A DNA stretch of 64,000 nt. Origin: an alpha proteobacterium BAL199 (GTDB taxonomy: Bacteria > Pseudomonadota > Alphaproteobacteria > Thalassobaculales > Thalassobaculaceae). The stretch is from contig ABHC01000013.1 of assembly GCA_000171835.1 (NCBI GenBank), positions 104,340-168,339 of the forward strand, in the 5' to 3' direction. This document shows, piece after piece, positions 1 to 64,000 of the stretch (position 1 is its first letter; every line of letters begins with the position of its first letter). The position numbers were made by a program, and so were the translations under genes. The notes below the pieces were generated by a model. It was not told where the DNA came from. It saw only the letters and a list, made by a program, of their open reading frames with translations, and did not search any database.

Positions 1-135
1 CGCGCCCAAGGCACCATCGCGAAAATTCGACCCGATCACGACTGGCGCTGCGCCCTCGGCCTCCCCGTCGCCGGCTGCTTCATCTTCTGCGGCCCAAGCT
101 TCTGCGGCCCCAACTTCTGCGGCCCCGGTTTCTGA
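1..135 (+). CDS. 3' end of an upstream gene (partial, runs off window start); C-terminus carries FCGP(S/N/G)F cysteine repeats; function unknown
   Basis: Frame-1 ORF is open from nt 1 to TGA at 133-135. Its GC3 is very high, typical of coding sequence here and unlike the other frames. It is under 60 aa so absent from the ORF track. A 15-bp near-tandem repeat cttctgcggcccNa occurs 3 times. Confidence 0.3.
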   Translation, partial: RAQGTIAKIRPDHDWRCALGLPVAGCFIFCGPSFCGPNFCGPGF

Positions 136-190
136 TACCCCGGCGCCAACCAGCCCCGCTTCCAACCCAACGTCACCCTCGGCCAGCCGC

Positions 191-724
191 ATGACAAGTG
201 AGAGTTTATCGGTGGTCGACCCTGTCATGGAGGAAACCATGTCCAATACACCCGAAACCGACGTGAAGACGGAAGCCGGCTCCAGGCAGGAGCAGGCCAT
301 GGAGATCGTAAAGGTTTCCATGGCCTGGTCGTGCGGCGCGGGGCTGATCCCGATGCCGTTGCTGGACATGGCCGCGATCGCCGCGGTGCAGGTTCGCATG
401 CTCCAGAAGCTGGCGGCGTTCTACGACATTCCGTTCAAGAAGAACGTGGCCAAGTCCCTGGTGGCGTCCCTGCTTGGCGGCACCGGCGCGTTTTTGGTGG
501 CCGGCCCATTAGGCAGTCTGGTAAAGATCGTCCCGCTGGTCGGCCCGCTGGCCAGCATCGTCGTTTCGCCGGCGGCGGCAGCGGCAACGACCTACGCCGT
601 CGGCAAGGTCTTCATCCAGCACTTCGAGTCTGGCGGCACCTTTCTGAACCTCAATCCGGACGAGGTCCGCAAATATTACTATGCGGAGCGTGACAAGGCC
701 GACGGCAAGGCGGAGGCCGCCTAG
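191..724 (+). CDS. Hypothetical small protein, DUF697/YcjF-like (hydrophobic Gly/Ala-rich core, conserved ...KVFIQHFESGG...); start uncertain (191, or 227 at MEETM)
   Basis: 177-aa ORF with coding-like codon usage. The family call comes from recalled motif similarity, not a search. Confidence 0.45.
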   Translation: MTSESLSVVDPVMEETMSNTPETDVKTEAGSRQEQAMEIVKVSMAWSCGAGLIPMPLLDMAAIAAVQVRMLQKLAAFYDIPFKKNVAKSLVASLLGGTGAFLVAGPLGSLVKIVPLVGPLASIVVSPAAAAATTYAVGKVFIQHFESGGTFLNLNPDEVRKYYYAERDKADGKAEAA

Positions 725-853
725 CCAAGCACCAGGACCGACTGATCGGTTGCCGGCGCCAATCAAGCGAGAGAGCGGATCGAGATCCGGAAAGGCCGAG
801 TCCCGCTTCCCACAGGCGGTTTCTCGTCATCGATCGGCTTCAGGGCCGCCACT

Positions 854-867
854 GGTCGATGTCGACC
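854..867. promoter_or_regulatory. Near-palindrome GGTCGAtgTCGACC ~100 bp upstream of the first biosynthetic gene; candidate operator
   Basis: 6-bp inverted arms with a 2-bp spacer, seen directly. A perfect 8-bp palindrome TTCGCGAA and a GCGAACC direct repeat lie at 889-907 in the same intergenic region. No promoter consensus identified. Confidence 0.15.
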
Positions 868-964
868 GCGCCTGGACAGCCTGAGCCTCTTTCGCGAACC
901 GCGGCGAACCTCGAGCGAGACACTGTGACCAATCAGAACGTCGGGACCAAGAGCGGCACGCTAG

Positions 965-1696
965 ATGAGTTGGATCATTCCCATTTCGCGACCGTCCGCG
1001 GCGCAGCACCGCCTCATCTGCTTTCCCTATGCCGGCGGGGGCGCGTCGATCTTTCAGCCGTGGCGTGATTTCCTGACCGACGGCATCGATCTGTTCGCCC
1101 TCCAGCCACCGGGCCGGGAGCGGCGTTTCGCGGAGCCCCCGATCGCCGACCTCCGCGCGTTGGTATCGGCCTCGCTGGACGCGCTCGCCCCCTTGGCGGA
1201 CCGGCCTCTCATCCTGTTCGGGCACAGCCTTGGGGCGATCGTCGCGTTCGAGACGGCACGGGCCCTTCAGGAACGGGGGAAGCCCGCCGCCCTGCTCATG
1301 GTTTCCGGGCGCCAGGCGCCGGATCTACCGTCGCGGCGCAGGCCGATCGCCCATCTCGCGGACGACGCCTTCATCGAGGAACTCGGCCGGCTGAACGGAA
1401 CCCCGAAGGAGGTGCTTGAAACGCCAGAGCTTATGGCGTTACTGATGCCGATGCTGCGAGCCGATTTCACCATCGCCGACACCTACCGACGACAGCCGGG
1501 CGCGCCGTTGTCGTGCCCGATCCTGGCGCTCGGGTCGGAAGACGACGAGTGGATCGACGAGCCCGGCCTCGATGCTTGGCGCCACGAGACGAACGGCGAT
1601 TTCGACATGCGGATTTTTCCGGGCGATCATTTCTATCTGAACCGCTATCTCGACCAACTGGTTCCGTTCCTGTGCGGAGCGGCGCTGAGGCACTGA
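965..1696 (+). CDS. Type II (editing) thioesterase, GrsT/TycF-like alpha/beta hydrolase
   Basis: 243 aa with N-terminal FPYAGGGASIF, nucleophile elbow GHSLGA and C-terminal GDHF, the hallmarks of the PKS/NRPS-associated TE-II family. First gene of the operon. Confidence 0.85.
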   Translation: MSWIIPISRPSAAQHRLICFPYAGGGASIFQPWRDFLTDGIDLFALQPPGRERRFAEPPIADLRALVSASLDALAPLADRPLILFGHSLGAIVAFETARALQERGKPAALLMVSGRQAPDLPSRRRPIAHLADDAFIEELGRLNGTPKEVLETPELMALLMPMLRADFTIADTYRRQPGAPLSCPILALGSEDDEWIDEPGLDAWRHETNGDFDMRIFPGDHFYLNRYLDQLVPFLCGAALRH

Positions 1697-1701
1697 GGCC
1701 G

Positions 1702-2487
1702 ATGTCGAGCGCCGCACTTCAGGACGTCGATCCGGCGCCGGGCGGAGATGCCGGCTGGCCGCGGAGGGAGCCGGTGGCGGGCGTGCCGGCGCCTGGTCTT
1801 GTTCAGTGCTGGCGGATTGTGGTTTCGAGCTTGGATCCGGCGGATCTCGGCGGTTTGTCGCAGGATCTCGACCCGCTGGAACACGCGCGGGCCGGGCGGT
1901 TCCACCGGTTCGAGGATCGCCGCCGGTTCATCGCCGGGCGGGTTGGGATTCGGCGATTGTTGAGTGCCGCTTTGGGCTCGGCTCCGGTTTTGTCGAGCGA
2001 CGGTTTCGGCAAGCCGTTCTGCGCCGATCGGTCGGTTGAGTTCAACATTTCCCACAGCGGCGATGTGGTTCTGGTGGCTTTGGCGGCGGGATTTCAGGTT
2101 GGAATCGATGTGGAGCGCCAGGATCCGATTTCGGATATGGCGGCGACTTGGCGGCGGAATTTCCATCCGGGAGAGGTCGCCGAATTGGACAGATTGGACA
2201 AAGATGAGGCCCTTTTCGGCTTTTTGAGATGTTGGACACGCAAGGAAGCGGTGTCCAAGGCGCTGGGCGTCGGGCTGTCGATGGCATTGGACAGCTTCCA
2301 GGTGTCCACCCGGGCGGGAGAGCCGCCACGCCTGCTCACCCTGCCCCCGGACATGGACACCCGGTGGAGCCTGCGCGATCTCCACCCCGCAGCCGGCTAC
2401 ACAGCGGCATTTGCCGCCCCCGTCCAGGACCTGACGATCACCTGCGCAACCCTGGACCTGGGCAACGGCCGCAGGGGGCGTCCATGA
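1702..2487 (+). CDS. 4'-phosphopantetheinyl transferase, Sfp-type
   Basis: Motifs VGIDVERQDP and WTRKEAVSKALG (W/FxxKEAxxK). ATG lies 5 nt after the TE-II stop and is preceded by GAGG. The track ORF 1513 start overlaps the TE gene and was rejected. The stop TGA (2485-2487) overlaps the next gene's ATG (2484) as ATGA. Confidence 0.8.
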   Translation: MSSAALQDVDPAPGGDAGWPRREPVAGVPAPGLVQCWRIVVSSLDPADLGGLSQDLDPLEHARAGRFHRFEDRRRFIAGRVGIRRLLSAALGSAPVLSSDGFGKPFCADRSVEFNISHSGDVVLVALAAGFQVGIDVERQDPISDMAATWRRNFHPGEVAELDRLDKDEALFGFLRCWTRKEAVSKALGVGLSMALDSFQVSTRAGEPPRLLTLPPDMDTRWSLRDLHPAAGYTAAFAAPVQDLTITCATLDLGNGRRGRP

Positions 2488-4250
2488 GCGCGTCCCAGCC
2501 CCAATCACTCGCCGGCCTGCTGCTCGACCGCGCCGATCGCGCCACTGGCTCGATCACGGTGATCCAGGGCGCGGAGGCGGAGCAGGTCCGCACCCCGGCC
2601 GACCTGCGCGCCGATGCCCTGTCGGTTCTCGGATCGCTCCAGGTGCGCGGGCTTTCGCCCGGCGCCGAGGTGGTGATCTCCGTCGCCGATCCGCACGCGT
2701 TCGTCACCGCGTTCTGGGCCTGCATCCTGGGCCGGATGATCGCCATCCCGGTCCAGACGCCGACAACCGACGAACATCGCCTGAAGCTGACCCGTATCCG
2801 CGACCATCTGGGCCAGTCCTTCCTGATCACCGACCGGCCGGACCTGGCCGCGGAGACCGACGCGGCGGATATCGCCACGCTGTGCGACGGCACCAGCCCC
2901 GCCGGGACCGTCGACCGCGAAGCCGAACCGAACGACATCGCGTTCGTGCAGTTCTCCTCCGGCTCGACCGGCGCGCCCAAGGGCGTCGTCCTGCGCCATC
3001 ACCAGGTCTTGACCCACCTGAGCGATTTCGCCGCCAGCGCCCGCATGACGGCCGACGACGTGTTCCTGAGCTGGTTCCCGCTGACCCACGACATGGGTCT
3101 GATCGGCTGGCACCTGATCCCGCTGGCCTTGGGGGCGGACCAGTACCTGATGCCCACCCGGCTGTTCGTCCAGCGCCCCTCGCTGTGGTTGGCCAAGGCG
3201 AGCGCCCACCGCGCCTCGGTCCTGTGCTCCAACAATTTCGGTCTCAAGCACTTCCTGAAGCTGCTGAAGCCGGCGGTCCAGGCCGAGTGGGATCTATCGC
3301 CCGTGCGACTGCTGTTCAACGCGGCGGAACCGATCTCCGCTGATCTCTGCCTGGATTTCCAGGACCGCATGGCACCCTCCGGGCTCGCCCCGGTGGCGCT
3401 AACTCCCGGATACGGATTGGCCGAAGCCACCCTTGGCGTCTCGTTCCCCTCGCCGGGAGAGCCGCTGAAGATCCACAGCACCGACCGCCACCACCTCGGT
3501 TGGGGAGCGACGGTCCGCCCACCGCCATCGGCGCGGGACGAACGACGGCTGGTCGACCTTGGAGCGGCCATGGACGGGGTCGACATGCGCGTCGTCGACG
3601 GTGCCGGCCACATCCTGGACGACCGGGTGGTCGGCTCGGTCGAAATTCGGAGCCGGACCATGACCACCGGCTACTACCGCTCCCCGACGGCGGATGCCGG
3701 CCTGTTCGCGCCGGATGGCTGGCTGCGCACCGGCGACGCGGGTTTCCTGGACGGCGGTCGGCTCGTGCTGACCGGCCGGATCAAGGAAATCATCATCCAG
3801 GCGGGGCAGAACTACGATCCGCACGATATCGAGCGGGTGGCCGAGGAGGTCGACGGGATCGATCTCGGCAAGGTCGTGGCGTGCGGCATCGTCGGCGCCG
3901 CCGAGCAGCCCGAACTGCTTGTCATGTTCGCCCACTCCCGCGTGCCGCTTCAGGATTTCCCCACCCTGGCGCGGACTTTGCGCGAGCATCTGCTGCGCCG
4001 GGGCGGATGGCTGGTGGACCATGTGCTGCCGGTTACCAGCGTGCCGAAGACCACCAGCGGCAAGATCGAGCGATATCGGCTCGCCCAGCGGTTTCTCGAC
4101 GGCGATTTCGACGCGGTGATCGATCAACTCGCCGACTTGGGCGACCAGGGGACGGCGGAAGACGACTGGCGCCGAGCGACCGGGCGGGATCGCCGTCGCC
4201 TGCTGCTCGCCCGCCTGCGCGCCGGGGCCGAGCAGGTCATCGACACCGTG
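2484..4250 (+). other. FAAL (fatty acyl-AMP ligase) loading domain
   Basis: N-terminal AMP-binding superfamily domain followed directly by an ACP and no CoA-ligase context, the typical starter for iturin/mycosubtilin-type lipopeptides. Confidence 0.8.
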
Positions 4251-7200
4251 GGCCTGGCCCTCGACCGATCCCTGTTCGACCAGGGTCTGGACTCACGACG
4301 GGCGGTCGCCCTGCAGCGGTGGTTGGACGCCACTTTCGACGTCGATCTCCCGGTTTCGCTGGCCTTCGACAACCCCACCCTGCTCGATATCGCCAACGTC
4401 ATCGACGGTTTCGATACGGTCGGCAGGGCACCCGACGACACTGGCCGAACGCCCGAACCCTCGCCGGCCCATCCCGGCGCCGGACCGCACCGCGACGAGC
4501 CGATCGCCATCATCGGCATCGGCTGCCGGTTTCCTGGCGGCGCCGACCGGCCCGCAAGCTTCTGGCGCCTGCTGATGGCGGAGACCGATACGACGGGAGC
4601 CCTGCCCGGCGGCCGCGGACAACCGCCGGAGCCGGTGACGGGAAGCTTCCTGTCCGATGTGGCGGGGTTCGACCACCAGTTCTTTTCCATGTCGGTCCGC
4701 GAGGCCGAAGCGTTGGACCCCCAGGCCCGGCTGTTGCTCGAGGTGTGCTGGGAAGCGCTGGAGGACGGCGGTCAGGACATCCCCGCGCTCGCCGGCCAGG
4801 AGGTCGGTGTCTATGTCGGGATCGCGAACACCGACTACGCCATGGCGCAGTTCCACAGCGGCGACGGCGACAAGATTGGCCCCTATTCCTATACCGGCGT
4901 GGCACCGTCCCTGGCGGTCGGACGGGTGTCCCATGCGCTGGGCTTTCAGGGTCCGGCGATGGCGCTAGACACCGCCTGCTCGTCTTCCCTGCTGGCCGTG
5001 CATCAGGCGGTGGAGAGCCTGCGGTCGGGCGATTGCGCCATGGCGCTCGCCGGCGGGGTGAACCTGATCCTCGGCCCCGCCGGCCATCAGAGCCTGACCC
5101 ATCTGGGCGCCCTCTCGCCGACCGGCGCGTGCCGTCCCTTCGACGATCGCGCCGACGGGTACGTGCGGGGCGAAGGCTGTGGGGTCGTGGTGCTGAAGCC
5201 GCTTTCGGCGGCACTGCGCGACGGCGACGATGTGCTGGCCCTGGTGCGCTCCAGCGCCGTCAATCACGACGGCAGAAGCGGCGGGCTCACCGTGCCGAGC
5301 GGGCCGGCCCAGACCCGCGTGATCGAGCGCGCCCTTGACCGCGCGGGCCTCGGCCCCGACGGGATCGACTATGTGGAGGCCCATGGCACCGGCACGCCCC
5401 TTGGCGACCCGATCGAGATCCAGGCGCTGGACCGGGTGTTCGCGGCACAGCCTCCGGGGGACGGCAAGCTTCTGGTCGGATCGGTGAAGAGCAATATCGG
5501 ACACCTGGAAAGCGCCGCCGGGATCGCCAGTTTGATCAAGGTCTCGCTTGCCCTGCGGAACGCCCTGATCCCGCGCAGTCTGCACCACGCCACCCCGAAC
5601 CGGCACGTGGCCTGGGACGGCCTGTCGGTCGTGATCGCCGCGACTCCGACCCCTTGGCCCCGGCGCGACCGGCCGAGGCGGGCCGGGGTGAGCGCTTTCG
5701 GCTTTGCCGGAACCAACGTCCATGTGGTCCTTGAGGAAGCGCCCGACGCAGCCGCCGTCGGACCGGCGGCCGCGCCTGCCGACGGGCCCGCCGAGGGAGC
5801 CGCCGAAGGATCCGCCGAGGGATCCGCCGAGGGATCCATCCGTCTCCCGTCGCTGATGCCGCTATCCGCGGCCTGCGCGGAAGGGGTAAGGGCCCAGGCG
5901 GCGGCGTGGCTGGCCCTGGCGCAGTCGGCGCCGGACGTTTCCGGAATAACGATGGCGGCCACGGCCGCGCGGCGACGCAGTCATCTGCCGCACCGGGCGG
6001 CGATCCGTTTCGACACGCGGGCCGACTTGCTGTCGGGGCTCGAGTCCGTGGCGAAAGGGAGCGCCGCGACCGGCTGCGCGATCGGCCGGCCCCACCCGGA
6101 CCGAGTGTCGCGTCTCGCCTTCGTCTTCACCGGACAGGGATCGCAATGGGCCGGCATGGGCTCGGCGCTGATGGCGCAAGAGCCGGTGTTTCGCGAGGCG
6201 ATGGAACGCTGCGCCGCCCAGATCGACACGCTCGCCGGCGGATCGCTGTTGGACGATCTGGCCCGACCGGCCGAAACCAGTCCGCTCGATCGAACCGATC
6301 GGGCGCAGGCCGGAATTTTCACGATCCAGTACGCCCTGACCACGCTGTTGGCCCATTACGGCGTGACCCCGGACTGCGTGGTCGGCCATAGCTGCGGCGA
6401 GTTGGCGGCGTTTCAGACGGCGGGAGTGATCAGCCTGGAACAGGCGTGCCGGCTGGTCGTCGACCGGGGGGCGTGCATGGAAGCGGCGGCCGATGCGCTG
6501 GGCGAACCGGGGGCCATGGTCGCCGTCCAGGTGTCGCGCGCCGACAGTGCCGACCTGCTGGGCGATGGTCTGGAGATCGCCGCGATCAACAGTCCGAATT
6601 CGGTCGTCCTGGCCGGCCCGACCAGCGCTGTGGACGCGGCCGTCGACACCCTGTCCCACCGATCCATTCCCCATCGCCGGTTGGATGTGGCGTTCGCGTT
6701 CCACAGCCGGCAGATGGACGGGGCGGCGGTCGACTTCGCCGCCCGCGCGGGCGGGATGAAGATTGGCGCGGGCGGGATGGAGATCGGCGCGGACACCATC
6801 GCGGTCTACGCCGCCGCCTGGGGCCGCCGGATGCCGGCGGGGCCGCTGGATGACGACTATTGGCGGGCCAACCTGCGGGAACCGGTGCTGTTCGCCGACG
6901 CCGTAACGGCGATGCGGGATGACGGGACGACCCACTTTCTCGAAATCGGCCCGCATCCGAGCCTGTCCGGGCCGATGATGGAGATCCTGGAAGGGGTGGG
7001 GTCCTCGCCGGTGATCGCCGGTACCATGCGGCGCGACCAGGGACGTGACCAGGGACCCGGCCAGGGACCCGGCCACGGACGCGACGCGGTGCTCGACGGG
7101 CTCGCGGCGCTGTATGTCACCGGGTTCGACCTGCGCTGGGATCGCCTGCATCCGGCGGCGCCGGCCCTGGCGGACGCTCCGCTCTATCCGTGGCGGCGTC

Positions 7201-9047
7201 GCCGACTGTGGCCGCGGGATTTCGATCCCTGGACGCCCCGGCAGGCGACGGCCGATGCCCCGGGTCTCGACGGATTGCGATACGATCTGGTCTGGGACCA
7301 ATTGCCCGCGCCCGCCGATCGCGCCGATGGCCGGCCGGCCGCCGTCCTGCTGCTCGCTACCCCGGACAATCCGGTGGCACGCGCGTTGGCGGAACGGCTC
7401 GACGTCCCCATCCGGGACAGCCGCCGCCCGGATGCCGTCGACGCGGCCCTGAAACAGACCACCGACGCGCCGATCGTCCTGGTCCCCGACCCTGCCGGTG
7501 CCGACAGTCACCCGCCGACCGCCCAGCGCACGGCCCTCGATCTGGCCCTGCGGGTGATCGGTCATCTGTCGCGCGGTCCGGCGCCATCGGCCGCGTTTTG
7601 GATCGTCACCACGCAGACACAGGAACCTGGATTGGAGTCGCCCGGCCTGGACTCGCTGTGGGCGCTGATGCGCACCGCAACCACGGAGGATCCGGGGCTC
7701 GACGGACGCTGCCTCGAACTCGCGGCCGTCCCGACCGCTGGGGATCTGGACCTTCTGGCGCGGCTGCTGGCCGCTCCGCCCGAGGGCGAACGGGGCTTGG
7801 CGATCCGGGGGAGTGCCGCTCACGCCGCCCGCCTCGCCACCACACCGGCGCGGCCCGCCGAGCGGTCGCTCCCCGTGCGGTCGGACGCCACGTATCTTGT
7901 GACCGGCGGCTGCGGCAGCCTGGGGCTGGTGTTGAGCCGGGCGCTGGTGGATCTGGGCGCGCGGTCGGTGGTGCTGCTCGGCCGCTCCGGCGCCGATGAG
8001 GCCGCGCGGACCGCGATCGCCGAGATGGAAGCGATGGCGGTGCGGGTGCTGGTCCGCCCCTGCGACATCGCGGATCCGGCGTCCCTGGCGGCGGTGTTCG
8101 ACGAGATCGACCGCAGCCTGCCGCCGCTGGCCGGCGTGATCCACGCGGCGGGCGTGCTGGCGGATGCCGGGGTGGCGGGGCTGGACGGCGAGACCCTGGG
8201 CCGGGTCCTGGCGCCGAAGATCGACGGCGGATGGACCCTGCATCTGGCGACCCGGGCGCGGCGGCTCGACTTTTTCATCGCGCTCTCGTCGGCGGCGCTG
8301 CTGCTCGGCTCGCCGGGACAGGCGGCCTACGGTGCGGCAAACGGGTTCCTGGACGCGCTCGCCGCCTACCGCCAGCGGATCGGCCTGCCGAGCCTCAGCC
8401 TGCGGCTGGGTCTGGTGGAGGGGTCGACGATGCTGCGCCGGGCGCGCGAGGGGGGGCGGGATTTCGCCGCCGACGGCATCCGCCCGATCTCCGCCGCCCG
8501 GGTGGCCGCGGCCCTGCCGGTTCTGTGGTCCGGGGGCCGGCCGGTCGAGACTCTGCTGGACCTAGACGCCGCCGCCTGGCTCGAGCGGTATCCCGGTGCC
8601 GCGATGCGCGCGTATCTGTCGCCGCTGCTGCCCGAGACCGCGCCTGAGGAGGTGCCGGAGGAGACGATCCGGCGCCTGGGCACCGGCCCGGAGGCGCTGC
8701 GCGCGCTGACCGCCGACCTGACGGCGATCGTGGCGCGGGTCACCGGGACGCCGGCGGCGGATCTCGCCGGCGACCGTCCGCTGCGGGAGTTGGGCGTGGA
8801 CTCGCTGATGACCATGCAGATCCGGCGCGCGATCCTGAGCCGGTTCGGGCGCGACGTGCGGGTCACCGCGTTCTGGGCGCATCCCACCCTGGACCGCTTC
8901 GCCAGCCACCTCGCCGGCGAGATCGGCATCGCCATCGCCTCACCGAAGGTTGTGGACGCGAACGGCACGGATCGTGCTAAGGCTGACCCAACGGATCGCG
9001 CAGACGTGCGCCGCGCGCTCGCCGACAAATGGGACAAGTATCTGTGA
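2484..9047 (+). CDS. Loading plus first extension PKS: fatty acyl-AMP ligase (FAAL)-ACP-KS-AT-KR-ACP
   Basis: FAAL motif FVQFSSGSTGAPKGV and YRTGD-like core. ACP GLDSRRAV. KS CRFPGG...DTACSSSL...EAHGTGTPLGDPIE. AT GQGSQWAGMG...GHSCGE...AFHS (malonyl-type). KR TGGCGSLG. ACP LGVDSLM. Start is the ATGA overlap at 2484, preceded by GGGGG 6 nt upstream; track start 2229 rejected. Confidence 0.9.
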   Translation: MSASQPQSLAGLLLDRADRATGSITVIQGAEAEQVRTPADLRADALSVLGSLQVRGLSPGAEVVISVADPHAFVTAFWACILGRMIAIPVQTPTTDEHRLKLTRIRDHLGQSFLITDRPDLAAETDAADIATLCDGTSPAGTVDREAEPNDIAFVQFSSGSTGAPKGVVLRHHQVLTHLSDFAASARMTADDVFLSWFPLTHDMGLIGWHLIPLALGADQYLMPTRLFVQRPSLWLAKASAHRASVLCSNNFGLKHFLKLLKPAVQAEWDLSPVRLLFNAAEPISADLCLDFQDRMAPSGLAPVALTPGYGLAEATLGVSFPSPGEPLKIHSTDRHHLGWGATVRPPPSARDERRLVDLGAAMDGVDMRVVDGAGHILDDRVVGSVEIRSRTMTTGYYRSPTADAGLFAPDGWLRTGDAGFLDGGRLVLTGRIKEIIIQAGQNYDPHDIERVAEEVDGIDLGKVVACGIVGAAEQPELLVMFAHSRVPLQDFPTLARTLREHLLRRGGWLVDHVLPVTSVPKTTSGKIERYRLAQRFLDGDFDAVIDQLADLGDQGTAEDDWRRATGRDRRRLLLARLRAGAEQVIDTVGLALDRSLFDQGLDSRRAVALQRWLDATFDVDLPVSLAFDNPTLLDIANVIDGFDTVGRAPDDTGRTPEPSPAHPGAGPHRDEPIAIIGIGCRFPGGADRPASFWRLLMAETDTTGALPGGRGQPPEPVTGSFLSDVAGFDHQFFSMSVREAEALDPQARLLLEVCWEALEDGGQDIPALAGQEVGVYVGIANTDYAMAQFHSGDGDKIGPYSYTGVAPSLAVGRVSHALGFQGPAMALDTACSSSLLAVHQAVESLRSGDCAMALAGGVNLILGPAGHQSLTHLGALSPTGACRPFDDRADGYVRGEGCGVVVLKPLSAALRDGDDVLALVRSSAVNHDGRSGGLTVPSGPAQTRVIERALDRAGLGPDGIDYVEAHGTGTPLGDPIEIQALDRVFAAQPPGDGKLLVGSVKSNIGHLESAAGIASLIKVSLALRNALIPRSLHHATPNRHVAWDGLSVVIAATPTPWPRRDRPRRAGVSAFGFAGTNVHVVLEEAPDAAAVGPAAAPADGPAEGAAEGSAEGSAEGSIRLPSLMPLSAACAEGVRAQAAAWLALAQSAPDVSGITMAATAARRRSHLPHRAAIRFDTRADLLSGLESVAKGSAATGCAIGRPHPDRVSRLAFVFTGQGSQWAGMGSALMAQEPVFREAMERCAAQIDTLAGGSLLDDLARPAETSPLDRTDRAQAGIFTIQYALTTLLAHYGVTPDCVVGHSCGELAAFQTAGVISLEQACRLVVDRGACMEAAADALGEPGAMVAVQVSRADSADLLGDGLEIAAINSPNSVVLAGPTSAVDAAVDTLSHRSIPHRRLDVAFAFHSRQMDGAAVDFAARAGGMKIGAGGMEIGADTIAVYAAAWGRRMPAGPLDDDYWRANLREPVLFADAVTAMRDDGTTHFLEIGPHPSLSGPMMEILEGVGSSPVIAGTMRRDQGRDQGPGQGPGHGRDAVLDGLAALYVTGFDLRWDRLHPAAPALADAPLYPWRRRRLWPRDFDPWTPRQATADAPGLDGLRYDLVWDQLPAPADRADGRPAAVLLLATPDNPVARALAERLDVPIRDSRRPDAVDAALKQTTDAPIVLVPDPAGADSHPPTAQRTALDLALRVIGHLSRGPAPSAAFWIVTTQTQEPGLESPGLDSLWALMRTATTEDPGLDGRCLELAAVPTAGDLDLLARLLAAPPEGERGLAIRGSAAHAARLATTPARPAERSLPVRSDATYLVTGGCGSLGLVLSRALVDLGARSVVLLGRSGADEAARTAIAEMEAMAVRVLVRPCDIADPASLAAVFDEIDRSLPPLAGVIHAAGVLADAGVAGLDGETLGRVLAPKIDGGWTLHLATRARRLDFFIALSSAALLLGSPGQAAYGAANGFLDALAAYRQRIGLPSLSLRLGLVEGSTMLRRAREGGRDFAADGIRPISAARVAAALPVLWSGGRPVETLLDLDAAAWLERYPGAAMRAYLSPLLPETAPEEVPEETIRRLGTGPEALRALTADLTAIVARVTGTPAADLAGDRPLRELGVDSLMTMQIRRAILSRFGRDVRVTAFWAHPTLDRFASHLAGEIGIAIASPKVVDANGTDRAKADPTDRADVRRALADKWDKYL

Positions 9048-12000
9048 CGCCGCCGCAAGACCAGCAACCGGACATCCACCCGTCCCCGACCGACGAGGTC
9101 GCGGAGCTCGAGGCGGCGTTGGAGCGGTCGCTGCGGGTGATCAACCACCTGGAAGCAGCGCTGGAGCAGCGCGCCGGCGACGCCGGGACAGAGTCGCACC
9201 AACCGGTCGCCATCGTCGGCATGTCTTGCCGCTTCCCCGGCGGCGCCAACGACCCGGCCGCGTTCTGGGACCTGCTCGCCGGCGGACGCGAGGCGCGCGC
9301 CCCCATGGCGGCGGACCGCTGGACCGGCCCCGGCGCCCCGCCGCTGGGCCATTTCCTCGACCGGGTCCCCTACGGCGTCGACGACCGGGTGTTCCGGCTC
9401 TCGCCCGAGGAGATCCGCGGCCTGGACCCGCAACAGCGGCTGCTGCTCGAACTCGCCTTCGAAGCCTTCGAGGACGCCGGCTTGCCGCAAGGCCAGCTCG
9501 AAGGATCGCGCACCGGCGTGTTTCTCGGCCTGGAGAAGGCCGATTTCATCCGCGCCGGACTGTATTCCGGCGATCCCGAGCGGATCACCCCGTATACCGC
9601 CACCGGCATCGCCGGCAGTGCGGCGGCGGGACGGATCTCCTATCTGTTCGACCTGCGCGGACCCTGCCTCTCGCTCGACGCCGCCTGCGCGTCCTCCCTG
9701 GTGGCGGTCGACCAGGCCTGCGCCAGCCTGCGCCGGGGCGACTGCACCATGGCGCTGGCCGGCGCGGTCAGCCTCATGCTGGCGCCGGAGCCGTTCACGG
9801 CCCTGACCCGATTGGGCGCCCTGTCACCGGAAGGCCGCTGCAAGACCTTCTCCGCCGACGCCGACGGCTACGCCCGTGGCGAGGGCGGCGCCATCCTGGT
9901 GCTGAAACCGCTGGCGCAGGCGCAGGCCGACGGCGACCGGATCCACGGCGTGATCCTGGGCAGCGCGGTACGCCACGGCGGGCGCAGCAACGGGCTGACG
10001 GCCCCCAACATGGGCTCCCAGGAAGAGGTGATCCGAGCCGCCCTGGACGACGCCCGCATCGGCCCCGACGCGGTCGACTACCTGGAAGCGCACGGGACCG
10101 GAACGCCGCTGGGCGACCCGATCGAGATGGCGGCCGTGGAAGCGGTGTTCGCCGCGTCCAGACTCGAGGCCGGCAGCCCGCTCGCCATCGGGTCGGTCAA
10201 GACCAATATCGGCCATCTGGAAACGGCGGCGGGCGTCGCCGGGATCATCAAGGTTCTGCTGTGCCTGCGCCACGGGATGCTGCCACCGCATCTGCACTTC
10301 GAGAACCCGAGCGAGCATATCGACTGGCCGTCCCTGCCGGTGACCGTCCCGACCGAGGCCACCGCCTGGCCGTCGTCATCGCCGAGCCGGCGGCGCATCG
10401 CCGGGGTCAGCGCCTTCGGGTTCGCGGGAACCGTCGCCCATGTGGTTCTGGCAGGCGCCCCCGATGGAACCGACATCTGCGAACCGGCGACAGCCGACAC
10501 GACCGCGCTCCCCGACCGGTGCTGGCACCTGGTGACCGTCTCGGCCCGCAGCGAGGCGGCGCTGGCCGCCAATCTCGACGCGCTTGCCGCCCATGTCTCA
10601 CCCGACGACGGCCTGGGCGACGACGGCCTGGGCGACATCGCCCACACCGCCAATACCGGGCGCACGGCGTTCGAGTATCGCGCCGCCGCCGTGGCCAACG
10701 CGGCCAGCGCCCGGCCGGCGACCCTGCCGGCGACCCTGCGCGGACCGGACCTCATGAAAGGCCGATCCGGTCAAGCGGACGCCGGACAGATCGCGTTCGC
10801 GTTCACCGGCCAGGGATCGCAGTACCGGGGCATGGGCCGGGACCTTTACGCGACGTCGCCGGTGTTTCGCGACGCGCTGGATCGCTGCGCCACGCTTCTG
10901 GAACCGGAGCTGGACCGGCCGCTGATCGACCTGCTGTACGGCCCGGCGCCGGACCCGGAGGTGATCGACCGCACCGACTACGCCCAACCGGCCCTGTTCT
11001 CCGTCGGCTACGCCTTGAGTGCGCTCTGGCGATCCTGGGGCATTCACCCGGCCGTGGTGATGGGTCACAGCGTCGGCGAGATCACCGCCGCGCAGATCGC
11101 AGGCGTGTTCTCGCTGGAAGACGCGATCCGGCTGATCGCCGCGCGGGGACGCCTGGTGCAGTCGCTGACGCCGGCCGGCGCCATGGCGGCGGTCTTCGCC
11201 AACGCGGACACGGTCGCGGACCGCCTGAAGGACTTGGACGGCGGCGTTGTGATCGCCGCCCGGAACGCGCCGCGGAACACGGTCATCGCCGGCACGCCCG
11301 ACGCGGTCGCCCATGCCGTCGAGCACCTGCGCCAGGACGGGATCGACGCGCGCGCCCTGTCGGTTTCCCGCGCCTTTCACTCTCCCCTGCTGGACCCGGC
11401 GGTGGCGCCGTTCAGGGACGTGCTGGAGAGCCTGACCTACAACGCGCCGACGATCCCGCTGGTCACAAACCGCACCGGCCGGCTCGCGACCGCCAAGATC
11501 ACAACCGCCGAGATCACAACCGCCGACATCATGACCCCGGACGCCTGGTGCCGGCATCTTCTGGACCCGGTCCTGTTCGAGGACGGCGTCCGAGCCGTCG
11601 CCGAGGCCGGCATCCGGACGGTGATCGAAATCGGCCCGGCGCCGGTGTTGAGCGGTCTGGCCCGGCAGGTCGACGGATCGGACACGGCTCCGATCTGGAT
11701 GCCGTCCCTGATCGCCGCCAGCGAGGGCTGGCAACAGATGCTGTCGACCCTGGGCCAGTTGTACGTCCGGGGTGTCGATGTCGACTGGCCGGGCGTCGAC
11801 CGGGGACGGGTGCGCCGCAGGGTCGACCTGCCCACATACCGTTTCCAAAGAAACCATGCGGAGCCGCCGGCACCCCTCCCCGTTGCCCGCTCGGTCGGCG
11901 CCCTTGCTCGCACAACGCCAGAGGGCCCGGTTTCAGAGGGTCCGGTTTCAGAAGGTCCGGCATTCGACAGCGTTTCGCGCGGGTTCCAAGCCGTCACCAC

Positions 12001-15000
12001 TCTCGGCCGGGGGCTGCTGTGCCACGCCATGGAGCGGCTGGGCCTGTTCGATCGGCTGGAGGCCGCCGTCGCCCCGACCGTTGACGACCTGCGGTCCGAT
12101 CTGGGGATCGATCCCTCCTATGCCCGGCTGTTCGACGAGCTGCTGGCGATCCTGGCGCGGCACGGGGTTCTGGCGCTGGCCGAGGGTCGGGTCGTCGCGA
12201 CCGACATCCGACGCCACACATCCCCTGCCGACTCCATCCCTCCTGCCGACTCCGCGACCGTGGTGCGCGACCATCCGGATCTGGCGGCCATGGTCCGGCT
12301 GCTTGAGGTCTGCCTGGACGCCTATCCGGACGTGCTGCGGGACACCCGCAAGGCGATGGAGGTCCTGTTCCCCGGCGGGTCCATGGCGCTGGTCGAAGCG
12401 GTCTACCAGAGCGGCGACATCGCCGGTTATTTCAATCGCCTGGTCGCGGATGCGGTGCGCCAGGCCGTGACCGAGATCGGCGGCACCGGCGGGGCCGGCA
12501 TCCTGGAGATCGGCGCTGGAACCGGCGGCACCAGCCGGACGGTGCTGGCGGCCTTGGCCGAGAGGGAGACCGCCGCCCTCGCCTACCACTACACCGACAT
12601 TTCCGCCGGGTTCGTGCGTCAGGCGGAAATTCATCTGGGCGCGCGCTACCCGTTCACCCGGTTCCAGACACTCGACATCGAGCGGGATATCGCCGCTCAA
12701 GGCTGCCGGGAGGGCGGCTACGACGTGGTGCTGGCCAGCAACGTGCTGCACGCCACCCACGACATGGCCCACACCCTGGCACAGGCCGCCCGGCTGGTGC
12801 GCCCCGGCGGGCGGTTGATCATCAACGAGGTGACCCGGTCCCACGAATTCATCGGCATGACCTTCGGGCTAACGCCGGGCTGGTGGCTGTATCAGGACGC
12901 CGAGGTCCGTCAGGCCGGATCGCCGGTGCTGAGTCTGGCCAGTTGGCGCCGGATGCTGGCCGAGGCCGGTTTCGCGACGGTCGACACCCACGGATTGGAC
13001 GGCGACGACCCGGACGACCCGGTTCAGGCGGTGATCGTCGCCTATCGGGATGGCGGATCGGCGTTTGCCGCGCCGCAGGATCTGGACATCGGCGGGCACG
13101 GGGGCGCCGGCCATCGCGGCGCGCTCGAAGGGCGGCTGGTCGCCCTGGTCCAGCGGATCTCCGGCATCACCGTCAGCGATGGAGATACCGCGACCAACCT
13201 GTTCGCCCTGGGGCTCGACTCCCTGCTTCTGATGCAGATCAAGCAGGGCATGCAGGAGGAGTTCGGGGTCGAGGTCTCCATGGGACAGTTCTACAACGAG
13301 CTGTCCACCATCGGCGACCTGGTCGACCTGCTGGCGCGCCAGGTTTCGCCGGCGCCGACGGCAGCTCCGGGACCCGCTACCGGGTCGGTAGCCCAGACCG
13401 TTCCCCACGTCCCGCAGCCGGCGCCGGCGACGGCGGGCTCTCGGGACGCCATTCTGCGCGTGGTGGAGCAACAACTCGAGCTCATGCGCCAACAGCTCGC
13501 GTTGCTCGGTGGCGACCCGGGCGCGGTGGCTCTTCCCGCAATGCCGGCAACGGTGCCGACCGCGCCAGCGCCCCCCCTCGCAGCTCCCCACCCTGCCACA
13601 TTTGCATCTGCGCCGGCGGCATCTGCGCCGGGTGCATCTGCACCGGCGGCATCGGTCCAGGGGCCGATCGATGGCGCGTTGAGCCCGGCGCAGCAGCGCC
13701 TGATCGACGATCTGGTCCGGCGCTACACCGCCAAGACGGCGCGCTCCAAGGACGCGATGGCGCGTGCGCGCCCGGTGCTGGCGGACTGGATCGCGACCGT
13801 CGGGTTCCGCCCGGAGCTGAAGGAGATGATCTACCCGATCGTCTCGGTCGCATCCCAGGGCAGTCACGTCACCGATCTTGACGGCAACGACTATGTCGAC
13901 CTGGCCATGGGCTTCGGGGTCGAGTTCTTCGGCCACCGCCCGCCCTTCGTGGTCGACGCCGTGCGCGAGCGGCTGGACCGAGGGTTCGAGCTGGCGACCC
14001 AGTCGGATCTGGCCGAGGAGACGGCCCGGATGGTCGCCGAGTTGACCGGCGTCGAGCGGGTGACGTTCAGCAATACCGGAACCGAAGCGGTGATGACCGC
14101 GTTCCGGCTGGCGCGCACGGTGACCGGGCGCAAGCGCATCGTCCATTTCAAGGGCGCGTTCCACGGCTTCTATGACGGGGTCATGGCCTATGGCGGGCGC
14201 ACCGGCTCCACGCCCATGGTGCCGGGCATCCTGCAGAACCAAATCGACGACGTGCTGGTCCTGGAATACGGCTCCGACGAGGCGCTGCGGGTGATCGAAG
14301 CCGAGGCGGACAGCCTGGCCGGCGTGCTGGTCGAGCCGGTGCAGAGCCGCAATCCCGACCTGCAACCGCGCGACTTCCTGCACGCCCTGCGGCGGATCAC
14401 CGAGAGCCACGGCGTGGCCCTGATCTTCGACGAGCTGATCACCGGTTTCCGCGTCCATCCCGGCGGCGCCCAGGCGCATTTCGGGGTCACCGCCGACATC
14501 GTCACCTACGGCAAGATGATCGGCGGCGGCATGCCGATCAGCGTGATCGCCGGCAAGGCGCGGTTCCTCGACGCGATCGACGGCGGCGACTGGCGGTACG
14601 GCGACGGCTCGCGGCCGGCGGCGACCATGACGTTCTTCGGCGGAACCTTCTGCCGCCACCCGCTGTCGATGGCCGCCGCCCACGCCACCCTGCGGTTCAT
14701 GGCCGACCATGGCCCCGCATTGCAGGAGCGGGTCAACGCCCGCACCGAAGCGCTTGCCGGGCGCCTGAATGCCCTGTTCGGCGACCGCCGCATTCCGTTC
14801 CGGGTGGCCTGGTTCGCCTCGCAGTTCCAGATCCGCCAGGCGATGGCCGGCGGCGGGGGCGAGACGATCCAGTCGCTGGAGCTGGCGGTCTTCTTCTTCC
14901 TGCTGATGGAGCGGGGCATCTACACCTGGGAGCGTCGGGTCTGCTTCCTGTCGATCGCCCATGACGACGGCGATCTCGACCGCATCGTGTCGGCGGTGGC

Positions 15001-18000
15001 GGATAGCCTGGACGCGATGCTGGCCGCCGGGTTCTTCGGCGGCCGGTCGGCGCCCCCGGTCGCGCTGACCCCCGGCCAGAAGGACATGGCGTTCCGGGCG
15101 GCCCAGGGGACCGCCGCGTCGACCGCCTATGCCGAACCATTGGTGCTCGACCTGGAGGGGCCGCTGGACATCGCCGCCCTGCAGGGCGCGTTGGACGCGG
15201 TGATCGCCCGCCACGACGCGTTGCGGGTGGTGCGCATCGCCGACGACGCCGCCGAGATCGCGCCGAAGATATCGGTGGCGATCCGGCGCACCCTCGACAC
15301 CAGCCGGGACGCCGGCGACTGGCTGTCCGCCCTGTGCCGCCAGCCGTTCGATCTCGACGCCGGCCCCTTGATCCGCGCCCACCTGCTGGAGCTGGCGCCG
15401 GAGCGTTTCCGGTTCGCGCTGGTGCTGCATCACCTGATCGCCGACGGCTGGTCGGCCGGCGTCGTGCTGCAGGAGCTGGCCCGGATCTACAGCGCGCTGG
15501 CCGCCCGCGCGCCGCTCCCCGAGCTGCCGGCGCCGGTGTCCTTCGCGGCATACCAGGCCTGGTATGCCGATCGGCTGACCCGCCGCCGCGCGACGGTGCG
15601 CGGCTACTGGCGCCGACAGCTACGCGACGTGCCGCCGCTGGATCTGCCGGCCGACGTCCTCGCGCCCTCGCGCACCTCCGGGCGGGGACAGCGCCTGCGC
15701 CGGGAAATCGCGGGCGACACCACCACGGCGATCCGGGCGGCGGCGCGGGCCCACCACACCTCGTCCTTCGCGATCCTGCTCGGGACCTGGACGGCGCTGC
15801 TGTTCCGGCTGTCCGGCTCCCGGCGGATCACCGTCGGCGTCGCGAGCGCCGGGCAGTCCGCCATGGGCAAGGACACGCTGGTCGGCCAATGCTCCTCGCT
15901 GCTGCCGCTGATCGTGGAGGTGGATCCGGCGCTGTCCTGGACGGCGCTGCTGGAGCGGCTCACCGCAGCGCTCGGCGAACTGTGGGACCATCAGGACGTG
16001 CGCCCGGAAGACGTGATCGGGGACGATCCAGACCTGGCCCTGCCGCCCCTGCGGGCGTCGTTCAATCAGGACCGCGATCCGGGCGGATGCCGCTTCCACG
16101 GCCTGTCCGCCGCTTTGGCGCCCGCCGAAATCGGCTTCGTCAAGCACGCGCTGGCCCTGAACGCGATCGAGTCCGACGGTCGGATGCTGCTCGATTTCGA
16201 CTACGACACCGATCTGTTCGATCCCGCCACGGTGAGCGACTGGGCCGACGGGTATCGCGCCCTGCTCGACGCCCTGCTCCTCGCACCCGACGCGCCGATC
16301 ATCGCCGACGGCCCCGCCCCAGCGAGCGGGCCCGCAGGCCGCGCCCGGACCGCCGACTCCCCCCCGCTCGGCATCGGCGCCGACGCTTTCGACCGTCACG
16401 TCGAGGCCTGGATCGGGGCGGCGGAAATCGCCGCCGGCGACCGTCTGCACATCTCCGACGCGGCCGCGTCGGCACTTGGCGCCGACGGGGCGGCGGCGTT
16501 GCGTACGGCCGGGGCCACGGTCCTGCCGGCGGGCGCGCAGCGTCAGCCCGGAGACGGCGACATCCTGCTGGCCCGCGAGGCGTCCGGGATGCCGACAAGC
16601 GCCAAGATGCTGCTGGTCGATGACGGCACCTTGCTGGACATCACCCTCGCCGACCTGTTGCGGACCCGACCGGAGACCAGACTTTTCGTCGTCGCCCAGC
16701 CCACCGGACTGCCGGTATCGCTCGGCGTGGAGCGGGTGGACGCGGCGCGCGAGGAGTGGCGCCGTCACGGGCTGAGGGCGCCGTCGCCCTCTCTGAATGT
16801 CGATGTCCGGGACACCGACGGCCGGCCGGTGCTCAGCGGCGTCGCCGGAAACCTCCACCTCGGCCCGACATCGACCGGCGAGGCGGCGCGACGCCGGTCC
16901 GACGGGACGATCGAGCTGCTTGGTCCGGCCGATGCGATCGTTCACCACCGAAGCCACCCGGTGCGCGCCTCCACCGTGGCCGCAATCCTGCTCGCCCACC
17001 CCTCGGTGCGCGATGTCGCCCTCGACCCCGCCGCCGCGAGCTTCTCGGTGCAGGCCGCCATCGGCGACAGCGGTGTCGACGCGCAAACCCTGCGGCGATA
17101 CCTGCTGCGCCATCTGCCGGTGTGGAGTGTGCCCGGACGTGTCGTCGTGGTGCCGCAGTTTCCGGCCCCACCGGAAACCCCGGCCGAGACCACCCCGGAA
17201 GTCCGGGCCGACGGCCCGCAAACCGCTGAAATCATAACCCTGTTCCGCCATGTGCTGGGCGGCGTCGATGTCGCGGCAGACGATGACTTTTTCGATCTTG
17301 GCGGCGATTCCCTGGCGGCGACCCGCCTGGTCAACCAGGTCCGCACGGTGTTCGGCGTGGATCTGGCCATGCGCTCGGTGTTCGAAGCGCCGACACCCGC
17401 CCTGCTCGCCGCCCGGCTTGGGGACGCGGAACGGTCGACCCTGGCGCCGATCACCGCCGGCCGCCGTCCCGATCGACTTCCGCTGTCCCCGGCGCAACGC
17501 CGATTGTGGTTCCTGGAGCAGTTCGAGAGCACGGCCACCGCCTATGTCATGACGGTCGCCGTGCGTCTGAACGGTCCCCTGGACGTGTCCGCGCTGGAGC
17601 GGGCCCTGAACGCCGTCTTGGCGCGTCACGAAAGCCTGCGCACCCGCTTTCCGACGACCGACGACGAACCATGGCAGGAGATCCTTCCCGCCGCCGCTGC
17701 CCGTCTGACGTTGGCGCCGGTCGACACCACCGACGCGGCCCTGTTGCCAACTCTGGCGGCGCTCCAGGCGACGGACGCACGGTTCGATCTGGCCAACGAT
17801 CTGCCGGTTCGCGCGATACTCTACCGCCTGTCGGCCGATCGCCATGTCCTGGTCCTGCGGGTCCACCATATCGCCGGCGACGAGGAATCCTTGCGCCCCC
17901 TGGCCCAAGACCTTCGCCGCGCCTATTCGGATGCCTCCGCCCTGACGCCCTTGAGCCTCCAGGTCGCCGATGTTGCCCTATGGCAGCGGGATCAGACCTA

Positions 18001-21000
18001 CGACGACCAGGAGGCGTTCTGGGTCCGCGAGCTGGGCGACCTGCCGAGCGCCCTCGCATTGCCCTACGACACGCCCCCTGGAGGTGCCGGGCGCCATCGT
18101 CCCGCCGGACAGGTGCCGTTGCGGATCGGCGCCGCGTTGACCCGGCGATTGTCCGACCTCGCCCATGAGGAAAGGGCCAGCCTGTTCATGGCGCTTCAGG
18201 CCGGCCTCGCCACCCTGCTGCACCGCTACGGCGCCGGCGACGACATTCCGATCGGCGCCCCGTCCGCCGGGCGGAGCCGGCGCGAGCTGGAAGACCTGAT
18301 CGGCTTCTTCGTCAACATGATCGTTCTGCGCTGCCGCCTGGGCGGCCGGCCCAGTTTCCGCGACCTGCTGGCGCGCGTCCGCGGGTGCAATCTGGCCGCC
18401 TATGCGAACCAGGACGCGCCGTTCGACCGGGTGGTGGACCGCCTGCGCCCGCTGCGCGACGGTGAGGCGTTGGCCTTGCAGGTCGTGCTGGTGTTGGGAC
18501 AGGGCGATGCGGGTGCGCTCGACCTGCCGGGAATCGACAGCGCGCTTCTGCGCATCCCCGAGCGGGACGCCAAGTTCGACCTGAGCGTCATGCTGGCGCC
18601 CACGGAGGATGGCGGGCTCGCGGGTGAGTTGGTGTATGACGCCCACCTGTTCCGCCCGGAGACCGCCGCCCGGCTGGCCGACCACCTGGTGCGCATTCTC
18701 CAGGCCGCCGTGATCGCGCCGGACGAACCGGTCGCCCGTCTGGCGTTTCTGGCGCCGGCCGAGCGCCAGCCGCTTGTCGCCGAGCGAACCGAAACCATCC
18801 GGATCGATCCCGACGCCACGGTGACCGGTCTGCTGGAGGCCCAGGCGGCGGCGACCCCGGAAGCGGTCGCCCTGGTCGCCGCCGATGGCCGGGCGATGAC
18901 CTATTCCGCCCTTCACCGGACCGCCGCGACGGTCGCCGGCATCCTGAGGCGCCGGGGCATCGGGCGGGGTGACGTGATCGCGGTCCTGTGCCGGCGGTCG
19001 CCGGACATGGTGGTCGGCATTCTAGCCGCCCTGAAGGCCGGCGCCACCTATCTGCCGCTCGACCCGAGCTATCCGCCGGCCCGCCTCGCCTTCATCGTCG
19101 AGGATGCGGCCCCGGCCCTGGTGCTGAGTCAGTCGGAGCTGACAGAGATCCTCCCCTCCGACACCGAAGTATTGCTCCTCGACACAGTGCCGGAAGCCTG
19201 CGGATCAAACGCCACCGACGCGGCAAGCCCGCCCGCAACGCCGGACGATGCCGCCTACATAATCTACACCTCCGGCTCGACCGGGCAGCCGAAGGGGGCG
19301 ATCCTGCCGCACCGGGCGGTGGTGAATTATCTCGTCTGGGCGCGCGATACGTATCGCCCCGAGCTTGGCCGGGGTGCGCCGATCAACACCTCTATCGGCT
19401 TCGACGCCACCATCACCAGCCTGTTCCTGCCGCTGATCGCCGGCACCGCCGTGTATCTGATCGACGAGGAGGACGAGATCGGGGCGCTTGCCGCGTGCCT
19501 GAGCGACCACCGCGACTTCAGCCTGGTCAAGCTGACCCCCGCCCATCTCGATATCCTGCGGATGACGATGGCGCCGGAAGACCTCGCCGGCATGGCGCGG
19601 GTTCTGGTGATCGGCGGCGAAGCGCTGTCGGCCGCCACGGTGCAGGCATGGCGCGACCATGCGCCGGAGACCCGACTGTTCAACGAGTACGGCCCGACGG
19701 AAACCACGGTCGGCTGCATCGTCCACGAGGTCGGACCGGACACGCCGACCAGCGGGATGGTGCCGATCGGCCGGCCGATCGCGAACACGCGGATCTATCT
19801 GCTCGACGCCGAGATGCAGCCGGTTCCGGTGGGTGTTGCCGGCGAGGTGTACATCGCCGGTGCCGGCGTGGCGGATGGATATCTGAGGCGTCCGGAGCTC
19901 ACGGCGGAACGGTTCCTCGCCGACCCGTTCGGCGAACCGGGCGCGCGGATGTACCGCTCCGGCGATCTGGCGCGGCGCGACGCGGACGGCCGGATGGAGT
20001 ATCTCGGGCGCGCCGACGGGCAGATCAAGCTGCGCGGCCACCGGATCGAACCGGGCGAGATCGAGGCCGCCCTGCTGGCCCAACCATCGGTCGCCCAGGC
20101 TGCCGTCATTCTGCGCAAGGACGCCGTGGGAGATGCCGAACTGGCCGCGTATCTCGTGCCGGCGGCGGGCGTGGAACCGCGCGCGACAGCCGCGCTTCAA
20201 CAGGCGCTGAGCGAGCGGTTGCCGGCGGTGGCGGTGCCGTCATCCTACATCTGGGTCGACGCGGTGCCGCTCTCTCCGAACGGCAAGGTCGACCGGGCGC
20301 GGCTTGCCCGCGTGGCGGTCGCGCCCCGGCAGGCCGCCGCACCTGACGACCTGCCTTGCGCCCTCACGGAGCGGATCTGCGCGGCGTTCGCCGCCGCGCT
20401 GGAGGTGCCGCATGTCGCCCCCGACGCCAATTTCTTCGCCATCGGCGGGCATTCGCTTCTGGCCGCCCGGTTGATCATCCGCCTGCGGCGAGAGGTCGAT
20501 GACGGGCTGTCGCTCGGGGACCTGTTCGCGAACCCGACCGCCGCCGACTTGGCCGGGCTGCTGGCGGGTCGGGAACAGGCGACCCCGCGCCCCGGCCTCG
20601 TCCCGACCCCCGCCGACGCCGACGCCGACGCCGACTATCCGGTCTCGCCGGGTCAGCGGCGGCTTTGGGCGCTGGACCGGATGGAGCCGGGTCGTGCGGT
20701 CTACAACATGGCCTGCGCGTTCCTGGTCGACGGCGATATCGGCCCGGCCCGGCTGCGGGGCGCACTCGACGCCCTGATGCGGCGGCACGAGACGTTGCGC
20801 ACCGGCTTCGTGGCCGTCGGCGCGGAGCCGCGTCAGCGGGTGCACGCCGACTGCGCCGTGCCGTTGGTCGTCGAGGATCTGTCGCACTGGCCCGACCCGC
20901 TGGCGCGGGCCAAGGCGGTTGCCGACGCCGATGCGCGGACCCCATTCGACCTGGCGACGGCCCCGTTGTGGCGGGTCCGGCTGCTCGCCCTCGGCGGCAC

Positions 21001-24000
21001 CGGGGACGCGGCCCGGTCGGTGCTGGTGCTCAACATGCATCACAGCATCGGTGACGGCGCGTCGGTCCCGATCCTGATGCGGGAACTGTCGGCGTTCTAT
21101 GCCTCCGCAGGCGCCACCACCACCGGCGACGGAATCTCGCCGCTCGCGATCCAGTACCGCGACTATGTCGCCTGGTTCGAGACGTGGCTGAAAACGCCGA
21201 CGGCCGAGGAGGATCGGGCCTATTGGGTGGCTCGGCTGTCGGGGATGGGCGATTCGCTGGACCTGCCGACGGATCGGCCGCGCGGACTCGGCACCAGCGG
21301 ACGCGGCGGGCAGATCGCCCGGGAGTTCGGGTCGGCCGGCCGCGGGCTGTTGGCGCTCGCCGTCGAAGCGCGCACGACGCCGCTGGCGGTCCTGATCGCC
21401 TTGGTACGGGCGGTGCTGCATCGCTACACCGGCGCGACCGACATCACCCTCGGCACGGTGGTATCGGGGCGCGACGAGCCCGGGCTCGAGGACCAGATCG
21501 GCTTCTTCGTGAACACGCTGGCGCTGCGCGATCCGATCGACGGCGCGGACCGGTTCGCCGACGTGGTCGCCCGATCCGCCGGCACCCTCGGCGAGGCGCT
21601 GGCCCACGCCACCTATCCGTTCGAGCGGATCGTCGACGCGCTCGCCATCGGCCGGGAGCCGGGACGCACTCCGCTGTTCGACGTCCTGGTGACGATGGAG
21701 GAGGAGCTGCCCCGGCCGGTGTTCGGATCGGCGTCGGTCAGCCGGCTCGGCGACCTGGCCGTCAGCCGCCATTTCGACCTGACGTTCTTCTTCCGCGCGA
21801 CGGATGACGGGCTGGCGCTGGTCGTCGAGTACGACGGCGACCTGTTCGATGCCTGGCGCATCGCCCAACTCTGCGACCATCTGGAAACCTTCGCCGGCAA
21901 CGCGGTGGCCGCGCCGGAGCGCCCGATCCTCGATCTCGATATCCTGCGGCCCCAAGAACGCGATCGGCTGATCCGCGGGTTCAACCAGACCGCCACCGAC
22001 TATCCCCGCGACGCCAGCATCACCGAGCTGTTCCGCGCGCAGGCGGCCCTGTCGCCCGACGCCCCGGCCGTGCGCGAGGCCGGCGGCAACGCGCTCACCT
22101 ACGGGATGCTGGAGCGGCGCTCGAACCGGGTGGCCCACCGGCTGGTCGACGAGGCGGGCGTGGCGCCGGGCGATCTGGTCGGCCTGATGGCGACGCGGTC
22201 CTGCGACCTGATCGTCGCCCAGCTCGCGATCCTCAAGGCGGGGGCGGCCTTCGTGCCGATCGACCCGGACTACCCCCGGGGCCGGATCGACGCGATGCTC
22301 ACAGCGGTGGAGATCCGCTGTCTGATCGTCCAGGACGATGCCCCGATCGCGGTCCCCGATCGCTGCCGGCGGGTCCCGCTCTCCGCCCTCGATGGCGAGG
22401 CGGCCGAGGGACCGGACCGGCACCCGTCGGCCGAGGATCTGGCCTATGTGATGTTCACCTCCGGGTCGACCGGCCAGCCGAAGCCGGTGGCGGTGCCGCA
22501 TCGGGCGGTGGTCCGGCTGGTGCGCGACACCAACTTCGTGGCGCTGGGCGGCGACGACCGACTGTTGCTGACCGGCGCGCTGTCGTTCGACGCCACCACG
22601 TTCGAGATCTGGGGCATGCTGTTGAACGGGGGGACCCTGGTCCTCGCCGACTCCCGCCTGATCCTGGACGCCCGCGACCTCGGCCGGCTGTTGGCGGAGG
22701 AGCGGATCACCACCCTGTGGCTCACCAGCAGCCTGTTCAACCACATGGTCGACCAGGGGGCGGACCTGTTCGCGCCGCTGCGCACCCTGCTGATCGGCGG
22801 CGAGCGGCTGTCGCCGCCCCACGTGGCGGCGGTGCGCCGCCGGCTGCCGGCCTTGCGCCTGCTGAACGGCTACGGGCCGACCGAGAACACCACCTTCTCC
22901 CTGGTGCACCCGATCGACGCGGTCGAGGACGGGCGGGACATCCCGATCGGCCGCCCCATCGCCAACAGCCGGGCCTATATCCTCGGCCCCGGCGACCGTC
23001 TGGCACCGGTCGGCGTGGTCGGCGAGATCGTGGTCGGCGGCGACGGCCTTGCCCGGGGCTATCTCGGCCAGGACGCGCTGACGGCCGAGCGCTTTGTCGA
23101 TCATCCGGAGCTGGACGGCGAACGGGTCTATCGGACCGGCGATTTCGGGTGCTGGCTGCCCGACGGCAGCATCGCCTATCTCGGCCGGCGCGACCGCCAG
23201 ATCAAGATCCGCGGCGTGCGGATCGAAATCGGCGAGGTGGAAGCGGCGTTGCGCGCGCAAGCAGGGGTCGAGCGCGCCGCCGTCACCACGCGGGAGCGGG
23301 CCGGCGTCCCCGAACTCGTCGCCTATGTGACCGGCGATCTGGCGATGGACACCGACGCGGTCCGCCGGGATCTGCACACCCTCCTGCCGAAAGCGATGGT
23401 GCCCGCGCATGTCCTGAAGATCGACAGCCTGCCGCTCGACGGAAACGGCAAGCTGGACTACGCCGCTCTTCCCACCCCCACACCGGCCACCCCCACACCG
23501 GCCACCCCCACACCGGCCACCCCCACACCGGCCACCCCCACACCGGCCACCCCCACACCGGCCACCCCCACACCGGCCACCCCCACACCGGCCACCCCCA
23601 CACCGGCCACCCCCACCCCAACCACCGCATCCGAGTCAACCGCATCCCCCGACCGGGCCGCCAGCCGAGCCGCCAGCCGAACACCTGGCAATCCGCTTGA
23701 GACCGCGCTGATCGCCCTGTGGCGCGAGGTGCTGGAGCGCGACGCCGTCACGGTGGACGACAACTTCTTCGACCTGGGCGGCCATAGCCTGTCGGCGATC
23801 CGGTTGGCGCAGCGGATCCAGGAGACCCTCGGCATGTCCGTCGCCGTGCGCGACCTGTTCGCGATGCCGACCATCGCCGGGCTGGCCGCGCACCTGCTCA
23901 CCACGATGATGCGAGAGCGTCTGGGAACTCCCGCCGACCAACCACCAACCCACCCGGACCAGATCCACCCGCTGCCGCCCGCCGAAGACTACCCGGCGAC

Positions 24001-27000
24001 CGCGAACCAGCGCCGGCTGTGGTTCCTGCACCGCCTGGACGCGGGCCTGACCGCCTACAACATCGTCGGCGCATGGCGGCTTGACGGCGCGGTCGACACC
24101 GACGCCCTGCACGGCGCCCTTTCCCGGCTGGTCGCCCGTCACGAGGCGCTGCGCACGGTGTTCTCCGGGATCGACGGAGAGCCGCGCCAGCGGGTCCTGG
24201 ACACGGCCCCTCCACCGCTCTCGCTCGAAACCGTTGCAAGCGATGCCGAGGTCGAGGCGGCCCGCGACGCCGAGCTTGGCCATGTGTTCGATTTCGGCGC
24301 GCCGCTGCTGCGGGTCCGGCTGCTGCGGTGGACCGAAACGGCGTCGGTGCTGCTGGTGAACTGCCACCACCTGATCGCCGATGGCTGGTCGATGCGGGTC
24401 CTGCTGGATGAGTTGGCCGACGCTTACCGGACCCTGCGCCGGGGCGAGCTTCTTCGGGAAGGCCCGGCCCCGATCCAGTACAAGGACGCCGCCGCCTGGG
24501 CCGCCGCGCGCCAACGGGGCGGCGAGGGTCAAGCCGATCTGGACTACTGGCGGGAAACCCTGTCCGGCGATCTGGCAGCGCTGGAACTGCCGACCGATTT
24601 CCCCCGTCCGGCGCTCAAGAGCTATCGCGGCGCGGCGGTGCGGATCGGGGTCGACGCGGCGACTACAGCCGATATCCGAGCTCTATCGGAATCAAAAAAT
24701 ACAAGTTTATTCTGCATTCTATCGTCTTTAGTTAATGTTTTACTTTACCGATATACCGGACAGTGCGACATTCGCGTGGGCACACCGGTGGCGGGGCGTG
24801 GGCATCCGGGCCTGGATCGGGCCGTCGGGTTCTTCGCCGACACCGTCGTGTTGCGCAATCACCTCGACGCCGACGACGCCTTCAACACCCTGCTCGACCG
24901 GATGACGACCACGCTCGCAGACGCGCTGGCGCATCAGTCGACACCGTTCGAGCACGTGGTCGCCGCCGTCGGCGCCGACCGGGATCCGGCGCGATCGCCG
25001 TTCTTCGACGTCATGGTCACCCTGGCGGAGGCGGAGCGGCCGCTTGTCCTGGATGGACTGCGGGCCGTCGCAATGCCCCTGCCCGAGATCACGACACAGT
25101 TCGATCTGACCTTCCGGTTCCAGGACCTTGGCGAGACCCTGGCGCTGGAACTGTCCTACAATACCGACCTGTTCAGCGACGCCCGCATCACCCGGATGGC
25201 CAACCATCTGAAGACGCTGATACGCGCGGCGGCGACCGACGGGACCCAATCCATCGCCCATCTGCCCTTGATGGCGGCGGCGGAGGCCGAGCAGGTCACC
25301 CGGGACTTCGCGTTCGACCGGGCCGCGGTCGATTGCTCCCCCAGCCTGGCGGCCTTGTTCGAGGCCCAGGCCGACCGCACCCCGTCGCGGCCGGCGGTGG
25401 TCGGCGACGACGGTAGTGTCGACTACCGGGCGCTGGACCATGCGGCCAACGGCTGGGCGGCGGCTCTGCTGGACCACGGTCTGCGGCCCGAAGAGCCGGT
25501 CGGGCTGGCGTTGCCCAGCGGATCGGTTGCGCTGATCGCGGCGATGCTCGGCATCCTGAAAGCGGGCGGCGCCTATGTGCCGCTCGACCCGAGACACCCC
25601 GCCGACCGGCTGCGCGCCATGATCGCCGATGCCGGCTGCCGGCTGGTGCTCACGGCCGAGACCCGGGATGCGTCGGGGCTTGCAGACTCCACCTTGATCC
25701 GCGCGCCCATCACCCCACGGGCCGACCGCCCGGCCCGGATCGACGGGGGCGACCGGCTCGCCTATATCCTGTTCACCTCCGGATCGACCGGCCGTCCGAA
25801 AGGCGTGATGGTCGAGCAACGGGCGGTGGTGAACCTGATCCACGGCCTGAACCGGGCGATCTACGACCCCCTGGCAACCACCGGACCGTTGCAGGTCGCC
25901 CAATTCGCCTCCGTGGTGTTCGACGCGTCGGTTCAGCAGATCTTTCCGGCCCTGCTGGCCGGCCACACCCTGCACCCGGTCGACGGAGCCCTGCGCCGTG
26001 ACGCGCCCGCCCTGCTGCGCTGGTTCCGCGCGCGCGGCATCAACGTCGCCGACGGCACGCCCACGCTCCTCGACATGCTGCTGGAGGCCGGTCTCGATCG
26101 CACACCGCTTCCGGATCTGCGCCACCTGATCCTGGGCGGTGAGCCGCTGTCGTCGGCAGCGCTCCGACGGCTGCGCGAGAACCCGTCGCTGGCGGGTCTC
26201 GCCGTCACCAACGCCTATGGACCGACCGAGACCACCGTCGATGCCACCTTGTTCGAGCTGCGCGGCGACGCTCCGCTCCCGGCGGTGATCCCGATCGGCA
26301 CCCCGCTGCCCAATGTCGAGGCGCTGATCCTGGACGCCAACGGCGAGCCGGTCCCGATCGGCGTGGCCGGGGAGCTGCATATCGGCGGCGCCGGTCTGGC
26401 GCGCGGATACGTGGCCGCCTCCCCAGCGGACAACGCCCGCTTCATCCCCCATCCCCACCGCGACGGCGAACGGCTGTACCGCACCGGAGATACGGCGCGG
26501 TGGTTGGAGGACGGCGCCATCGAGTTCCTTGGCCGGCGCGACGGGCAGATCAAGATACGCGGCCACCGGATCGAGGTCGGCGACGTGGAAGCCGCCCTGA
26601 AGCGTGCGCCGGGTATCCGTCACTGCGCGGTGGGTGTTCAACCCGGAGGACCTCGCCCCGCGCTGACCGCGTGGATCGTCGCGGACCGGGAGATCCCGAC
26701 GGCCGATCTGCGGCGCCATCTGGCCGGCCACCTGCCGGACGCGATGATCCCGGCGCGTTTCCAGGTCCTGCCGGCCCTCCCCCTGACCCCCAGCGGCAAG
26801 ATCGACCGAAAAGCCCTGGCCGCCATGCCCCTGGCCGCCATGCCCGTGACCACCATGCCCCCGGCCCGGCAGGACGGCGCGCCCGAGGTGCCGGAGAGCG
26901 CGCTTGAGGCCGGCATCGCGAAAATCTGGGAGGAGGTGCTGGGCCGGAGCGGGATCGGCCGCACCCTGAATTTCTTCGAGATCGGCGGCGACAGTGTGGG

Positions 27001-30000
27001 CGTGCTGCGGGTGCTGAGCCGGCTTGAGCACCGCCTGGGGATCGATGTTCCGGTCGACACCTTCTACCGGGCGCCGACCATCGCCGATCTGGCGGCCGCC
27101 GGGGCGGCGACCTCGATTGTGACGGCGCATCTCCAAACGGCGCATCCCCAAACGGCGGCGGCGACGGAAACCCTGGCCCCGTGTTCGGCGCTGACGCCCG
27201 CCCAGCACCGGTTGTGGGTGATCGCCGAGATGGATCCGGACAACGGCGGTTATGCGATGCCGGCCGCGTTCCAACTGGACGGCATGCTTGATGTGGCGGC
27301 CCTGCGGCGGGCGCTCGCGGTCCTGATCGAGCGCCACGAGCCGCTGCGCACCGTCTTCCCCATGATCGAGGGCGAGCCGCGCCAGAAAGTTCTTCCCCCC
27401 GCGCCGCTGACGCTGGATCCCGAGCTGGTGGCGGACCTGGACGCGGCGCGGGCGGCCATGGTCGCCGAGATCGCCCGGCCGTTCGACCTGGCGCACGGGC
27501 CGCTGCTGCGGTGCCGGCTGTTCCGCCTGTCGGAGCGGCGGCATCTGCTGCTGGTCTGCCTGCACCACATCATCGGCGACGGGCAGTCGCTAGCCGTCAT
27601 GGCCGGCGAACTCGGCCACGCGTACGACGCGCTCACCGCCGGTCGCGAACCGGCCCTGACACCGCTGCCGCTGACCTACCGCGCGGCGGCATCGGCCATC
27701 GCAGCCCGTCGTCAGGACCCGCGCGCCAAGGCCGATCGGGCGTATTGGCTGGACCGGTTCGCCGACCCGGTACCGCCCCTCGACCTGCCGACCGATTTCC
27801 CCCGATCGGCCGAAACCGGTTACGACGGCGGCGTCCATGTGGTGCCGGTCGACGCCGATGTGGCGGCCGGTCTTCGGGAGATGGCGCATCGATCCGGCGG
27901 GACCCTGTTCGCCGTGGTCCTCGCCCTGGTCGCCCGTCTGCTCCAGCGGGTGAGCGGGGCACGCGACCTGGTGATCGGCATCCCGGTCGCGGGGCGTTTC
28001 AACCCGGATTTCGAGCCGCTGGTCGGCCTGTTCGCCGAAACCTGTCCGGTGCGGATCACCGGCGACCCTGACGAGGATTTCGAGGCCCTGCTGACCCGCG
28101 TCGGTGCGACGGTGCGGGGGGCGATCGGCCACGACCGGTTCTCGTTCGACCAGTTGGTGGAAGACCTGGACGTTCAATCGCAGGCGGGCCGGTCGGCGCT
28201 TTACGATGTGATGGTCGCCGGCCAGGTCGGTGAGGCGGTCCCGCTCAGCCTGTCGGGCCTCACGGTCGACGCCGTTCCGCTCGGCCCCGCCGGCAGCCAG
28301 GTCGATCTGACCGTCAACGTGCTCGACCACGGGGGCGGGCTGGAGCTGTCGATCGTCTACCGTCGGCGCCTTTTCCGGGCGGAGCGGATCGCCGCATTCG
28401 CCGATGACCTGATCGCGCTGACCCGCGCGGTGGGGAGCTTGGATCGCGGGACAGCCAGCGTCGAGTCCCGCCTGCTCGCCCTGTGGCGGGAGGTTCTGGG
28501 TCGCGACGGGTTCGGCATCGACGACACGTTCCTCAGCGTCGGTGGTCACAGCCTGAAGGCGGCACGGCTGGTCCGGCGGATCTGGAGCGAGTTCGGGGCG
28601 AGCGTGAAGCTGCGCGACGTGTTCGCCCATCCGACCGTGCGATCCCTGGCGGCGCTGATCGAGGGGACCGAACCGGTGCCCTCGACCGCTGAGGCGCCCC
28701 CCGAGACGAGATCCCTCGGCGAGGCCGTGGCTCCCGCATCGGCGGCGCAGACACGGCTCTGGGTGCTGGCACAGATGGCGCCCGACCCGCGGGTCTACGC
28801 CATGGTGACGGCCCTGGAGCTGACCGGCCCGCTGAACGTCGCCGCCCTGGACCGGGCGTTCCAGGCGCTGGTGGCCCGTCATGAGGCGCTGCGGACCGTG
28901 TTCGAAACCGACGGCGACGGCGTCCTACGGCAACGCATCCAGCCCTCCGACGCCTGCGGCTTCCGCCTGGAGGTGGTGGACGGCGCGGCCGAAGGCCCGG
29001 ACGTGCCCGACTTCAACTTGGCCACCGGCCCCCTGTTCCAGGTGCGCCTGGAGCGGCGGGCGGCGGATCGCCATCGCCTGCGCATCGCCCAGCATCACAC
29101 GATCGGCGACGGCTGGTCCTGGACAGTGCTGGCGCGCGATCTGTCGGTGCTGTATCGCGCGGCCCTGGACAAGAGCGAGCCGGACCTCCCGGCGCTGGCG
29201 ATGCAGTATCGCCATGTCGAGGTGCAACGGTCCCGATGGCTCGACGGTCCGGGGGGAGCGGCGGCACGGCGGTTCTGGCTGGAGACCCTTTCCGGCGACA
29301 TCCCGCGCGTCAACCTGCCCGCGGACTTCCCCCGCCCGAAGCTCCAGAGCTTCGACGGCGCGCTGCATGCCTTCACCCTGCCGCCCCGAACCGCCGAGCG
29401 GCTGAAGGCCTTTGCCGAGGACCGGGGGGCGACGCTGTTCATGGGACTGCTGGCCGCCGTGAAGGCCCTGATCCATCGCTACACCGGGCTTGAGGACGTG
29501 GTGGTCGCCACCCCGGTCGCCGGCCGGGACGAGGCCGCGCTCGACGACCAGGTCGGGCTGTACATGAACACGCTCGCCCTGCGGACCCGCTTCAGCGCCG
29601 AGCGCGGCTTCGCGGCTTTGCTGGACGCCCTCCGCGACGGTGCCGCCGACGCTTTCGACCATCAGGGATACCCGTTCGACCGGCTTGTGGAAGATCTCGA
29701 CCTGCCCCGCGATCTCAGCCGCAACCCGGTGTTCGATGTGCTGGTCGCCCTGCAGAACCACGCGCCGGCCGAAGTCGATCTGGCCAGGGTCACCGCCCGC
29801 GCCGAGCCGGATGCGGGCGGGATCGCCAAGGTCGATCTCAGCTTCTATTTCACCGAGTCCGAGACCGGTATCGGTGCCTGGGTCGAGTACAACACCGGCC
29901 TGTTGCGCCCGGAGCGCATCCGCCGGCTGGAAGGCCATTTCCACACCCTGCTGGACAGCGCCCTCGCCGACCCCGAAGCCGCCCTCGGCCAGCTCGACAT

Positions 30001-33000
30001 CCTGACCACCGAGGAGGCTGGGGCGGAGCGGCGCTGGACCACTGCCGCGGACATCCCCGGACCGACCACCGTCGTCGATCTGTTTGAACGGCAAGCCGCC
30101 GCCAAGCCGAATGCCGTGGCGGTGCGCTGCCAGGGACGCCACGTCACCTATCGCACCTTAGACCGCTGGGCCGATCGGATCGCGGCCCGACTGCGTGCGC
30201 GCGCCGACCTGGCGCCCGGCGAGCGGGTCGCGGTCGACCTGCCCCGATCGGAAGCCTTGATCGCGGCGATGTTCGGAATCTGGAAGGCCGGACTGGTCCA
30301 TGTCCCGATCGCTCCGGGCGACCCGGCGGAGCGCAAGGCGTTCCTGATCGCCGACGCCGGATGCAAGGCGGTGATCGGCGGCGACGCGGACAGCATCGTG
30401 CCCCGCATCGATCCGACGAACGACCGCTCCAGGCCCACCGCTCGCGGTGCGGAATGCTCACCCGGCGACGTGGCCTACGTGTTCTACACCTCCGGGTCGA
30501 CCGGCAAGCCCAAGGGCGTGATGATCGAGCACCGCAACCTGGCTGCCTTCGCCCGGATTCTGCACGGGGCTTTCGGGATGCGGGACGGCGACGCGGTGTT
30601 CGCCCTGACCACCGCCACCTTCGACATTTCGATGCTGGAGCTGATCTGCCCGCTGACCCAGGGCTTGCGGGTGACCGTGGCCGACGATGCGACCGTAGCG
30701 GACCCGGCCCTCACCCTCGCCGATATCCGGGACAGCGGGGTGACGGTTCTGCAAGTCACGCCGTCCCGGCTCGCCCTGCTGCTCGCCCAGGATGGCGGGC
30801 TGGGCGCGGTCCGGTTGCTGTTGGTCGGCGGCGAGGCGCTCCCGGCGTACCTGGCCGCCTCCCTCCGCGCTCTGCATGGCCCGGACGGAAAACCGATCGC
30901 GGCGTTCAACGTCTACGGCCCGACCGAAACCACGATCTGGTCCACCGCGGAGGAGATCGGCGACGCGCCCCCCGGCATCGGCTGGGCCCTGCCCGGCGAG
31001 GTGGTGCTGATCCTCTCGCTCGCCGGTCGCCCGCAACCGGTCGGCGTGCCGGGGGAGATAGCGATCGCCGGCGCCGGGGTCGGGCGCGGCTATCTGGCGC
31101 GCGCGGATCTGACGGCGGAGCGGTTCACGGCGGACCCGACTCAGCCGGAGCGCCGGATGTACCGAACCGGCGACCTCGGCCTCCGGCGCGCGGATGGCGG
31201 GATCGAGTTTCTGGGCCGGGTCGACGATCAGGTGAAGCTGCGCGGATTCAGGATCGAGCCGGGCGAGATCGAGGCTGCGCTGACCGGCCACCCCTCGGTG
31301 CATCAGGCCAAGGTCGTCGTCCGCGACATCGCCGGCGCGCCGGAGCTGGTCGCCTATGTGGTGGCGCCGACATTGGACCTTCCGGGCCCCGGCGAGGCGG
31401 ACCTGCGCGCCCGGCTGCACGAAACCCTGCCGCCCCATATGGTGCCCATGGTGATCGTCGCCCTGGACGCCTTGCCGCTGCTACCGTCGGGCAAGATCGA
31501 CCGCAAGGCGTTGCCGAACCCCGAGGTCGCGCCGCCCGCGTCAGCGTCGGCGGCGGCCTTGGAGGGACCGGCGGACACGCTGGAGTCCGGTGTCCTGGCC
31601 CTGTGGCGAACGGTGCTGGCGCGTCCCCATGCCGGGCCGGATGACGATTTCTTCGACGGCGGCGGCCATAGCCTGCGCGCGGCCCAGCTCGCCAACCGGG
31701 TGCGCGAGACGTTCGGCGTCGCGTTCGGCCTGCGCGACGTGTTCCTGTTGCCGACGGCGCGTCGGATGGTGCGGGAGATCGCGCGCCGACGAACCCGGGA
31801 CCTGCCGCCGTTGGCGGCGGTGGCGACTGACGGCGACTACCCCCTGTCCCACGCCCAGCGCCGGCTGTTCGCCCTCGACCGCCTGGACCCGGGGGGCTGC
31901 GCCTACCTGATCGCCGGCGCCTTCCGGATTGCCGGGCCGCTCGATCGGAGCGCCCTGGAGCGGGCGATGGCGTGGCTCGTCGCCCGGCACGAGGCGCTAC
32001 GGACAAGCTTCAGGCTGATCGACGGCGACCCGCGCCAGGTCGTCGAGGCGGCACCGGCATTCACCCTGGGATACAGCGATCTTTCCAACGCCAAGGACCC
32101 CGAGGCGGACGCCGCGGCGATCGTCGGGACCGAGGCCCGGACGCCGATCCGCTCGGACGCCGCCCCGCTGTTTCGCGCGCACCTGCTGCGGGTGGCGCGG
32201 GATCGGCACATCCTCGCCTTCACGCTCCACCACCTGATCGCCGACGGCTGGTCCCTGGGCGTCCTGCTGGAGGATCTGGAGCACGCCTATGAGGCTTTTG
32301 CCAGCGACCATGCGCCGACGCGCCCCGCCCTGGCCCTGCACTACAAGGACTACGCGGCCTGGGAGCGGGTGCTTGCCACGACCGCCGCGCGGGAGCGCAG
32401 CCGCACCTACTGGCACACCCGCCTGGCCGGCCCCCTGCCGGTCCTGACCCTGCCCATGGCCAACGATCGGCCGGCCCGGCGCAGCGACCGGGGCGGCCAG
32501 GTGCCGTTCGCCATTACCTCCGAGCTCGGACGCGCCTTGTCGGAAAAGGGCCGCAAGCAGGGTGCGACCCTGTTCATGATGCTGCTGGCCGCGTCGGCCT
32601 CGTTGTTCCACCGACTGACCGGCGCGCGCGACATGATCCTCGGGTCGGTCACCGGCAACCGCGACCACTCGGATCTGGAGACCATGGTCGGCTGTTTCGT
32701 CAATCCGCTGCCGCTGCGCCTGGCGGTGTCGCCGGACGACACCCTCTCCACCGTGCTGGAGGGCGTGCGGACCGCTTCGCTGGAGGCGCTGGAGCACGGG
32801 ATCTACCCGTTCGACCAGTTGGTGCGCGAACTGGGCGCGGGCCGCGACGCCAGCCGGTCGCCGTTGTTCGATATCGGCCTCACCTGGAATGCCCTGCCCC
32901 ACATGGAACGGGATCGGTTCGCCGGGTTGGCCTTGAGCCCGTTCGGCGACGGCGCGCAGGCGGCGAAATACGATCTGCTGATTGTCGCCGGGCCGGACGG

Positions 33001-33199
33001 TGACGGCATCGCCGGGGTGATCGAATACAGCACGGATCTGTTCCAGGCGGGCGATATCGAGGTTCTGGCTCGCCAGATCACCAGGATCCTGGAACAAGTC
33101 GCCGACGCCGACCCGAGTATCGGCGCCCTTGACCTTGGAACGTCGCCGCAGGGCGATGCGCCCGCCATTACACCGCTGTCGATTGATCTGAACTTTTAG
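9029..33199 (+). CDS. Giant hybrid PKS-NRPS (8056 aa): KS-AT-cMT-ACP-AMT | C-(decayed A)-PCP | C-A-PCP | C-A-PCP | C-A-PCP | C-PCP (no A) | C-A-PCP | C
   Basis: KS DAACASSL/HGTGT. AT GQGSQYRGMG/GHSVGE/AFHS. SAM-MT LEIGAGTGGTS. ACP LGLDSLL. Class-III aminotransferase domain with PLP-lysine YGKMIGGG. Seven C domains with HHxxxDG variants at ~15430, 17875, 21040, 24370, 27570, 29095 and 32230. Four intact A domains with (Y/F)TSGSTG(Q/R/K)PK(G/P), NxYGPTE and (N/S)GK(V/I/L)D motifs. Six PCPs with GG(D/H)S. The 19-nt overlap with the upstream gene was seen directly. Confidence 0.9.
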   Translation: MGQVSVTPPQDQQPDIHPSPTDEVAELEAALERSLRVINHLEAALEQRAGDAGTESHQPVAIVGMSCRFPGGANDPAAFWDLLAGGREARAPMAADRWTGPGAPPLGHFLDRVPYGVDDRVFRLSPEEIRGLDPQQRLLLELAFEAFEDAGLPQGQLEGSRTGVFLGLEKADFIRAGLYSGDPERITPYTATGIAGSAAAGRISYLFDLRGPCLSLDAACASSLVAVDQACASLRRGDCTMALAGAVSLMLAPEPFTALTRLGALSPEGRCKTFSADADGYARGEGGAILVLKPLAQAQADGDRIHGVILGSAVRHGGRSNGLTAPNMGSQEEVIRAALDDARIGPDAVDYLEAHGTGTPLGDPIEMAAVEAVFAASRLEAGSPLAIGSVKTNIGHLETAAGVAGIIKVLLCLRHGMLPPHLHFENPSEHIDWPSLPVTVPTEATAWPSSSPSRRRIAGVSAFGFAGTVAHVVLAGAPDGTDICEPATADTTALPDRCWHLVTVSARSEAALAANLDALAAHVSPDDGLGDDGLGDIAHTANTGRTAFEYRAAAVANAASARPATLPATLRGPDLMKGRSGQADAGQIAFAFTGQGSQYRGMGRDLYATSPVFRDALDRCATLLEPELDRPLIDLLYGPAPDPEVIDRTDYAQPALFSVGYALSALWRSWGIHPAVVMGHSVGEITAAQIAGVFSLEDAIRLIAARGRLVQSLTPAGAMAAVFANADTVADRLKDLDGGVVIAARNAPRNTVIAGTPDAVAHAVEHLRQDGIDARALSVSRAFHSPLLDPAVAPFRDVLESLTYNAPTIPLVTNRTGRLATAKITTAEITTADIMTPDAWCRHLLDPVLFEDGVRAVAEAGIRTVIEIGPAPVLSGLARQVDGSDTAPIWMPSLIAASEGWQQMLSTLGQLYVRGVDVDWPGVDRGRVRRRVDLPTYRFQRNHAEPPAPLPVARSVGALARTTPEGPVSEGPVSEGPAFDSVSRGFQAVTTLGRGLLCHAMERLGLFDRLEAAVAPTVDDLRSDLGIDPSYARLFDELLAILARHGVLALAEGRVVATDIRRHTSPADSIPPADSATVVRDHPDLAAMVRLLEVCLDAYPDVLRDTRKAMEVLFPGGSMALVEAVYQSGDIAGYFNRLVADAVRQAVTEIGGTGGAGILEIGAGTGGTSRTVLAALAERETAALAYHYTDISAGFVRQAEIHLGARYPFTRFQTLDIERDIAAQGCREGGYDVVLASNVLHATHDMAHTLAQAARLVRPGGRLIINEVTRSHEFIGMTFGLTPGWWLYQDAEVRQAGSPVLSLASWRRMLAEAGFATVDTHGLDGDDPDDPVQAVIVAYRDGGSAFAAPQDLDIGGHGGAGHRGALEGRLVALVQRISGITVSDGDTATNLFALGLDSLLLMQIKQGMQEEFGVEVSMGQFYNELSTIGDLVDLLARQVSPAPTAAPGPATGSVAQTVPHVPQPAPATAGSRDAILRVVEQQLELMRQQLALLGGDPGAVALPAMPATVPTAPAPPLAAPHPATFASAPAASAPGASAPAASVQGPIDGALSPAQQRLIDDLVRRYTAKTARSKDAMARARPVLADWIATVGFRPELKEMIYPIVSVASQGSHVTDLDGNDYVDLAMGFGVEFFGHRPPFVVDAVRERLDRGFELATQSDLAEETARMVAELTGVERVTFSNTGTEAVMTAFRLARTVTGRKRIVHFKGAFHGFYDGVMAYGGRTGSTPMVPGILQNQIDDVLVLEYGSDEALRVIEAEADSLAGVLVEPVQSRNPDLQPRDFLHALRRITESHGVALIFDELITGFRVHPGGAQAHFGVTADIVTYGKMIGGGMPISVIAGKARFLDAIDGGDWRYGDGSRPAATMTFFGGTFCRHPLSMAAAHATLRFMADHGPALQERVNARTEALAGRLNALFGDRRIPFRVAWFASQFQIRQAMAGGGGETIQSLELAVFFFLLMERGIYTWERRVCFLSIAHDDGDLDRIVSAVADSLDAMLAAGFFGGRSAPPVALTPGQKDMAFRAAQGTAASTAYAEPLVLDLEGPLDIAALQGALDAVIARHDALRVVRIADDAAEIAPKISVAIRRTLDTSRDAGDWLSALCRQPFDLDAGPLIRAHLLELAPERFRFALVLHHLIADGWSAGVVLQELARIYSALAARAPLPELPAPVSFAAYQAWYADRLTRRRATVRGYWRRQLRDVPPLDLPADVLAPSRTSGRGQRLRREIAGDTTTAIRAAARAHHTSSFAILLGTWTALLFRLSGSRRITVGVASAGQSAMGKDTLVGQCSSLLPLIVEVDPALSWTALLERLTAALGELWDHQDVRPEDVIGDDPDLALPPLRASFNQDRDPGGCRFHGLSAALAPAEIGFVKHALALNAIESDGRMLLDFDYDTDLFDPATVSDWADGYRALLDALLLAPDAPIIADGPAPASGPAGRARTADSPPLGIGADAFDRHVEAWIGAAEIAAGDRLHISDAAASALGADGAAALRTAGATVLPAGAQRQPGDGDILLAREASGMPTSAKMLLVDDGTLLDITLADLLRTRPETRLFVVAQPTGLPVSLGVERVDAAREEWRRHGLRAPSPSLNVDVRDTDGRPVLSGVAGNLHLGPTSTGEAARRRSDGTIELLGPADAIVHHRSHPVRASTVAAILLAHPSVRDVALDPAAASFSVQAAIGDSGVDAQTLRRYLLRHLPVWSVPGRVVVVPQFPAPPETPAETTPEVRADGPQTAEIITLFRHVLGGVDVAADDDFFDLGGDSLAATRLVNQVRTVFGVDLAMRSVFEAPTPALLAARLGDAERSTLAPITAGRRPDRLPLSPAQRRLWFLEQFESTATAYVMTVAVRLNGPLDVSALERALNAVLARHESLRTRFPTTDDEPWQEILPAAAARLTLAPVDTTDAALLPTLAALQATDARFDLANDLPVRAILYRLSADRHVLVLRVHHIAGDEESLRPLAQDLRRAYSDASALTPLSLQVADVALWQRDQTYDDQEAFWVRELGDLPSALALPYDTPPGGAGRHRPAGQVPLRIGAALTRRLSDLAHEERASLFMALQAGLATLLHRYGAGDDIPIGAPSAGRSRRELEDLIGFFVNMIVLRCRLGGRPSFRDLLARVRGCNLAAYANQDAPFDRVVDRLRPLRDGEALALQVVLVLGQGDAGALDLPGIDSALLRIPERDAKFDLSVMLAPTEDGGLAGELVYDAHLFRPETAARLADHLVRILQAAVIAPDEPVARLAFLAPAERQPLVAERTETIRIDPDATVTGLLEAQAAATPEAVALVAADGRAMTYSALHRTAATVAGILRRRGIGRGDVIAVLCRRSPDMVVGILAALKAGATYLPLDPSYPPARLAFIVEDAAPALVLSQSELTEILPSDTEVLLLDTVPEACGSNATDAASPPATPDDAAYIIYTSGSTGQPKGAILPHRAVVNYLVWARDTYRPELGRGAPINTSIGFDATITSLFLPLIAGTAVYLIDEEDEIGALAACLSDHRDFSLVKLTPAHLDILRMTMAPEDLAGMARVLVIGGEALSAATVQAWRDHAPETRLFNEYGPTETTVGCIVHEVGPDTPTSGMVPIGRPIANTRIYLLDAEMQPVPVGVAGEVYIAGAGVADGYLRRPELTAERFLADPFGEPGARMYRSGDLARRDADGRMEYLGRADGQIKLRGHRIEPGEIEAALLAQPSVAQAAVILRKDAVGDAELAAYLVPAAGVEPRATAALQQALSERLPAVAVPSSYIWVDAVPLSPNGKVDRARLARVAVAPRQAAAPDDLPCALTERICAAFAAALEVPHVAPDANFFAIGGHSLLAARLIIRLRREVDDGLSLGDLFANPTAADLAGLLAGREQATPRPGLVPTPADADADADYPVSPGQRRLWALDRMEPGRAVYNMACAFLVDGDIGPARLRGALDALMRRHETLRTGFVAVGAEPRQRVHADCAVPLVVEDLSHWPDPLARAKAVADADARTPFDLATAPLWRVRLLALGGTGDAARSVLVLNMHHSIGDGASVPILMRELSAFYASAGATTTGDGISPLAIQYRDYVAWFETWLKTPTAEEDRAYWVARLSGMGDSLDLPTDRPRGLGTSGRGGQIAREFGSAGRGLLALAVEARTTPLAVLIALVRAVLHRYTGATDITLGTVVSGRDEPGLEDQIGFFVNTLALRDPIDGADRFADVVARSAGTLGEALAHATYPFERIVDALAIGREPGRTPLFDVLVTMEEELPRPVFGSASVSRLGDLAVSRHFDLTFFFRATDDGLALVVEYDGDLFDAWRIAQLCDHLETFAGNAVAAPERPILDLDILRPQERDRLIRGFNQTATDYPRDASITELFRAQAALSPDAPAVREAGGNALTYGMLERRSNRVAHRLVDEAGVAPGDLVGLMATRSCDLIVAQLAILKAGAAFVPIDPDYPRGRIDAMLTAVEIRCLIVQDDAPIAVPDRCRRVPLSALDGEAAEGPDRHPSAEDLAYVMFTSGSTGQPKPVAVPHRAVVRLVRDTNFVALGGDDRLLLTGALSFDATTFEIWGMLLNGGTLVLADSRLILDARDLGRLLAEERITTLWLTSSLFNHMVDQGADLFAPLRTLLIGGERLSPPHVAAVRRRLPALRLLNGYGPTENTTFSLVHPIDAVEDGRDIPIGRPIANSRAYILGPGDRLAPVGVVGEIVVGGDGLARGYLGQDALTAERFVDHPELDGERVYRTGDFGCWLPDGSIAYLGRRDRQIKIRGVRIEIGEVEAALRAQAGVERAAVTTRERAGVPELVAYVTGDLAMDTDAVRRDLHTLLPKAMVPAHVLKIDSLPLDGNGKLDYAALPTPTPATPTPATPTPATPTPATPTPATPTPATPTPATPTPATPTPATPTPTTASESTASPDRAASRAASRTPGNPLETALIALWREVLERDAVTVDDNFFDLGGHSLSAIRLAQRIQETLGMSVAVRDLFAMPTIAGLAAHLLTTMMRERLGTPADQPPTHPDQIHPLPPAEDYPATANQRRLWFLHRLDAGLTAYNIVGAWRLDGAVDTDALHGALSRLVARHEALRTVFSGIDGEPRQRVLDTAPPPLSLETVASDAEVEAARDAELGHVFDFGAPLLRVRLLRWTETASVLLVNCHHLIADGWSMRVLLDELADAYRTLRRGELLREGPAPIQYKDAAAWAAARQRGGEGQADLDYWRETLSGDLAALELPTDFPRPALKSYRGAAVRIGVDAATTADIRALSESKNTSLFCILSSLVNVLLYRYTGQCDIRVGTPVAGRGHPGLDRAVGFFADTVVLRNHLDADDAFNTLLDRMTTTLADALAHQSTPFEHVVAAVGADRDPARSPFFDVMVTLAEAERPLVLDGLRAVAMPLPEITTQFDLTFRFQDLGETLALELSYNTDLFSDARITRMANHLKTLIRAAATDGTQSIAHLPLMAAAEAEQVTRDFAFDRAAVDCSPSLAALFEAQADRTPSRPAVVGDDGSVDYRALDHAANGWAAALLDHGLRPEEPVGLALPSGSVALIAAMLGILKAGGAYVPLDPRHPADRLRAMIADAGCRLVLTAETRDASGLADSTLIRAPITPRADRPARIDGGDRLAYILFTSGSTGRPKGVMVEQRAVVNLIHGLNRAIYDPLATTGPLQVAQFASVVFDASVQQIFPALLAGHTLHPVDGALRRDAPALLRWFRARGINVADGTPTLLDMLLEAGLDRTPLPDLRHLILGGEPLSSAALRRLRENPSLAGLAVTNAYGPTETTVDATLFELRGDAPLPAVIPIGTPLPNVEALILDANGEPVPIGVAGELHIGGAGLARGYVAASPADNARFIPHPHRDGERLYRTGDTARWLEDGAIEFLGRRDGQIKIRGHRIEVGDVEAALKRAPGIRHCAVGVQPGGPRPALTAWIVADREIPTADLRRHLAGHLPDAMIPARFQVLPALPLTPSGKIDRKALAAMPLAAMPVTTMPPARQDGAPEVPESALEAGIAKIWEEVLGRSGIGRTLNFFEIGGDSVGVLRVLSRLEHRLGIDVPVDTFYRAPTIADLAAAGAATSIVTAHLQTAHPQTAAATETLAPCSALTPAQHRLWVIAEMDPDNGGYAMPAAFQLDGMLDVAALRRALAVLIERHEPLRTVFPMIEGEPRQKVLPPAPLTLDPELVADLDAARAAMVAEIARPFDLAHGPLLRCRLFRLSERRHLLLVCLHHIIGDGQSLAVMAGELGHAYDALTAGREPALTPLPLTYRAAASAIAARRQDPRAKADRAYWLDRFADPVPPLDLPTDFPRSAETGYDGGVHVVPVDADVAAGLREMAHRSGGTLFAVVLALVARLLQRVSGARDLVIGIPVAGRFNPDFEPLVGLFAETCPVRITGDPDEDFEALLTRVGATVRGAIGHDRFSFDQLVEDLDVQSQAGRSALYDVMVAGQVGEAVPLSLSGLTVDAVPLGPAGSQVDLTVNVLDHGGGLELSIVYRRRLFRAERIAAFADDLIALTRAVGSLDRGTASVESRLLALWREVLGRDGFGIDDTFLSVGGHSLKAARLVRRIWSEFGASVKLRDVFAHPTVRSLAALIEGTEPVPSTAEAPPETRSLGEAVAPASAAQTRLWVLAQMAPDPRVYAMVTALELTGPLNVAALDRAFQALVARHEALRTVFETDGDGVLRQRIQPSDACGFRLEVVDGAAEGPDVPDFNLATGPLFQVRLERRAADRHRLRIAQHHTIGDGWSWTVLARDLSVLYRAALDKSEPDLPALAMQYRHVEVQRSRWLDGPGGAAARRFWLETLSGDIPRVNLPADFPRPKLQSFDGALHAFTLPPRTAERLKAFAEDRGATLFMGLLAAVKALIHRYTGLEDVVVATPVAGRDEAALDDQVGLYMNTLALRTRFSAERGFAALLDALRDGAADAFDHQGYPFDRLVEDLDLPRDLSRNPVFDVLVALQNHAPAEVDLARVTARAEPDAGGIAKVDLSFYFTESETGIGAWVEYNTGLLRPERIRRLEGHFHTLLDSALADPEAALGQLDILTTEEAGAERRWTTAADIPGPTTVVDLFERQAAAKPNAVAVRCQGRHVTYRTLDRWADRIAARLRARADLAPGERVAVDLPRSEALIAAMFGIWKAGLVHVPIAPGDPAERKAFLIADAGCKAVIGGDADSIVPRIDPTNDRSRPTARGAECSPGDVAYVFYTSGSTGKPKGVMIEHRNLAAFARILHGAFGMRDGDAVFALTTATFDISMLELICPLTQGLRVTVADDATVADPALTLADIRDSGVTVLQVTPSRLALLLAQDGGLGAVRLLLVGGEALPAYLAASLRALHGPDGKPIAAFNVYGPTETTIWSTAEEIGDAPPGIGWALPGEVVLILSLAGRPQPVGVPGEIAIAGAGVGRGYLARADLTAERFTADPTQPERRMYRTGDLGLRRADGGIEFLGRVDDQVKLRGFRIEPGEIEAALTGHPSVHQAKVVVRDIAGAPELVAYVVAPTLDLPGPGEADLRARLHETLPPHMVPMVIVALDALPLLPSGKIDRKALPNPEVAPPASASAAALEGPADTLESGVLALWRTVLARPHAGPDDDFFDGGGHSLRAAQLANRVRETFGVAFGLRDVFLLPTARRMVREIARRRTRDLPPLAAVATDGDYPLSHAQRRLFALDRLDPGGCAYLIAGAFRIAGPLDRSALERAMAWLVARHEALRTSFRLIDGDPRQVVEAAPAFTLGYSDLSNAKDPEADAAAIVGTEARTPIRSDAAPLFRAHLLRVARDRHILAFTLHHLIADGWSLGVLLEDLEHAYEAFASDHAPTRPALALHYKDYAAWERVLATTAARERSRTYWHTRLAGPLPVLTLPMANDRPARRSDRGGQVPFAITSELGRALSEKGRKQGATLFMMLLAASASLFHRLTGARDMILGSVTGNRDHSDLETMVGCFVNPLPLRLAVSPDDTLSTVLEGVRTASLEALEHGIYPFDQLVRELGAGRDASRSPLFDIGLTWNALPHMERDRFAGLALSPFGDGAQAAKYDLLIVAGPDGDGIAGVIEYSTDLFQAGDIEVLARQITRILEQVADADPSIGALDLGTSPQGDAPAITPLSIDLNF
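13690..15000 (+). other. PLP-dependent class III aminotransferase (AMT) domain embedded in the assembly line; converts β-keto to β-amino
   Basis: Resembles glutamate-1-semialdehyde aminotransferase-like domains (VTFSNTGTEAVMTAFRLAR; YGKMIGGGMPISV). The position after KS-AT-cMT-ACP matches MycA/McyE-type β-amino acid modules. Confidence 0.8.
16330..17230 (+). other. Decayed adenylation-domain remnant (~300 aa, core motifs lost) between C1 and PCP1
   Basis: Recognisable A7-A9 relics (GRPVLSGVAGNLHLG; DGTIELLGPADAIVHHRSHPVRASTVAAILLAHPSV; HLPVWSVP). There is no SGSTGxPKG, no YGPTE and no A10 lysine. Confidence 0.55.
23476..23625 (+). repeat. Perfect 15-bp tandem repeat (ccccacaccggccac) x9 plus 1 degenerate copy, encoding a (PTPAT)n linker between A2 and PCP3
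   Basis: Seen directly; in frame with the giant ORF. Confidence 0.9.
24671..24760 (+). other. ~90-bp AT-rich (about 33% GC) in-frame patch inside C-domain 4, made of rare codons
   Basis: GC was counted by hand against ~70% background. The frame is preserved and encodes the conserved C-domain segment SESKNTSLFCILSSLVNVLLYRYTGQ. Confidence 0.7.
27180..28660 (+). other. C-PCP module lacking any adenylation domain (C5 HHIIGDGQS, then PCP GGHSLK)
   Basis: The C-domain end (~28420) abuts the PCP (~28450) with no room for an A domain. Confidence 0.65.
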
Positions 33200-33211
33200 C
33201 CAGAAGCCGCA

Positions 33212-33950
33212 ATGAGCAGACTGACGACCTCCCCCGCGCGCGCCGACCTTGCCCGCTATACCGGACACGGGTTCGATGCCCACCGCGCGTTCTGGCAGGA
33301 CCGGACCGCCGCCTGCGTGGACCCGGTGGATCTCGGGGCTGATGGAACCTCCCCGGCAACCCACGCGCATCCGTTCTCCGCGGAGGCCGCCGGGACCCTA
33401 GCGCGGATTTCCGGCGGCCAGGAGCTCGGCCGGCTCGTGGTGGTCACGGCGGCAGTCGCGCGGGTGTTGGCCGCGTGGGGCGGGGGACAGTCGATCCTGG
33501 TCGACACACCACCGCTCCCGACCTCCGCCCATGCCGGCGAACCGGTGGCGATGGTGCTGCCGCTGATGCTCACCGGCACCGTGCGTGATCTGCTGACCGC
33601 GACCCGCGCGGTGATCGCCGATGCCTATGGTCATCAGGACTTCCCGATCCGCCGCTTGTCCGACCCCGCCTTGCCCGAAGCCCGGATGATGATCGCCAGC
33701 CCGGCTCTCCACGACGTGCCGGCGGACAACGAAGCGCGGGACCTGACGCTCACGCTGGACCTGACCCTCACGCTGGAGCAGACCGGCCTGCGGCTGCGCC
33801 ACCGGCTGGCCCCCTGGCGCGCCGCCGCCTTCGCCGCCCAGATCGACCGGGCCGTGGCCGGTTTCGCGGAGACCGACCGCCCGCTCGCCGACATCGACCT
33901 GCTGTCGGCCGGGGAACAGGCCACGGCCCTGGCGTTCGGACGGGGCCCGG
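33212..33950 (+). other. N-truncated condensation-domain half (C*), directly following the complete terminal C domain of the preceding protein
   Basis: Alignment by eye to C-domain C-terminal subdomain motifs; the N-terminal lobe carrying the catalytic histidine motif is missing. Confidence 0.5.
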
Positions 33951-36900
33951 ACGTCGAGATGGCGGAGGAAACCCTTTGGGGGCTGTTCCGGACGGCGGTC
34001 CGGGATCACGGTGAGCGGGTGGCGCTGCGCGATCGCGGGGTCGGTCTGACCTATGGCGACCTGTCCCGTCGGGCCGAAGGACTGGCGCAGGTGCTGCGAC
34101 AGCGTCACGGCGTGAAGACCGGCGATCTGGTGGGAGTGATCGCGGCGCGAAACGCCGAGTGGATCATCGCCCTGCTCGCGATCCTGCGGGCCGGGGCGGC
34201 CTACATGCCGCTGGGAGCCGATCAGCCGGAAGCGCGCCTTGCCGCGGTGGTCGACAGCGCGCGTCCGGCGCTGGTGCTGTCCTGCACGCCTGCGGCACCG
34301 CCTCTCGCCGGGGCGTTGGCGGTCTCGATGCTGCTCGACGCATCCGACACACTGGCGGACGCGGCGATCGGCGACGAGGGGCCGGCGCCGGGCGATCTCG
34401 CCTATGTGCTGCACACCTCCGGCTCCACCGGCCGGCCGAAGGGCGTGATGATCGAGCATGGCGGTTTCGCCACCATGATCCGCCACCAGATCGCCACCTT
34501 CACCATCACGCCCGAGGATCGGGTGGTTCAGCTCGCGGCGGCGACGTTCGATGCCTCCATGTCCGAGATCTTCATGGCCCTGGCGCAGGGCGGCACCCTG
34601 GTGCTTGTGGAGGACGACCAGATCGCCGACACCGCCCGCTTTACCGCCCATCTGGCGGCGGAGGCGGTGACGCTGATGACGATGACGCCGGCGCACCTGG
34701 CCGCCCTTGATCGCCACCCGATGCCGACCGTGAGAATCTTGATCACCGCCGGGGACGCCGCCGATCCGGACACCGTGCGCCACTACGCCCGCACCAAGTT
34801 GGTCTTCAACGCCTACGGTCCGACCGAAGTGTCGGTCTGCGCGTCGATCCACCGGGCCTCAAGCGAGCGCGCGGGCGGCCCAGTACCGACCGGACCGGTG
34901 CCGATCGGCCAGACCACCGCCAACAGCCGGATCTACCTGCTCGACCGGTTCGGCCAGCCGGTGCTGCCAGAACTGCCCGGTGAGATCGTGTTTGCCGGTC
35001 CCGGCGTGGCGCGCGGCTACCTCCAGGCCGATGGCGACGGGAACGCGAGCCCGTTCCTGACCGATCCGTTCGCAACACCGCAACGCCCGGCCCGCGCCTA
35101 TCGCACCGGGGACCTGGGCCGGTTCGACGCGGACGGGACCCTGATCTTCCTCGGGCGGGTCGACCGCCAGATCAAGGTGCGCGGCTATCGGATCGAGCCG
35201 GGAGAGATCGAGGCGACCCTGGCGCGGCATCCCCGGGTGCGGGACGCCCATGTGATGACGGTCGCCGCCCCCGGCGGTCAGACCGAGCTGGTGGCCTATG
35301 CCAGCACGCGCGAGGCGGTCGAGCTTTGGCCGTCGATCGCCGAGTTCTTCGTCTACGACGACGTCGCCTATGGCGCGATGGCCAGCGACACCCGGCGCAA
35401 CGCCAGCTATCAGGCGGCGTTCGAGCGCGCGCTCGCCGGCAAGGTGGTGCTGGAGATCGGTCCCGGCGCCCAGGCGGTGCTGTCGCGGATGGCGATCGCC
35501 GCGGGGGCGCGCAAGGTCTACGCGGTGGAGATCTCCGAACATGTGGCCAGTCAGGCGCGGGACCGGTTGGCGGCGGAGGGTTTGGCGGGTCGGGTCGAGG
35601 TGATCGTCGGCGACATCCGCACGGTCGACCTGCCCGAACCGGCCGACATCTGCATTTCCGAGATCGTCGGCTCGATCGGCGGCTCGGAAGGATCGGCGGT
35701 GCTGATCGAGGCCTCAAAGCGGTTGCTGCGCGAACCCACAGCCCAGATTCCGGCGCGCAGCGTGACCCGCATCGCCGGCGTGTCCCTGTCCGATCTCGAC
35801 CCCGATCTGGCGTTCTCCGATTTGGCGGCAGGCTATGTGGAGCGGATCTTCGAGGCCGAGGGCCGGTCGTTCGACCTGCGCCTGTGCCTGAAGAACCTGC
35901 CCGACGGCGCGGTCGTCACCACATCCGACGTGTTCGAGGACCTGAACTACCGCGCACCGCTGGACTCGGCGAGCCGGCACACCATCCGCCTGACGGTCGA
36001 CGCCGACGGGACGGTGGACGGGTTCCTGGTCTGGCTGCACCTGATCGTCGATGCCGAACACCCGGAGGAGGCGGTGGATATCCTCGACTCCAAGGGGAGC
36101 TGGTTGCCAGTCTTCCTGCCGCTTGACGTCCCGCTCACGGCGCTGACGGCCGGTGACACGATCGTCGCCGAGATCGACAGATCGCTCTGCGCCAACCGGC
36201 TTAACCCGGATTTTCGGATCACCGGCAGCGTCACCCGCGGCGATACGGTGATCGCCGCCTTCACCTGCGATGCCCCCCATGTGGCGGATGGGTTTCGCGG
36301 CAACCGCTTCCACCGGGCGGCATTCGATGCGCACGGCCGGCCCCGCCGCGCAGACCCGCCGGGCGAGGCGTTGCGCCAACACCTGGAACAGACCCTGCCC
36401 GCCTACATGGTGCCGGCCCATCTGATGCTGGTCGACCGGATGCCGTTAACCGCGAGCGGCAAGATCGACCGGGCCGCCCTGCCGGCGCCGGCCCGCGGAA
36501 GCAAAGCCGCCGCCATCGCCCCACGCGACGACCGCGAAGCCGCCCTTGCCGAGGTGTTCGCCCAGGTCCTTGGGCTGGACGGGCTGGGGGTGGAGGACGA
36601 CTTCTTTGCCGCCGGCGGGGATTCGATCCGCGCGATCCAGATCGCCGCCCGGTTGGGCGAGCGGGGGATCAGCCTCGGTTCGGCGGCGATCCTGGAGCAC
36701 CGCACCGTCGCCGCCCTCGCCCCCCTGTCGCGAAGCCGCGCCGACGCCCCCCACAAGGGTCCGGTCACCGGCCCCTACCCGCTCAGCCCGATCCAGGCCC
36801 GGTTCTTCAACCGCTTCCAGCGCGAGCCCCACCACTACAACCAGGCCCTGTTGCTGCGGCCGTCGGAGCGGCTGGAGCCGGAGGCGGTGGCCGGCGCGCT

Positions 36901-38137
36901 CACCGCCCTGGTCGCGCATCACGACGCCCTGCGCTCCCGCTTCAAGGCCGATGTCGGCACCGGGATCCTGGCCGAGATCGCCGCGCCGGGGGACACTCCC
37001 GAAATCCAGGTGATCGACTGCACATCCAACACGCTGGAGGAACACTGCGAGGATCTGCAGCGCAGTCTGGACCTGTCCGAGGGTCCGCTGATCCGATCGG
37101 CGATCCTGCGCCTGCCCGATGGCGACCGGCTGCTGGTGGTGATCCACCATCTGGTGGTCGACTGGGTGTCCTGGCGCATCCTGATCGCCGACCTGCAACG
37201 CGCCTATGATCAGCGGCGGGCCGGCGACCCGATCACCCTGCCGCCGCGCACCGACTCCTTCAAGGACTGGGCCGAGGCCGTGACCGGGACGGCGGACAGC
37301 CCCGACCTGGTGCGGGAGAAGGCCTGGTGGGCGGCACTATCGCAGGGAGACGGCCTGCGACTGCCGTTCGCCCACATCCCACCGGACTCCGCCGATCTCG
37401 TGGCCGACGCGCGCACCGCCACGGTCACCGCGCCCGCCGACCTCACCACCGCCCTGCTCGGCCCCGCCAACTCGGCCTATGCGACCGAGACCGTGGATCT
37501 GCTGCTGGCCGGCCTGGCCCGCGCGGCGCGGGGGCTCGCCGGCGCCGGACGGCTGGTGGTGGTGCTGGAAGGCCACGGCCGCGAAGCCGAGCTCTCCACC
37601 CTCGACGTGAGCCGGACCGTCGGCTGGTTCACCACCCTGTACCCGGTCGCCTTTGACTTGGACGACACCGGTGACGCCGGCCGTCAGGTCCGAACGGTCA
37701 AGGACAGCCTGCGCGCCGTTCCCCGGCGGGGCGTGAGCTATCTGGCACTCCTGGACCGGCCCGACGGGATCTCCGAGGCGCCGGCGCAGATCGCCTTCAA
37801 CTACCTCGGCCGGCTGGAGTTGGCGGAGCAGCGGGCGGACGGTATCGGCTTCGAGCTTGCGCCCGAGGAGGCCGGTCCGGCGATCAGTCCCCAGGCTCGG
37901 AGACCGGTACCGCTGGAGATGTTGGCCTCGGTCACGGACGGCCGCCTGCATGTGACCCTGACCTACAACCAACGCCATGCGAATCAGGGCGATATAACAG
38001 CGTTCTTGGACGCCTATCTGTCGGCACTCGCGGACATCGGCGCCCATTGCCTGACCACCAGGGGAGTGACCACGGCGTCCGACCTGAGCTGGTCCGGCCT
38101 GGCCGACGAAGACCTCGACACCCTGTTCGATCAGTAG
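33212..38137 (+). CDS. NRPS: N-truncated C (C-terminal subdomain only)-A(interrupted by MT)-PCP-E
   Basis: Begins 12 nt after the giant gene's stop. The first ~245 aa match only the acceptor-side half of a C domain, with no HHxxxDG. A domain shows AYVLHTSGSTGRPKG...NAYGPTE...LPAYMVP...SGKIDR. PCP GGDSIR. E-domain signature HHLVVDWVSW. Confidence 0.9.
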   Translation: MSRLTTSPARADLARYTGHGFDAHRAFWQDRTAACVDPVDLGADGTSPATHAHPFSAEAAGTLARISGGQELGRLVVVTAAVARVLAAWGGGQSILVDTPPLPTSAHAGEPVAMVLPLMLTGTVRDLLTATRAVIADAYGHQDFPIRRLSDPALPEARMMIASPALHDVPADNEARDLTLTLDLTLTLEQTGLRLRHRLAPWRAAAFAAQIDRAVAGFAETDRPLADIDLLSAGEQATALAFGRGPDVEMAEETLWGLFRTAVRDHGERVALRDRGVGLTYGDLSRRAEGLAQVLRQRHGVKTGDLVGVIAARNAEWIIALLAILRAGAAYMPLGADQPEARLAAVVDSARPALVLSCTPAAPPLAGALAVSMLLDASDTLADAAIGDEGPAPGDLAYVLHTSGSTGRPKGVMIEHGGFATMIRHQIATFTITPEDRVVQLAAATFDASMSEIFMALAQGGTLVLVEDDQIADTARFTAHLAAEAVTLMTMTPAHLAALDRHPMPTVRILITAGDAADPDTVRHYARTKLVFNAYGPTEVSVCASIHRASSERAGGPVPTGPVPIGQTTANSRIYLLDRFGQPVLPELPGEIVFAGPGVARGYLQADGDGNASPFLTDPFATPQRPARAYRTGDLGRFDADGTLIFLGRVDRQIKVRGYRIEPGEIEATLARHPRVRDAHVMTVAAPGGQTELVAYASTREAVELWPSIAEFFVYDDVAYGAMASDTRRNASYQAAFERALAGKVVLEIGPGAQAVLSRMAIAAGARKVYAVEISEHVASQARDRLAAEGLAGRVEVIVGDIRTVDLPEPADICISEIVGSIGGSEGSAVLIEASKRLLREPTAQIPARSVTRIAGVSLSDLDPDLAFSDLAAGYVERIFEAEGRSFDLRLCLKNLPDGAVVTTSDVFEDLNYRAPLDSASRHTIRLTVDADGTVDGFLVWLHLIVDAEHPEEAVDILDSKGSWLPVFLPLDVPLTALTAGDTIVAEIDRSLCANRLNPDFRITGSVTRGDTVIAAFTCDAPHVADGFRGNRFHRAAFDAHGRPRRADPPGEALRQHLEQTLPAYMVPAHLMLVDRMPLTASGKIDRAALPAPARGSKAAAIAPRDDREAALAEVFAQVLGLDGLGVEDDFFAAGGDSIRAIQIAARLGERGISLGSAAILEHRTVAALAPLSRSRADAPHKGPVTGPYPLSPIQARFFNRFQREPHHYNQALLLRPSERLEPEAVAGALTALVAHHDALRSRFKADVGTGILAEIAAPGDTPEIQVIDCTSNTLEEHCEDLQRSLDLSEGPLIRSAILRLPDGDRLLVVIHHLVVDWVSWRILIADLQRAYDQRRAGDPITLPPRTDSFKDWAEAVTGTADSPDLVREKAWWAALSQGDGLRLPFAHIPPDSADLVADARTATVTAPADLTTALLGPANSAYATETVDLLLAGLARAARGLAGAGRLVVVLEGHGREAELSTLDVSRTVGWFTTLYPVAFDLDDTGDAGRQVRTVKDSLRAVPRRGVSYLALLDRPDGISEAPAQIAFNYLGRLELAEQRADGIGFELAPEEAGPAISPQARRPVPLEMLASVTDGRLHVTLTYNQRHANQGDITAFLDAYLSALADIGAHCLTTRGVTTASDLSWSGLADEDLDTLFDQ
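35318..36380 (+). other. ~355-aa methyltransferase domain inserted between A8 and A9 motifs of A5; class-I SAM MT with PRMT-like motifs
   Basis: VVLEIGPGAQAVLSRMAIAAGARKVYAVE matches PRMT motif I/post-I (VLDVGSGTGIL...GARKVIGIE). A SEI..GSEGS double-E-like loop is present. The insertion site (after GYRIEPGEIE and before LPAYMVP) is the canonical interrupted-A-domain position. Confidence 0.6.
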
Positions 38138-38147
38138 GTCGCGGGAC

Positions 38148-41100
38148 ATGCTGAACCGGCAGAACCTCAAGGACCTCTATCCCCTGTCGCCGATGCAGGA
38201 GGGCATGCTGTTCCATGCCCTGCGGGAGCCGGAGTCGACCGCCTATTTCGAGCAGCTCAGCTTTCGCATGGCGCCGACCCCATCGCGCACGCACATCTCG
38301 GCGGTCTGGGATCTGCTGTTCCGCCGCCACGACATCCTGCGCACCGTCTTCATCCACACCAACGCCGCCCAACCGCTTCAGGCGGTGCTCAAGGACGCCC
38401 CGCCGGCCCTGCATTTCGAGGATCTGCGCGGCCTGTCCGACGACGCGCGCGAGCGGTTCCTCGCCGACTGGAAGGAATCCGACCGCCTCGCCGGGTTCGA
38501 CCTGACCAAGGCACCGCCGGTGCGGATCGCCTGCTTCGATCTGGGCGACGACGGGTGCGAGATCGTCTGGAGCCATCATCACATCCTGTTGGACGGCTGG
38601 TGCCTGGGGATCCTGCAGGGTGAATTCCTGGAAGTGCATCGGGCGCTGAGCGCGGGCGAGCAGCCGGCGCTGCCCCCGACCACCCCGTTCAGCCACTACA
38701 TCAAATGGCTGGGCGCGCGGGAACCGGGGGCCGCCCAAGACTACTGGAGCACCTATCTGAGCGGCTACGAGGAACTGGCCACGCTGGTGCCGCTGGCGGA
38801 GGGCGGCGCCCACCACCCGGCCGAGCACAGCTTCACCCTGGACGCGGAAACGGCGCAGCGCCTTCGGGCCATATCGGTCGACGCCGGCGTGACCCCGAGC
38901 ACACTGTACCACGCGCTCTGGGGACTGCTGCTGGGCCGCTCACTGGACCGCGACGACGTGGTCTTCGGCTCCGTGATCGCCAACCGTCCCGAAGAGATTC
39001 CAGGCATCGAGGGCATGCTGGGGTTGTTCATCAACGCGGTCCCGGTGCGCACCCGCTGGCGCGAGGCCGACAGCTTCCGCGATCTGCTTACCCACCTTCA
39101 CCAGGACATGCTCGCGCGTCGGGCTCACGAGTACCTGCCGCTGGCCGAGATCCAGGCCGGCTCCGAGGTGAACCGGGCGCTGTTCGATCACGTGGTGCTG
39201 GTTCAAAGCTATCCCCTGGACCAGCAGATGGTCGCCAACGCGACGGTCGAAATCGCGCAGGTCGAGCTGTTCGAGCACACCCACTACCCGTTGGCGGTGA
39301 GCATCACCCTTGGCGAGACGCCGAGCCTTCAGTTGGGCTATGACCGACGCCACCTGACCGCCGACGCGGTTCGCCGGATGGAACGGCAGTTCCGGGACCT
39401 GGTCGCCCTGGTGGCCGAGCAGCCGAACCGGCCGATCGACACCTTGCCGCTGGCCATCGCCGCACCGGCGACCGTGCGCCTGGCAGAGGCCGCACCCGCC
39501 GAGACAACCCTGGTCGCCCTGTTCGAGACCGCCGTCCGGGACCACGGCGATCGGGTGGCGGTGAGCTGCGGCGGGCGCGACCTGACCTACCGCGCGCTCG
39601 ACGCGGCCGCCAACGAGATCGCTTGGCGGCTGCTCGATCACACGGCGTTGGGACCGGACGACCGGGTCGCCCTGATCGCCCGGCGCAGCGAATTGCTGCC
39701 GGCGGCGATGCTGGGGATCGCCAAGGCGGGGGCCGCCTATGTGCCGATAGATCCCGACTACCCGGCCGACCGCATCGCTTTCCGGATACGGGACAGCGGG
39801 TGCCGCATGGTCCTGCGCCTGCCGGCGCCGGGGGAGAATCTGCCGCCAGCCTGCCGGGACGCGGTGCCGGCCGATCTGCCGGTTCTGGAGGTGTGCGGCG
39901 ATCTGGACGGACGCGACGCCCCTCCGCCGTCGCCGCCGTCCCCCGGCGATCTGGTCTATGTGGCCTACACCTCCGGCTCCACCGGGCGCCCGAAGGGCGT
40001 GATGATCGAACACCGCAACGTCGCCGCGTTCAGCGCGACCCTGGACGCCGTGTTCGGGCTTGGCCAGCGCGACACGATCCTGGCCCTGACCACCATCACC
40101 TTCGACATCTCCGTCCTTGAGCTTCTGTGCAGCCTGACGCGGGGTCTGCGGGTGGTGATCGCGTCCGACGCGGTCGCCGCCGATCCGGACCTGATCCTGG
40201 CGGAAATCGCCGCGCGCGGTGTCGACGTGCTTCAGGCCACACCGTCGCGGCTGCGCAATCTGTTGGACGCGGGCGGGGCCGAGCCTCTAAACCGGGTGCG
40301 GGTCGCCCTGGTCGGCGGCGAGAAGCTGCCGCCGGCGCTCGCGACCCTGCTGGCCGGCTATCCGGGAATGACCGCCTTCAACGTCTACGGCCCGACCGAG
40401 ACGACGATCTGGTCCACCGCCCAGCAACTGGCCACCGCCCCTCTGTCCATCGGCCGCCCGTTGCCCGGCGAGACCGTCATCCTGCTCTCGCGCAACGGCC
40501 GCCCCTGCCCGGTCGGGATGGTCGGCGAGATCTGTATCGGCGGGGTCGGCCTCGGCCGGGGATATCTCGGGCGCGACGACCTCACGGCGGAGCGCTACAT
40601 CACCCATCTGCTGGCACCCGGGGAGCGGTTGTATCGGACCGGGGACCTTGGCCGGTGGCGCGAGGACGGGGAGCTTGAGGTTCTGGGGCGCGGCGACGAT
40701 CAGGTGAAGGTGCGCGGCCACCGGATCGAACCGGGCGAGATCGAAGCGGCACTCGCGGCCTGCCCCGGCGTGCGCCAGGCCGTGGTCGCAACCCGCGAGC
40801 GCAACGGCGAGCTGGAGCTGGTCGCCTGGGCGGCCGGGGAGAGCCTGGACCCGGCGCCCCTGCGCGACGCCTTGATGCGACAACTCCCCGGCTACATGGT
40901 GCCCGGCCAGATTTCCGCGCTTGAGGCGATGCCGCTGCTGCCAAGCGGCAAGGTCGACCGTCACCGGCTGCCGGAGCCGGAGATCGGCCCTGCGCCGAGC
41001 GCCGCCCGCCCGCGCGACGCGCTGGAGACGCACGTCGCCGACCTGTTCGCCGACGTGCTTGAGGGCCCGGCGCCCGGCCTGTTCGACGATTTCTTCGCGC

Positions 41101-44100
41101 TGGGCGGACACAGCCTGAAGGCGACGCGACTTCTGGCCCGCCTGCGCAAGGCGTTCAGCCGCGATCTGCGCATGGCCGACCTGTTCCAGGAGCCGACGGT
41201 CGCCGGGGTGGCGGCGCGGATCCGCAAGGCCCTGCCCGCATTCGCCGACGCGATCCCCCGTCTGGCCGACGCGGAGTCCTATGCCCTCTCCCACTCCCAG
41301 CGCCGGATGTGGGTGCTGGAGCGGATGGAACCGGGGAGCCAGGCCTACCTGATGCCGGTGGCGTTCCGCCTCGACGGCGCGGTCGACGGAGACGCGCTGC
41401 GCCGGACGATCGACGCGCTGGCGGCCCGCCACGAGGCCTTGCGCACGATCTTTCCGGCCATCGACGGCGCACCGCGCCAGGTGATCCTGCCCGCCGGCCC
41501 CGTCGACATGACCGTCACCGACCGATCCGATGCCATCAACAGCGATGCGGAAGCGGCGGCGGCCATGGCCGAGTTCTTCGCCGAACCGTTCGCGATCGAG
41601 ACATCGGCGCCGTTCCGGGCCGCCCTGATCCGGCTCTCGCCGACGCGCCACCTACTGCTGTTCGCGCTTCACCACATCATCGCCGATGGCGAGACCCTGG
41701 CGATCCTGGAGCGGGACCTGGGCCGGCTCTACCGGGCGATCGCCGACGGCACCGGCCAGGATCCCGGCCCGGATCCCGGCGATCCGCCGGTCCGATACCG
41801 GGATTTCGCCGCCTGGCAGAACGACTTCCTGGCATGGGATGGCGCAGGGGACGGCGCAGGGAACAAAGCCGGGGACAGCCGTGCCTACTGGCACGACATC
41901 CTGTCCGGTGAGATCCCGGCTCTCGATCTGGGGACCGACCACCCGCGCCCCGCGATCGCCGATACCGCGGGCGATTTGCTGACGCTCTCGCTCGACCTTC
42001 GAGAGAGCAATGGCCTGCGCCGCTTGGCCCGCGACCGGGGGGCGACCCTGTTCATGGCGGTGTCGGCCCTGGTGGCCACCCTGCTGCACCGGCGCAGCGA
42101 CAGCGACGACGTGCTGCTCGGCTTTCCGGTGGCAGGCCGCACCCATGGCGACCTGCAGGACGTGGCCGGCATCTTCGTCAACACCCTGGTGCTGCGCCAT
42201 CGCCTGCCGGAGGGCGACGGGCTCGCCGCCGTGATCGATCGGGTGCGCCGGCAAGTCGAGGGCGCGCTGGAGCATCAGGCCTATCCGTTCGACCGCCTGG
42301 TGGACGAGCTTGAGATCCCGCGCGATCCCGGCCGTTCGCCGATCTTCGATGTGTTGGTGACGTTGCAGCCCCCGGTCACCGGACGGCTGAGCCTGGGGTC
42401 CCTCACCGTCACGCCGGAGCCGGTTCCCGCCACCACCAGCCGGTTCGAGCTAGCCTTCGCGTTCACCGATCCGGGCGACGGGACGATCGGCCTGACGATC
42501 GAATACCGCACGTCGCTGTTCGAGCGGCGCGGCATCGAGCGGCTGGCCGATCAGCTTCGCCGGCTGCTGGCCGGCGGCGTCGCCGACCCGCGAAAGCCGA
42601 TCACCCGCCTGCCGATCCTCGGGGCGGAGGATCTGCGGGTGATCGCATCGGCCGCCTCTCCGCCCCTGGCGCCGGTCGAGGACACGATCGTCTCCCTGTT
42701 CCGCCGGCAGGTGGCCCTGACACCGGATCTCCCGGCCCTGGTCGACGGCGACCGGCACCTGACCTACCGCGCGCTCAGCGATCGGGCCGACGCCCTGGCG
42801 ACGCTGCTGAGCGCGCGGGCCGAAACCGGCCCCGACCGGCGGGTCGCCGTGCTGGCCGAGCGGACCATCGACGCCTATGTGGGCATTCTCGGCATCCTGG
42901 TGGCGGGGGCGGCCTATGTTCCGCTCGACCCCGCCCATCCCGACGCCCGCCTGGAAGCCCTGATCGCCGATTGCGCGGCGGTCGCCGTGGTCACCGACGG
43001 CGCGCAGGCGCAACGCGCGCGGCGTCTCACCACGCGTCCGGTGCTGGAGAGCGGCGAAGGCGGGACCCGTACCGAGAGCCCGCCGCCGCCGACCCCCCAG
43101 CCCGATCATCTGGCCTATGTCATCTACACCTCCGGGACCAGCGGGCGGCCCAAGGGGGTGATGGTCGAGCATCGCGCGATCACCAACCTGGCCCGTTGGT
43201 TCGACTGGGACCTCTACGGCCGGTGCGGTACCGGGCTGCGGCACGCGGCGATCGCGGCGCTCACCTTCGATGTGTCGCCCCATGAGATCTGCGGATCCCT
43301 GCTCCGGGGCGACACGCTGTATGTCGTGCCCGAGGAGGTGAAGCGCGACCCGCGTTTGCTCGACCGGTTCATGGCCCGACATCGCATCGAGGTGTTGTGC
43401 ACCACGCCCTCCCTCCTCACCGCCGGCCTCGACGCAGGGTTGTGGGCCGGGGGCTGCACGCTGCGCGTCCTGGGCATCGGCGCCGAGCCGCTCACCCGGA
43501 CGCTGACGGACCGACTGTTCGCGCTCCCCCATCGCGAGGACTTTGCCGTCTGGAACCTGTACGGCCCGACCGAGGCATGCGTCGAATGCATCGTGCATCA
43601 GGTCAAACCGGGGTCCGGACCCGCCGCCGTGCCGATCGGCCGACCGATCCCGGCGACGCGGGTCTATCTGCTCGACACCCATGTGCAACCGACGCCGATC
43701 GGCGTTGCGGGAGAGATCTGCATCGCCGGCATCAACCTTGCCCGGGGATATCTGGGCCAACCGGAGCTGACCCGCGACCGGTTCGTCTCCCTGCCGGACG
43801 ACCCGACCGAACGGATCTACAGAACCGGGGATCTTGCGTACTGGAGACCCGACGGCAGCCTTCATTTCATCGGTCGGCGGGACCATCAGGTCAAGATCCG
43901 CGGCTACCGGATCGAGCTGGCCGAAATCGAGCATCATCTGCTGCGCCAACCGGGTGTGCGCGCTGGCGTCGTGATGCCCTGGGACACCGGCGACGGGGCG
44001 AGCCTCGCCTGCTGGTTCGTGCCGGAGGGAACGCCCGACGTCCCCGCCCTGCGCGAGGCCCTGGGAACCACCTTGCCGGCGCCGATGGTCCCGACCCATT

Positions 44101-47100
44101 TCGTGGCGATGGACGCGCTGCCGCTCAACGCCAACGGCAAAGTCGACCGGGCCGCCCTGCCGCCACCGATGATCGGGTCCGCGACCCAAGGGCTGGATCC
44201 GATCTCGGGACCAACCGAAGCCGCCTTGCACGACATCTGGGTCGAGGTGCTGGGCGACCAGGATGGCGGCCCGAGTTCCGGCCCGCTGTCGTTCGGACGG
44301 CGGGACGACTTCTTCACGGTGGGGGGGCACAGCCTGAAAGCCGTGCGCATCGCCGCGCGCATCCGCGACCGGCTGGCCGTCGACCTTCCCCTGTCGGTCC
44401 TGTTCTCCGCCCCGACCATCGCCAAACAGGCGGCACGGGTGGAGGCGCTGCGGCCGGCGCCAACCGCCGCGACCGCCCCCCCGACGGCCGAGCCCGATGA
44501 CGGTCTATACCCGCTGACCCACGCCCAACGCCGGCTTTGGGCACTCTGCCAGGCCGGTGCGGCGTCCGCCTACGGATTGGCGGCGGCGTTCGAGATTGCC
44601 GGCCCGCTGGATTCCGCGCGCTTCCGGGAGGCGCTGGGCGCCCTGGTCGACCGCCACGAGAGCCTGCGGACCGTGTTTCCAGTCATCGACGGGACACCCC
44701 GCCAACGCGTCCTCGACGCCACGGTGCCGGCGGTGCGGGGACGCGACCTGTCCGACGCACGAGAGCCGGTCGCCGCCGCCGTGGCCGACGCTCACGAGAT
44801 CGCGGCCGAGCCGTATGATCTTGCCACCGGTCCCCTGCTGCGCGTCGCGTTGTGGCGGGTCGGCAGCGATCGTCACGTGCTGCTGATCGCCGTGCACCAC
44901 ATCATCGGCGACGCCGGGTCGCTGGACGTGCTGCTGCACGATCTGACCGCGCTATACGCCGGCGATGCCCTGGCGCCCCTGAGCCGCCAGGCCCGGCACT
45001 TCGCGCTTGAGGAACAGGCCCGACTGGCCGCCGGCGGCGACGAGGTCGCGCGGGATCGCGCCTATTGGCTGGTCAAACTGGCGGGCGAACTGCCGGTCCT
45101 CGACTTCCCGTCCGACCATCCGCGTCCGCCGTTTCGCGATTGGCGGGGCGAAACCCTCGCCCGTCCTCTGTCGCCGGCGGTGACCGCGGGGCTCGACGCC
45201 CTGGCGCGGGCCGAGGGGGCGAGCCTGTACGCCGTGACGGTGGCGCTTGCGAAGGTGCTGCTGCATCGCCATAGCGGCCAGGACGACATCGTCCTCGGCT
45301 CGGTGGTGACGGGACGCGACGGCGCCGACTTGGAGGCTCAGATCGGCTTCTACGTGGAGACGGTCGCGCTGCGCGACACCGTGTCGGGCGACGCCTCCTT
45401 CTCCGCCCTGCTGGCCCGGGTGCGCCGGACCGTCGCGGACGCGATCGACCATCGCCGATACCCGTTCGATCGCGTCGTGGAAGACCTGGCCTTGGCACCC
45501 GACCGGTCCCGCAATCCGATCTTCGACGTGATGCTGGTCTATGAGACTCGCGGAGCGGCGAGGCCGGAGACCGGAAGCTTGCGGGTCTCGCCCCTGGCCC
45601 TCGCGAACCCGGTCAGCAAGCTAGACCTGACGTTCCACGTGAGCCTTGAGGAGGCGGGTCTGCACCTCGCCATCGAGTATCGGCGGGACCTCTACGCCGC
45701 CGATCGCATCACCCGCCTGCTGGCTCAGTTCGAGACCCTGGCCGCCGACCTGATCGCGCGGGGGTCGGCGACCCCGGTGGCCGATCTTCGGTTGCTGAGC
45801 GCCGACGACCGGGCGGCATTGACCGACTGCGTCTCTTGCGGCGGACGCCGGCCGGTAGCGTCCGCGCGGCTGGACAGCCTGTTCGCCGAACGCGCCGCCG
45901 CGATGGCCGACCGCCCGGCGGTGATCACCGGCGATACGGCGTTGAGCTACCACGACCTGGACGCGCTGTCGGATCGTGTTGCGGAGTTCCTGCGGCATCA
46001 CTGCGGGTTGCACGCCGGCGAACCGGTGCTGGTCCGGCTCGACAGGACGCCGCACCTGATCGCGGCGGTTCTGGGAATTCTGAAGGCCGGCGGTGTCTAC
46101 ATGCCGGTGGACCGGCAAACGCCGGCGACCCGCGTGACCGCCGTGCTGAACAAGAGCCGCTGCCGGCTGGCGATCGCCGACACCGCACCGGTCGGCATGA
46201 CCGCCTGCGGCGAGGTGTCCGCCGTCCGGGTCTTCAGCGCCGACGAGCCCCAGCGGGCCGCCGATCGATATGCCGGCTTGGAAGCCGGGCCGGACGGCGA
46301 TCCGCCCGCCTATCTGATCTTCACCTCCGGCTCGACCGGGGAGCCGAAAGGCGTGCTGCTCGGCCATGCCGGCTTCCTGAACATGATCACCTGCCAGATC
46401 GACACGTTCGGGATCGGAGCGGACGACCGGGTTCTGCTGTTCGCCTCGCCCGCGTTCGACGCGTCGATGTCGGAACTGTTCATGGCGTTGCTGGCGGGCG
46501 CGGCCCTGGTGCCGGCGCCGGCCGATACCGTCGCCGACCCCCGGCTGTTCCTGGAGTTGATGGATCGCCAGCGCGTCAGTGTCGCCACCCTGCCGCCCGC
46601 CTACCTCTCGGCCTTGGGGCGCCCGGCGTTGGCTGCGCTGAGGGTGCTGATCACCGCCGGCGAGCCGCCGGTCGACACCGACGTGCGCCACTACGCGCCG
46701 CGTTTGCGCTATTTCAACGCCTATGGCCCGACCGAAAGCTCGGTCTGCGCCAGCATCTTCGAGGTTCCGGCCGCCGGTGTCGGCGCCGACACACCCGTGC
46801 CGATCGGCCGCCCGCTCGCGAACACGGCCATCCATGTGCTGGACCCGCGCCTGGCGCCGGTCCCCATCGGGGTTCCGGGCGAGATCTGCATCGCCGGGGC
46901 GGGCCTGGCGCTCGGCTATGTCGGCGATCCGGCGGAGACCGCGCGGGCGTTCGTCGACTGGAACGGCATCCGGCTCTACCGCACCGGCGATCGCGGGTGG
47001 TGGCGCGAGGATGGCCAACTGGTCTACGGCGGGCGCCTGGACCAGCAACTCAAGATTCGCGGCCAGCGGGTCGAACCGGCGGAAATCGAACGCGCGCTGA

Positions 47101-49655
47101 TGGCGATCGCCGAGGTGGAACAAGCCCTGGTGCTGGCGCAAGGGGACGTGCCCTCACGGCGGGAGTTGGTCGCCTATCTGGCAACCCAGCCGGGAGCCGC
47201 CCCGCTCTCGAGCGCCGACCTGCGAGGCCGGCTGGCCGCGTCCTTGCCCGCCGCGATGATCCCCGCCCACGCGGTCTGGCTGGAGGCGTTCCCCCGCACC
47301 GTCAACGGCAAGATCGATCGCGCCGCCCTGCCCGCACCGCAGGCGACCGAGGACGCCGCTGACGAAGCCCCTCGAAACAGCGCCGAGGAAACCCTGGTCG
47401 ACGTCTTCGCGGCGGCGCTCAGCCGCGAGACCATCGGCATTCACCGGAACTTCTTCGATGAGGGCGGGGACTCCATAAAGCTTCTGCAGATCGCATCGGC
47501 CCTTGGCCGGCGGGGTCTGCGGGTCGAGATCGCCGATGTCTACCGCTATCCCACGGTGGCCGCGCTGGCCGACCGCCTGGCCGCCGCCGGCCCGGCGATC
47601 GATCAGGCCCCGGTGACCGGCCTCGCTCCGTTGACCGCCAGCCAAGCCTGGTTCTTCCGGGAGTTCCGGGGAAATCTCAACCACTTCAACCAATCGGTCC
47701 TGTTGCGCGCGCGCGGACGGCTGGATCCGGCGGCGCTTGACGCGGCCCTGTCGGCGCTGGTGCGCCACCACGACGCGCTGCGTCTGCGGATCGTCCGCCA
47801 TGACGGCCGGGTTTGGCAGGAATTCACCGCCTTGGGCAGCCCGGCCCCGCTGGAGACCATCGACCTGTCCACCACCCCCGGTGCGGCGGTCGGGGAGCTG
47901 ATGACCGAACACGCCAACCGGGTCCAACGCAGTCTTGATCTCCAGGCCGGGCACGTCGTGGCGGCGGCCCTGATGCGGGATCGGGACTGCGACCACCTGC
48001 TGCTGGTCATCCACCATCTGGCGGTCGATGCGGTGAGCTGGCGCGTCCTGTTGGAAGACCTGGAGACAGCCCTGGCCGCCGCGCGGGAGAACAAGCCGGC
48101 CGACCTGCCGGCCAAGACCCATTCGGTGAAATACTGGACCGAACAGGCGGCGTTGGCGGCGGTCTCCCCGGCGCTGATCGAGGAGCGGCCATATTGGGAG
48201 GTGGCACTGGCGGGAGTCCAGAGCGGAACCGAGGCGGCGAATCCCGGTCCGGTCCGTCGACGCGCCAGCCATTCCGCCGCCCTGTCGAAAGTCGAAACCG
48301 ACCGCATCCTCGCCGCCGCGACGGGCGGTGTCGGGGTCGAGGCGATCCTGCTGACCGCTTTCGCGCGGGCCTGGAACCACGAACAGCCGGACCGACCGCT
48401 GGTCCTGATGCTGGAAGCGCACGGGCGGGAGCCGATCGTCGACGGCATCGACGTTGGCCGCACCGTCGGATGGTTCACCAGCCTCTATCCCCTGCGCCTC
48501 GACACGTCGGGCCTGCCCGACGCGCCCGCCCTGGCCGAGGTCACCCGCGTCCTGGCGAATGTGCCGAACCGGGGCATCGGCTTCGGCCTGTTGTCGCAGT
48601 CGGTGGCGATCGGGCGCGCCGACATCGCCTTCAACTACCTGGGTTCGGTCGATGCCGGGGTCGGCTCCGAGATCTTCGAGCCTGGCATGGCGAGCCTTGG
48701 CGACCCGATCGACCCGGACTCCGACAGCCTGTTCGCCCTCGACATCCTCGCCAGCATCCGGGGCCAGGCGCTTGAGGTCTCGCTCGCCCACGACCCGGAT
48801 TGGATGAGCGTGGATATGGCCGACGCCTTGCTGTCACGGATGGCGGATGCGCTGCGGGCACTGGCGACCACATCGATCTCGGTGCCGCCCTTCCCGCGCC
48901 CGACGATCAGACCCTACCGCCGTCAATCGCGCGAGGACGAGCCGCTGCTCCTGAACCAGGGGCGCGGGCGACCGATCTTCGCGATGCCGCCGCTGTTCGG
49001 CTATGGCTCCGCGTTCCGGGGCCTCGCCCGGCTCGTCGACGGGACCGCTGCCTTCCACGGGTTCGACTTCATCGAGGAGGATGATCGGATCGCGCGCTAC
49101 GTCCAGGCGATCGCCGACCGCCGCAGTGGCGAGCCTCCGATGTTGCTGGGCTATTCCGGCGGCGGAAACCTGGCCTTCGCCGTGGCCAAGGGACTGATCG
49201 GCGCTGGCGTCGAAATGGGCGCGCTGATCCTGCTCGACGCCCCGCTGAAACGGCGGGTTCTGGATCAGGCGAGCGACGAGATCCACGACACGATGGCGGC
49301 GAACCTGTCTTATTTCCGCGATCGCATGGCGCACGACGCGGACTACCGGGTCTATGCGGAGGATCCCGTTCTGCACGCGCTGATGCTGCGCAAGATGGAA
49401 GCCTTCACCCGTTATCTTAACGGCCTGATCGACGACGGCAGCATCCCGGCGGACATCCACCTGATACGCTCCAGCCAGGACTGGGCCCAGCGCGAGGATT
49501 GGGATGGGTGGGCCGACCGCACGACCGGCCGCTTCCTCCGCCATCAGGGATCGGGAGAACACGCCCACATGACCGATGACGGCCATGTGGAGATCAACGC
49601 GCGGATCATCGCCGGAATATTAGCCGGAACGGGGACGCCGGATGAGGTTGATTGA
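38148..49655 (+). CDS. NRPS (3835 aa): C-A-PCP | C-A-PCP | C-A-PCP-E-TE (terminal thioesterase)
   Basis: C domains HHHILLDGWC, HHIIADGET and HHIIGDAGS. A domains VYVAYTSGSTGRPKG, AYVIYTSGTSGRPKG and AYLIFTSGSTGEPKG. PCPs GGHSLK x2 and GGDSIK. E domain HHLAVDAVSW. TE GYSGGG (GxSxG). Starts 10 nt after the previous stop. Confidence 0.9.
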   Translation: MLNRQNLKDLYPLSPMQEGMLFHALREPESTAYFEQLSFRMAPTPSRTHISAVWDLLFRRHDILRTVFIHTNAAQPLQAVLKDAPPALHFEDLRGLSDDARERFLADWKESDRLAGFDLTKAPPVRIACFDLGDDGCEIVWSHHHILLDGWCLGILQGEFLEVHRALSAGEQPALPPTTPFSHYIKWLGAREPGAAQDYWSTYLSGYEELATLVPLAEGGAHHPAEHSFTLDAETAQRLRAISVDAGVTPSTLYHALWGLLLGRSLDRDDVVFGSVIANRPEEIPGIEGMLGLFINAVPVRTRWREADSFRDLLTHLHQDMLARRAHEYLPLAEIQAGSEVNRALFDHVVLVQSYPLDQQMVANATVEIAQVELFEHTHYPLAVSITLGETPSLQLGYDRRHLTADAVRRMERQFRDLVALVAEQPNRPIDTLPLAIAAPATVRLAEAAPAETTLVALFETAVRDHGDRVAVSCGGRDLTYRALDAAANEIAWRLLDHTALGPDDRVALIARRSELLPAAMLGIAKAGAAYVPIDPDYPADRIAFRIRDSGCRMVLRLPAPGENLPPACRDAVPADLPVLEVCGDLDGRDAPPPSPPSPGDLVYVAYTSGSTGRPKGVMIEHRNVAAFSATLDAVFGLGQRDTILALTTITFDISVLELLCSLTRGLRVVIASDAVAADPDLILAEIAARGVDVLQATPSRLRNLLDAGGAEPLNRVRVALVGGEKLPPALATLLAGYPGMTAFNVYGPTETTIWSTAQQLATAPLSIGRPLPGETVILLSRNGRPCPVGMVGEICIGGVGLGRGYLGRDDLTAERYITHLLAPGERLYRTGDLGRWREDGELEVLGRGDDQVKVRGHRIEPGEIEAALAACPGVRQAVVATRERNGELELVAWAAGESLDPAPLRDALMRQLPGYMVPGQISALEAMPLLPSGKVDRHRLPEPEIGPAPSAARPRDALETHVADLFADVLEGPAPGLFDDFFALGGHSLKATRLLARLRKAFSRDLRMADLFQEPTVAGVAARIRKALPAFADAIPRLADAESYALSHSQRRMWVLERMEPGSQAYLMPVAFRLDGAVDGDALRRTIDALAARHEALRTIFPAIDGAPRQVILPAGPVDMTVTDRSDAINSDAEAAAAMAEFFAEPFAIETSAPFRAALIRLSPTRHLLLFALHHIIADGETLAILERDLGRLYRAIADGTGQDPGPDPGDPPVRYRDFAAWQNDFLAWDGAGDGAGNKAGDSRAYWHDILSGEIPALDLGTDHPRPAIADTAGDLLTLSLDLRESNGLRRLARDRGATLFMAVSALVATLLHRRSDSDDVLLGFPVAGRTHGDLQDVAGIFVNTLVLRHRLPEGDGLAAVIDRVRRQVEGALEHQAYPFDRLVDELEIPRDPGRSPIFDVLVTLQPPVTGRLSLGSLTVTPEPVPATTSRFELAFAFTDPGDGTIGLTIEYRTSLFERRGIERLADQLRRLLAGGVADPRKPITRLPILGAEDLRVIASAASPPLAPVEDTIVSLFRRQVALTPDLPALVDGDRHLTYRALSDRADALATLLSARAETGPDRRVAVLAERTIDAYVGILGILVAGAAYVPLDPAHPDARLEALIADCAAVAVVTDGAQAQRARRLTTRPVLESGEGGTRTESPPPPTPQPDHLAYVIYTSGTSGRPKGVMVEHRAITNLARWFDWDLYGRCGTGLRHAAIAALTFDVSPHEICGSLLRGDTLYVVPEEVKRDPRLLDRFMARHRIEVLCTTPSLLTAGLDAGLWAGGCTLRVLGIGAEPLTRTLTDRLFALPHREDFAVWNLYGPTEACVECIVHQVKPGSGPAAVPIGRPIPATRVYLLDTHVQPTPIGVAGEICIAGINLARGYLGQPELTRDRFVSLPDDPTERIYRTGDLAYWRPDGSLHFIGRRDHQVKIRGYRIELAEIEHHLLRQPGVRAGVVMPWDTGDGASLACWFVPEGTPDVPALREALGTTLPAPMVPTHFVAMDALPLNANGKVDRAALPPPMIGSATQGLDPISGPTEAALHDIWVEVLGDQDGGPSSGPLSFGRRDDFFTVGGHSLKAVRIAARIRDRLAVDLPLSVLFSAPTIAKQAARVEALRPAPTAATAPPTAEPDDGLYPLTHAQRRLWALCQAGAASAYGLAAAFEIAGPLDSARFREALGALVDRHESLRTVFPVIDGTPRQRVLDATVPAVRGRDLSDAREPVAAAVADAHEIAAEPYDLATGPLLRVALWRVGSDRHVLLIAVHHIIGDAGSLDVLLHDLTALYAGDALAPLSRQARHFALEEQARLAAGGDEVARDRAYWLVKLAGELPVLDFPSDHPRPPFRDWRGETLARPLSPAVTAGLDALARAEGASLYAVTVALAKVLLHRHSGQDDIVLGSVVTGRDGADLEAQIGFYVETVALRDTVSGDASFSALLARVRRTVADAIDHRRYPFDRVVEDLALAPDRSRNPIFDVMLVYETRGAARPETGSLRVSPLALANPVSKLDLTFHVSLEEAGLHLAIEYRRDLYAADRITRLLAQFETLAADLIARGSATPVADLRLLSADDRAALTDCVSCGGRRPVASARLDSLFAERAAAMADRPAVITGDTALSYHDLDALSDRVAEFLRHHCGLHAGEPVLVRLDRTPHLIAAVLGILKAGGVYMPVDRQTPATRVTAVLNKSRCRLAIADTAPVGMTACGEVSAVRVFSADEPQRAADRYAGLEAGPDGDPPAYLIFTSGSTGEPKGVLLGHAGFLNMITCQIDTFGIGADDRVLLFASPAFDASMSELFMALLAGAALVPAPADTVADPRLFLELMDRQRVSVATLPPAYLSALGRPALAALRVLITAGEPPVDTDVRHYAPRLRYFNAYGPTESSVCASIFEVPAAGVGADTPVPIGRPLANTAIHVLDPRLAPVPIGVPGEICIAGAGLALGYVGDPAETARAFVDWNGIRLYRTGDRGWWREDGQLVYGGRLDQQLKIRGQRVEPAEIERALMAIAEVEQALVLAQGDVPSRRELVAYLATQPGAAPLSSADLRGRLAASLPAAMIPAHAVWLEAFPRTVNGKIDRAALPAPQATEDAADEAPRNSAEETLVDVFAAALSRETIGIHRNFFDEGGDSIKLLQIASALGRRGLRVEIADVYRYPTVAALADRLAAAGPAIDQAPVTGLAPLTASQAWFFREFRGNLNHFNQSVLLRARGRLDPAALDAALSALVRHHDALRLRIVRHDGRVWQEFTALGSPAPLETIDLSTTPGAAVGELMTEHANRVQRSLDLQAGHVVAAALMRDRDCDHLLLVIHHLAVDAVSWRVLLEDLETALAAARENKPADLPAKTHSVKYWTEQAALAAVSPALIEERPYWEVALAGVQSGTEAANPGPVRRRASHSAALSKVETDRILAAATGGVGVEAILLTAFARAWNHEQPDRPLVLMLEAHGREPIVDGIDVGRTVGWFTSLYPLRLDTSGLPDAPALAEVTRVLANVPNRGIGFGLLSQSVAIGRADIAFNYLGSVDAGVGSEIFEPGMASLGDPIDPDSDSLFALDILASIRGQALEVSLAHDPDWMSVDMADALLSRMADALRALATTSISVPPFPRPTIRPYRRQSREDEPLLLNQGRGRPIFAMPPLFGYGSAFRGLARLVDGTAAFHGFDFIEEDDRIARYVQAIADRRSGEPPMLLGYSGGGNLAFAVAKGLIGAGVEMGALILLDAPLKRRVLDQASDEIHDTMAANLSYFRDRMAHDADYRVYAEDPVLHALMLRKMEAFTRYLNGLIDDGSIPADIHLIRSSQDWAQREDWDGWADRTTGRFLRHQGSGEHAHMTDDGHVEINARIIAGILAGTGTPDEVD
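48900..49655 (+). other. Type I chain-releasing thioesterase domain (probable macrocyclising TE)
   Basis: C-terminal ~250 aa alpha/beta hydrolase with GYSGGG nucleophile elbow; last domain of the assembly line. Confidence 0.75.
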
Positions 49656-49661
49656 GCATGA

Positions 49662-49682
49662 CCCGCAAGGCGGGTATCTTGA
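49662..49682 (+). terminator. Weak candidate intrinsic terminator after the last NRPS gene (CCCGC-aag-GCGGG plus TATCTT)
   Basis: 5-bp GC stem and 3-nt loop followed by a short T-rich tract 7 nt after the stop; weak. Confidence 0.2.
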
Positions 49683-49724
49683 CGCGCGTTGGAAATTCAC
49701 CGGGGCCGGGCCGTGAGTCATCGA

Positions 49725-50273
49725 ATGTCAGTTTCCCCTAGACCGGTGCGGCCACCGGGTTTGATGGCCCTGGCGATCATGACTCTGGTGTCGATCCTGG
49801 CCGTCGGCGTGCCCGGCACTCCGGCTGGCGCCTTCACCCTGCCGAAGGATAGCCACGTCGGCCTTCCGCCCGATTCGGTTCCCAACGACGGCACTTTCAC
49901 CGGAGAGGGATCCGGCATCTACATCATGGTCCAGGACAAGCGGGAGGTGGGCAACGCCAACGATCCCGACTCGATCGTCTGCGCGGTGGACATCGCGGTC
50001 TACAACCTCACCGTCGACGATGTGGCCGAACTGGTACTGCAGGTCACCTATCTCGGCCCCAACGGCGAGAGAATGACGTCGTTGACCCGGTTTCAGGACC
50101 TGCGCACCGATCTGCCGCAGATCGATCTCCTCAACCGCAGCACGGTCCCCAATTGTCGCAATCTGTCGATTTCCGCCGTACCGCTGCTGTGCCGGACCGC
50201 CGACAATTTCGATTGCCGCGATCAGGTCAAGGGGATCCGAAGCGGTACCTTCAAGCCGGTCGACGTGATGTGA
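49725..50273 (+). CDS. Hypothetical secreted protein (predicted Sec signal peptide; 4 Cys in mature part)
   Basis: The ORF track gives a TTG at 49689. ATG 49725 (MSVSPRPVRPPGLMALAIMTLVSILAVGVPGTPAGA) gives a canonical n/h/c signal peptide; 49764 is also possible. No family recognised. Confidence 0.45.
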   Translation: MSVSPRPVRPPGLMALAIMTLVSILAVGVPGTPAGAFTLPKDSHVGLPPDSVPNDGTFTGEGSGIYIMVQDKREVGNANDPDSIVCAVDIAVYNLTVDDVAELVLQVTYLGPNGERMTSLTRFQDLRTDLPQIDLLNRSTVPNCRNLSISAVPLLCRTADNFDCRDQVKGIRSGTFKPVDVM

Positions 50274-50295
50274 CTGCCGGACGCGGGAGTTCCTG

Positions 50296-50463
50296 ATGAT
50301 CAATTTCGCCCTGGTCGGTTATGTCTGCGTGGCGCTCCTGCTCGCCTTTCTCGGCCGCCGCACGCGGCTGGGACCGATCCTGATCTTCCTGATCTCGATC
50401 CTTCTCACCCCGGTATTCTCGATGATCTATCTGATCGTTACCCGCTTCGAATTCCGTAAATGA
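50296..50463 (+). CDS. Unannotated 55-aa two-TM membrane peptide (MINFALVGYVCVALLLAFLGRRTRLGPILIFLISILLTPVFSMIYLIVTRFEFRK), translationally coupled to the ABC exporter
   Basis: GGGAG Shine-Dalgarno 7 nt upstream of the ATG. The stop TGA (50461-50463) overlaps the ABC transporter ATG (50460) as ATGA. Below the 60-aa cutoff of the track. Confidence 0.45.
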   Translation: MINFALVGYVCVALLLAFLGRRTRLGPILIFLISILLTPVFSMIYLIVTRFEFRK

Positions 50464-52100
50464 GGGTCCTGGACTTCATCAAGGAGAGCGGTCTTTCCAA
50501 CCGCTACCAGTTCATGCTCGTCGCCGTGATGGCCAGCGTGACGAATTCGGCCGTGCTGATCGTCGTGAACATGGCGGCCCGCTCGGGATACGGATCGGGC
50601 CTCAATCTGTATCTGTTCTTCATCTTCCTGTTCGCCGTCGGAACCTACGCCTTCGCCCAGCGTCGGGCGTTGGCGATGGCGACATCGGATATCGAGACCA
50701 TGGTGGCCGGCGTGCGCCGGCGGTTCCTGAAACGCATCCGGGCATGCGAGTTGCTGAGCATCGAGGGGATCGGCCAGGCGCGTATCCTCGCGGCCATGAC
50801 CGCCGACGCCCAGGCCCTGTCGCAGTCGCTCAGCCAGGCGGTGATGGGGCTCCAGGCGGTGCTGGTGACGCTGATCACCGGGGCGTACATCTGCTATCTG
50901 TCCCGGCCCGCCTTTTTCCTGTGGCTGCTGTCGGTCGTGTTGTCCGCCATCCTGATCTCGCGGCAATGGGCGCGGTCGCAAAGCCTGCTGGCGGAGGCCG
51001 CCGCCCGGGACGGCGAGTTCCAGGATCTGGCCGCCTCCCTGCTGCACGGCTTCAAGGAAGTGAAACTCAGCACCCGCCGGGCGCGGGCCCTGTTCGGCGA
51101 GATCGGCACCGTGATCGAGGACGTCCGCAATGTGCGCATCGACGCCCAGCGCGGCATGGACCAGAGCTACGTGTTCGGACAGGTGCTGTTCTTCCTGCTG
51201 GTCGGCTCCATGATCTTCCTGCTGCCGGCCCTGGGCAATGTGGAGCACGACACGCTGAGCCAGGTGACGACGGCGGTGCTGTTCGTTCTGGGACCGGTGA
51301 CGATGATCATCGGCTGCGTGCCCGCGCTGTCCCTGGCGGAGGCCGCCGCCACCAAGCTTCACGGACTGGAAGCCGCCCTGGATGCCCAGATCTCGGCCGA
51401 AGAGGCGGCACGCACGGACAGCCCGTCCCCGCTGACGCCGCAGCCGGCGTTCGAGAGCCTGGAATTCCGGGACGTGACATTCCGCTACCCCGAGGGCCCG
51501 GACAGCAACGGTTTCCGTCTCGGACCGCTGAGCTTCGCCGTCACCGGCGGGGAGACCCTGTTCATCACCGGTGGCAATGGCGCGGGCAAGTCCACCTTCC
51601 TGCGGTTGCTGACCGGACTTTACCAGCCGGTATCGGGTCAGATCCTTCTGAACGGCAAGGAGATCGACGCGAGCAGCATACAGACCCTGCGGGAGACGAT
51701 CGCCGCGGTCTATTCGGACTACTTCCTGTTCAAGAAACTGTACGGGATCGCCGTCTCCCCCGACGACGCCGCCGACTGGCTCGACGAGATGGAGATCAGC
51801 GGCAAGACCACGATCACCGAGGACGGCTTCACCCAGACCCAGTTGTCGACCGGCCAGCGCAAGCGTCTGGCGCTGATCGCCTCGGTCCTGGAAAGCAAGC
51901 CGCTGCTGGTTCTGGACGAATGGGCCGCCGACCAGGATCCGCTTTTCCGCCGCAAGTTCTATGAGGTTATTTTGCCAGCGTTGAAGAAGCGCGGTATCAC
52001 CATCATCGCCGCGACCCACGATGATCGTTGGTTCCACTTGGCGGATCGTCAAATCCATCTGGCAGACGGGGCGATCCACAAACCAGGGAGTCCGGCGTGA
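50460..52100 (+). CDS. ABC transporter, fused TMD-NBD, cyclic-peptide exporter family (SyrD-like)
   Basis: 546 aa with six predicted TM helices then an NBD. Walker A GGNGAGKST, signature LSTGQRKRLAL, Walker B LLVLDEWAADQDP. The DEWAADQD form is typical of the cyclic-peptide transporter family. Confidence 0.8.
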   Translation: MRVLDFIKESGLSNRYQFMLVAVMASVTNSAVLIVVNMAARSGYGSGLNLYLFFIFLFAVGTYAFAQRRALAMATSDIETMVAGVRRRFLKRIRACELLSIEGIGQARILAAMTADAQALSQSLSQAVMGLQAVLVTLITGAYICYLSRPAFFLWLLSVVLSAILISRQWARSQSLLAEAAARDGEFQDLAASLLHGFKEVKLSTRRARALFGEIGTVIEDVRNVRIDAQRGMDQSYVFGQVLFFLLVGSMIFLLPALGNVEHDTLSQVTTAVLFVLGPVTMIIGCVPALSLAEAAATKLHGLEAALDAQISAEEAARTDSPSPLTPQPAFESLEFRDVTFRYPEGPDSNGFRLGPLSFAVTGGETLFITGGNGAGKSTFLRLLTGLYQPVSGQILLNGKEIDASSIQTLRETIAAVYSDYFLFKKLYGIAVSPDDAADWLDEMEISGKTTITEDGFTQTQLSTGQRKRLALIASVLESKPLLVLDEWAADQDPLFRRKFYEVILPALKKRGITIIAATHDDRWFHLADRQIHLADGAIHKPGSPA

Positions 52101-53494
52101 TGGCCCAGGACGACGCAGACGCGAAGACGGAAGACGCCAAGGCGGCGCCCCCCCGGAAAAGCTGGTTTCGCCGAACGATCAACGCGATCGAGGGTTGGTT
52201 CGGCCGCCGGATCTTCACGTTCAGCATCCTGTTGATCCTCTTCGTGGTGGCGCTCCTGTACGCCCTTCCCTTCATGGTCTATCAGGTCGGTCCCGGACAC
52301 GTGGGCGTGCGCTGGTACCGGCTGTTCGGCGGCACCGATCTGGAGACGGTTCTGGGCGAAGGGCTGCATGTCATCCCGCCGTGGGACCGGATCTACGACT
52401 ACGACGCGCGGCTGCAGCGCCATGAGCGGAAATTCAAGGCGCTGTCGGTGGACGGGCTGCCGATCTCGATCGACCTCGCGTGGCGCTATGCCATCCGCCG
52501 CGAGAACGTAGGCCTGCTGCACAAGTATCTTGGTCCCAACTACGAGGATGTCCTGATCATTCCGACCCTGTCGGAACACGTGCGCGAAGTGATGGCCAAG
52601 TACCGCCCGGAAGATATCTGGTCGCGGGACCGCGCGGCGGTGACCAACGAGATCCTGCAGCGCACCCGGAAGATGCTGAAGGAAGAATCGCTGAACAATG
52701 TCGGGTTGGACGTCATCCAGTTGAACGACGTGCTTCTGGTCGGCATCGACCTGCCGGTGGAATTCGAGAAGGCGGTCGTCGACAAACAGATCGCCAACCA
52801 GATACAGCTCGCATGGGACTACCGCCTGCTGCGCGAGCAGAAGGAGGCGCAACGCAAGGAGATCGAGGCGCTGGGCATCCGCAAGTTCCAGGATGTGGTC
52901 AGCTACGGCCTGACGGACTCCTACCTGCGCTGGCGCGGCATCGAGGCGACGCTTGAACTGGCCCAGTCGACCAACGCCAAGGTGGTGGTGATCGGATCGC
53001 CGGGGGCCGGCGGCCTGCCGCTCATTCTCGGCAGCCTGGATGGTCTGCGCGATCCGCCGCCTACCAATGTGCACCAAGTCGGCCCGACCGCCGCCGCAGC
53101 GGCAGCGGCCGCCGCCAAGCCCAATCCCCTGGCAGGCGACCCGGTCGCACGCCCCGCATTTCCGGGGCCGGCGAGCTCCGCGGGTGCCGCGGCGGGGGGA
53201 GCGGCAACTCCCGGACCCAAACCATCAGATTCGGCGGCGACAGGTTCGGCGGCGACAGGTTCGGCGGCGACAAGTTCGGCGGCGACAGGTTCGGCGGCGA
53301 CAGGTTCGGCAGCGACAGGTTCGGCGGGACAGCCTTCCGCTGCGGGTACGATGCCCCTGCGCACCGGGGCGCCGCCGGCCTCGGGCCAGGACGCACCACC
53401 ACAGCCCAACGGATCCCCGGCCCCCGAGCCGGAGAACGCCGCCAATAAGGGCGACGCCCCGCCGGAGCCGCTGGCCACGTCACCTAAACAATAG
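52100..53494 (+). CDS. SPFH/band-7 (stomatin/prohibitin/HflK-like) membrane protein with Ala/Pro-rich tail containing a (SAATG)n repeat
   Basis: N-terminal TM segment, then an SPFH-like core (PFMVYQVGPGHVGVRWYRLFGG...). GGGAG SD 9 nt upstream. TGATG overlap with the ABC gene stop. Track start 52028 rejected. Confidence 0.7.
   Translation: MAQDDADAKTEDAKAAPPRKSWFRRTINAIEGWFGRRIFTFSILLILFVVALLYALPFMVYQVGPGHVGVRWYRLFGGTDLETVLGEGLHVIPPWDRIYDYDARLQRHERKFKALSVDGLPISIDLAWRYAIRRENVGLLHKYLGPNYEDVLIIPTLSEHVREVMAKYRPEDIWSRDRAAVTNEILQRTRKMLKEESLNNVGLDVIQLNDVLLVGIDLPVEFEKAVVDKQIANQIQLAWDYRLLREQKEAQRKEIEALGIRKFQDVVSYGLTDSYLRWRGIEATLELAQSTNAKVVVIGSPGAGGLPLILGSLDGLRDPPPTNVHQVGPTAAAAAAAAAKPNPLAGDPVARPAFPGPASSAGAAAGGAATPGPKPSDSAATGSAATGSAATSSAATGSAATGSAATGSAGQPSAAGTMPLRTGAPPASGQDAPPQPNGSPAPEPENAANKGDAPPEPLATSPKQ
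53231..53320 (+). repeat. 15-bp tandem repeat (tcggcggcgacaggt) x6 with two single-nt variants, encoding (SAATG)n in the SPFH tail
   Basis: Seen directly. Confidence 0.85.
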
Positions 53495-53495
53495 G

Positions 53496-53537
53496 GGAAT
53501 TGTTCCCCTTCCCGGCGCCGTTCGGCCACCGGGAAGG
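53496..53537. terminator. Overlapping perfect hairpins between convergent genes (AGGGGAA-ttg-TTCCCCT; CCCCTTCCCGG-13 nt-CCGGGAAGGGG); candidate bidirectional terminator
   Basis: Perfect 7-bp and 11-bp stems seen directly. No U-tract, so it is rho-independent only if this organism tolerates that. Confidence 0.3.
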
Positions 53538-53550
53538 GGATGTGGATGCC

Positions 53551-53886
53551 TTATTCCGCCGCCTGCTTCACACCGGCATCCAAGGCCGCCAGCACCGCGG
53601 GCGGAGACATCGGCAGGTCGCACATCCGCAAGCCGAGCGCGTTGTTCACCGCATTCGCGACCGCCGCCAGACCGGGCACCAACGGCACCTCGCCGACGCC
53701 ACGCACACCCTGGGGGTGCTTGGGGTCCGGGATCTCCAGGATGATCGTGTCCAGCATCGGCAGGTCCGAACAGACCGGCATGCGGTAGTCCAGGAAGCCC
53801 GGATTATCCACCCGGCCCTTCTTGTCGTAGATGTACTCCTCGTTCAGCGCCCAGCCGATGCCCTGGGCGATACCGCCTAGCAGCTG
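53551..53886 (-). pseudogene. C-terminal fragment of a molybdopterin-dependent hydroxylase large subunit (xanthine dehydrogenase/CoxL family), truncated by an IS5-family insertion
   Basis: LLGGIAQGIGWALNEE...GVGEVPLVPGLAAVANAVNNALG matches the family C-terminus. The reading frame is broken at the IS junction. Confidence 0.6.
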
Positions 53887-55238
53887 GACGGTTTGCAGAA
53901 CCGACTGGACGGTTTGCAGAACCGGCTGGCTTGGAGGCCGTGAGCGTGATTCTATCGAGGTGTCGTCGATGGGAGGTGCTGAATGGTCGGTCAGCCAGGG
54001 TTCTTCGATCTCGAGGATCGTCTCGCCGGGTTGAGCAAGACCGGCGACCCTTTGGAGCGTCTGGCCCGGGTGGTCGACTTCGAGATCTTCCGGTCGGAGT
54101 TGGACCGGGCGCTTGGCCGGTCGGAACGTGCTGCGAAGGGCGGCCGACCTCCGAGCGACGCGGTGCTGATGTTCAAGATCCTCGTGCTGCAGGCGCTGTA
54201 CGGGATGTCGGACGAGCAGGCGGAATACCAGATCCAGGACCGGCTGACGTTCATGCGGTTCCTGGGGCTTGGGCTCGGCGACAAGGTGCCGGACTATTCG
54301 ACGATCTGGCGCTTCCGCGAGGCGCTGGTGGCGGCCGGGGCGATCGAGGCGCTGTTCGCCCGGTTCGACGCCGAGCTGAAGGATCGTGGCTACTTCGCGC
54401 TCGGCGGCCAGGTGATCGACGCCTCGATCGTGGAGGCGCCGAAGCAGCGCCTGAGCGACCCGGAGAAGGCGCGGATCAAGGCCGGTGCCACGGCCCGCGA
54501 GATCTGGCCGGACCGCCCGGCGAAGGCGGCGCACAAGGACACGACGGCGCGCTGGACGGTCAAGCGCGGCCGTCGCAAGCCGGCGACGCGGCGCGACAAG
54601 CCGGAGGCGACGTCCGAGCGCAGCGCCGAGGCGCTGCTGATCCCGATGTTCGGCTACAAGAGCCACGTCAACGTCGATCGCCGCTACCGGCTGATCCGGC
54701 GCTGGACGGTGAGCCATGCCGCGGCGCACGACGGCGCACGGCTGCCCGGCCTGCTGGACCCGGACGCCTTCGCCACCCCGGTATGGGCCGATACCGCCTA
54801 CCGCTCGAAGGTCAACGAGGCGGCCATCCGCTCGGCCGGGCGCCGGTCGATGGTGCACTTCAAGAAGCCGAAGGGGCAGCCCATGCCGGAGGCACATCGA
54901 CGCGCCAACCAGGCACGATCGAAGGTCCGGTCGTCCGTCGAGCACGTGTTCGCCGAGCAGAAGGCCCGCATGGGGCTGTTCATACGAACCGTCGGCATCG
55001 CCCGCGCGACCATCAAGATCGGCCTCGCCAACCTCGCCTACAACATGCGCCGGCTGATATGGCTGGAGACGGCGTCGCCGGCGACCTGATCGTGAGATCG
55101 GCGCTGTCACCGGCTGCAGCGAGCCAAATCCAGCTCCCGCGATTACCCGCGACACGACCCAGACCCCCAGGAAACGCCAAGTCTGCCGCTACGGCCCAGT
55201 CATGCCGTAGGCGCGGGTCGGTAGATCAAACTGTCCAG
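53887..55238 (+). mobile_element. IS5-family insertion sequence (~1.35 kb)
   Basis: Carries one DDE transposase ORF. Imperfect terminal IRs GACGGTTTGCAGAACC / GGTAGATCAAACTGTC. CAGCTG is present at both junctions (possible TSD; exact length unresolved). It interrupts the Mo-hydroxylase frame exactly between VEGQ and LLGG. Confidence 0.65.
53983..55089 (+). CDS. IS5-family DDE transposase
   Basis: 368 aa (...MFKILVLQALYGMSDEQAEYQIQDRLTFMRFLGL...YSTIWRFRE...ALGGQVIDASIVEAPKQR...), a typical IS5/InsH-like transposase. Confidence 0.85.
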   Translation: MVGQPGFFDLEDRLAGLSKTGDPLERLARVVDFEIFRSELDRALGRSERAAKGGRPPSDAVLMFKILVLQALYGMSDEQAEYQIQDRLTFMRFLGLGLGDKVPDYSTIWRFREALVAAGAIEALFARFDAELKDRGYFALGGQVIDASIVEAPKQRLSDPEKARIKAGATAREIWPDRPAKAAHKDTTARWTVKRGRRKPATRRDKPEATSERSAEALLIPMFGYKSHVNVDRRYRLIRRWTVSHAAAHDGARLPGLLDPDAFATPVWADTAYRSKVNEAAIRSAGRRSMVHFKKPKGQPMPEAHRRANQARSKVRSSVEHVFAEQKARMGLFIRTVGIARATIKIGLANLAYNMRRLIWLETASPAT

Positions 55239-55408
55239 CTGACCCTCGACATAGCTCGGGTGGATTGCCTGGCCGGCGTCCTGAACGCAGGTGTAGCGCA
55301 GGACCCGCGCGATCCCGAGGTCGACATCCACCTCCACGTCGCAGACATGGGTGGCGAACCCGCCCTCGGCCCCGGTGGTGTTCAATTGGGTACCGGCACC
55401 GATCGGCC
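55239..55408 (-). pseudogene. Internal fragment of the same Mo-hydroxylase large-subunit gene, between the IS5 and IS21 insertions
   Basis: GGFATHVCDVEVDVDLGIARVLRYTCVQDAGQAIHPSYVEGQ matches the conserved ...VEVD...NP..VEGQ segment and is contiguous in sequence with the 53551-53886 fragment once the IS is removed. Confidence 0.55.
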
Positions 55409-55560
55409 TGTGCGGATTCCGACGATGCCGGCCACCTATTCCGATTTGAAGGCGGCCACCTATTCCGATCCGATGCCGGCCGGCGTTCCGATTTGATGCC
55501 GGCCACCTGAGGCACGCTCCTCCGGGTCGTGGGGGATGATGTTCGGGCGGTGTCGGACGG

Positions 55561-56316
55561 TCAAGTCGCGGCGGCCGCGGCGACCTCCGGGGGCCGCTTC
55601 TTTCGCAGGCTGTCACCCCTGAGCTCGATGCGGTGGGCGTTGTGGACCAGGCGGTCGAGGATGGCGTCGGCGATGGTGGGATTGCCGATGACCTCGTACC
55701 AGCGGTCGACCGGCAGTTGGCTGGTGACGATGACCGAGCGGGCCTCGTAGCGGTCCTCGACGATCTCCAGGAGGTCGCGGCGCTGCTCGGCGTCGAGCGG
55801 CTCCGGCCCCCAGTCGTCGAGGATCAGCAGGTCGAGCCGGGCGAGCGAGCGCAGCATGCGGGCGTAGCGGCCGTCAGCCCTGGCAGTGGCGAGGGCGGCG
55901 AACAGCCGCGGCATGCGGTGATAGGCGACGGCGAGGTCCTCCCGGCAGGCCTTGTGGCCGAGGGCACAGGCAAGCCAGCTCTTTCCGGCACCACAGGGCC
56001 CGGTGAGGAGCAGATTATGACGGGCGCGGATCCATTCGCAGGAGGCGAGCCTGAGGAACAGGCCGCGATCGAGGCCGCGTGCAGCACGGTAGTCGACGTC
56101 CTCGACGCTGGCGTCGTGCCGCAGCCTGGCGGCCCGCGCCCGGCTCTCGAAGCGCTTCTGACGCCGCAGGGTGGCCTCTTGCTCGAGCAGCAGGGCGAGC
56201 CATTCGGCATGCTCGAGGTGCGTGACCTCGGGCTGGGCGTCGAGGTCCTTCATGGCCTTGGCCATGCCGTGCAGGCCGAGTTCGTGGAGCAGATCGAGGG
56301 TGGGGTGGGTCAGCAT
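55561..56316 (-). CDS. istB: IS21 helper ATPase IstB
   Basis: 251 aa with Walker A GPCGAGKSW and Walker B LLILDDWG; the conserved IstB family. Confidence 0.9.
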   Translation of the reverse strand: MLTHPTLDLLHELGLHGMAKAMKDLDAQPEVTHLEHAEWLALLLEQEATLRRQKRFESRARAARLRHDASVEDVDYRAARGLDRGLFLRLASCEWIRARHNLLLTGPCGAGKSWLACALGHKACREDLAVAYHRMPRLFAALATARADGRYARMLRSLARLDLLILDDWGPEPLDAEQRRDLLEIVEDRYEARSVIVTSQLPVDRWYEVIGNPTIADAILDRLVHNAHRIELRGDSLRKKRPPEVAAAAAT

Positions 56317-56330
56317 GTTCGGGATCTCCG

Positions 56331-57866
56331 TCAGTGGAAGTAGCCGGGGCCACGCAGATTGGGATGGTCGATCACCACGGTGTCGGGAGCCGGCGGCTGG
56401 CGATCGCGCCGGGCGGCGATGAGGGCGGCGATGCTCTTGTAGGTGAACGCGCCGCGGGCGACGGCCTCAGCCGCTATCGCCTCGGCATGCCGCGGCCCGA
56501 AGTCCTTGAACAACCGCAGCACGCCGAGGCAGGTGCGGAAGCCCTGCTCGGGATGCGGCCGGTTGGCGAGGATCGCCAGGACCAGGCCCTCGGTGTTGGG
56601 GCCGATCGCGCGCGCCCAGCGCCGGAACCGCTCCGGCGTCCACTCGGCGTAGCGCCGGTGCGCGCTCGGCATGTGGTCGGGATCGGTGCCGTGCCGGCGA
56701 CCGCCGTAGCGGCGCTGATGGACGGCGACCCGCCGGCCGCGATGGAACACCTCCACCGTGCGGGCGGTGGCGCGGATGTCGACCTGCTCGCGGATCAGGC
56801 CGTGCGGGACGGAGTAGAAGTAACCGGCGACCTCGACGTGATAGTCCGGGGACACTCGGGCCAGCCGCCACTCGGCGAACTCGTAGTCGGTGTCCGGCAG
56901 GGCGGCGAGCGCTGGCCGCTCGACGGTCTCCAGCAGATCCCGCCGGGACACGCCGAGCCGGCGCATGACGTGGCCGTTGAGCTGCTCGAGGACCTCGGCG
57001 ATCGCCGCGTTCGCCTCGGCCAGCGAGAAGAAGGTCCGATGGCGCAGCCGGCCGAGGATATAGGTCTGCGCCAGCCGCACGCCGGCCTCGACTTTGGCCT
57101 TGTCGCGCGGGCGGCGCGGCCGCGTCGGCAGGACGCCCACACCGTAGTGCGCCGCCATCATGCCATAGCTGCGGTTCAGCTCGGGGTCGTAGAACGAGGC
57201 CTTGTGCACGCCGGATTTCAGATTGTCGGGCACGACCAGGCGCGGCACCCCGGCGAAGTGTCGAAACATCCGGACATGGGCGCCGATCCAGTCCGCCAGG
57301 CCCTGCATCCAGGTCGCCTCGGCGTAGGTGTAGTTCGACGCGCCGAGCACGCCGACGAAGATCTCGGCCTCGTGCACTACGCCGGTGGCGGCGTCGACGA
57401 TCGCCAGCTTCTTGCCGGAGTAGTCGACGAACACCTTGTCGCCGGCGGCATGGTGCTGGCGCATCACCGGCGACAGTCGCCGCTCGAACTCCCGGAACAG
57501 GTCGCAGAACCGGCTGTAGCCGTAGCCGTCGGGGTGAACCTCCCGGTACTCCTCCCAGAGCACGGTCAGGTTGACGCCGGGGCGCTTCAGCTCGCAGGCC
57601 AGCGACGCCCAGTCCGGCTCGGTCCGCCGGCGGAACCCGCGACGCGCACCGGCGCGCGCGAACAGCCGCTGCTCCAGCCAGTCGTCGGTCAGCTCGCCCG
57701 GCAGCGGCCAGCTCAGCCCGGCCGCATTGGCCCGGTTCAGGTTGTCCTGGATCGTGCTGCGCGCCGCCCCGAGCGTGCGCCCGATCTCGCGCGCACTCAC
57801 CCCGTCATGGGCCAGCCGCAGCATCTGTCGTATCTGTCGCATGGTCAGCTCTCGCTTCGCCGGCAT
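56331..57866 (-). CDS. istA: IS21 transposase IstA
   Basis: 511 aa with N-terminal HTH and DDE integrase core (typical IstA); ends 14 nt upstream of istB. Confidence 0.9.
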   Translation of the reverse strand: MPAKRELTMRQIRQMLRLAHDGVSAREIGRTLGAARSTIQDNLNRANAAGLSWPLPGELTDDWLEQRLFARAGARRGFRRRTEPDWASLACELKRPGVNLTVLWEEYREVHPDGYGYSRFCDLFREFERRLSPVMRQHHAAGDKVFVDYSGKKLAIVDAATGVVHEAEIFVGVLGASNYTYAEATWMQGLADWIGAHVRMFRHFAGVPRLVVPDNLKSGVHKASFYDPELNRSYGMMAAHYGVGVLPTRPRRPRDKAKVEAGVRLAQTYILGRLRHRTFFSLAEANAAIAEVLEQLNGHVMRRLGVSRRDLLETVERPALAALPDTDYEFAEWRLARVSPDYHVEVAGYFYSVPHGLIREQVDIRATARTVEVFHRGRRVAVHQRRYGGRRHGTDPDHMPSAHRRYAEWTPERFRRWARAIGPNTEGLVLAILANRPHPEQGFRTCLGVLRLFKDFGPRHAEAIAAEAVARGAFTYKSIAALIAARRDRQPPAPDTVVIDHPNLRGPGYFH

Positions 57867-57949
57867 CCCGCCCTCTCCTCGTCACTGGACGAGGCGAGCG
57901 TGATGCCCGAGGTGCTGACCCAGAAGGGCGCGCCGGGACCGTCAGCCAG

Positions 57950-58068
57950 GTGGCCGGATAAATCTCGGAACGGTGGCCGGCTTCATGTCGGAATGGTAGC
58001 CGGCTTCAAATCGGAACCCCGGCCGGCTTCACGTCGGAATACCCGGCCGGCTTGTGTCGGAATCCGCA
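57950..58068. repeat. IS21 right-end multimeric terminal repeats (4-5 copies of ~23-bp TCGGAANNNNGGCCGGCTTCANN); inverted copies at the left end 55411-55500
   Basis: Seen directly; matches the known multi-repeat IstA-binding termini of IS21-family elements. Confidence 0.55.
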
Positions 58069-58086
58069 GGCCTGGAGTTGAGCCAG

Positions 58087-58206
58087 ACAATGGGCGGGTC
58101 TTCGGGCGTCTTGCTGGCGATCTTCTTCTCCGCCGCCGGGGACGCGGCCACGAACGGGGAGGATATGACGGGGGCGCTGATGCACGGCCTCGACCGCATC
58201 ATTTAG
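58087..58206 (+). pseudogene. dhaL: Fragment of a dihydroxyacetone kinase DhaL-like (DAK2 domain) gene, cut at the 5' side by IS21 and at the 3' side by IS630
   Basis: GGSSGVLLAIFFSAAGDAA resembles the DhaL GGxSGPLxxTFF motif. It continues, in the same frame, into the 59262-59501 fragment. Confidence 0.4.
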
Positions 58207-58296
58207 AGCACTTTCTCAGCTGATTGAATCGTAGGGGATTCCCGGACGGCTCGATTTCTGATTCAAGATACAGGCTGGTGAAGGAGGCCAGCCTGT

Positions 58297-58677
58297 ATGA
58301 CGCGACCTCTTTCGATGGATATCCGCACCCGGCTGATTTCGGCGGTTGTGGGCGGCATGACCCGGCGATCGGCGGCGAAGCGGTTCGGGGTAGCTCCCTC
58401 GACGGCGGTCAAATGGGTCGATCAGAGGGAGCGGACGGGCGGCGTTGAGCCGCGCCCACAGGGTGGCGATCACCGCTCTCACCACATCGAGGCTTACGCT
58501 GACGAGATCCTGGGCCTGATCGAGGTCCGGCACGACATCACCCTGGCGGAGATCGTCGAGCACCTGGATCGTGAGCACGGGCTGACGGTGGCGCAGAGCA
58601 CCGTGTGGCGTCTGCTCGACCGTCACGGCATGACCTTCAAAAAAAACCGCGCACGCCAGCGAGCAGCAGCGTCCTGA
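58297..58677 (+). CDS. IS630-family transposase, N-terminal HTH part (orfA)
   Basis: AAGGAGG SD 9 nt upstream. Ends shortly after the A8 run (58639-58646). Confidence 0.75.
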
Positions 58678-59245
58678 CGTTCTGCGGTGCCGGCGTTCCT
58701 GGTTTGCGCTCCAGCCGGAGTTGGACCCTGATCGCCTGGTGTTCATCGACGAGACCGGGGCGTCGACCAAGATGGCCCGCCGTTGCGGCCGCTCCCGGCG
58801 AGGCGAACGCTGCCGGGCACCGGTGCCGCACGGACATTGGAAGACGACCACCTTCGTCGGCGCCCTGCGGACCAGCGGCATGACGGCACCCATGGTGCTC
58901 GACGGCGCCATGCACGGCCGTGCCTTCCTGGCCTATGTCGAGCAGGTCCTGCTGCCGACGCTCAGGCCCGGCGACATCGTCGTCATGGACAACCTGCCGG
59001 CCCACAAACCCACCGCCGTGCGCCAGGCCATCGAGCGGGCCGGAGCCGAGCTGCGCTTCCTGCCGGCCTACAGCCCCGACTTCAACCCGATCGAGATGGC
59101 CTTCGCCAAGCTCAAGGCATTCCTCAAGAAGCACGCGCCGAGGACCGTCGACGACCTTTGGAACGCCATCGCCCGCGGCATCGACACCTTCACCCCGATC
59201 GAGTGCCTCAACTACTTCGCTGCTGCAGGTTATGATCGAGAATGA
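58634..59245 (+). CDS. IS630-family transposase, DDE catalytic part (orfB, +1 frame relative to orfA; no own ATG in frame)
   Basis: ...[16 protein letters not shown]...DNLPAHK...[12 protein letters not shown]... The frame is open back to 58634, overlapping the orfA A8 tract. Confidence 0.7.
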
Positions 59246-59261
59246 TCGGAAAATGCTCTAG

Positions 59262-59501
59262 GTCGGTGGGGCCGCGCCCGGCGACCGGACGATGATCGAC
59301 GCCCTGGCACCCGCGCTCGCCGCCCTACGCGACGGCCTCCCCGCCGCCGCCAAGGCCGCCCGAGCCGGCGCCGACAGCACGGCGACAATGACCAAGGCCA
59401 AGGCCGGCCGCGCCGCCTATGTGCCCAAACAGAACCTCAAGGGCGTCAAGGACCTGGGTGCCGAGGCGGTCGCCCGTTTGTTCGAGGAGATATCAAGGTA
59501 A
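59262..59501 (+). pseudogene. dhaL: C-terminal fragment of the DhaL-like gene
   Basis: GDRTMIDALAPA...ATMTKAKAGRAAYV matches the DhaL GDKTMLDAL...RGRASYLGER region; same frame as the upstream fragment. Confidence 0.5.
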
Positions 59502-59517
59502 CGGCCCGTCGCGGCGC

Positions 59518-61761
59518 TCAGAATTGAGCGAATAGGAGAAAGAAGATCCGCGGATCCTTCGAGGTCTTCGACGGATCAAAGGTCGGCAAATGGGTTAGTG
59601 GAACATCAAGCTCCACCGAGCCTCCAACCCCGATCCCGAAAAAGAACCGGGTGCCGAGGCCGGTAGACGCGGCCGATGCGCTCGCGTCGCTCGATTCCGA
59701 CCAGGATTGCCCGATATCGTAGAAAACATAAGGCTCGATCAGCGGAATGTACGGGTTACCAAGGGGGATTGGCCGCGATAACTGCGCCTTTGCGGCGATC
59801 CCGTGGTCCCCGCTCAAGATACCGCTGTCATAGGCGCGGCCGTAGGAGACACCGCCAAACGTGAATACCTGAGCGGCGGGCAACGCGCTGAACGCATACT
59901 GGCCCTCGGCGGCAAGGGACAGCTTGAACTTCTGCGGTAGCTGCTGCTCACGGGTGACCTCGAACGACACTTTGCTGCCGTTCAGCCGCATCCCCGGCCG
60001 CGTGTTCACCTGATCGCCAGTCGGCCGCGCACCCAACCCGTCGATCCCGTGGGTGTATTCCAGTTCCAGAGTGCTCAACCCTCCGATATCGTCGGTCAGC
60101 GTCGTCAGCGTCCCGAAGCGGACTGTCCGGCTGCGCTCGTCGCTCGCGGTGATCGCCCCATCCAGGGCGGATGAGCTGCTGTTGTTCAGATCGAACCCCG
60201 CCGTCAGAAGCGTCGACAGCTTCGCATTGGCGAAGATCGGGTACGTAAGGTCCGCGGTCACATAGGATCCAGTGGCCCGGATATCGGAGCTCGCCAGATA
60301 GCCGGTCGGCCGCGCCACGTTGTTGCCGAACGTCACCGCTCCCACCAGCCCGCTGGATGTCAGCGGGACGACCACGGTGCCGCCGAGAAACTGCAATTCC
60401 TTCACCTGGGTCGTGACCAGGCCATAGAGCTGGATCTGCTCGTCAAAGCCGAGTTGGCCGTTCTCCTGGATCAGGAAGCCGACCTGATAGGACCCCGCTT
60501 CCGGGGTACCCCGGTTGTCCATGGCGGTAATGAAGGTCCAGGGCTTGCGCCGGAGATACACCTTCGCCTCGCCGTCGCCGTCCGGCGGAATCACGCTTTC
60601 CACGAACAGGCCCGGCACCTGGCGCAACAGGAAGATTTGCCGCTCGATATCCGCCACCCGCAGTGGTTTGCGCTCGGTGACGGCATTGACGATGTTGTCG
60701 ATCAACCCCCCGTCCGGGACGGCATCGCCGTTCAGAAACGCCGCCACGCTGTCGATGCCAAGTTCGGTAATCTCGATCGTCAAGGCTCCGTCGCGGATCA
60801 CTTGCGGCGGGACCTCGGATCGAACGCCGTAGTACCCGGCCTCGGTATAGAGACCAGCGATCCGATCGGCGAGATCATGGGCTTGGCTGACCGCCACTTC
60901 GGTCCCGATCAGTCCCGAATAGAGTTTGGCGATCGCGCCATCGTCGATCGCGGTCACCCCGGTGACGGAGACGCGCTCAAGACGGAAGCGCCGCGTGTCT
61001 GGCTCAGCCTTCGAGCGGTCCTCGCCCAGCACGGGTTGAATGGCGAGTCCGGCCGCCCCGCGACGCAGCAGGAATGCGGTCACTCGCAGCGCACCGTCGC
61101 CCATCGACCGCGCGCGCGTGGTCGCCACTTGGTACTCCGGCAGGTCGCGGGCCGCGGCGACCACGGCCTCCAAGGCCGATGTGCGGGCAGGCCCGTTGGC
61201 CAGCAGCTTCTCTACGGACGCCCTCAGGGCATTGGGGGTTTCGACCGTTCGGCCTTCCAGGTCGAAATCGACGGCTCCGATCCGGAATTCCTCGACCTCG
61301 ATCTTCAGGCTTCGGTCGCCCACATATTGGCCGGGCACGGTGACCTTGGTGAACGCGTAACCGTCGGCTCGATACTTTTCGGCAAGCTTCTCCGCCAACC
61401 CATAGACTTCGCCGAGCGTGTTCACGCGCCCCTCATGGGCTCGCAGGATCTGGGCGAGGTCGCCGGCATTGTATACCGAAGATCCGGTCACCTGGATCTC
61501 CGATACCGTGAACGACATCTGCTCCGCATTCGGCGGCAGGACGCCCCCTATCCGCGGCGGGATAACCGTGACGGGGATGCTTGCCGAGGTTACCCGTTTC
61601 TCCACGTCCCGCTTGACCGTTCGGGTCTGCTGATTGCCGAAACTTCCGGCATCCGACGCCGCACCACCGGACGTCGTGGCGGTTTGAGCCGCGACTTCCT
61701 GGTAAAACATCACTGTCAGAAGAAGTCCGATAATCGGTCCAAATGAAACTGGCCGGTTCAT
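59518..61761 (-). CDS. Two-partner-secretion outer-membrane transporter (TpsB; ShlB/FhaC/HecB/CdiB family) with signal peptide, POTRA region and C-terminal beta-barrel ending in Phe
   Basis: 747 aa with N-terminal signal peptide, POTRA-like segments, and C-terminal ...RIFFLLFAQF typical of Omp85-superfamily barrels. No TpsA partner in window. Confidence 0.75.
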   Translation of the reverse strand: MNRPVSFGPIIGLLLTVMFYQEVAAQTATTSGGAASDAGSFGNQQTRTVKRDVEKRVTSASIPVTVIPPRIGGVLPPNAEQMSFTVSEIQVTGSSVYNAGDLAQILRAHEGRVNTLGEVYGLAEKLAEKYRADGYAFTKVTVPGQYVGDRSLKIEVEEFRIGAVDFDLEGRTVETPNALRASVEKLLANGPARTSALEAVVAAARDLPEYQVATTRARSMGDGALRVTAFLLRRGAAGLAIQPVLGEDRSKAEPDTRRFRLERVSVTGVTAIDDGAIAKLYSGLIGTEVAVSQAHDLADRIAGLYTEAGYYGVRSEVPPQVIRDGALTIEITELGIDSVAAFLNGDAVPDGGLIDNIVNAVTERKPLRVADIERQIFLLRQVPGLFVESVIPPDGDGEAKVYLRRKPWTFITAMDNRGTPEAGSYQVGFLIQENGQLGFDEQIQLYGLVTTQVKELQFLGGTVVVPLTSSGLVGAVTFGNNVARPTGYLASSDIRATGSYVTADLTYPIFANAKLSTLLTAGFDLNNSSSSALDGAITASDERSRTVRFGTLTTLTDDIGGLSTLELEYTHGIDGLGARPTGDQVNTRPGMRLNGSKVSFEVTREQQLPQKFKLSLAAEGQYAFSALPAAQVFTFGGVSYGRAYDSGILSGDHGIAAKAQLSRPIPLGNPYIPLIEPYVFYDIGQSWSESSDASASAASTGLGTRFFFGIGVGGSVELDVPLTHLPTFDPSKTSKDPRIFFLLFAQF

Positions 61762-61990
61762 TCAGCGCCCCCGGTGCAAAATGTCTACGCGTGCCGTCAT
61801 CGGCTTGATGTGAGCTTCACGTACGGCGTTCAACCGGTCCCGAAGAAGGAGCTACCACGTTTCAACCACTTCGGTGAAGACCGAATGAACGTCCGCAAGA
61901 ATGCCCGATCGACCCCAACGGTTGAACCGTCCCGGGTTTTCCGGAGGCTGTTTCATTAGGGTCATCCGACCATATCGAGGGTCTCTCGGG

Positions 61991-63420
61991 GGGATGTCCC
62001 TCGCCGTGTTGAAATTTGCTCGGCAGGCGCTGTTGGTTGACGATGCTATGCGGCGACCGCCTGCTGTTCAAGGTCGTGGTTGATCGCGTTCCTGTCCTGG
62101 TGGGCCGCCAGGGCTCGGCGCAGGCTCGGGAGTTGCTTGTGGGCCTTGAGGCGGCGGAAACCCTTGGCGGCCTCGAGCATGGCAGCGGCGGTCCAGCGCA
62201 GCGCCATGGCCGCGTCCTGCCAGCGTTTGACGTTGCGGCAGACCCGGCGGACGGTTCCGTTCATGTTCTCGATGATGTTGGTGCAGGCGAGCGACCGGCG
62301 TAGTTCGACTGGCAGACCGAGGCGGGTGACGGTGAGGATCTCGTCGAGGCCCTCCAGGATGCTGGCCGACACGCCCGGGGCGTCGCGCTCCAGGCGACGG
62401 GCGAGGTTGCGGATCAGCTTCTCGGCCTTGTCGGCGTCGTCCAGTTCCCAGGCCTGACGCAGCGCCTTGCGGACGCCGGCCTGCAAGGACTTGGGCAGGC
62501 GCTCTGCGATGTTGCGGGCCTTGTGGACCTGGCAGCGCTGGATCGGGGTGTCGCGGCCGAAGGTGTTGCGAATCGCCTTCGACAGCGCCTTGGCGCCGTC
62601 GATGATGAACAGTCGGCAGACCGCGGGATCGAGGCCGCGGCCGACCAGGTTGTCGAGCAGCGCCTGGGCCACGGCGGCGTTCTCGCTGGCCCCCTCGATC
62701 ACGCCGAGCGGATGCTTGTCGCCGATGCCGTCGATGCCGACGGCGGCCAGCAGCATCAGGTCTTCCTCGATGTGGATGCCGTCGATCTGGATCGCCAGCA
62801 GGTCCAGGGCGGACAAGTCGGCGGCCATCCATTCCTTCATGCGTTCCGCCGACAGCGCCACGAACCGCCGCGACACCGCCGACTTCGACACTCCCGACCC
62901 GGGGGCCGCCGGGATGTCGCCGCCCGGCAGGCGGACGGCGCGGCCGAACTTGCGGGTCGAGACGTTGATCAGCATCAGGTTCAGCGCCCACTTGCCGAGC
63001 AGGTCTTCCGACTGCGCCGCCTCCCAGCTCGGCAGCGCCAGCTCGCCGCCGTCGCGAGCACGAACGCGAGGACGATCGATCTCGACCTTGCCGCCGTGGA
63101 AGCCGACCTTCCCCTTGGTCTTGCCCCAGCGATACCCGTCTCGCCCAGCAGCCCGGCCGTAGCGCGGGCCGCACAGCTCGGCCGCCTCCTCATCCATCAT
63201 CGTCGCCAAAGTCGCCGGGCCCGCCGTCAGGCAGAAACGATCGAAGCTGGCTCCGACTTCCTGCCAAGCCTCATCGACGATTGCCGCCGGCACCACGCCG
63301 GCAGATCTGGTAGCTTTCTTCATGGCGTTGCTCTCCTTCGCGGATTCGACACCCCGAGCCTAATGGCTCAAGGCGGGCAACGCCTGCTCCCCTATTTCAA
63401 CATCGACCGGGACATACCCA
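61991..63420 (-). mobile_element. IS256-family insertion sequence (~1.43 kb) with 8-bp TSD TCTCTCGG
   Basis: Terminal IRs GGGATGTCCC...GTGTTGAAAT / ATTTCAACAT...GGGACAT. Direct repeat TCTCTCGG at 61983-61990 and 63421-63428. Inserted 9 bp downstream of the stop of an IS3-family transposase. Confidence 0.7.
62046..63323 (-). CDS. IS256-family (Mutator-like) transposase
   Basis: 425 aa; typical IS256 transposase sequence. Confidence 0.85.
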   Translation of the reverse strand: MKKATRSAGVVPAAIVDEAWQEVGASFDRFCLTAGPATLATMMDEEAAELCGPRYGRAAGRDGYRWGKTKGKVGFHGGKVEIDRPRVRARDGGELALPSWEAAQSEDLLGKWALNLMLINVSTRKFGRAVRLPGGDIPAAPGSGVSKSAVSRRFVALSAERMKEWMAADLSALDLLAIQIDGIHIEEDLMLLAAVGIDGIGDKHPLGVIEGASENAAVAQALLDNLVGRGLDPAVCRLFIIDGAKALSKAIRNTFGRDTPIQRCQVHKARNIAERLPKSLQAGVRKALRQAWELDDADKAEKLIRNLARRLERDAPGVSASILEGLDEILTVTRLGLPVELRRSLACTNIIENMNGTVRRVCRNVKRWQDAAMALRWTAAAMLEAAKGFRRLKAHKQLPSLRRALAAHQDRNAINHDLEQQAVAA

Positions 63421-63436
63421 TCTCTCGGTCGGCATA

Positions 63437-64000
63437 CTAGTTTGCTTCTGCCTCGGCGGGCGGGATGTGCCCGATGGGGCCGAACAGGCGGTGGTTGTTG
63501 AACCAGTCGACCCAGCGCAGGGTCGCCATTTCGACGGCCGACACGCTCGGCCATGACCGCTGTTTCCAGATCACCTCAGCCTTGTAAAGGCCGTTGATCG
63601 TCTCGGCCAAGGCGTTGTCGTAACTGTCACCGACGCTACCGACCGAGGGTACGAGGTTGGCCTCTGCCAGGCGCTGGGTGTAGTTCATGGCAAGATATTG
63701 GGTTCCCCTGTCGCTATGGTGGATCAGGTTGTCCTCGGGGCCGGGGCTGCGGGCATGGATCGCCTGCTCCAGGGCATCGAGCACGAAGCCTGCCGTTGCG
63801 CTCGTGCTGACCTTCCAGCCCACGATGCGCCGGGCATAGGCGTCGATCACGAAGGCAACGTAGACAAACCCGGTCCAGGTATGGACATAGGTTAATTTGA
63901 CCACCCAAAGAGCATTGGGTCGGCTGACGCGGAAAGCGGTGGCCGGGATCGTTCGGACAGAGTTCGGCGTCGGATAAGTGGATCGCCTGCCGGTTCCGTC
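63437..64000 (-). CDS. IS3-family transposase OrfB (integrase/DDE core), partial; continues beyond window end
   Basis: ...RPNALWVVKLTYVHTWTGFVYVAFVIDAYARRIVGW...HSDRGTQY...DNALAE... The frame stays open upstream of the track start to nt 64000. Confidence 0.8.
   Translation of the reverse strand, partial: DGTGRRSTYPTPNSVRTIPATAFRVSRPNALWVVKLTYVHTWTGFVYVAFVIDAYARRIVGWKVSTSATAGFVLDALEQAIHARSPGPEDNLIHHSDRGTQYLAMNYTQRLAEANLVPSVGSVGDSYDNALAETINGLYKAEVIWKQRSWPSVSAVEMATLRWVDWFNNHRLFGPIGHIPPAEAEAN

Follow-up and report, generated by a model that had tools for sequence, protein, structure and literature searches.

A predicted FAAL-PKS-aminotransferase-NRPS assembly line in the alphaproteobacterium BAL199 for a lipopeptide with a beta-amino fatty acid

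The iturin, mycosubtilin and bacillomycin assembly lines are built on a MycA-type protein of acyl ligase-ACP-KS-AMT-C architecture, in which a fatty acid is adenylated onto an ACP and lengthened by a KS, and an in-line class-III aminotransferase (AMT), fused to a C domain, transaminates the beta-keto group. Their peptides are rich in Asn, Gln and Tyr and carry D-residues, and the lines end in a TE. McyE and NdaF, of microcystin and nodularin biosynthesis, have the order KS-AT-cMT-ACP-AMT-C and hand a 2-methyl-3-amino acyl unit to the C domain. To our knowledge, no beta-amino fatty-acid lipopeptide is known from Alphaproteobacteria. The Gram-negative alphaproteobacterium BAL199 carries a locus that by its predicted architecture resembles the iturin group in these respects, and that contains the identical domain set of McyE/NdaF. 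We consider it likely, judging from the sequence, that this orphan locus encodes a hybrid assembly line that is functional and makes a lipopeptide with a beta-amino fatty acid.

Six genes lie on the + strand at positions 965-49655 of the window, the 64,000-nucleotide stretch of BAL199 DNA analyzed here. Exact protein matches identify the host as Thalassobaculum sp. BAL199. The ORF listing, Pfam matches and gene calls on near-identical contigs agree on this, as the initial annotation had claimed in describing six co-directional, tightly packed or overlapping genes. From the first junction to the last, neighboring genes lie 5 bp apart, overlap by 4 bp and then by 19 bp, and lie 12 bp and 10 bp apart, and since the genes are packed so tightly, the spacing of all six is compatible with a single predicted operon. 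The first gene encodes a type II thioesterase (TE-II; 965-1696, 243 aa) that matches PF00975 at 5.9e-50, has the serine motif GHSLG and is identical to EDP63589.1. It is followed by an Sfp-type 4'-phosphopantetheinyl transferase (1702-2487) with Pfam ACPS and AASDHPPT_N domains that matches EDP63590.1; gene calls on the near-identical contigs set its length at 261 aa, so that the 324-aa ORF from 1513 is too long. The remaining genes encode PKS1 (2484-9047, 2187 aa), a hybrid PKS-NRPS (9029-33199, 8056 aa), NRPS2 (33212-38137, 1641 aa) and NRPS3 (38148-49655, 3835 aa; identical to EDP63595.1).

PKS1, which starts at 2484 and not at the ATG at 2229, has the order FAAL-ACP-KS-AT-KR-ACP by Pfam, NCBIfam and a phmmer domain map. 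Its N-terminus consists of AMP-binding and PP-binding Pfam domains, that is, an acyl-adenylating domain fused to an ACP. The adenylating domain (about 2559-4109) has long-chain fatty-acid ligase and fatty acyl-AMP ligase models as its top NCBIfam matches, at 289-304 bits and thus under their whole-protein cutoffs, and an insertion right behind motif A5, seen in none of the A domains, fits the FAAL-specific insertion. Pfam and the phmmer domain map place the first ACP at 4194-4421 and the second at 8694-8933. Between them are a KS (4497-5588) with the active-site motif DTACSS, an AT (6120-7046) with GHSCG, and a KR (7887-8423) that has its catalytic tyrosine.

The hybrid protein opens with a McyE-like PKS module of the beta-amino-forming type (9200-14998), delimited by the domain map, Pfam, NCBIfam and motifs. 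Its KS (9200-10300) has the cysteine in DAACAS along with the HGTGT and NIGHLE motifs, so that the elongating KS upstream of the AMT appears by its motifs to be active. The AT (10796-11719) retains GHSxG, the C-methyltransferase (cMT; 12461-12982) an intact SAM motif, and the ACP (13115-13348) its carrier serine. The class-III aminotransferase (13838-14998) matches PF00202 at 5.8e-55, with NF000818 and TIGR00713 as its top NCBIfam models, and has the PLP lysine in TYGKMIGGG as well as the motif DELITGFR. The AMT and the following C domain form one contiguous unit, as they do in 47 other loci. Domain by domain, and with catalytic motifs intact, these findings support the combination of FAAL loading, a two-module PKS, an in-line class-III aminotransferase and an NRPS, a logic known from iturin-, puwainaphycin- and McyE-type biosynthesis, on which the initial annotation had built its case.

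By Pfam, the domain map, C-domain alignment and A codes, the hybrid continues as C1-deadA-T1, C2-A1-T2, C3-A2-T3, C4-A3-T4, C5-T5, C6-A4-T6 and C7, a complete C domain at its C-terminus (31832-33139). The domain map, A codes and profiles give NRPS2 as a half-C, an interrupted A5, T7 and E1, while NRPS3 reads C9-A6-T8-C10-A7-T9-C11-A8-T10-E2-TE. The domain order is therefore as had been claimed. The NRPS part holds 10 C, 2 E and 10 T domains, and its A domains comprise 7 that are uninterrupted, 1 interrupted by a methyltransferase and 1 truncated, dead remnant; of the earlier tally, the 2 E domains and the single interrupted A domain hold, and a figure of 8 intact A domains is reached only when the FAAL is counted. 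With 10 T domains and 8 working A domains, two modules lack a working A. The half-C that opens NRPS2 (33260-33925, by domain map and profiles) is the C-terminal half of a C domain, so that C7 must act on NRPS2 in trans, across the protein boundary. HHxxxDG is present in 10 of 10 C and 2 of 2 E domains and the carrier serine in all 13 carrier domains, and every catalytic motif checked outside the dead A remnant is intact. C9 is of the DCL type (LSPMQEGMLFH) and comes after an E domain, as expected. T7 and T10, which both precede E domains, have a GGDSI-type motif. E1 (36770-38134) and E2 (47628-48917) share the motifs HHxxxD, EGHGRE, GWFT and FNYLG that mark epimerization domains; against TIGR01720 (cutoff 74.2) E1 scores 95.4 bits, over the cutoff, and E2 45.2 bits, under it. 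The terminal TE (48948-49652) has the motif GYSGG.

GrsA served as the reference for extracting the specificity codes, and as a control its own code was recovered correctly. The codes are DATKVGEVGK for A1 (18845-20302), DAFWLGGTFK for A2 (22043-23464), DAQDIGAVDK for A3 (25358-26815) and DILQLGVIWK for A4 (30083-31510), with DASTIAAVCK in A5 and an identical code in A8. Going by published codes, we take these to specify Asn (A1), Val (A2), Gln (A3), Gly (A4) and Tyr (A5 and A8), and A6 to specify Gly. The A7 code, DVHCGGLVEK, has a Glu at pocket position 331 that hints at a basic side chain on its residue, here called X.

A5 is divided into an N-part (33986-35338) and a C-part (36266-36478) by an embedded methyltransferase (35339-36265, by domain map and profiles), and T7 follows (36524-36745). 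The match to the A-domain model stops at position 439 and picks up at 446 with about 309 aa between, and the insert is preceded by the A8 motif GRVDRQIKV and followed by the A10 motif PLTASGKID, which places the insertion between motifs a8 and a9. The SAM motif of the insert is GPGAQA (GxGxxA in place of GxGxG; VLEIGPGAQAVL). A GxGxxA motif in the a8-a9 position is characteristic of family 2b, type III M domains, which O-methylate Tyr (Lundy et al. 2020, PMC8341866), and by motif and position the embedded domain matches this type and is predicted to O-methylate Tyr. Among solved structures only PRMTs matched the insert (4e-15), and homologs were found in other NRPS settings, cyanobacterial docking-domain MTs among them; that it is a new PRMT-like kind is ruled out by the motif and position it shares with the published type III.

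Taken together, the enzymes suggest the following route, in which the priming, loading and PKS reactions are read directly from the sequence and the structure of the chain and the later steps are inferred. The PPTase would prime the 13 carrier domains, and TE-II could remove misloaded groups from them. A free fatty acid would be adenylated by the FAAL and loaded onto the first ACP, after which PKS module 1 (KS-AT-KR) would add a C2 unit and leave a hydroxyl, and PKS module 2 (KS-AT-cMT-ACP-AMT) would add a second C2 unit, methylate the alpha carbon and transaminate the beta-keto group, to give a putative 3-amino-2-methyl-5-hydroxy-acyl thioester. Ten C/T modules may then extend this chain, with the A codes predicting Asn, Val, Gln, Gly, Tyr, Gly, X and Tyr; the A5 Tyr would be O-methylated by the embedded MT and then epimerized by E1, and the A8 Tyr epimerized by E2. 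The predicted chain is thus a 3-amino-2-methyl-5-hydroxy fatty acid followed by ?-Asn-Val-Gln-?-Gly-D-(O-Me)Tyr-Gly-X-D-Tyr. By analogy with the iturins, the terminal TE probably releases it by macrolactamization onto the free beta-amine, and a SyrD-type ABC transporter with a conserved 55-aa partner would export the product.

The closest relatives of the cluster, at 50-59% identity, are in MAG or draft genomes of Acetobacteraceae, a different alphaproteobacterial family from that of BAL199, and none of them has a known product. They include Acidisphaera sp. S103 (LMUJ01000034.1), a Rhodopila sp. MAG (HEX4368389.1, HEX4369074.1) and a Roseomonas sp. MAG (MDB5370363.1), and NRPS3 has collinear orthologs at 56% identity in Acidisphaera sp. 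S103 and in one further locus. These clusters share the order KS-AT-KR-ACP / KS-AT-cMT-ACP-AMT-C1-deadA-T1-C2-A(Asn) and onward, the small ORF and exporter, and a last trimodule of Gly, DVHxxGLVEK and Tyr before the T-E-TE end; the unusual A code is DVHSTGLVEK in the orthologs versus DVHCGGLVEK in BAL199, and the Gly and Tyr codes are identical. In a genome scan whose listed matches include neither the Acetobacteraceae orthologs nor the BAL199 genome, relatives had 37-49% identity (44-46% for the best full-length ones), and only three of the matches listed span cMT and AMT (Nostoc or Pelatocladus, 42-44%). A metagenome scan with C1-deadA-T1 found no close relative. Word-indexed protein searches cover giant NRPSs badly, and since their cluster representatives may be 49-aa fragments, missing matches there mean little. 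We found no paper tying BAL199 or Thalassobaculum to a lipopeptide, or the cluster to a compound. The suggestion that the cluster is probably uncharacterized is upheld by this literature search, by the 50-59% identity of its relatives and by the 30-49% identity of the other loci compared.

What the two A-less modules do sets the size of the product. In module 1, C1 (15059-16315, HHLIADG) lies directly behind the AMT and is followed by a 298-aa A-domain remnant (16316-17209, by domain map and profiles), in which motifs A1-A3 are absent, A5, A7 and A8 are degenerate and the A10 lysine is missing, and then by T1 (17210-17431), whose LGGDSL motif keeps the serine. In module 5 (27182-28675, by domain map and C alignment), C5 (27182-28459, ordinary LCL type, HHIIGDG) is joined directly to T5 (28451-28675, GGHSL). 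Post-AMT C domains of 47 other loci, when scored against C1-C12, matched C6 best in 12 cases, C1 in 11 and C4 in 10; this shows no preference for C1, which is on its sequence a divergent LCL-like domain and not a special post-AMT subtype. An AmbE-like T-C-T arrangement, in which C5 would be a dehydrating C(modAA) domain, is likewise rejected, since C5 matches Txo2 at 1.6e-65 and TycC at 3.5e-55 but AmbE only at 2.8e-18.

In both A-less modules the catalytic motif of the C domain and the serine of the carrier domain are intact, and T1 and T5 would most likely be loaded by a neighboring A domain acting twice. Such sharing has a precedent in the single A domain of yersiniabactin HMWP2. Double loading would give the decapeptide bAA-(Asn)-Asn-Val-Gln-(Gln or Gly)-Gly-D-OMeTyr-Gly-X-D-Tyr. 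A realistic though less probable outcome is that the two modules are skipped or are mere relays, which would leave the lipo-octapeptide bAA-Asn-Val-Gln-Gly-D-OMeTyr-Gly-X-D-Tyr. Only 8 A domains are in working order, and the remnant, clearly dead, is more decayed in BAL199 than in the orthologs: the Acetobacteraceae remnants (34-44% identity in the Rhodopila and Roseomonas MAGs and one ENA contig) retain an A1-motif stretch that the BAL199 remnant lacks. The window and about 4.7 kb of sequence ahead of it contain neither a stand-alone A domain nor an MbtH gene, and the upstream part has no tailoring gene either, so that loading in trans has no visible candidate. The octapeptide sits poorly, however, with the retained HHxxxDG of C1 and C5 and serines of T1 and T5, and with the fact that only C1 is positioned to receive the beta-amino acyl chain from the PKS. 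Moreover, different genera have kept C1-deadA-T1 (43-55% identity), and T1 in particular is well conserved, which argues for continued use. The nona/decapeptide of the initial annotation accordingly needs amending: its module count was off, and the range is 8 to 10 residues.

The shared loading that we favor can be extended into a more specific proposal, which is speculative and on balance unlikely to hold in full. It states that the dead-A module 1 and C5-T5 are programmed, with the Asn and the Gln/Gly A domains each charging two carriers, and that BAL199 and the Acetobacteraceae make new iturin-like, 2-methyl-3-amino-5-hydroxy-acyl cyclic decapeptides with D-O-methyl-Tyr, which would be membrane-active and possibly behind the lysis of Acanthamoeba (at high cell ratios) and the bleaching of Euglena reported for BAL199 (PMC12175539).

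There is a slim chance that the cluster is instead a relic that is decaying on a mobile island, silent and with no product. The dead A, the half-C and the bare C-T module would suit such a fate, as would its surroundings: IS256 sequences lie on both sides, with a copy downstream and, shortly before the window starts, an IS256 end of 91% identity, and an IS21 element is near. The GC content is 0.69-0.74 across the cluster, in keeping with the approximately 70% noted earlier, versus 0.63-0.66 in the right flank, and is about 5 points higher than the 65.7% coding average of the BAL199 genome (PMC3851785). One related genome apparently retains only an E-TE remnant beside the exporter, which makes decay a live possibility in the BAL199 lineage. 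Against a relic, all six ORFs are unbroken, including the 24-kb one of the hybrid, and their catalytic motifs are preserved. The oddities are also common to orthologs at 50-57% identity, in which the specificity codes are conserved, and they therefore appear old and tolerated.

Downstream on the + strand, a 55-aa ORF with two membrane helices (50296-50463) has a stop that overlaps the exporter start (ATGA), and shares 53-55% identity and 25 invariant residues with ORFs upstream of the orthologous exporters. [quoted passage not shown] A SPFH/Band 7 (prohibitin-family) gene (52028-53494) lies behind the exporter, as it also does in an exporter locus of 72% identity, but is not beside it in the Acetobacteraceae, and its membership in the cluster is uncertain. 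The neighbor search also placed TpsB at 59518-61761 on the minus strand, so that both expected neighbors, a SyrD-like exporter and a TpsB, are present. A lipopeptide siderophore, which the exporter's source annotation ("siderophore export system", "pyoverdin transport") would suggest, has next to no chance of being the product and is rejected on gene content, since the exporter scores above the cutoff of TIGR01194, a generic model for exporters of cyclic peptides (346.5 bits, cutoff 286.2), none of the A codes is for a hydroxamate or catecholate precursor, and the window has no hydroxylase, N-oxygenase or TonB-dependent receptor gene.

We regard the cluster as real, uncharacterized and probably functional as far as its genes allow a judgment, with machinery of a familiar kind, and as a fair lead for natural-product work. 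Orphan NRPS/PKS clusters of similar size are common, and our understanding of such assembly lines is unchanged by this one. BAL199, a marine strain from the Baltic Sea, is in culture and publicly held, and the lysis of amoebae reported for it is a phenotype to test the cluster against. The cluster family spans acidophilic and freshwater Acetobacteraceae, and its product would define a lipopeptide class for the Alphaproteobacteria. The dead A domain with an intact carrier, together with the bare C-T module, offers a natural case for one A domain serving several carriers.

Among Gram-negative systems, the megaplasmid hybrid of Ralstonia pseudosolanacearum GMI1000, which we assume to be the ralstonin/ralsolamycin locus rmyA-rmyB (its record is unannotated), is likewise a FAAL-PKS-AMT-NRPS line. 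Its DNA is about 68% similar over the KS-to-AMT region, but it lacks a cMT, its module set differs, and by tblastn its proteins are 30-37% identical, with paralogue-like multiple matches that are not collinear and fall short of the at least 80% expected of the same cluster. A plasmid cluster of Burkholderia sp. FXe9, presumably occidiofungin/burkholdine-like by its gene content, also has a PKS with an aminotransferase adjoining NRPS genes. By tblastn identity is 49% in its AMT region and 30-44% elsewhere, and its thioesterase homolog is 41% identical to TE-II; its genes are split otherwise, and it has TauD, SDR and DABA transaminase genes that are absent in BAL199, so that no collinear, high-identity match results. 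In Thalassobaculum sp. OXR-137, of the same genus as BAL199, a CoA-ligase-type domain, KS, AT and KR precede NRPS modules that include MT, E and TE domains. This cluster adjoins a cyclic-peptide ABC exporter and a gene of the prohibitin family, and the authors report an antiSMASH similarity to known clusters of only 6% (PMC12016528). By that published description, on which our comparison is based, the OXR-137 cluster differs: its seven ORFs encode 12 NRPS modules, 3 PKS modules and two TE domains, it is transcribed divergently from the exporter, and an AMT is not mentioned (PMC12016528). McyE and NdaF take a phenylpropanoid-derived starter, in contrast to the FAAL-loaded fatty acid of BAL199, and the peptide part is unrelated. 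Relative to the iturin group, BAL199 has 10 NRPS modules versus 7, and two of the 10 lack a working A. It has a T-E-TE end, and each of its two complete PKS modules has an AT of its own; it also has a KR and a C-methyltransferase, from which the lipid should bear 2-methyl and 5-hydroxy groups.

Positions 965-49655 hold six plus-strand genes, seen in the six-frame ORF list as successive very long open reading frames. Pfam assigns a thioesterase and a 4'-phosphopantetheinyl transferase to the first two, AMP-binding/PP-binding/KS/AT/KR/PP-binding to PKS1, KS/AT/methyltransferase/PP-binding/class-III aminotransferase followed by repeating Condensation/AMP-binding/PP-binding units to the hybrid protein, and a thioesterase as the last domain at the 3' end of the run. 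True gene starts were taken from gene calls on near-identical metagenome contigs, which place the PPTase at 1702-2487 (261 aa) and the start of PKS1 (2187 aa) at 2484, overlapping the PPTase stop. From the first junction to the last there is a gap of 5 bp, overlaps of 4 and then 19 bp, and gaps of 12 and then 10 bp, which is the pattern expected of a translationally coupled operon. The co-directional run described in the initial annotation is therefore borne out by ORF list, Pfam, and gene calls. TE-II, the 3835-aa NRPS3, and the ABC exporter match EDP63589.1, EDP63595.1, and EDP63598.1 exactly, all from alpha proteobacterium BAL199 (taxid 331869), a Baltic Sea isolate now named Thalassobaculum sp. 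BAL199 (PMC12175539).

All domain copies were mapped by phmmer with domains cut from the window as seeds, and alignments were built of all C-type and all carrier domains. PKS1 reads FAAL-ACP-KS-AT-KR-ACP, while the hybrid protein (8056 aa) reads KS-AT-cMT-ACP-AMT, C1-(A remnant)-T1, C2-A1-T2, C3-A2-T3, C4-A3-T4, C5-T5, C6-A4-T6, C7. NRPS2 follows as (half C)-A5 with an embedded methyltransferase-T7-E1, and NRPS3 as C9-A6-T8, C10-A7-T9, C11-A8-T10-E2-TE. Together with Pfam, this map confirms the proposed domain sequence from TE-II and PPTase through FAAL-PKS and AMT to NRPS ending in E-TE, and corrects only the module arithmetic: there are 10 NRPS modules and 8 working A domains, and the earlier count of 8 intact plus 1 MT-interrupted A domain holds only if the FAAL is counted as an A domain. 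The carrier serine is kept in all 13 aligned carrier domains and the active-site cysteine in both KS domains, as are the AMT PLP lysine, the cMT SAM motif, and the KR tyrosine. This supports the reading of the cluster as a FAAL/PKS/AMT/NRPS line for a predicted beta-amino fatty-acid lipopeptide, as first proposed. Neither AT domain carries a YASH-type motif, so both are presumably malonyl-specific, which would make the predicted acyl unit a 3-amino-2-methyl-5-hydroxy fatty acid.

Amino-acid building blocks were predicted from the ten Stachelhaus positions, read off an alignment of the A domains with GrsA-PheA; the numbering is validated by this reference, for which the procedure gave the known code, DAWTIAAICK. 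The readings follow published codes. We take A1 (DATKVGEVGK) to be Asn, A2 (DAFWLGGTFK) Val, A3 (DAQDIGAVDK) Gln, A4 and A6 (both DILQLGVIWK) Gly, and A5 and A8 (both DASTIAAVCK) Tyr. For A7 (DVHCGGLVEK), Glu at position 331 suggests a substrate with a basic side chain. C8 and C12 are the epimerization domains E1 and E2, with HHLxVD, E(G/A)HGRE, GWFT, and FNYLG present and TIGR01720 scores of 95 and 45 bits, respectively (cutoff 74.2 bits). The C domain that comes after E1 begins LSPMQEGMLFH, a start which we take from the subtype motifs of Rausch et al. to be typical of DCL domains. The methyltransferase in A5 sits between motifs a8 and a9. Its only matches among solved structures are protein arginine methyltransferases (4e-15), and it has homologs in other NRPS contexts. 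Its SAM motif, GPGAQA, is the GxGxxA variant that, according to Lundy et al. (PMC8341866), marks type III M domains, which O-methylate Tyr, and predicted residue 7 is for this reason most likely O-methyl-Tyr, afterwards epimerized by E1.

Two modules depart from this regular plan. In module 1, the A domain is reduced to a remnant (hybrid protein aa 2430-2727) that has lost its N-terminal third, P-loop motif included, as well as the A10 lysine, and in which NxYGPTE has decayed to VVAQPTG and GRxDxQVKIRG to GPADAIVHHRS. A profile-free search with this segment against 1.8 billion representative proteins found full coverage in only 3, a Rhodopila MAG fragment, an ENA contig protein, and a Roseomonas MAG fragment. 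Each of the 3 represents an orthologous part of this assembly line, shares 50-57% identity with the hybrid protein outside the remnant, and follows the order C1-deadA-T1-C2-A(Asn)-T-C3-A(Val)-T-C4-A(Gln)-T, and the contig of the ENA protein carries upstream KS-AT-KR-ACP and KS-AT-cMT-...-AMT genes as in BAL199. Exporter homologs led to further orthologs in Acidisphaera sp. S103 and a second genome, whose last NRPS (3776/3777 aa) is 56% identical to and collinear with NRPS3, with identical Gly and Tyr codes, the unusual code DVHSTGLVEK in place of DVHCGGLVEK, and the same T-E-TE end. Since the orthologs likewise combine a dead A domain with an intact T1, we infer that this is an old, retained arrangement, and since their A1-motif stretch is still visible, the BAL199 remnant is by this comparison the further decayed. 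Retention of the dead A domain beside an intact T1 argues that module 1 would still be in use, charged by a different A domain, for which the neighboring, predicted Asn-specific A1 would be the obvious candidate. Yersiniabactin HMWP2, with one single A domain, and the A-less modules of thalassospiramide lines are precedents. The second odd module is the bare C5-T5; a role for C5 as a dehydrating C(modAA) domain was rejected because it resembles an ordinary LCL domain.

Residues 1-258 of NRPS2 align with a C domain only over its C-terminal lobe (HMM positions 193-453). This half C (33260-33925; NRPS2 aa 17-238) lacks the HHxxxDG half, and the preceding hybrid protein ends in a complete C7; the arrangement resembles what a gene split, or a recombination event at a C-A boundary, would leave behind. 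Between A2 and T3, a perfect 15-bp tandem repeat, CCACCCCCACACCGG, at 23472-23616 (9.7 copies) encodes a proline/threonine-rich linker. Two near-identical contigs are shorter here by 90 bp (6 copies), in agreement with a hybrid gene call of 8026 aa on a metagenome contig versus 8056 aa in the window. Several assemblies break at this repeat, and further in-frame linker repeats of 12 to 21 bp lie at 5788-5837, 7034-7085, 13604-13653, and 26814-26866. The ten contigs fetched are 99.96-99.99% identical to the window and come from several independent metagenome/read-archive assemblies (ENA ERZ286689xx, ERZ1283866, and ERZ23486378; JGI 33000771xx-783xx; Logan ERR13967259). Such recurrence may reflect a widespread clone or a recurrent culture/laboratory organism. 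The sequence of TE-II by itself appears in 39 index blocks.

Downstream of the TE lie, in order, a 194-aa ORF, a 55-aa membrane ORF, the TIGR01194 exporter (50460-52100, plus strand), and an SPFH/prohibitin-family gene (52028-53494), whose C-terminal part contains a 15-bp repeat (53226-53332; 7.2 copies, 93% matches). The 194-aa ORF (49689-50273, plus strand) has a TTG start and a signal-peptide-like N-terminus, and a family search with it gave no match; a 183-aa ORF occupies the equivalent position in a locus with a 72%-identical exporter. The 55-aa ORF (50296-50463, plus strand) is an unannotated two-helix protein without a Pfam family, whose stop overlaps the exporter start. It is kept at 53-55% identity, with 25 invariant residues, in two orthologous loci (L101 9819-10004; L102 9798-10004) and may be a putative accessory subunit of the exporter. 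The locus with the 72%-identical exporter (JGI 3300072015, a 142-kb contig) seems to keep only one Condensation+Thioesterase gene (693 aa), two ORFs of 183 and 57 aa, the exporter, and a Band 7 gene, preceded by unrelated genes, and looks like a truncated remnant of a BAL199-type cluster.

The right flank consists, in order, of a molybdopterin-oxidoreductase fragment, an IS21 element, an orphan TpsB, an IS256 element, and a further integrase fragment; the SyrD-like exporter and nearby TpsB noted initially were both recovered, by the TIGR01194 model and domain search. The 534-aa ORF adjoining IS21 (53551-55155, minus strand) is probably a disrupted oxidoreductase gene, as only its last part matches a molybdopterin-cofactor-binding domain. 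The IS21-family element (about 55439-58065; istB 55561-56316 and istA 56331-57866, minus strand) has multiple terminal repeats at both ends. It sets the TpsB/ShlB-type two-partner-secretion transporter (59518-61761, minus strand; extra POTRA domain) apart from the cluster, to which the transporter is probably unrelated; no TpsA partner was found within the window. The IS256-family element (61990-63419; transposase 62046-63323, minus strand) has 26-nt imperfect inverted ends, and a 339-bp stretch 91% identical to one IS256 end lies in opposite orientation 300-640 bp upstream of the window start (L090, a near-identical contig, 3119-3457), so that IS256 sequence brackets the whole cluster. The cluster has a GC content of 0.69-0.74, as against 0.63-0.66 to its right, and thus lies about 5 points higher than the genome coding average of 65.7% (PMC3851785). 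Insertion sequences on both sides, the GC excess, and nearest relatives in another family jointly suggest horizontal acquisition, although NRPS genes are often GC-rich in any case.

Our literature search found no published link of BAL199 or Thalassobaculum to any lipopeptide. A "putatively novel" NRPS/PKS cluster, with genes for a cyclic-peptide exporter and a prohibitin beside it, was reported in 2025 in Thalassobaculum sp. OXR-137, with an antiSMASH similarity to any known cluster of only 6% (PMC12016528); as described there, it differs from the BAL199 cluster in module count and orientation. BAL199 reportedly lyses Acanthamoeba at high ratio and decolors Euglena (PMC12175539), and a link to the cluster is speculation. 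BAL199 offers an accessible strain with a candidate phenotype and a cluster with two mechanistic curiosities, the conserved dead-A module and the bare C-T module. A scan of 185,579 species-representative genomes, in which the Acetobacteraceae orthologs were not among the matches listed, gave a best ACP-AMT identity of 44-46% among those matches, 3 of which (Nostoc or Pelatocladus) also match through the cMT. In a distant DNA search, Ralstonia/Burkholderia hybrid synthetases on plasmid and megaplasmid records matched at about 68% in the KS-to-AMT part. We take these to be ralstonin and occidiofungin-type clusters; their protein identity to the BAL199 cluster is 30-49% and they are not collinear with it, in keeping with the original view of it as probably uncharacterized. 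On these sequence comparisons, the BAL199 cluster is outside every characterized cluster compared, and it shares the working logic of the iturin and McyE systems, whose sequence-testable defining features are all found in it.

Follow-up and report, generated by a model that had tools for sequence, protein, structure and literature searches.

An orphan hybrid PKS-NRPS cluster of marine strain BAL199 with an initiation cassette predicted to build a 3-amino-5-hydroxy-2-methyl acyl starter

Gene layout and domain order

Which acyl unit starts the peptide of a giant hybrid PKS-NRPS cluster in the marine alpha proteobacterium BAL199 (Thalassobaculum sp.), and is it a lipid tail, as a sequence-only reading of this DNA had proposed? 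A literature search found nothing linking BAL199 to a product. Within the window (the whole stretch of DNA analysed, 64,000 nucleotides), positions 2484-15034 were read as the initiation cassette of an orphan lipopeptide cluster, predicted, with confidence somewhat above even, to supply a 3-amino-5-hydroxy-2-methyl acyl starter. The prediction is sound but routine, built from known enzyme parts.

The cassette consisted of FAAL-like loader-ACP, KS-AT-KR-ACP and KS-AT-cMT-ACP-AMT, followed directly by a condensation (C) domain (Table 1). Pfam E-values between 1e-17 and 1e-96 bear out the module order first read from the letters, and matches this strong are not motifs met by chance. ORF1 started at 2484, as originally placed, with its ATG overlapping the stop of the upstream phosphopantetheinyl transferase (PPTase) gene, and ended at 9047 (2187 aa), in agreement with independent gene calls; ORF2 started at 9029. 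The initial end at 15000 lay close to where the AMT domain finishes (15034 in the alignment). The type II thioesterase (also adjoining the cluster in locus L021), the PPTase and the cyclic-peptide exporter (346.5 bits against a TIGR01194 cut-off of 286.2) count in favour of a lipopeptide cluster started by this cassette.

Table 1. Genes and domains of the cassette and its surroundings, in window positions
Feature	Position	Strand	Evidence
Type II thioesterase BAL199_07648	965..1696	+	Pfam Thioesterase 5.9e-50; exact protein EDP63589.1
Sfp-type 4'-phosphopantetheinyl transferase, 261 aa	1702..2487	+	Pfam ACPS 4.7e-19, AASDHPPT_N; gene calls
FAAL-like loading adenylation domain	2502..4130	+	AMP-binding 4e-42
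ACP0, loading carrier (Ser in GLDSRR)	4191..4418	+	PP-binding (two stretches in ORF1, 4.6e-26); ACP_SdgA_C at aa 671-725
KS1 (DTACSS, HGTGT, NIGHLE)	4497..5585	+	Pfam 1.1e-78 and 3.9e-41; sequence read
AT1, malonyl-type (RTDRAQ; GHSCGE, 6384-6401; FAFHS, 6693-6707)	6120..7046	+	Pfam 2.8e-64; motifs
KR1, structural and catalytic subdomains	7263..8420	+	Pfam KR 5.1e-58; alignment to solved KRs
ACP1 (GVDSLM)	8715..8912	+	PP-binding at aa 2163-2228
KS2 (DAACASS, EAHGTGT, NIGHLE), in ORF2	9200..10303	+	Pfam 1.5e-70 and 2.6e-42; motifs
AT2, malonyl-type (RTDYAQPALF; GHSVGE, 11063-11080; RAFHS, 11369-11383)	10784..11761	+	Pfam 3.4e-61
C-methyltransferase, cMT (LEIGAGTGGTS, 12503-12535; His in NVLHAT; Glu in NEVT)	12038..13060	+	Methyltransf_12 5.8e-17; best solved matches DisA cMT, CurJ cMT
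ACP2 (GLDSLL)	13133..13333	+	PP-binding 1.4e-30, at aa 1369-1435
AMT, PLP-dependent aminotransferase (Lys in TYGKMIGGG, codon 14513-14515)	13706..15034	+	MycA AMT match; Aminotran_3 1.1e-54
C1, predicted to receive the beta-amino acyl chain (HHLIADG)	15062..16300	+	Pfam Condensation 2.8e-96, at aa 2012-2424
Degenerate adenylation-domain remnant, NRPS module 1	16301..17227	+	No A3, A8 or A10 motifs
T1 carrier domain (LGGDSL)	17228..17419	+	PP-binding 9.7e-16
Rest of NRPS: remainder of ORF2, ORF3 (33212-38137), ORF4 (38148-49655)	17420..49655	+	Pfam on chunks; E-domain motifs
Cyclic-peptide export ABC transporter BAL199_07693	50460..52100	+	TIGR01194; exact protein EDP63598.1

Starter loading

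The loader showed FAAL hallmarks: the motifs HDMGL and YGLAEAT, and ~18 aa inserted between A5 and A7 when compared with the window's eight NRPS A domains. Its top NCBIfam matches were fatty-acid ligase/FAAL models. The substrate would be a carboxylic acid, with a fatty acid the likeliest, which the loader would adenylate and pass to ACP0, whose GLDSRR motif was kept in orthologues. The NCBIfam scores fell under the models' cut-offs, and the best solved matches were StsA (2e-75), an A domain for alpha-keto acids (alpha-ketoisocaproate), and McyG (3e-64), a phenylpropanoid loader, ahead of bona fide FAALs (1e-54), an order that counts against the favoured reading. The starter could instead be an aryl-alkyl, branched or otherwise functionalised acid, with a lipid tail that would be short or aromatic as in Adda or Ahoa; three starter strategies of this kind group the beta-amino polyketide residues in a 2026 preprint that summarises residue classes and starter strategies (PMC13252402). 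We consider such a starter unlikely: besides the FAAL-typical motifs and insertion that set the loader apart from NRPS A domains, its A4 position holds Asp where StsA has Ile and McyG Val, the loading module lacks a KR, and no starter-biosynthesis genes were found within 4.7 kb upstream or downstream. The 3-amino-2-methyl-5-hydroxy pattern claimed at the outset follows by collinearity of the domain order, while we infer the fatty nature of the chain from a loader with FAAL hallmarks.

First extension module

Module 1 is predicted to add one malonyl unit and reduce it to the hydroxyl level. Both ATs displayed the malonyl-type Phe in xAFH and an upstream RTDxAQ, with canonical HAFH in orthologues; HAFH/YASH is the diagnostic rule for ATs (PMC7327777). 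GHSxGE and AFHS lay in both domains where the earlier reading had put them, and malonyl-type motifs were found in place of a methylmalonyl signature. AT2 matched best, among solved structures, the malonyl-type CurL AT (3.8e-78), with RAFHS aligned to HAFHS. The Cys in the GHSCGE of AT1 is unusual and counts against the main reading; AT1 orthologues displayed GHSVGE and H/Y/F-AFH.

KR1 kept the NADPH motif TGGCGSLG and the Lys, Ser, Tyr and Asn residues in alignment with solved KRs, as did its orthologues. With LAD at the LDD position and no Trp, it is predicted to be active and B-type, and would reduce the beta-keto group. Neither DH nor ER was found in the cassette, in line with the KR-only module first described: the AT-KR spacer aligned to the KR structural subdomain, and no HxxxGxxxxP motif was seen. 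The hydroxyl would be retained because there is no DH.

This hydroxyl, later the 5-OH, might not be left free in the product, even with the cassette working as predicted. The finished unit would have two nucleophiles, 3-NH2 and 5-OH, and the latter could close a macrolactone or receive an acyl, glycosyl or sulfate group from enzymes encoded elsewhere, beyond the reach of a window that held no tailoring genes. Such a fate seems very unlikely, as the ring is closed by 3-NH2 in iturins, and neither this cluster and its flanks nor the inspected related loci contained a glycosyl-, sulfo- or acyl-transferase.

Second extension module

Module 2 would add a second malonyl unit, C2 of which would be methylated by the cMT with SAM before the C3 ketone is converted to an amine by the PLP-dependent AMT, leaving a 3-amino-5-hydroxy-2-methyl-alkanoyl thioester on ACP2. 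The SAM motif, His and Glu of the cMT aligned to those of DisA (6CCA, 8e-62) and CurJ (5THY, 1.6e-50), in support of the methyltransferase first called from its SAM motif, and the domain was kept in six orthologues. The AMT aligned to the solved MycA AMT (6KFM, 1.2e-116) over residues 3-445 of 447, and the Lys originally proposed to bind PLP fell on that of TYGKIIGGG.

The cMT could also act twice, in which case the same cassette would deliver a 3-amino-2,2-dimethyl-5-hydroxy acyl unit; we judge this quite unlikely. McyE, one characterised cMT-ACP-AMT module, places just a single methyl on C2 of Adda. The DisA domain of the disorazole PKS outranked the monomethylating CurJ domain among the matches and is described as gem-dimethylating, but methyl number is not predicted by overall similarity and no residues are known to diagnose it (PMC7327777, which also describes the His/Glu dyad of these domains). 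The substrates, which of methylation and amination comes first, the methyl count, the stereochemistry and the release mode of the product are all predictions.

Conservation of the cassette

The two cassette genes, all motifs included, were found in six other loci (Acetobacteraceae, an Acidobacteriota MAG and metagenomes) at 39-63% identity, which indicates purifying selection on every domain. In BAL199 the triads of the KS domains, the serines of the ACPs, the malonyl-type motifs of the ATs, the residues of the KR, the dyad of the cMT and the Lys of the AMT were intact. Neither a cMT or KR lacking catalytic residues nor an AT with a methylmalonyl signature, the findings that the sequence-only reading had named as refuting it, was seen. 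Several features could still point to a cluster that lies silent or is decaying in this strain, or that departs from collinearity by module skipping or stuttering, so that the predicted unit would never be made as such: the A domain of NRPS module 1 is degenerate, one C-T module has no A domain, ORF3 opens with a C-domain remnant, and the surroundings are IS-rich and of lower GC. Collinearity rules are sometimes broken, which also counts against the main reading. However, all four giant ORFs were uninterrupted (0 stops in 15,719 codons), the PKS catalytic motifs had survived throughout, and the degenerate features were themselves kept in distant relatives and are therefore part of the design, not recent decay. 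Silence, decay or deviation of this kind appears highly improbable.

Peptide assembly and release

C1 would join the carboxyl of the 3-amino-5-hydroxy-2-methyl acyl unit to the amino acid that opens a peptide of about ten residues. Its second His was replaced in three distant orthologues. The acceptor module that follows has a degenerate A domain, which counts against the favoured reading. This remnant had no Pfam match, and its residues ~124-292 aligned with the C-terminal portion of other A domains in the cluster, with E as low as 1e-11; the same A-domain gap occurred in Acidisphaera, L021 and L022. Domains after T1 were ordered as three C-A-T modules, C-T, C-A-T and C, then C-remnant-A(N-MT)-T-E, then three C-A-T modules, E and TE. 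Specificity codes of the A domains (Asn, Val, Gln, Gly, Tyr, Gly, DVHCGGLVEK, Tyr) suggest the peptide ... Asn-Val-Gln-?-Gly-D-NMeTyr-Gly-?-D-Tyr, which the terminal TE would release, probably as a ring closed through the free 3-NH2, as happens in iturins, or through the 5-OH.

Comparison with known systems

The closing part of the cassette resembled the Adda module of microcystin and nodularin (McyE/NdaF, with McyG/McyD upstream). McyE's last module uses a malonyl extender and is ordered KS-AT-cMT-ACP-AMT, with a C domain coming straight after it, as here. It combines a SAM-derived C2 methyl with a C3 amine set by an AMT as the final PKS step, as predicted for BAL199. Adda synthesis ends with the McyE AMT forming the beta-amino acid (PMC2885083). 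McyG, as noted, also resembles the loader here, but Adda has a phenylpropanoid starter, in contrast to a loader with FAAL motifs. The penultimate Adda module dehydrates, yielding a 4,5-double bond, whereas the one here has KR only, so the 5-OH would be retained. The description of the unit as distinct from Adda types was overstated, Adda itself being 2-methyl-3-amino; the 5-OH and the alkyl starter are what would differ.

Mycosubtilin/iturin MycA follows the same FAAL-ACP ... ACP-AMT-C logic, its AMT is a full-length homologue of the one here, and the prediction for the first adenylating NRPS module is Asn, as in iturins. MycA makes only one PKS extension and lacks both a KR module and a cMT, and the 3-amino fatty acid that it places on a heptapeptide is unsubstituted; the cluster here has two extensions, a KR and a cMT, and some ten NRPS modules.

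Another close system is the Ralstonia solanacearum megaplasmid FAAL-PKS-NRPS (which we take to be the ralsolamycin/ralstonin synthetase), together with the puwainaphycin synthetase. The Ralstonia initiation cassette is proteobacterial too and is ordered FAAL-ACP-KS-AT-ACP-AMT. Its AMT is 52% identical to that of BAL199 and a cyclic-peptide ABC exporter lies alongside. It has one PKS module only, without a KR module, a luciferase-like monooxygenase (Pfam 1.7e-48) after the AMT where BAL199 has a cMT before it, and an MbtH gene, of which none was found in the window.

The cyanobacterial nostophycin (Ahoa), scytonemin A (Ahda) and pahayokolide (Athmu) contain a beta-amino acid with a C5 hydroxyl, as predicted here, which in these cassettes derives from a KR-only module preceding the AMT module. 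Their AMT is paired with a monooxygenase that gives 2-OH, and their starters are aromatic or keto acids; in BAL199 a cMT would give 2-methyl, and Pfam found no oxygenase domain. The logic of the BAL199 cassette is one of known pieces recombined: cMT and AMT as in McyE, and a KR-only module before an AMT module as in nostophycin.

Organization of the cassette

The four giant PKS/NRPS genes, ORF1 to ORF4, were all co-directional and very large (see the table of features). The open frame of ORF1 was listed from 2229, but its true start was placed at the ATG at 2484, since this ATG overlaps the stop codon of the PPTase gene and independent calls on metagenome copies gave a protein of 2187 aa. Pfam searches recovered, in order, AMP-binding, ACP, KS, AT, KR and ACP domains in ORF1, and KS, AT, methyltransferase (cMT), ACP and class-III aminotransferase (AMT) domains in the first 2000 residues of ORF2, with a condensation domain (C1) directly after (E-values of 1e-17 to 1e-96 for the cassette domains). 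These domain coordinates agreed with the module order proposed in the sequence-only reading, whose span from 2484 to about 15000 bracketed exactly the stretch from the loader through the AMT. Both KS domains displayed Cys-His-His and all three ACPs their serine when the sequence was read. The observation itself was thereby confirmed, and its interpretation as a 3-amino-2-methyl-5-hydroxy fatty acyl starter was supported as an in-silico prediction. Domain-by-domain motif checks revealed neither an inactive cMT or KR nor an AT of methylmalonyl type.

Features of the BAL199 cluster and its flanks (window positions; protein positions where available)
Feature	Window	Strand	Remark
DUF697 gene	191-724
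TEII gene	965-1693		EDP63589.1
ORF1	2484-9047
ORF2	9029-33199
ACP-AMT-C stretch of the cassette			ORF2 aa: ACP 1369-1435, AMT 1604-1916 and beyond, C 2012-2424
C1 motif HHLIADG	15428-15448
NRPS module 1			C-(degenerate A)-T
Degenerate A remnant	16301-17227		ORF2 aa 2425-2733
Next three NRPS modules			C-A-T each; predicted Asn, Val, Gln
A-less C-T module	27188-28678		mid-ORF2, aa 6054-6550
Gly module			after the A-less C-T module
ORF3	33212-38137
ORF3 start region	33212-33991
N-methylating Tyr module with E domain			ORF3
Inserted methyltransferase	35447-35662		within the ORF3 Tyr-type A domain
ORF4	38148-49655
Last modules			Gly, code DVHCGGLVEK, Tyr-E-TE
ORF4 second A domain	42699-44267		code DVHCGGLVEK
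Cyclic-peptide ABC exporter gene	50460-52100		EDP63598.1; searched as 50460-52097
SPFH/Band_7 gene	52100-53494
Molybdopterin-binding oxidoreductase, C-terminal fragment	53758-53889	-	MoCoBD_2, 3.6e-12
IS5-like DDE transposase	53983-55089		downstream of the cluster
IS21 istB/istA	55561-57866		downstream of the cluster
ShlB/FhaC-type two-partner-secretion transporter gene	59518-61761	-	further downstream
Mutator-family transposase	62046-63323		downstream of the cluster

Loading domain

The loader carried the FAAL-typical motifs HDMGL and YGLAEAT and was followed by ACP0 (GLDSRR); as a FAAL it would activate fatty acids and form no acyl-CoA. Its best matches among solved structures were the A domain of StsA (2e-75), which selects alpha-ketoisocaproate, and the phenylpropanoid loader McyG (3e-64), with genuine FAALs at 1e-54 to 1e-55 (StsA and FAAL entries identified through PMC11253843 and PMC11837247). 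Such matches would fit a keto acid or an aryl acid as starter, but the Asp position of the loader is occupied by Ile in StsA and by Val in McyG, and A5 and A7 were 99 aa apart, a distance that is 81 aa in GrsA and ranges over 77-90 aa among the window's eight NRPS A domains. The approximately 18 extra residues relative to the cluster's own eight NRPS A domains fit the FAAL-specific insertion (PMC11837247). The highest NCBIfam models were likewise those of fatty-acid ligase and FAAL families, both under cut-off (PRK07768, 304.9 bits against 572; the FAAL model PRK09192, 289.7 bits against 600). On the basis of motifs, insertion and family ranking, a fatty acid is the most likely predicted starter.

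Acyltransferases and ketoreductase

Both ATs had been read as malonyl-type, and this held under the rule that opposes HAFH, with its diagnostic Phe, to YASH (PMC7327777). AT1 displayed RTDRAQ, GHSCGE and FAFHS, and AT2 displayed RTDYAQPALF, GHSVGE and RAFHS; orthologues showed HAFH, YAFH, FAFH or RAFH at the same columns. The GHSVGE of AT2 fits the malonyl pattern GHS[VILFAM]GE. GHSCGE in AT1 has Cys rather than the Gln of GHSQGE, yet lies outside the usual [VILFAM] set; the orthologues in two metagenome relatives (L021 and L022) have GHSVGE at this place. The best solved match of AT2 was the AT of CurL (3.8e-78), which we take to be malonyl-specific and whose HAFHS stands opposite RAFHS. For AT1, similarity to solved ATs as a whole gave no distinction between malonyl and methylmalonyl types, so that the motif rule was used for its assignment.

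The KR of module 1 harbored the Gly-rich NADPH motif TGGCGSLG together with the catalytic Lys, Ser, Tyr and Asn in alignments to solved KRs, all kept in the orthologues. B-type KRs carry the third-position Asp of an LDD motif and lack the A-type Trp (the rule of Caffrey and of Keatinge-Clay). In BAL199, HAAGVLADAG stands opposite HAAGVLDDAT, giving LAD at this position (LED, LQD or LAD in orthologues), and the Trp position is Leu. Catalytic residues, NADPH motif, LAD and the missing Trp together predict an active B-type KR. Upstream of the catalytic part of the KR, the whole 280-residue stretch that follows AT1 aligned to the structural subdomain of KRs of the AmphB and EryKR1 type, and neither a PS-DH Pfam match nor an HxxxGxxxxP motif was found in the BAL199 cassette or in any orthologue. 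The claim that module 1 is KR-only and would retain a hydroxyl was thus supported, with NADPH-binding and catalytic residues present and no DH found.

Methylation, transamination and the junction to the peptide

The cMT was closest to the solved cMTs of DisA (8e-62) and CurJ (1.6e-50), and its LEIGAGTGGT, the NVLHAT His and the NEVT Glu were aligned in both. The SAM motif and the catalytic His/Glu dyad (PMC7327777) were therefore kept. The nearest solved enzyme, the DisA MT, is gem-dimethylating, and no sequence rule tells mono- from gem-dimethylating cMTs (PMC7327777).

Full-length homology to the AMT of MycA (6KFM, E-value of 1.2e-116, residues 3-445 of 447 of the query aligned) confirmed a PLP-dependent AMT, its lysine in TYGKMIGGG standing opposite that of TYGKIIGGG in MycA and being kept in six orthologues. 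This AMT would transaminate an ACP-bound beta-ketoacyl chain. Pfam placed no carrier between the AMT and C1. The second, catalytic His of HHLIADG in C1 was intact in BAL199 and Acidisphaera. Three members further removed (L021, L022 and L023) had Pro, Lys or Leu instead, so in some members of the family the junction between lipid and peptide may depart from canonical condensation.

Peptide-forming modules and export

The lipid-accepting NRPS module 1 contained only a remnant of an A domain, devoid of A3, A8 and A10 and of any Pfam match, whose C-terminal half could be aligned to other A domains of the cluster. The Acidisphaera locus and the metagenome relatives L021 and L022 share this gap, which is thus not a product of recent decay. 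The ORF2 homologue of L021 harbored an additional A-less module (aa ~2921-3351). Neither an MbtH gene nor a stand-alone A domain for the A-less modules was found within the window; in searches for both, the upstream 4.7 kb held only hypothetical genes, and of the two small ORFs after ORF4 one encoded a secreted protein and the other a membrane peptide of 55 aa. Loading in trans or sharing of A domains must therefore be assumed.

The start of ORF3 encoded about 260 residues devoid of Pfam match and weakly similar to the C-terminal half of a C domain. The methyltransferase of the Tyr-type A domain of this gene was inserted between A8 and A10, predicting N-Me-Tyr. The code of the second A domain of ORF4, at peptide position 9, matched no assignable code. 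A terminal C-TE arrangement in ORF4, considered as an odd release module, was rejected, the domain being an ordinary E domain. The cyclic-peptide exporter after the NRPS genes scored above its NCBIfam cut-off. DUF697, exporter and SPFH/Band_7 genes were also found beside the cluster in L021, L022 and L023, and may serve in export or self-protection for a membrane-active product.

Relatives, flanks and strain

The same gene pair was present in Acidisphaera sp. S103, in Roseomonas, Rhodopila and Thermoanaerobaculia (Acidobacteriota) MAGs and in two metagenome contigs, at 39-63% identity to BAL199. The first gene encoded FAAL-ACP-KS-AT-KR-ACP (2138-2319 aa) and the second KS-AT-cMT-ACP-AMT-C and further domains (up to about 7500 aa), usually accompanied by DUF697, TEII, PPTase, ABC exporter and SPFH/Band_7 genes. 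Catalytic motifs of AT, KR, cMT, AMT, KS and ACP were conserved in all six relatives, which indicates selection on each domain. The cassette defines a conserved cluster family across several phyla.

When 1.84 billion representatives were searched exhaustively, only about 10 of the top 150 matches spanned cMT, ACP and AMT together, most covering ACP-AMT only; none of the ten cMT-ACP-AMT clusters looked up had a functional name. A word-indexed protein search returned almost exclusively cMT-bearing PKSs devoid of AMT, with uninformative names, and in the plasmid collection no record combined a cMT with an AMT.

GC content was 69-74% in the cluster (4000-48000) versus 63-66% in its flanks (1-2000 and 50000-64000). 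Together with the three IS elements downstream and the relatives in Acetobacteraceae and Acidobacteriota, this makes the cluster look like a horizontally acquired island. The molybdopterin-binding fragment adjoined the IS5-like element and looked truncated. TEII and the ABC transporter were identified by exact protein look-up, and exact copies occurred in metagenome-collection blocks (ENA, JGI, Logan), 39 for TEII and 48 for the transporter. Either the strain or island is widespread, or BAL199 is a recurrent laboratory or mesocosm organism.

BAL199, a Baltic Sea isolate now named Thalassobaculum sp. BAL199, has been reported to lyse Acanthamoeba polyphaga when the bacteria:protist ratio is high, no agent being named, and to change the coloration of Euglena (PMC12175539). 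A lipopeptide of the cluster would be a candidate agent.

Predicted product

By collinearity, malonate would extend the loaded R-CO- unit, and reduction would then give R-CH(OH)-CH2-CO-S-ACP1. A second extension, methylation at C2 and transamination at C3 would yield R-CH(OH)-CH2-CH(NH2)-CH(CH3)-CO-S-ACP2, which C1 would hand on to the NRPS; a ring may later be closed through either N3 or O5. The 3-amino-2-methyl-5-hydroxy unit of the sequence-only reading follows in this way from the domain order, as an in-silico prediction.

Full-text searches of open-access articles for '3-amino-5-hydroxy-2-methyl' and permutations, a name for which usage varies, returned no paper, a weak hint that this combination has not been described. 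No study of the cluster or its product emerged when the searchable literature was queried for BAL199 or Thalassobaculum with lipopeptide or BGC. The cluster is an orphan that recombines known modules, each step following established rules.

A comprehensive reading, tentative and as a whole somewhat short of probable, would be that of an undescribed lipopeptide cluster family spread horizontally over Rhodospirillales, Acetobacteraceae, Acidobacteriota and uncultured bacteria. Its products would start with a beta-amino acid hitherto unreported as a natural product, an alkanoic acid with the 3-amino-5-hydroxy-2-methyl (or 2,2-dimethyl) pattern. Its NRPS would work with a dead A domain that is conserved and with A-less modules, which would have to be charged in trans or from adjacent A domains, and the compound could cause the amoeba lysis by BAL199.

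Comparison with known systems

In McyE and NdaF, modules are ordered KS-AT-cMT-ACP-AMT-C, and Adda, a 2-methyl-3-amino residue, is the product. Module 2 displayed this same order in Pfam and would work like McyE, an analogy of domain order and not a class assignment; the nearest relatives found were uncharacterised proteins of Acetobacteraceae, Acidobacteriota and metagenomes. The AMT of McyE completes Adda (PMC2885083). The claim that the unit is distinct from Adda-type residues stood for the 5-hydroxyl and the starter, and failed for the 2-methyl-3-amino pattern, which Adda itself possesses.

A KR-only module ahead of an AMT module, giving the 5-hydroxyl, mirrors Ahoa of nostophycin and related residues. 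Ahoa-type cassettes use an oxygenase for a 2-hydroxyl, not a cMT. Classes of beta-amino polyketide residues have been summarised (PMC13252402). If the prediction is true, the N-terminal residue would join two patterns so far known only separately, 2-methyl-3-amino as in Adda and 3-amino-5-hydroxy as in Ahoa, and add one more building block to this catalogue. A culturable, sequenced marine strain would become available for AMT-containing initiation outside Bacillus and cyanobacteria; the understanding of such assembly lines would not change.

Among proteobacteria, the AMT was closest to that of a Ralstonia megaplasmid synthetase (52% identity), which is organized as FAAL-ACP-KS-AT-ACP-AMT-monooxygenase with one PKS module and neither cMT nor KR. 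MycA, which has no KR module and no cMT, shares the AMT-C junction with the cassette. Members of the iturin family have one PKS extension devoid of KR and cMT, an unbranched 3-amino fatty acid and a heptapeptide, whereas here two PKS modules, equipped with KR and cMT, precede about 10 NRPS modules, which excludes membership; the cluster is iturin-like at its AMT-C junction.

Follow-up and report, generated by a model that had tools for sequence, protein, structure and literature searches.

The window, as we call the whole 64-kb stretch of DNA analysed here (64,000 nucleotides), comes from the marine bacterium Thalassobaculum sp. BAL199 and carries a giant PKS-NRPS lipopeptide synthetase. Coordinates below are nucleotide positions in the window, and all features lie on the + strand. 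The assembly line starts with FAAL-ACP-KS-AT-KR-ACP, followed by KS-AT-cMT-ACP-AMT-C1, and the A domain behind C1 is dead. The hybrid PKS-NRPS gene g2 (9029–33199; 8056 aa), mapped from the list of open reading frames, by Pfam and by phmmer searches with the gene's own domains, has the order KS-AT-cMT-ACP-AMT-C1-dA-PCP1-C2-A2-PCP2-C3-A3-PCP3-C4-A4-PCP4-C5-PCP5-C6-A6-PCP6-C7. Two of the ten modules in the line are without an A domain, and its 10 PCPs stand against 8 intact A domains. In the second of these modules (27185–28669; phmmer map and sequence) C5 is joined directly to PCP5, without a spacer.

Upstream of the PPTase and megasynthase genes lies a type II thioesterase (TEII; 965–1696; PF00975, E 6e-50) with a normal GHSLG serine, and the synthetase is further flanked by an ABC exporter, an SPFH protein and transposases. 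No tailoring enzyme gene was found beside the synthetase in the gene annotation of the window, and the literature on BAL199 and Thalassobaculum yielded no published product or description of this cluster. The product would be a cyclic lipopeptide, predicted as 2-methyl-3-amino-5-hydroxy fatty acid-(Asn?)-Asn-Val-Gln-(?)-Gly-N-Me-Tyr-Gly-X-Tyr. The specificity codes are provisionally read as Gln, Gly and Tyr after the published code tables. The Asn and Val readings were matched in papers (Asn: PMC3547906).

The region of interest follows the class-III aminotransferase domain (AMT; 13838–14776; PF00202, E 1.7e-54), which makes the β-amino acyl chain. It comprises the condensation domain C1 (15056–16342; PF00668, E 4e-60), with HHLIADG at 15428–15448, the remnant described below, PCP1 (17228–17428; PF00550, E 4.5e-16), with GGDSL and the phosphopantetheine serine codon at 17309–17311, and the condensation domain C2 (17474–18778; Pfam and motif). 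At 17864–17884 C2 reads HHIAGDE, in which the catalytic His and the Asp are kept and Glu replaces the last Gly. In the earlier note the PCP and the C domains on either side were said to look intact, and these key residues agree with that description.

A truncated adenylation domain between C1 and PCP1

Between the end of the Pfam Condensation match of C1, near nt 16300, and the beginning of the PP-binding match of PCP1, at nt 17228, lie 309 aa, in good agreement with the roughly 300 aa previously estimated. The remnant, dA, was drawn as nt 16343–17227, corresponding to residues 2439–2733 of g2 (295 aa). Searches with PF00501 (AMP-binding) and PF13193 (AMP-binding_C), which had been proposed as a check, gave no match in nt 16229–17329 or in nt 16028–17629, even at E ≤ 10, and a complete A domain with all ten motifs was not seen.

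However, hhalign aligned dA with an A-domain profile at a probability of 99.1% (E 1.5e-18, 273 aligned columns), residues 1–278 of the remnant corresponding to columns 173–487 of 550, from just after A3 to just before A10. The earlier claim of an alignment with motifs A6–A9 is therefore sound with regard to A-domain homology and too narrow with regard to extent, which is roughly A4 to A9. Furthermore, the remnant shares 27% identity with A2 of the same gene (BLASTP, E 3e-10), and phmmer searches of the PDB retrieved the C-terminal parts of the A domains of LgrA, BmdB and others (E 1e-9). AlphaFold models built from two different alignments, with confidence moderate to low (mean pLDDT 68 and 56), displayed an identical pattern of α/β elements in the remnant, and both matched A-PCP crystal structures (Foldseek E 1e-18 and 2e-9), with the A-PCP structures of LgrA, EntF and DhbF at the top. 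The better model is skewed towards the A fold by the intact A domains in its alignment. The residual A-domain homology of the remnant is far beyond chance.

Alignments were used to follow each motif. The N-terminal ~170 residues are gone and A1, A2 and A3 (the P-loop) are deleted; the A3 region, (S/T)GxTGxPKG, is absent from the window and from all three orthologues. An A4-like remnant, FDRHVEAW (16388–16411), has an Asp that is not kept in the orthologues (FARH, LAAH). At the position of A5 (canonically NxYGPTE) the sequence is FVVAQPTGLPV (16685–16717), with YGPTE turned into AQPTG and the Thr-Glu pair lost. Half of A6 is missing: GNLHLG, from the remnant GVAGNLHLG, is left before a ~30-aa deletion, which is followed by the A7 remnant STGEAAR (16838–16891 for both motifs). 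The YRTGD of A7 has become STGE, the Asp being replaced by Glu in the window and by Ala, Ser or Val in the orthologues. The A8/hinge remnant, GPADAIVHHRSHPVRASTVA (16922–16981), is degenerate, and the orthologues show an extra deletion of 8–12 aa at this site. Finally, the A9 remnant LPVWSVP and the site at which A10 (NGKxDR) is deleted (PQFPAPPE) lie at 17114–17176. The absence of A3, A5 and the A10 lysine, noticed earlier, was thus confirmed, A3 and A10 being deleted and A5 reading AQPTG. Without the P-loop, the A5 Thr-Glu pair, the A7 Asp and the A10 Lys, the remnant cannot adenylate. Judged by its sequence, nt 16343–17227 is a truncated, catalytically dead ‘dA’ pseudo-domain.

Conservation of the remnant and its flanking domains

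The remnant is carried by at least three orthologous synthetases (P0009, P0124 and P0125/L007), of which P0009 matched dA with E 2e-49. P0009 was found with a longer AMT-C1-remnant-PCP1 query and also in a full HMMER scan; a word-indexed protein search with the remnant alone gave one weak match and missed P0009. Scanning the genome collection with the remnant returned, among the matches listed, only an unrelated Longimicrobium A domain. Metagenome scans with a profile and with a hand-made degenerate pattern, the latter matching the window and L005, gave no relatives of the remnant, and likewise the plasmid collection contained none.

Between L005 and L007 the dN/dS of the remnant was 0.29 (95% CI 0.21–0.39; 338 codons, dS about 0.63–0.65), compared with 0.225 for C1. 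Two more distant pairs gave 0.37–0.41 for the remnant and 0.34–0.50 for the functional domains. Amino-acid identity between the window and P0009 is 44% in the remnant and 56% in C1, and the orthologue alignment contains strictly conserved patches in the remnant, among them WRR, QPxG, LLAHPxV and LRRxLLRxLP. The tail behind A9 is unconserved and rich in indels across the orthologues, and so displays the behaviour of a free linker within these same proteins. The description of the remnant as a ‘decayed’ relic consequently holds for the catalytic motifs, which are lost, but not for the domain as a whole, which is maintained in at least three orthologues at a dN/dS (0.29) near that of C1 (0.23). 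On these comparisons, the remnant is a maintained pseudo-domain and not the result of neutral decay.

The flanking domains are conserved as well. The HHxxxDG motif of C1 is kept in the window, P0009 and L007 (P0124 is truncated and the motif region is missing), and the PCP1 serine is kept in all four sequences (window, P0009, P0124 and P0125). Moreover, the C domain next to the AMT, of which C1 is the orthologue, accepts the chain in 76 homologues. Since purifying selection acts on both C1 and PCP1 among the orthologues, module 1 is probably in use, consistent with the earlier suggestion of a module that probably still functions.

Proposed loading of PCP1

The explanation that we favour, and which appears reasonably probable as a whole, is that dA is a pseudo-domain kept by selection, that module 1 is used, and that PCP1 is charged by the A domain of another module, likely A2. 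The small C-terminal subdomain of an A domain normally carries and swings the PCP. Most likely, the remnant has persisted in folded form and plays a structural part between C1 and PCP1, consisting of the leftover core subdomain and the small C-terminal subdomain. A spacer of this kind is not a general geometric need, provided that module 5 works, as there the C domain is joined directly to the PCP. PCP1 would be charged most probably by the downstream neighbour A2, which would load PCP1 as well as PCP2 (20372–20572; phmmer domain map) with Asn, and the A-less PCP5 may be served likewise by a neighbouring A domain.

A2 (18833–20308; Pfam and code extraction) is intact, and its specificity code, DATKVGEVGK, has been assigned to Asn (PMC3547906). 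This is also the commonest code among the A domains found directly behind AMT-C in homologues (11/67), and, orthologues aside, A2 is closest (50% identity) to domains from this first position. The 64-kb window was found to contain no gene for a stand-alone A domain, an A-PCP protein or an MbtH-like protein, which shifts the weight from delivery in trans to the second option in the earlier note, a neighbouring A domain, in this case A2. Asn-type A domains were favoured by the remnant profile, and by the A1 fragment that the orthologues retain, in noisy rankings, with other A types taking rank 2 in one and ranks 1–2 in the other; an Asn-type ancestry of the remnant is therefore suggested as a lead only. 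Similarity between PCP1 and PCP2, which might have pointed to a common A partner, was not seen and was rejected: PCP2 was among the weakest PCP matches to the PCP1 query (16 bits). Loading of PCP1 by A2 is our preferred model, with the thalassospiramide Ttm line discussed below as precedent.

Alternatively, PCP1, and perhaps PCP5, could receive its amino acid from a separate A or A-PCP enzyme whose gene lies elsewhere in the BAL199 genome, maybe by way of a shuttling transferase, as SyrB1/SyrC serve module 9 of SyrE. Such a supplier would suit a module that looks functional yet is without its own A domain, two A-less modules in one line could share one source, and the conserved remnant might be the docking surface of the partner, a role that would account for its conservation. 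It seems unlikely, nevertheless, as no such gene lies in the 64 kb and the experimentally studied cases that we found in the literature use A domains of the same line. Shuttles of the SyrC/CmaE type use Cys; the TEII, with its ordinary serine, is not supported as one of them.

It is rather improbable that module 1 is skipped, with PCP1 left empty, the β-amino acyl chain passing from the ACP directly to C2, and C1, the remnant and PCP1 kept only for the frame. The A domain of module 1 is certainly dead, and module skipping is documented for related assembly lines (thalassospiramide). However, purifying selection acts on C1 (dN/dS 0.23), on the remnant (0.29) and on PCP1, HHxxxDG and the PCP serine are kept in the orthologues that cover those sites, and C1 corresponds to a domain that acts as chain acceptor in the homologues. 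Such conservation at the amino-acid level makes frame maintenance alone an insufficient reason.

Very improbable, in our estimation, is the acquisition by the remnant of a new, non-adenylating role, either in bringing a tailoring enzyme to the residue carried by PCP1, for which the degenerate C-like X domain of glycopeptide NRPSs is an analogue, or in binding a ligand. The purifying selection on the remnant, which nearly matches that on a catalytic domain, and the strictly conserved patches would be expected of such a role, but there is no tailoring enzyme gene beside the synthetase, and the best patches, LLAHPxV and LRRxLLRxLP, align to positions conserved in intact A domains too, so that maintenance of the fold fits better than a new site.

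An artefact of sequencing or assembly (a frameshift or collapsed repeat), raised by the draft state of the source genome and by the frameshifts in the orthologous contig L007, is effectively refuted: the frame is open across the whole 8056-aa gene, tblastn with intact A domains as queries found no A-domain similarity in the other reading frames of the region, leaving the earlier reading of a relic in place, and the main deletions (A2-A3, the C-terminal half of A6 and A10) recur in three independent sequences from other organisms (P0009, P0124 and P0125/L007).

Related synthetases and the position behind the aminotransferase

A dead but retained A-domain remnant in a module that is loaded from outside is an arrangement already known from fungal and bacterial synthetases (SidD/NPS6, Sib1 and FbsE). 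In SidD, the dA of module 2 is short of ~290 aa at its N-terminus, and T1 and T2 are both loaded by A1; in SidC, A3 loads T4 and T5, such loading of a T domain by a neighbouring module having been demonstrated by intact-protein MS (PMC10192304). As in SidD/NPS6, a module of BAL199 that is intact in other respects has an inactive remnant between its C and T (PCP) domains, and this remnant keeps the C-terminal part but has lost the N-terminal part together with the nucleotide-binding motifs. Retention across orthologues (dN/dS 0.29–0.41) indicates that dA in the BAL199 lineage is not a strain-specific lesion. The two differ in that SidD is fungal, has its supplier A1 upstream and has lost ~290 aa, whereas BAL199 has lost ~170 N-terminal residues together with internal deletions (A6, A10). 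Moreover, neighbour loading in SidD was observed by MS, whereas that of PCP1 is predicted from sequence. Since no A domain for an amino acid precedes the remnant in the BAL199 line, its supplier would be either downstream or external.

The truncated A domain of FbsE (fimsbactin, Acinetobacter), for which the A domain of FbsF is predicted to load in trans (PMC11661926), and the degenerate A domain in module 2 of Sib1 (S. pombe), for which a different A domain of the same pathway is the predicted source of the amino acid (PMC2644324), resemble BAL199 in that an incomplete or degenerate A domain sits in a module that would be supplied from elsewhere. Unlike BAL199, both belong to siderophore pathways and have a different architecture.

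A further precedent is the thalassospiramide line Ttm of Tistrella mobilis, another marine alphaproteobacterium, in which modules 1 and 5 are without A domains and the downstream A2 and A3 load T1 (bioRxiv 10.1101/560987). Both are marine alphaproteobacterial hybrid NRPS-PKS lipopeptide lines in which the first NRPS module and module 5 are without a functional A domain, and neither has a stand-alone A gene near the cluster (for BAL199, in the 64-kb window). The Ttm modules are described as without A domains, with no mention of a conserved remnant, whereas BAL199 keeps one; the product class and the starter also differ, a starter C domain acylating the first residue in Ttm, with no AMT.

The iturin/mycosubtilin type (FAAL-ACP-KS-AMT-C-A(Asn)-PCP) shares with BAL199 a start of FAAL, PKS module(s), AMT and C, the C domain after the AMT passing, or in BAL199 being predicted to pass, the β-amino acyl chain on to the first residue. 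Among the homologues, an Asn-type code is the most frequent in first position, as in the A(Asn) of iturin and mycosubtilin. In BAL199, by contrast, the A domain in first position is dead and that of the Asn type is in module 2; in addition, the line has one more PKS module, which contains a C-methyltransferase, and comprises ten modules of which two are without A.

A product prediction based on colinearity would drop module 1 or leave it blank. With ten carrier domains and eight active A domains, two residues would have to be supplied by A domains that serve more than one module. Selection can preserve a dead A domain for a long time, as with the fungal dA domains, and the persistence of the remnant suggests a structural role of its own for the C-terminal half of the A domain, a point of relevance to the cutting and swapping of A domains in NRPS engineering.

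The arrangement AMT-C-PCP, with 20–53 aa between C and PCP, was found in 11 of the 87 homologues with a known next domain, distributed over at least four separate clades, and the BAL199 lineage has its conserved remnant at the same position behind AMT-C; as a baseline, 5 of 633 modules in other large NRPSs were A-less. We put forward tentatively, as a rather doubtful proposal, that loss of the A domain directly after AMT-C is recurrent and not accidental, possibly through a mechanism specific to this junction, with the remnant as a selected brace. If this were true, the upstream PCP might be obligatorily charged by the downstream A domain, or the cargo of PCP1 might not be an amino acid that its own module activates, and the apparent excess of A-less modules in first position behind AMT-C would, on confirmation, amount to a small new rule for β-amino lipopeptide lines. 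The A domains adjoining two A-less homologues (L008 and L009) were of a non-amino-acid starter type and were set aside as uninformative.

The truncated adenylation domain of g2

The window, with a GC content of about 70%, holds a hybrid PKS-NRPS lipopeptide cluster, and exact protein matches place its genes at locus tags BAL199_07648 to 07693. The strain, isolated from the Baltic Sea, is named Thalassobaculum sp. BAL199 in the literature, where our search found no description of the cluster's product. The following genes are all on the forward strand: a type II thioesterase at 965-1696 and, inside the ORF 1513-2487, a PPTase, accompanied by g1 (2229-9047; FAAL-ACP-KS-AT-KR-ACP), g2 (9029-33199; 8056 aa; KS-AT-cMT-ACP-AMT-C1-remnant-PCP1-C2-A2-PCP2-C3-A3-PCP3-C4-A4-PCP4-C5-PCP5-C6-A6-PCP6-C7, AMT being a class-III aminotransferase domain), g3 (33212-38137; A7, which encloses a methyltransferase, followed by PCP and an E-like domain), g4 (38148-49655; C-A8-PCP-C-A9-PCP-C-A10-PCP, ending in an E-like domain and TE) and an ABC exporter (50460-52100) with an SPFH/Band7 gene. 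In Thalassobaculum sp. OXR-137 an uncharacterised NRPS/PKS cluster is trailed by the same exporter and prohibitin pair.

The Pfam Condensation match of C1 stops at about nt 16300 and the PP-binding match of PCP1 starts at 17228, leaving a gap of 309 aa. Within it neither AMP-binding nor AMP-binding_C, the HMMs proposed in the earlier note, gave a match even at E≤10. By BLASTP the remnant (16343-17227) is 27% identical to the A2 domain of g2 itself over 210 columns (E 3e-10), the alignment opening a gap of 30 residues at motif A6, and in a phmmer search of PDB sequences it hit the A domains of LgrA, BmdB, Txo2 and GrsA over their C-terminal parts (best E 1e-9). Compared with a profile of the window's seven uninterrupted intact A domains, the remnant-family profile scored a probability of 99.1% (E 1.5e-18), and remnant residues 1-278 correspond to columns 173-487 of 550, from just past motif A3 to just short of A10. 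Nothing remains of motifs A1-A3, a sequence like A4 survives as FDRH, A5 has changed from YGPTE to AQPTG, A6 ends after GNLHLG, TGD of A7 has become TGE, A8 is degenerate, A9 reads LPVWSVP and NGK of A10 is deleted. The description of an A-domain relic as all that lies between C1 and PCP1 is therefore correct, but its proposed extent, A6-A9, was too short, since the homology continues N-terminally as far as A4. The neighbouring domains are intact, as had been claimed (C1 with HHLIADG, PCP1 with GGDSL); the C2 motif at 17864-17884, HHIAGDE, keeps the catalytic His and Asp, with the final Gly substituted.

AlphaFold predictions fit a folded alpha/beta unit, in models that are too weak for detail, the first being biased by its alignment. 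With intact A domains in the alignment the mean pLDDT was 68 (PCP1 >90, residues 150-270 about 80-85, the first 75 residues <50), and with the four remnant-family sequences alone it was 56 (60-82 at residues 30-90). The order of helices and strands was identical in both, and the best Foldseek matches of both were NRPS A-PCP structures (E 1e-18 and 2e-9).

Conservation among orthologues

When 1.84 billion representative proteins were scanned, only three matches extended beyond the C-terminal subdomain of the remnant: P0009, from a Rhodopila sp. MAG (E 2e-49); P0124, a 3777-aa fragment (C1'-remnant-PCP1-C2-A2-PCP-C3-A3-PCP-C4-A4) from MAG GCA_028288745.1; and P0125, on contig L007, where KS-AT-KR-ACP and KS-AT-cMT-ACP-AMT-C genes also lie upstream. 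All three belong to orthologous assembly lines. None of them retains motifs A2-A3, A10 or the C-terminal half of A6, and A5 and A7 are degenerate throughout, so the domain was dead already in the common ancestor. By this comparison lineage-specific erosion has continued since: the three relatives retain an A1 fragment (MTYGEL) that is gone from BAL199, and have lost 8-12 A8 residues that BAL199 retains. The C2 motif reads HHIAGDE in BAL199, HHIAGDG in P0124 and HHIAGDA in P0125, and to judge from these sequences the final position of HHxxxDG is free to vary in this lineage. In L007, an ENA contig, the reading frame shifts at least twice inside C1 and the remnant (nt ~8650 and ~9950), and gene calls downstream are fragmented; these disruptions are most likely long-read assembly error, though they may reflect real pseudogenisation.

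Codon alignments of loci L005 and L007 gave a dN/dS of 0.29 for the remnant (bootstrap 95% CI 0.21-0.39; 338 codons; dS 0.63) and 0.225 for C1 (CI 0.17-0.29; dS 0.70). In two more distant pairs, where dS is saturating, the remnant gave 0.37-0.41 and C1, PCP1, C2 and A2 0.34-0.50. At the amino-acid level the window and P0009 are 44% identical in the remnant and 56% in C1; by contrast, the linker between motif A9 and PCP1 cannot be aligned and has a 50-residue insertion in one orthologue. Protein-level constraint on the remnant is thus nearly that on a catalytic domain. Judged by these rates the remnant is conserved, more than mere decay, and "decayed", the earlier note's word, gives way to a maintained pseudo-domain.

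Charging of PCP1

The catalytic residues of C1 and PCP1 are kept in the orthologues covering them which, with the purifying selection, argues that module 1 is in use; the view that it probably still functions thus holds up as probable. PCP1 would therefore be charged by another enzyme. The ten specificity positions of each A domain were extracted with motifs A4, A5 and A10 as anchors. A4 (DAQDIGAVDK) is presumably Gln-like, A6 and A8 (DILQLGVIWK) we take to be Gly-like and A7 and A10 (DASTIAAVCK) Tyr-like; A9 has DVHCGGLVEK. The code of A3, DAFWLGGTFK, is read as Val (PMC9113097) and that of A2, DATKVGEVGK, is given as Asn (PMC3547906). The latter, besides close variants, is the commonest code among A domains directly after AMT-C in homologous synthetases (11/67), and such first-position domains are the closest non-orthologous relatives of A2. 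The remnant profile and the orthologues' A1 fragment score preferentially, if noisily, against this domain type.

From these sequence relationships we favour A2 as the candidate supplier of PCP1. In the route that we infer, modules 1 and 2 would both originally have used Asn, A2 would have been able to serve both PCP1 and PCP2, and the activity of A1 would have been lost with its C-terminal part retained. Against supply by A2, PCP1 is not particularly close to PCP2 in sequence; as a counterpoint to retention of the remnant, module 5 has its C domain joined straight to PCP. Direct precedents for the arrangement exist: in SidD, A1 loads T1 and T2 and the dA of module 2 lacks ~290 N-terminal residues (PMC10192304); Sib1 has a degenerate (PMC2644324) and FbsE a truncated A domain (PMC11661926); and the thalassospiramide line Ttm, also alphaproteobacterial, has no A domain in modules 1 and 5, T1 being loaded by the downstream A2/A3 (bioRxiv 10.1101/560987). 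In SidC, T4 and T5 are loaded by A3 (PMC10192304). Truncated A domains (dA) of nonlinear NRPSs form a class already known, to which the remnant adds a new bacterial member.

Charging by an external A enzyme, possibly docked on the remnant, is unlikely, as the 64-kb window holds no stand-alone A, A-PCP or MbtH-like gene and the type II thioesterase has an ordinary GHSLG active-site serine. Skipping of the module is less probable still, the selection on C1 and PCP1 speaking against it, and slightly below it we place neofunctionalisation of the remnant as a recruitment platform, for which a partner gene is absent nearby. Intact A domains as tblastn queries found nothing similar in other frames, so a frameshift, the possibility raised earlier, does not restore the domain; that the remnant is an artefact is scarcely conceivable.

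A-less modules and flanking DNA

Among AMT-C homologues whose next domain is known, 11/87 (P0012, P0023, P0037, P0039, P0046, P0050, P0051, P0065, P0066, P0075 and P0085, with loci L008, L009 and L010) have C followed by PCP with 20-53 residues between, and these span at least four separate clades of the C1 tree. Over the stretch of contig available, L010 is AMT-C-PCP-TE and lacks an A domain. In 147 other large NRPS proteins C is followed by PCP without A in 5/633 C domains (Fisher p ~1e-7, ignoring relatedness and with a control set chosen via A-domain matches). Given these two features of the comparison, the suggestion that A-less modules may be overrepresented at the AMT-C junction serves as a lead and no more. 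Truncated A remnants that keep the C-terminal part sit between C and PCP in two of the five control cases: P0135 (aa 1015-1185) has an A6 fragment and the small subdomain, nothing else, and P0230 (aa 2975-3235) an A1 fragment, an internal deletion of A2-A5 and everything after A5, the A10 Lys being replaced by Gln. Truncated A remnants thus recur in bacteria.

Within g2 a second A-less module is found (27185-28669), in which C5 (aa 6053-6482) abuts PCP5 (aa 6481-6547) without a spacer; the tally for the line is thus 10 PCPs to 8 active A domains. The N-terminal ~260 aa of g3 before A7 have no Pfam match, and aa 20-181 (33269-33754) match a condensation domain in its C-terminal lobe (TycC 2jgp, E 2e-4), a half-C remnant next after the complete C7 closing g2. 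Between the final PCP and TE, g4 has a full-length E-like condensation-family domain (47595-48977; HHLAVDAVSW), 35% identical to the C-terminal domain of the same type in g3 (HHLVVDWVSW). A perfect 15-nt repeat (23472-23616; 9.7 copies, 100% identity) codes for (PTPAT)n in the A3-PCP3 linker, and further 12- and 15-nt repeats occur, several of them in linkers and one inside the SPFH gene (53226-53332).

The downstream flank (53551-63323) is a mobile-element mosaic, with, on the reverse strand, an ORF (53551-55155) whose match to the MoCoBD_2 profile is confined to the C-terminal ~45 residues of that profile, an IS21 istA/istB pair (55561-57866), a ShlB/FhaC-type two-partner secretion transporter (59518-61761) and a Mutator-family transposase (62046-63323). 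Exact copies of the BAL199 ABC-exporter protein (50460-52100) occur on contigs in 48 metagenome-collection blocks (JGI, ENA, Logan), so BAL199 or a near-identical strain is widespread in public metagenomes.
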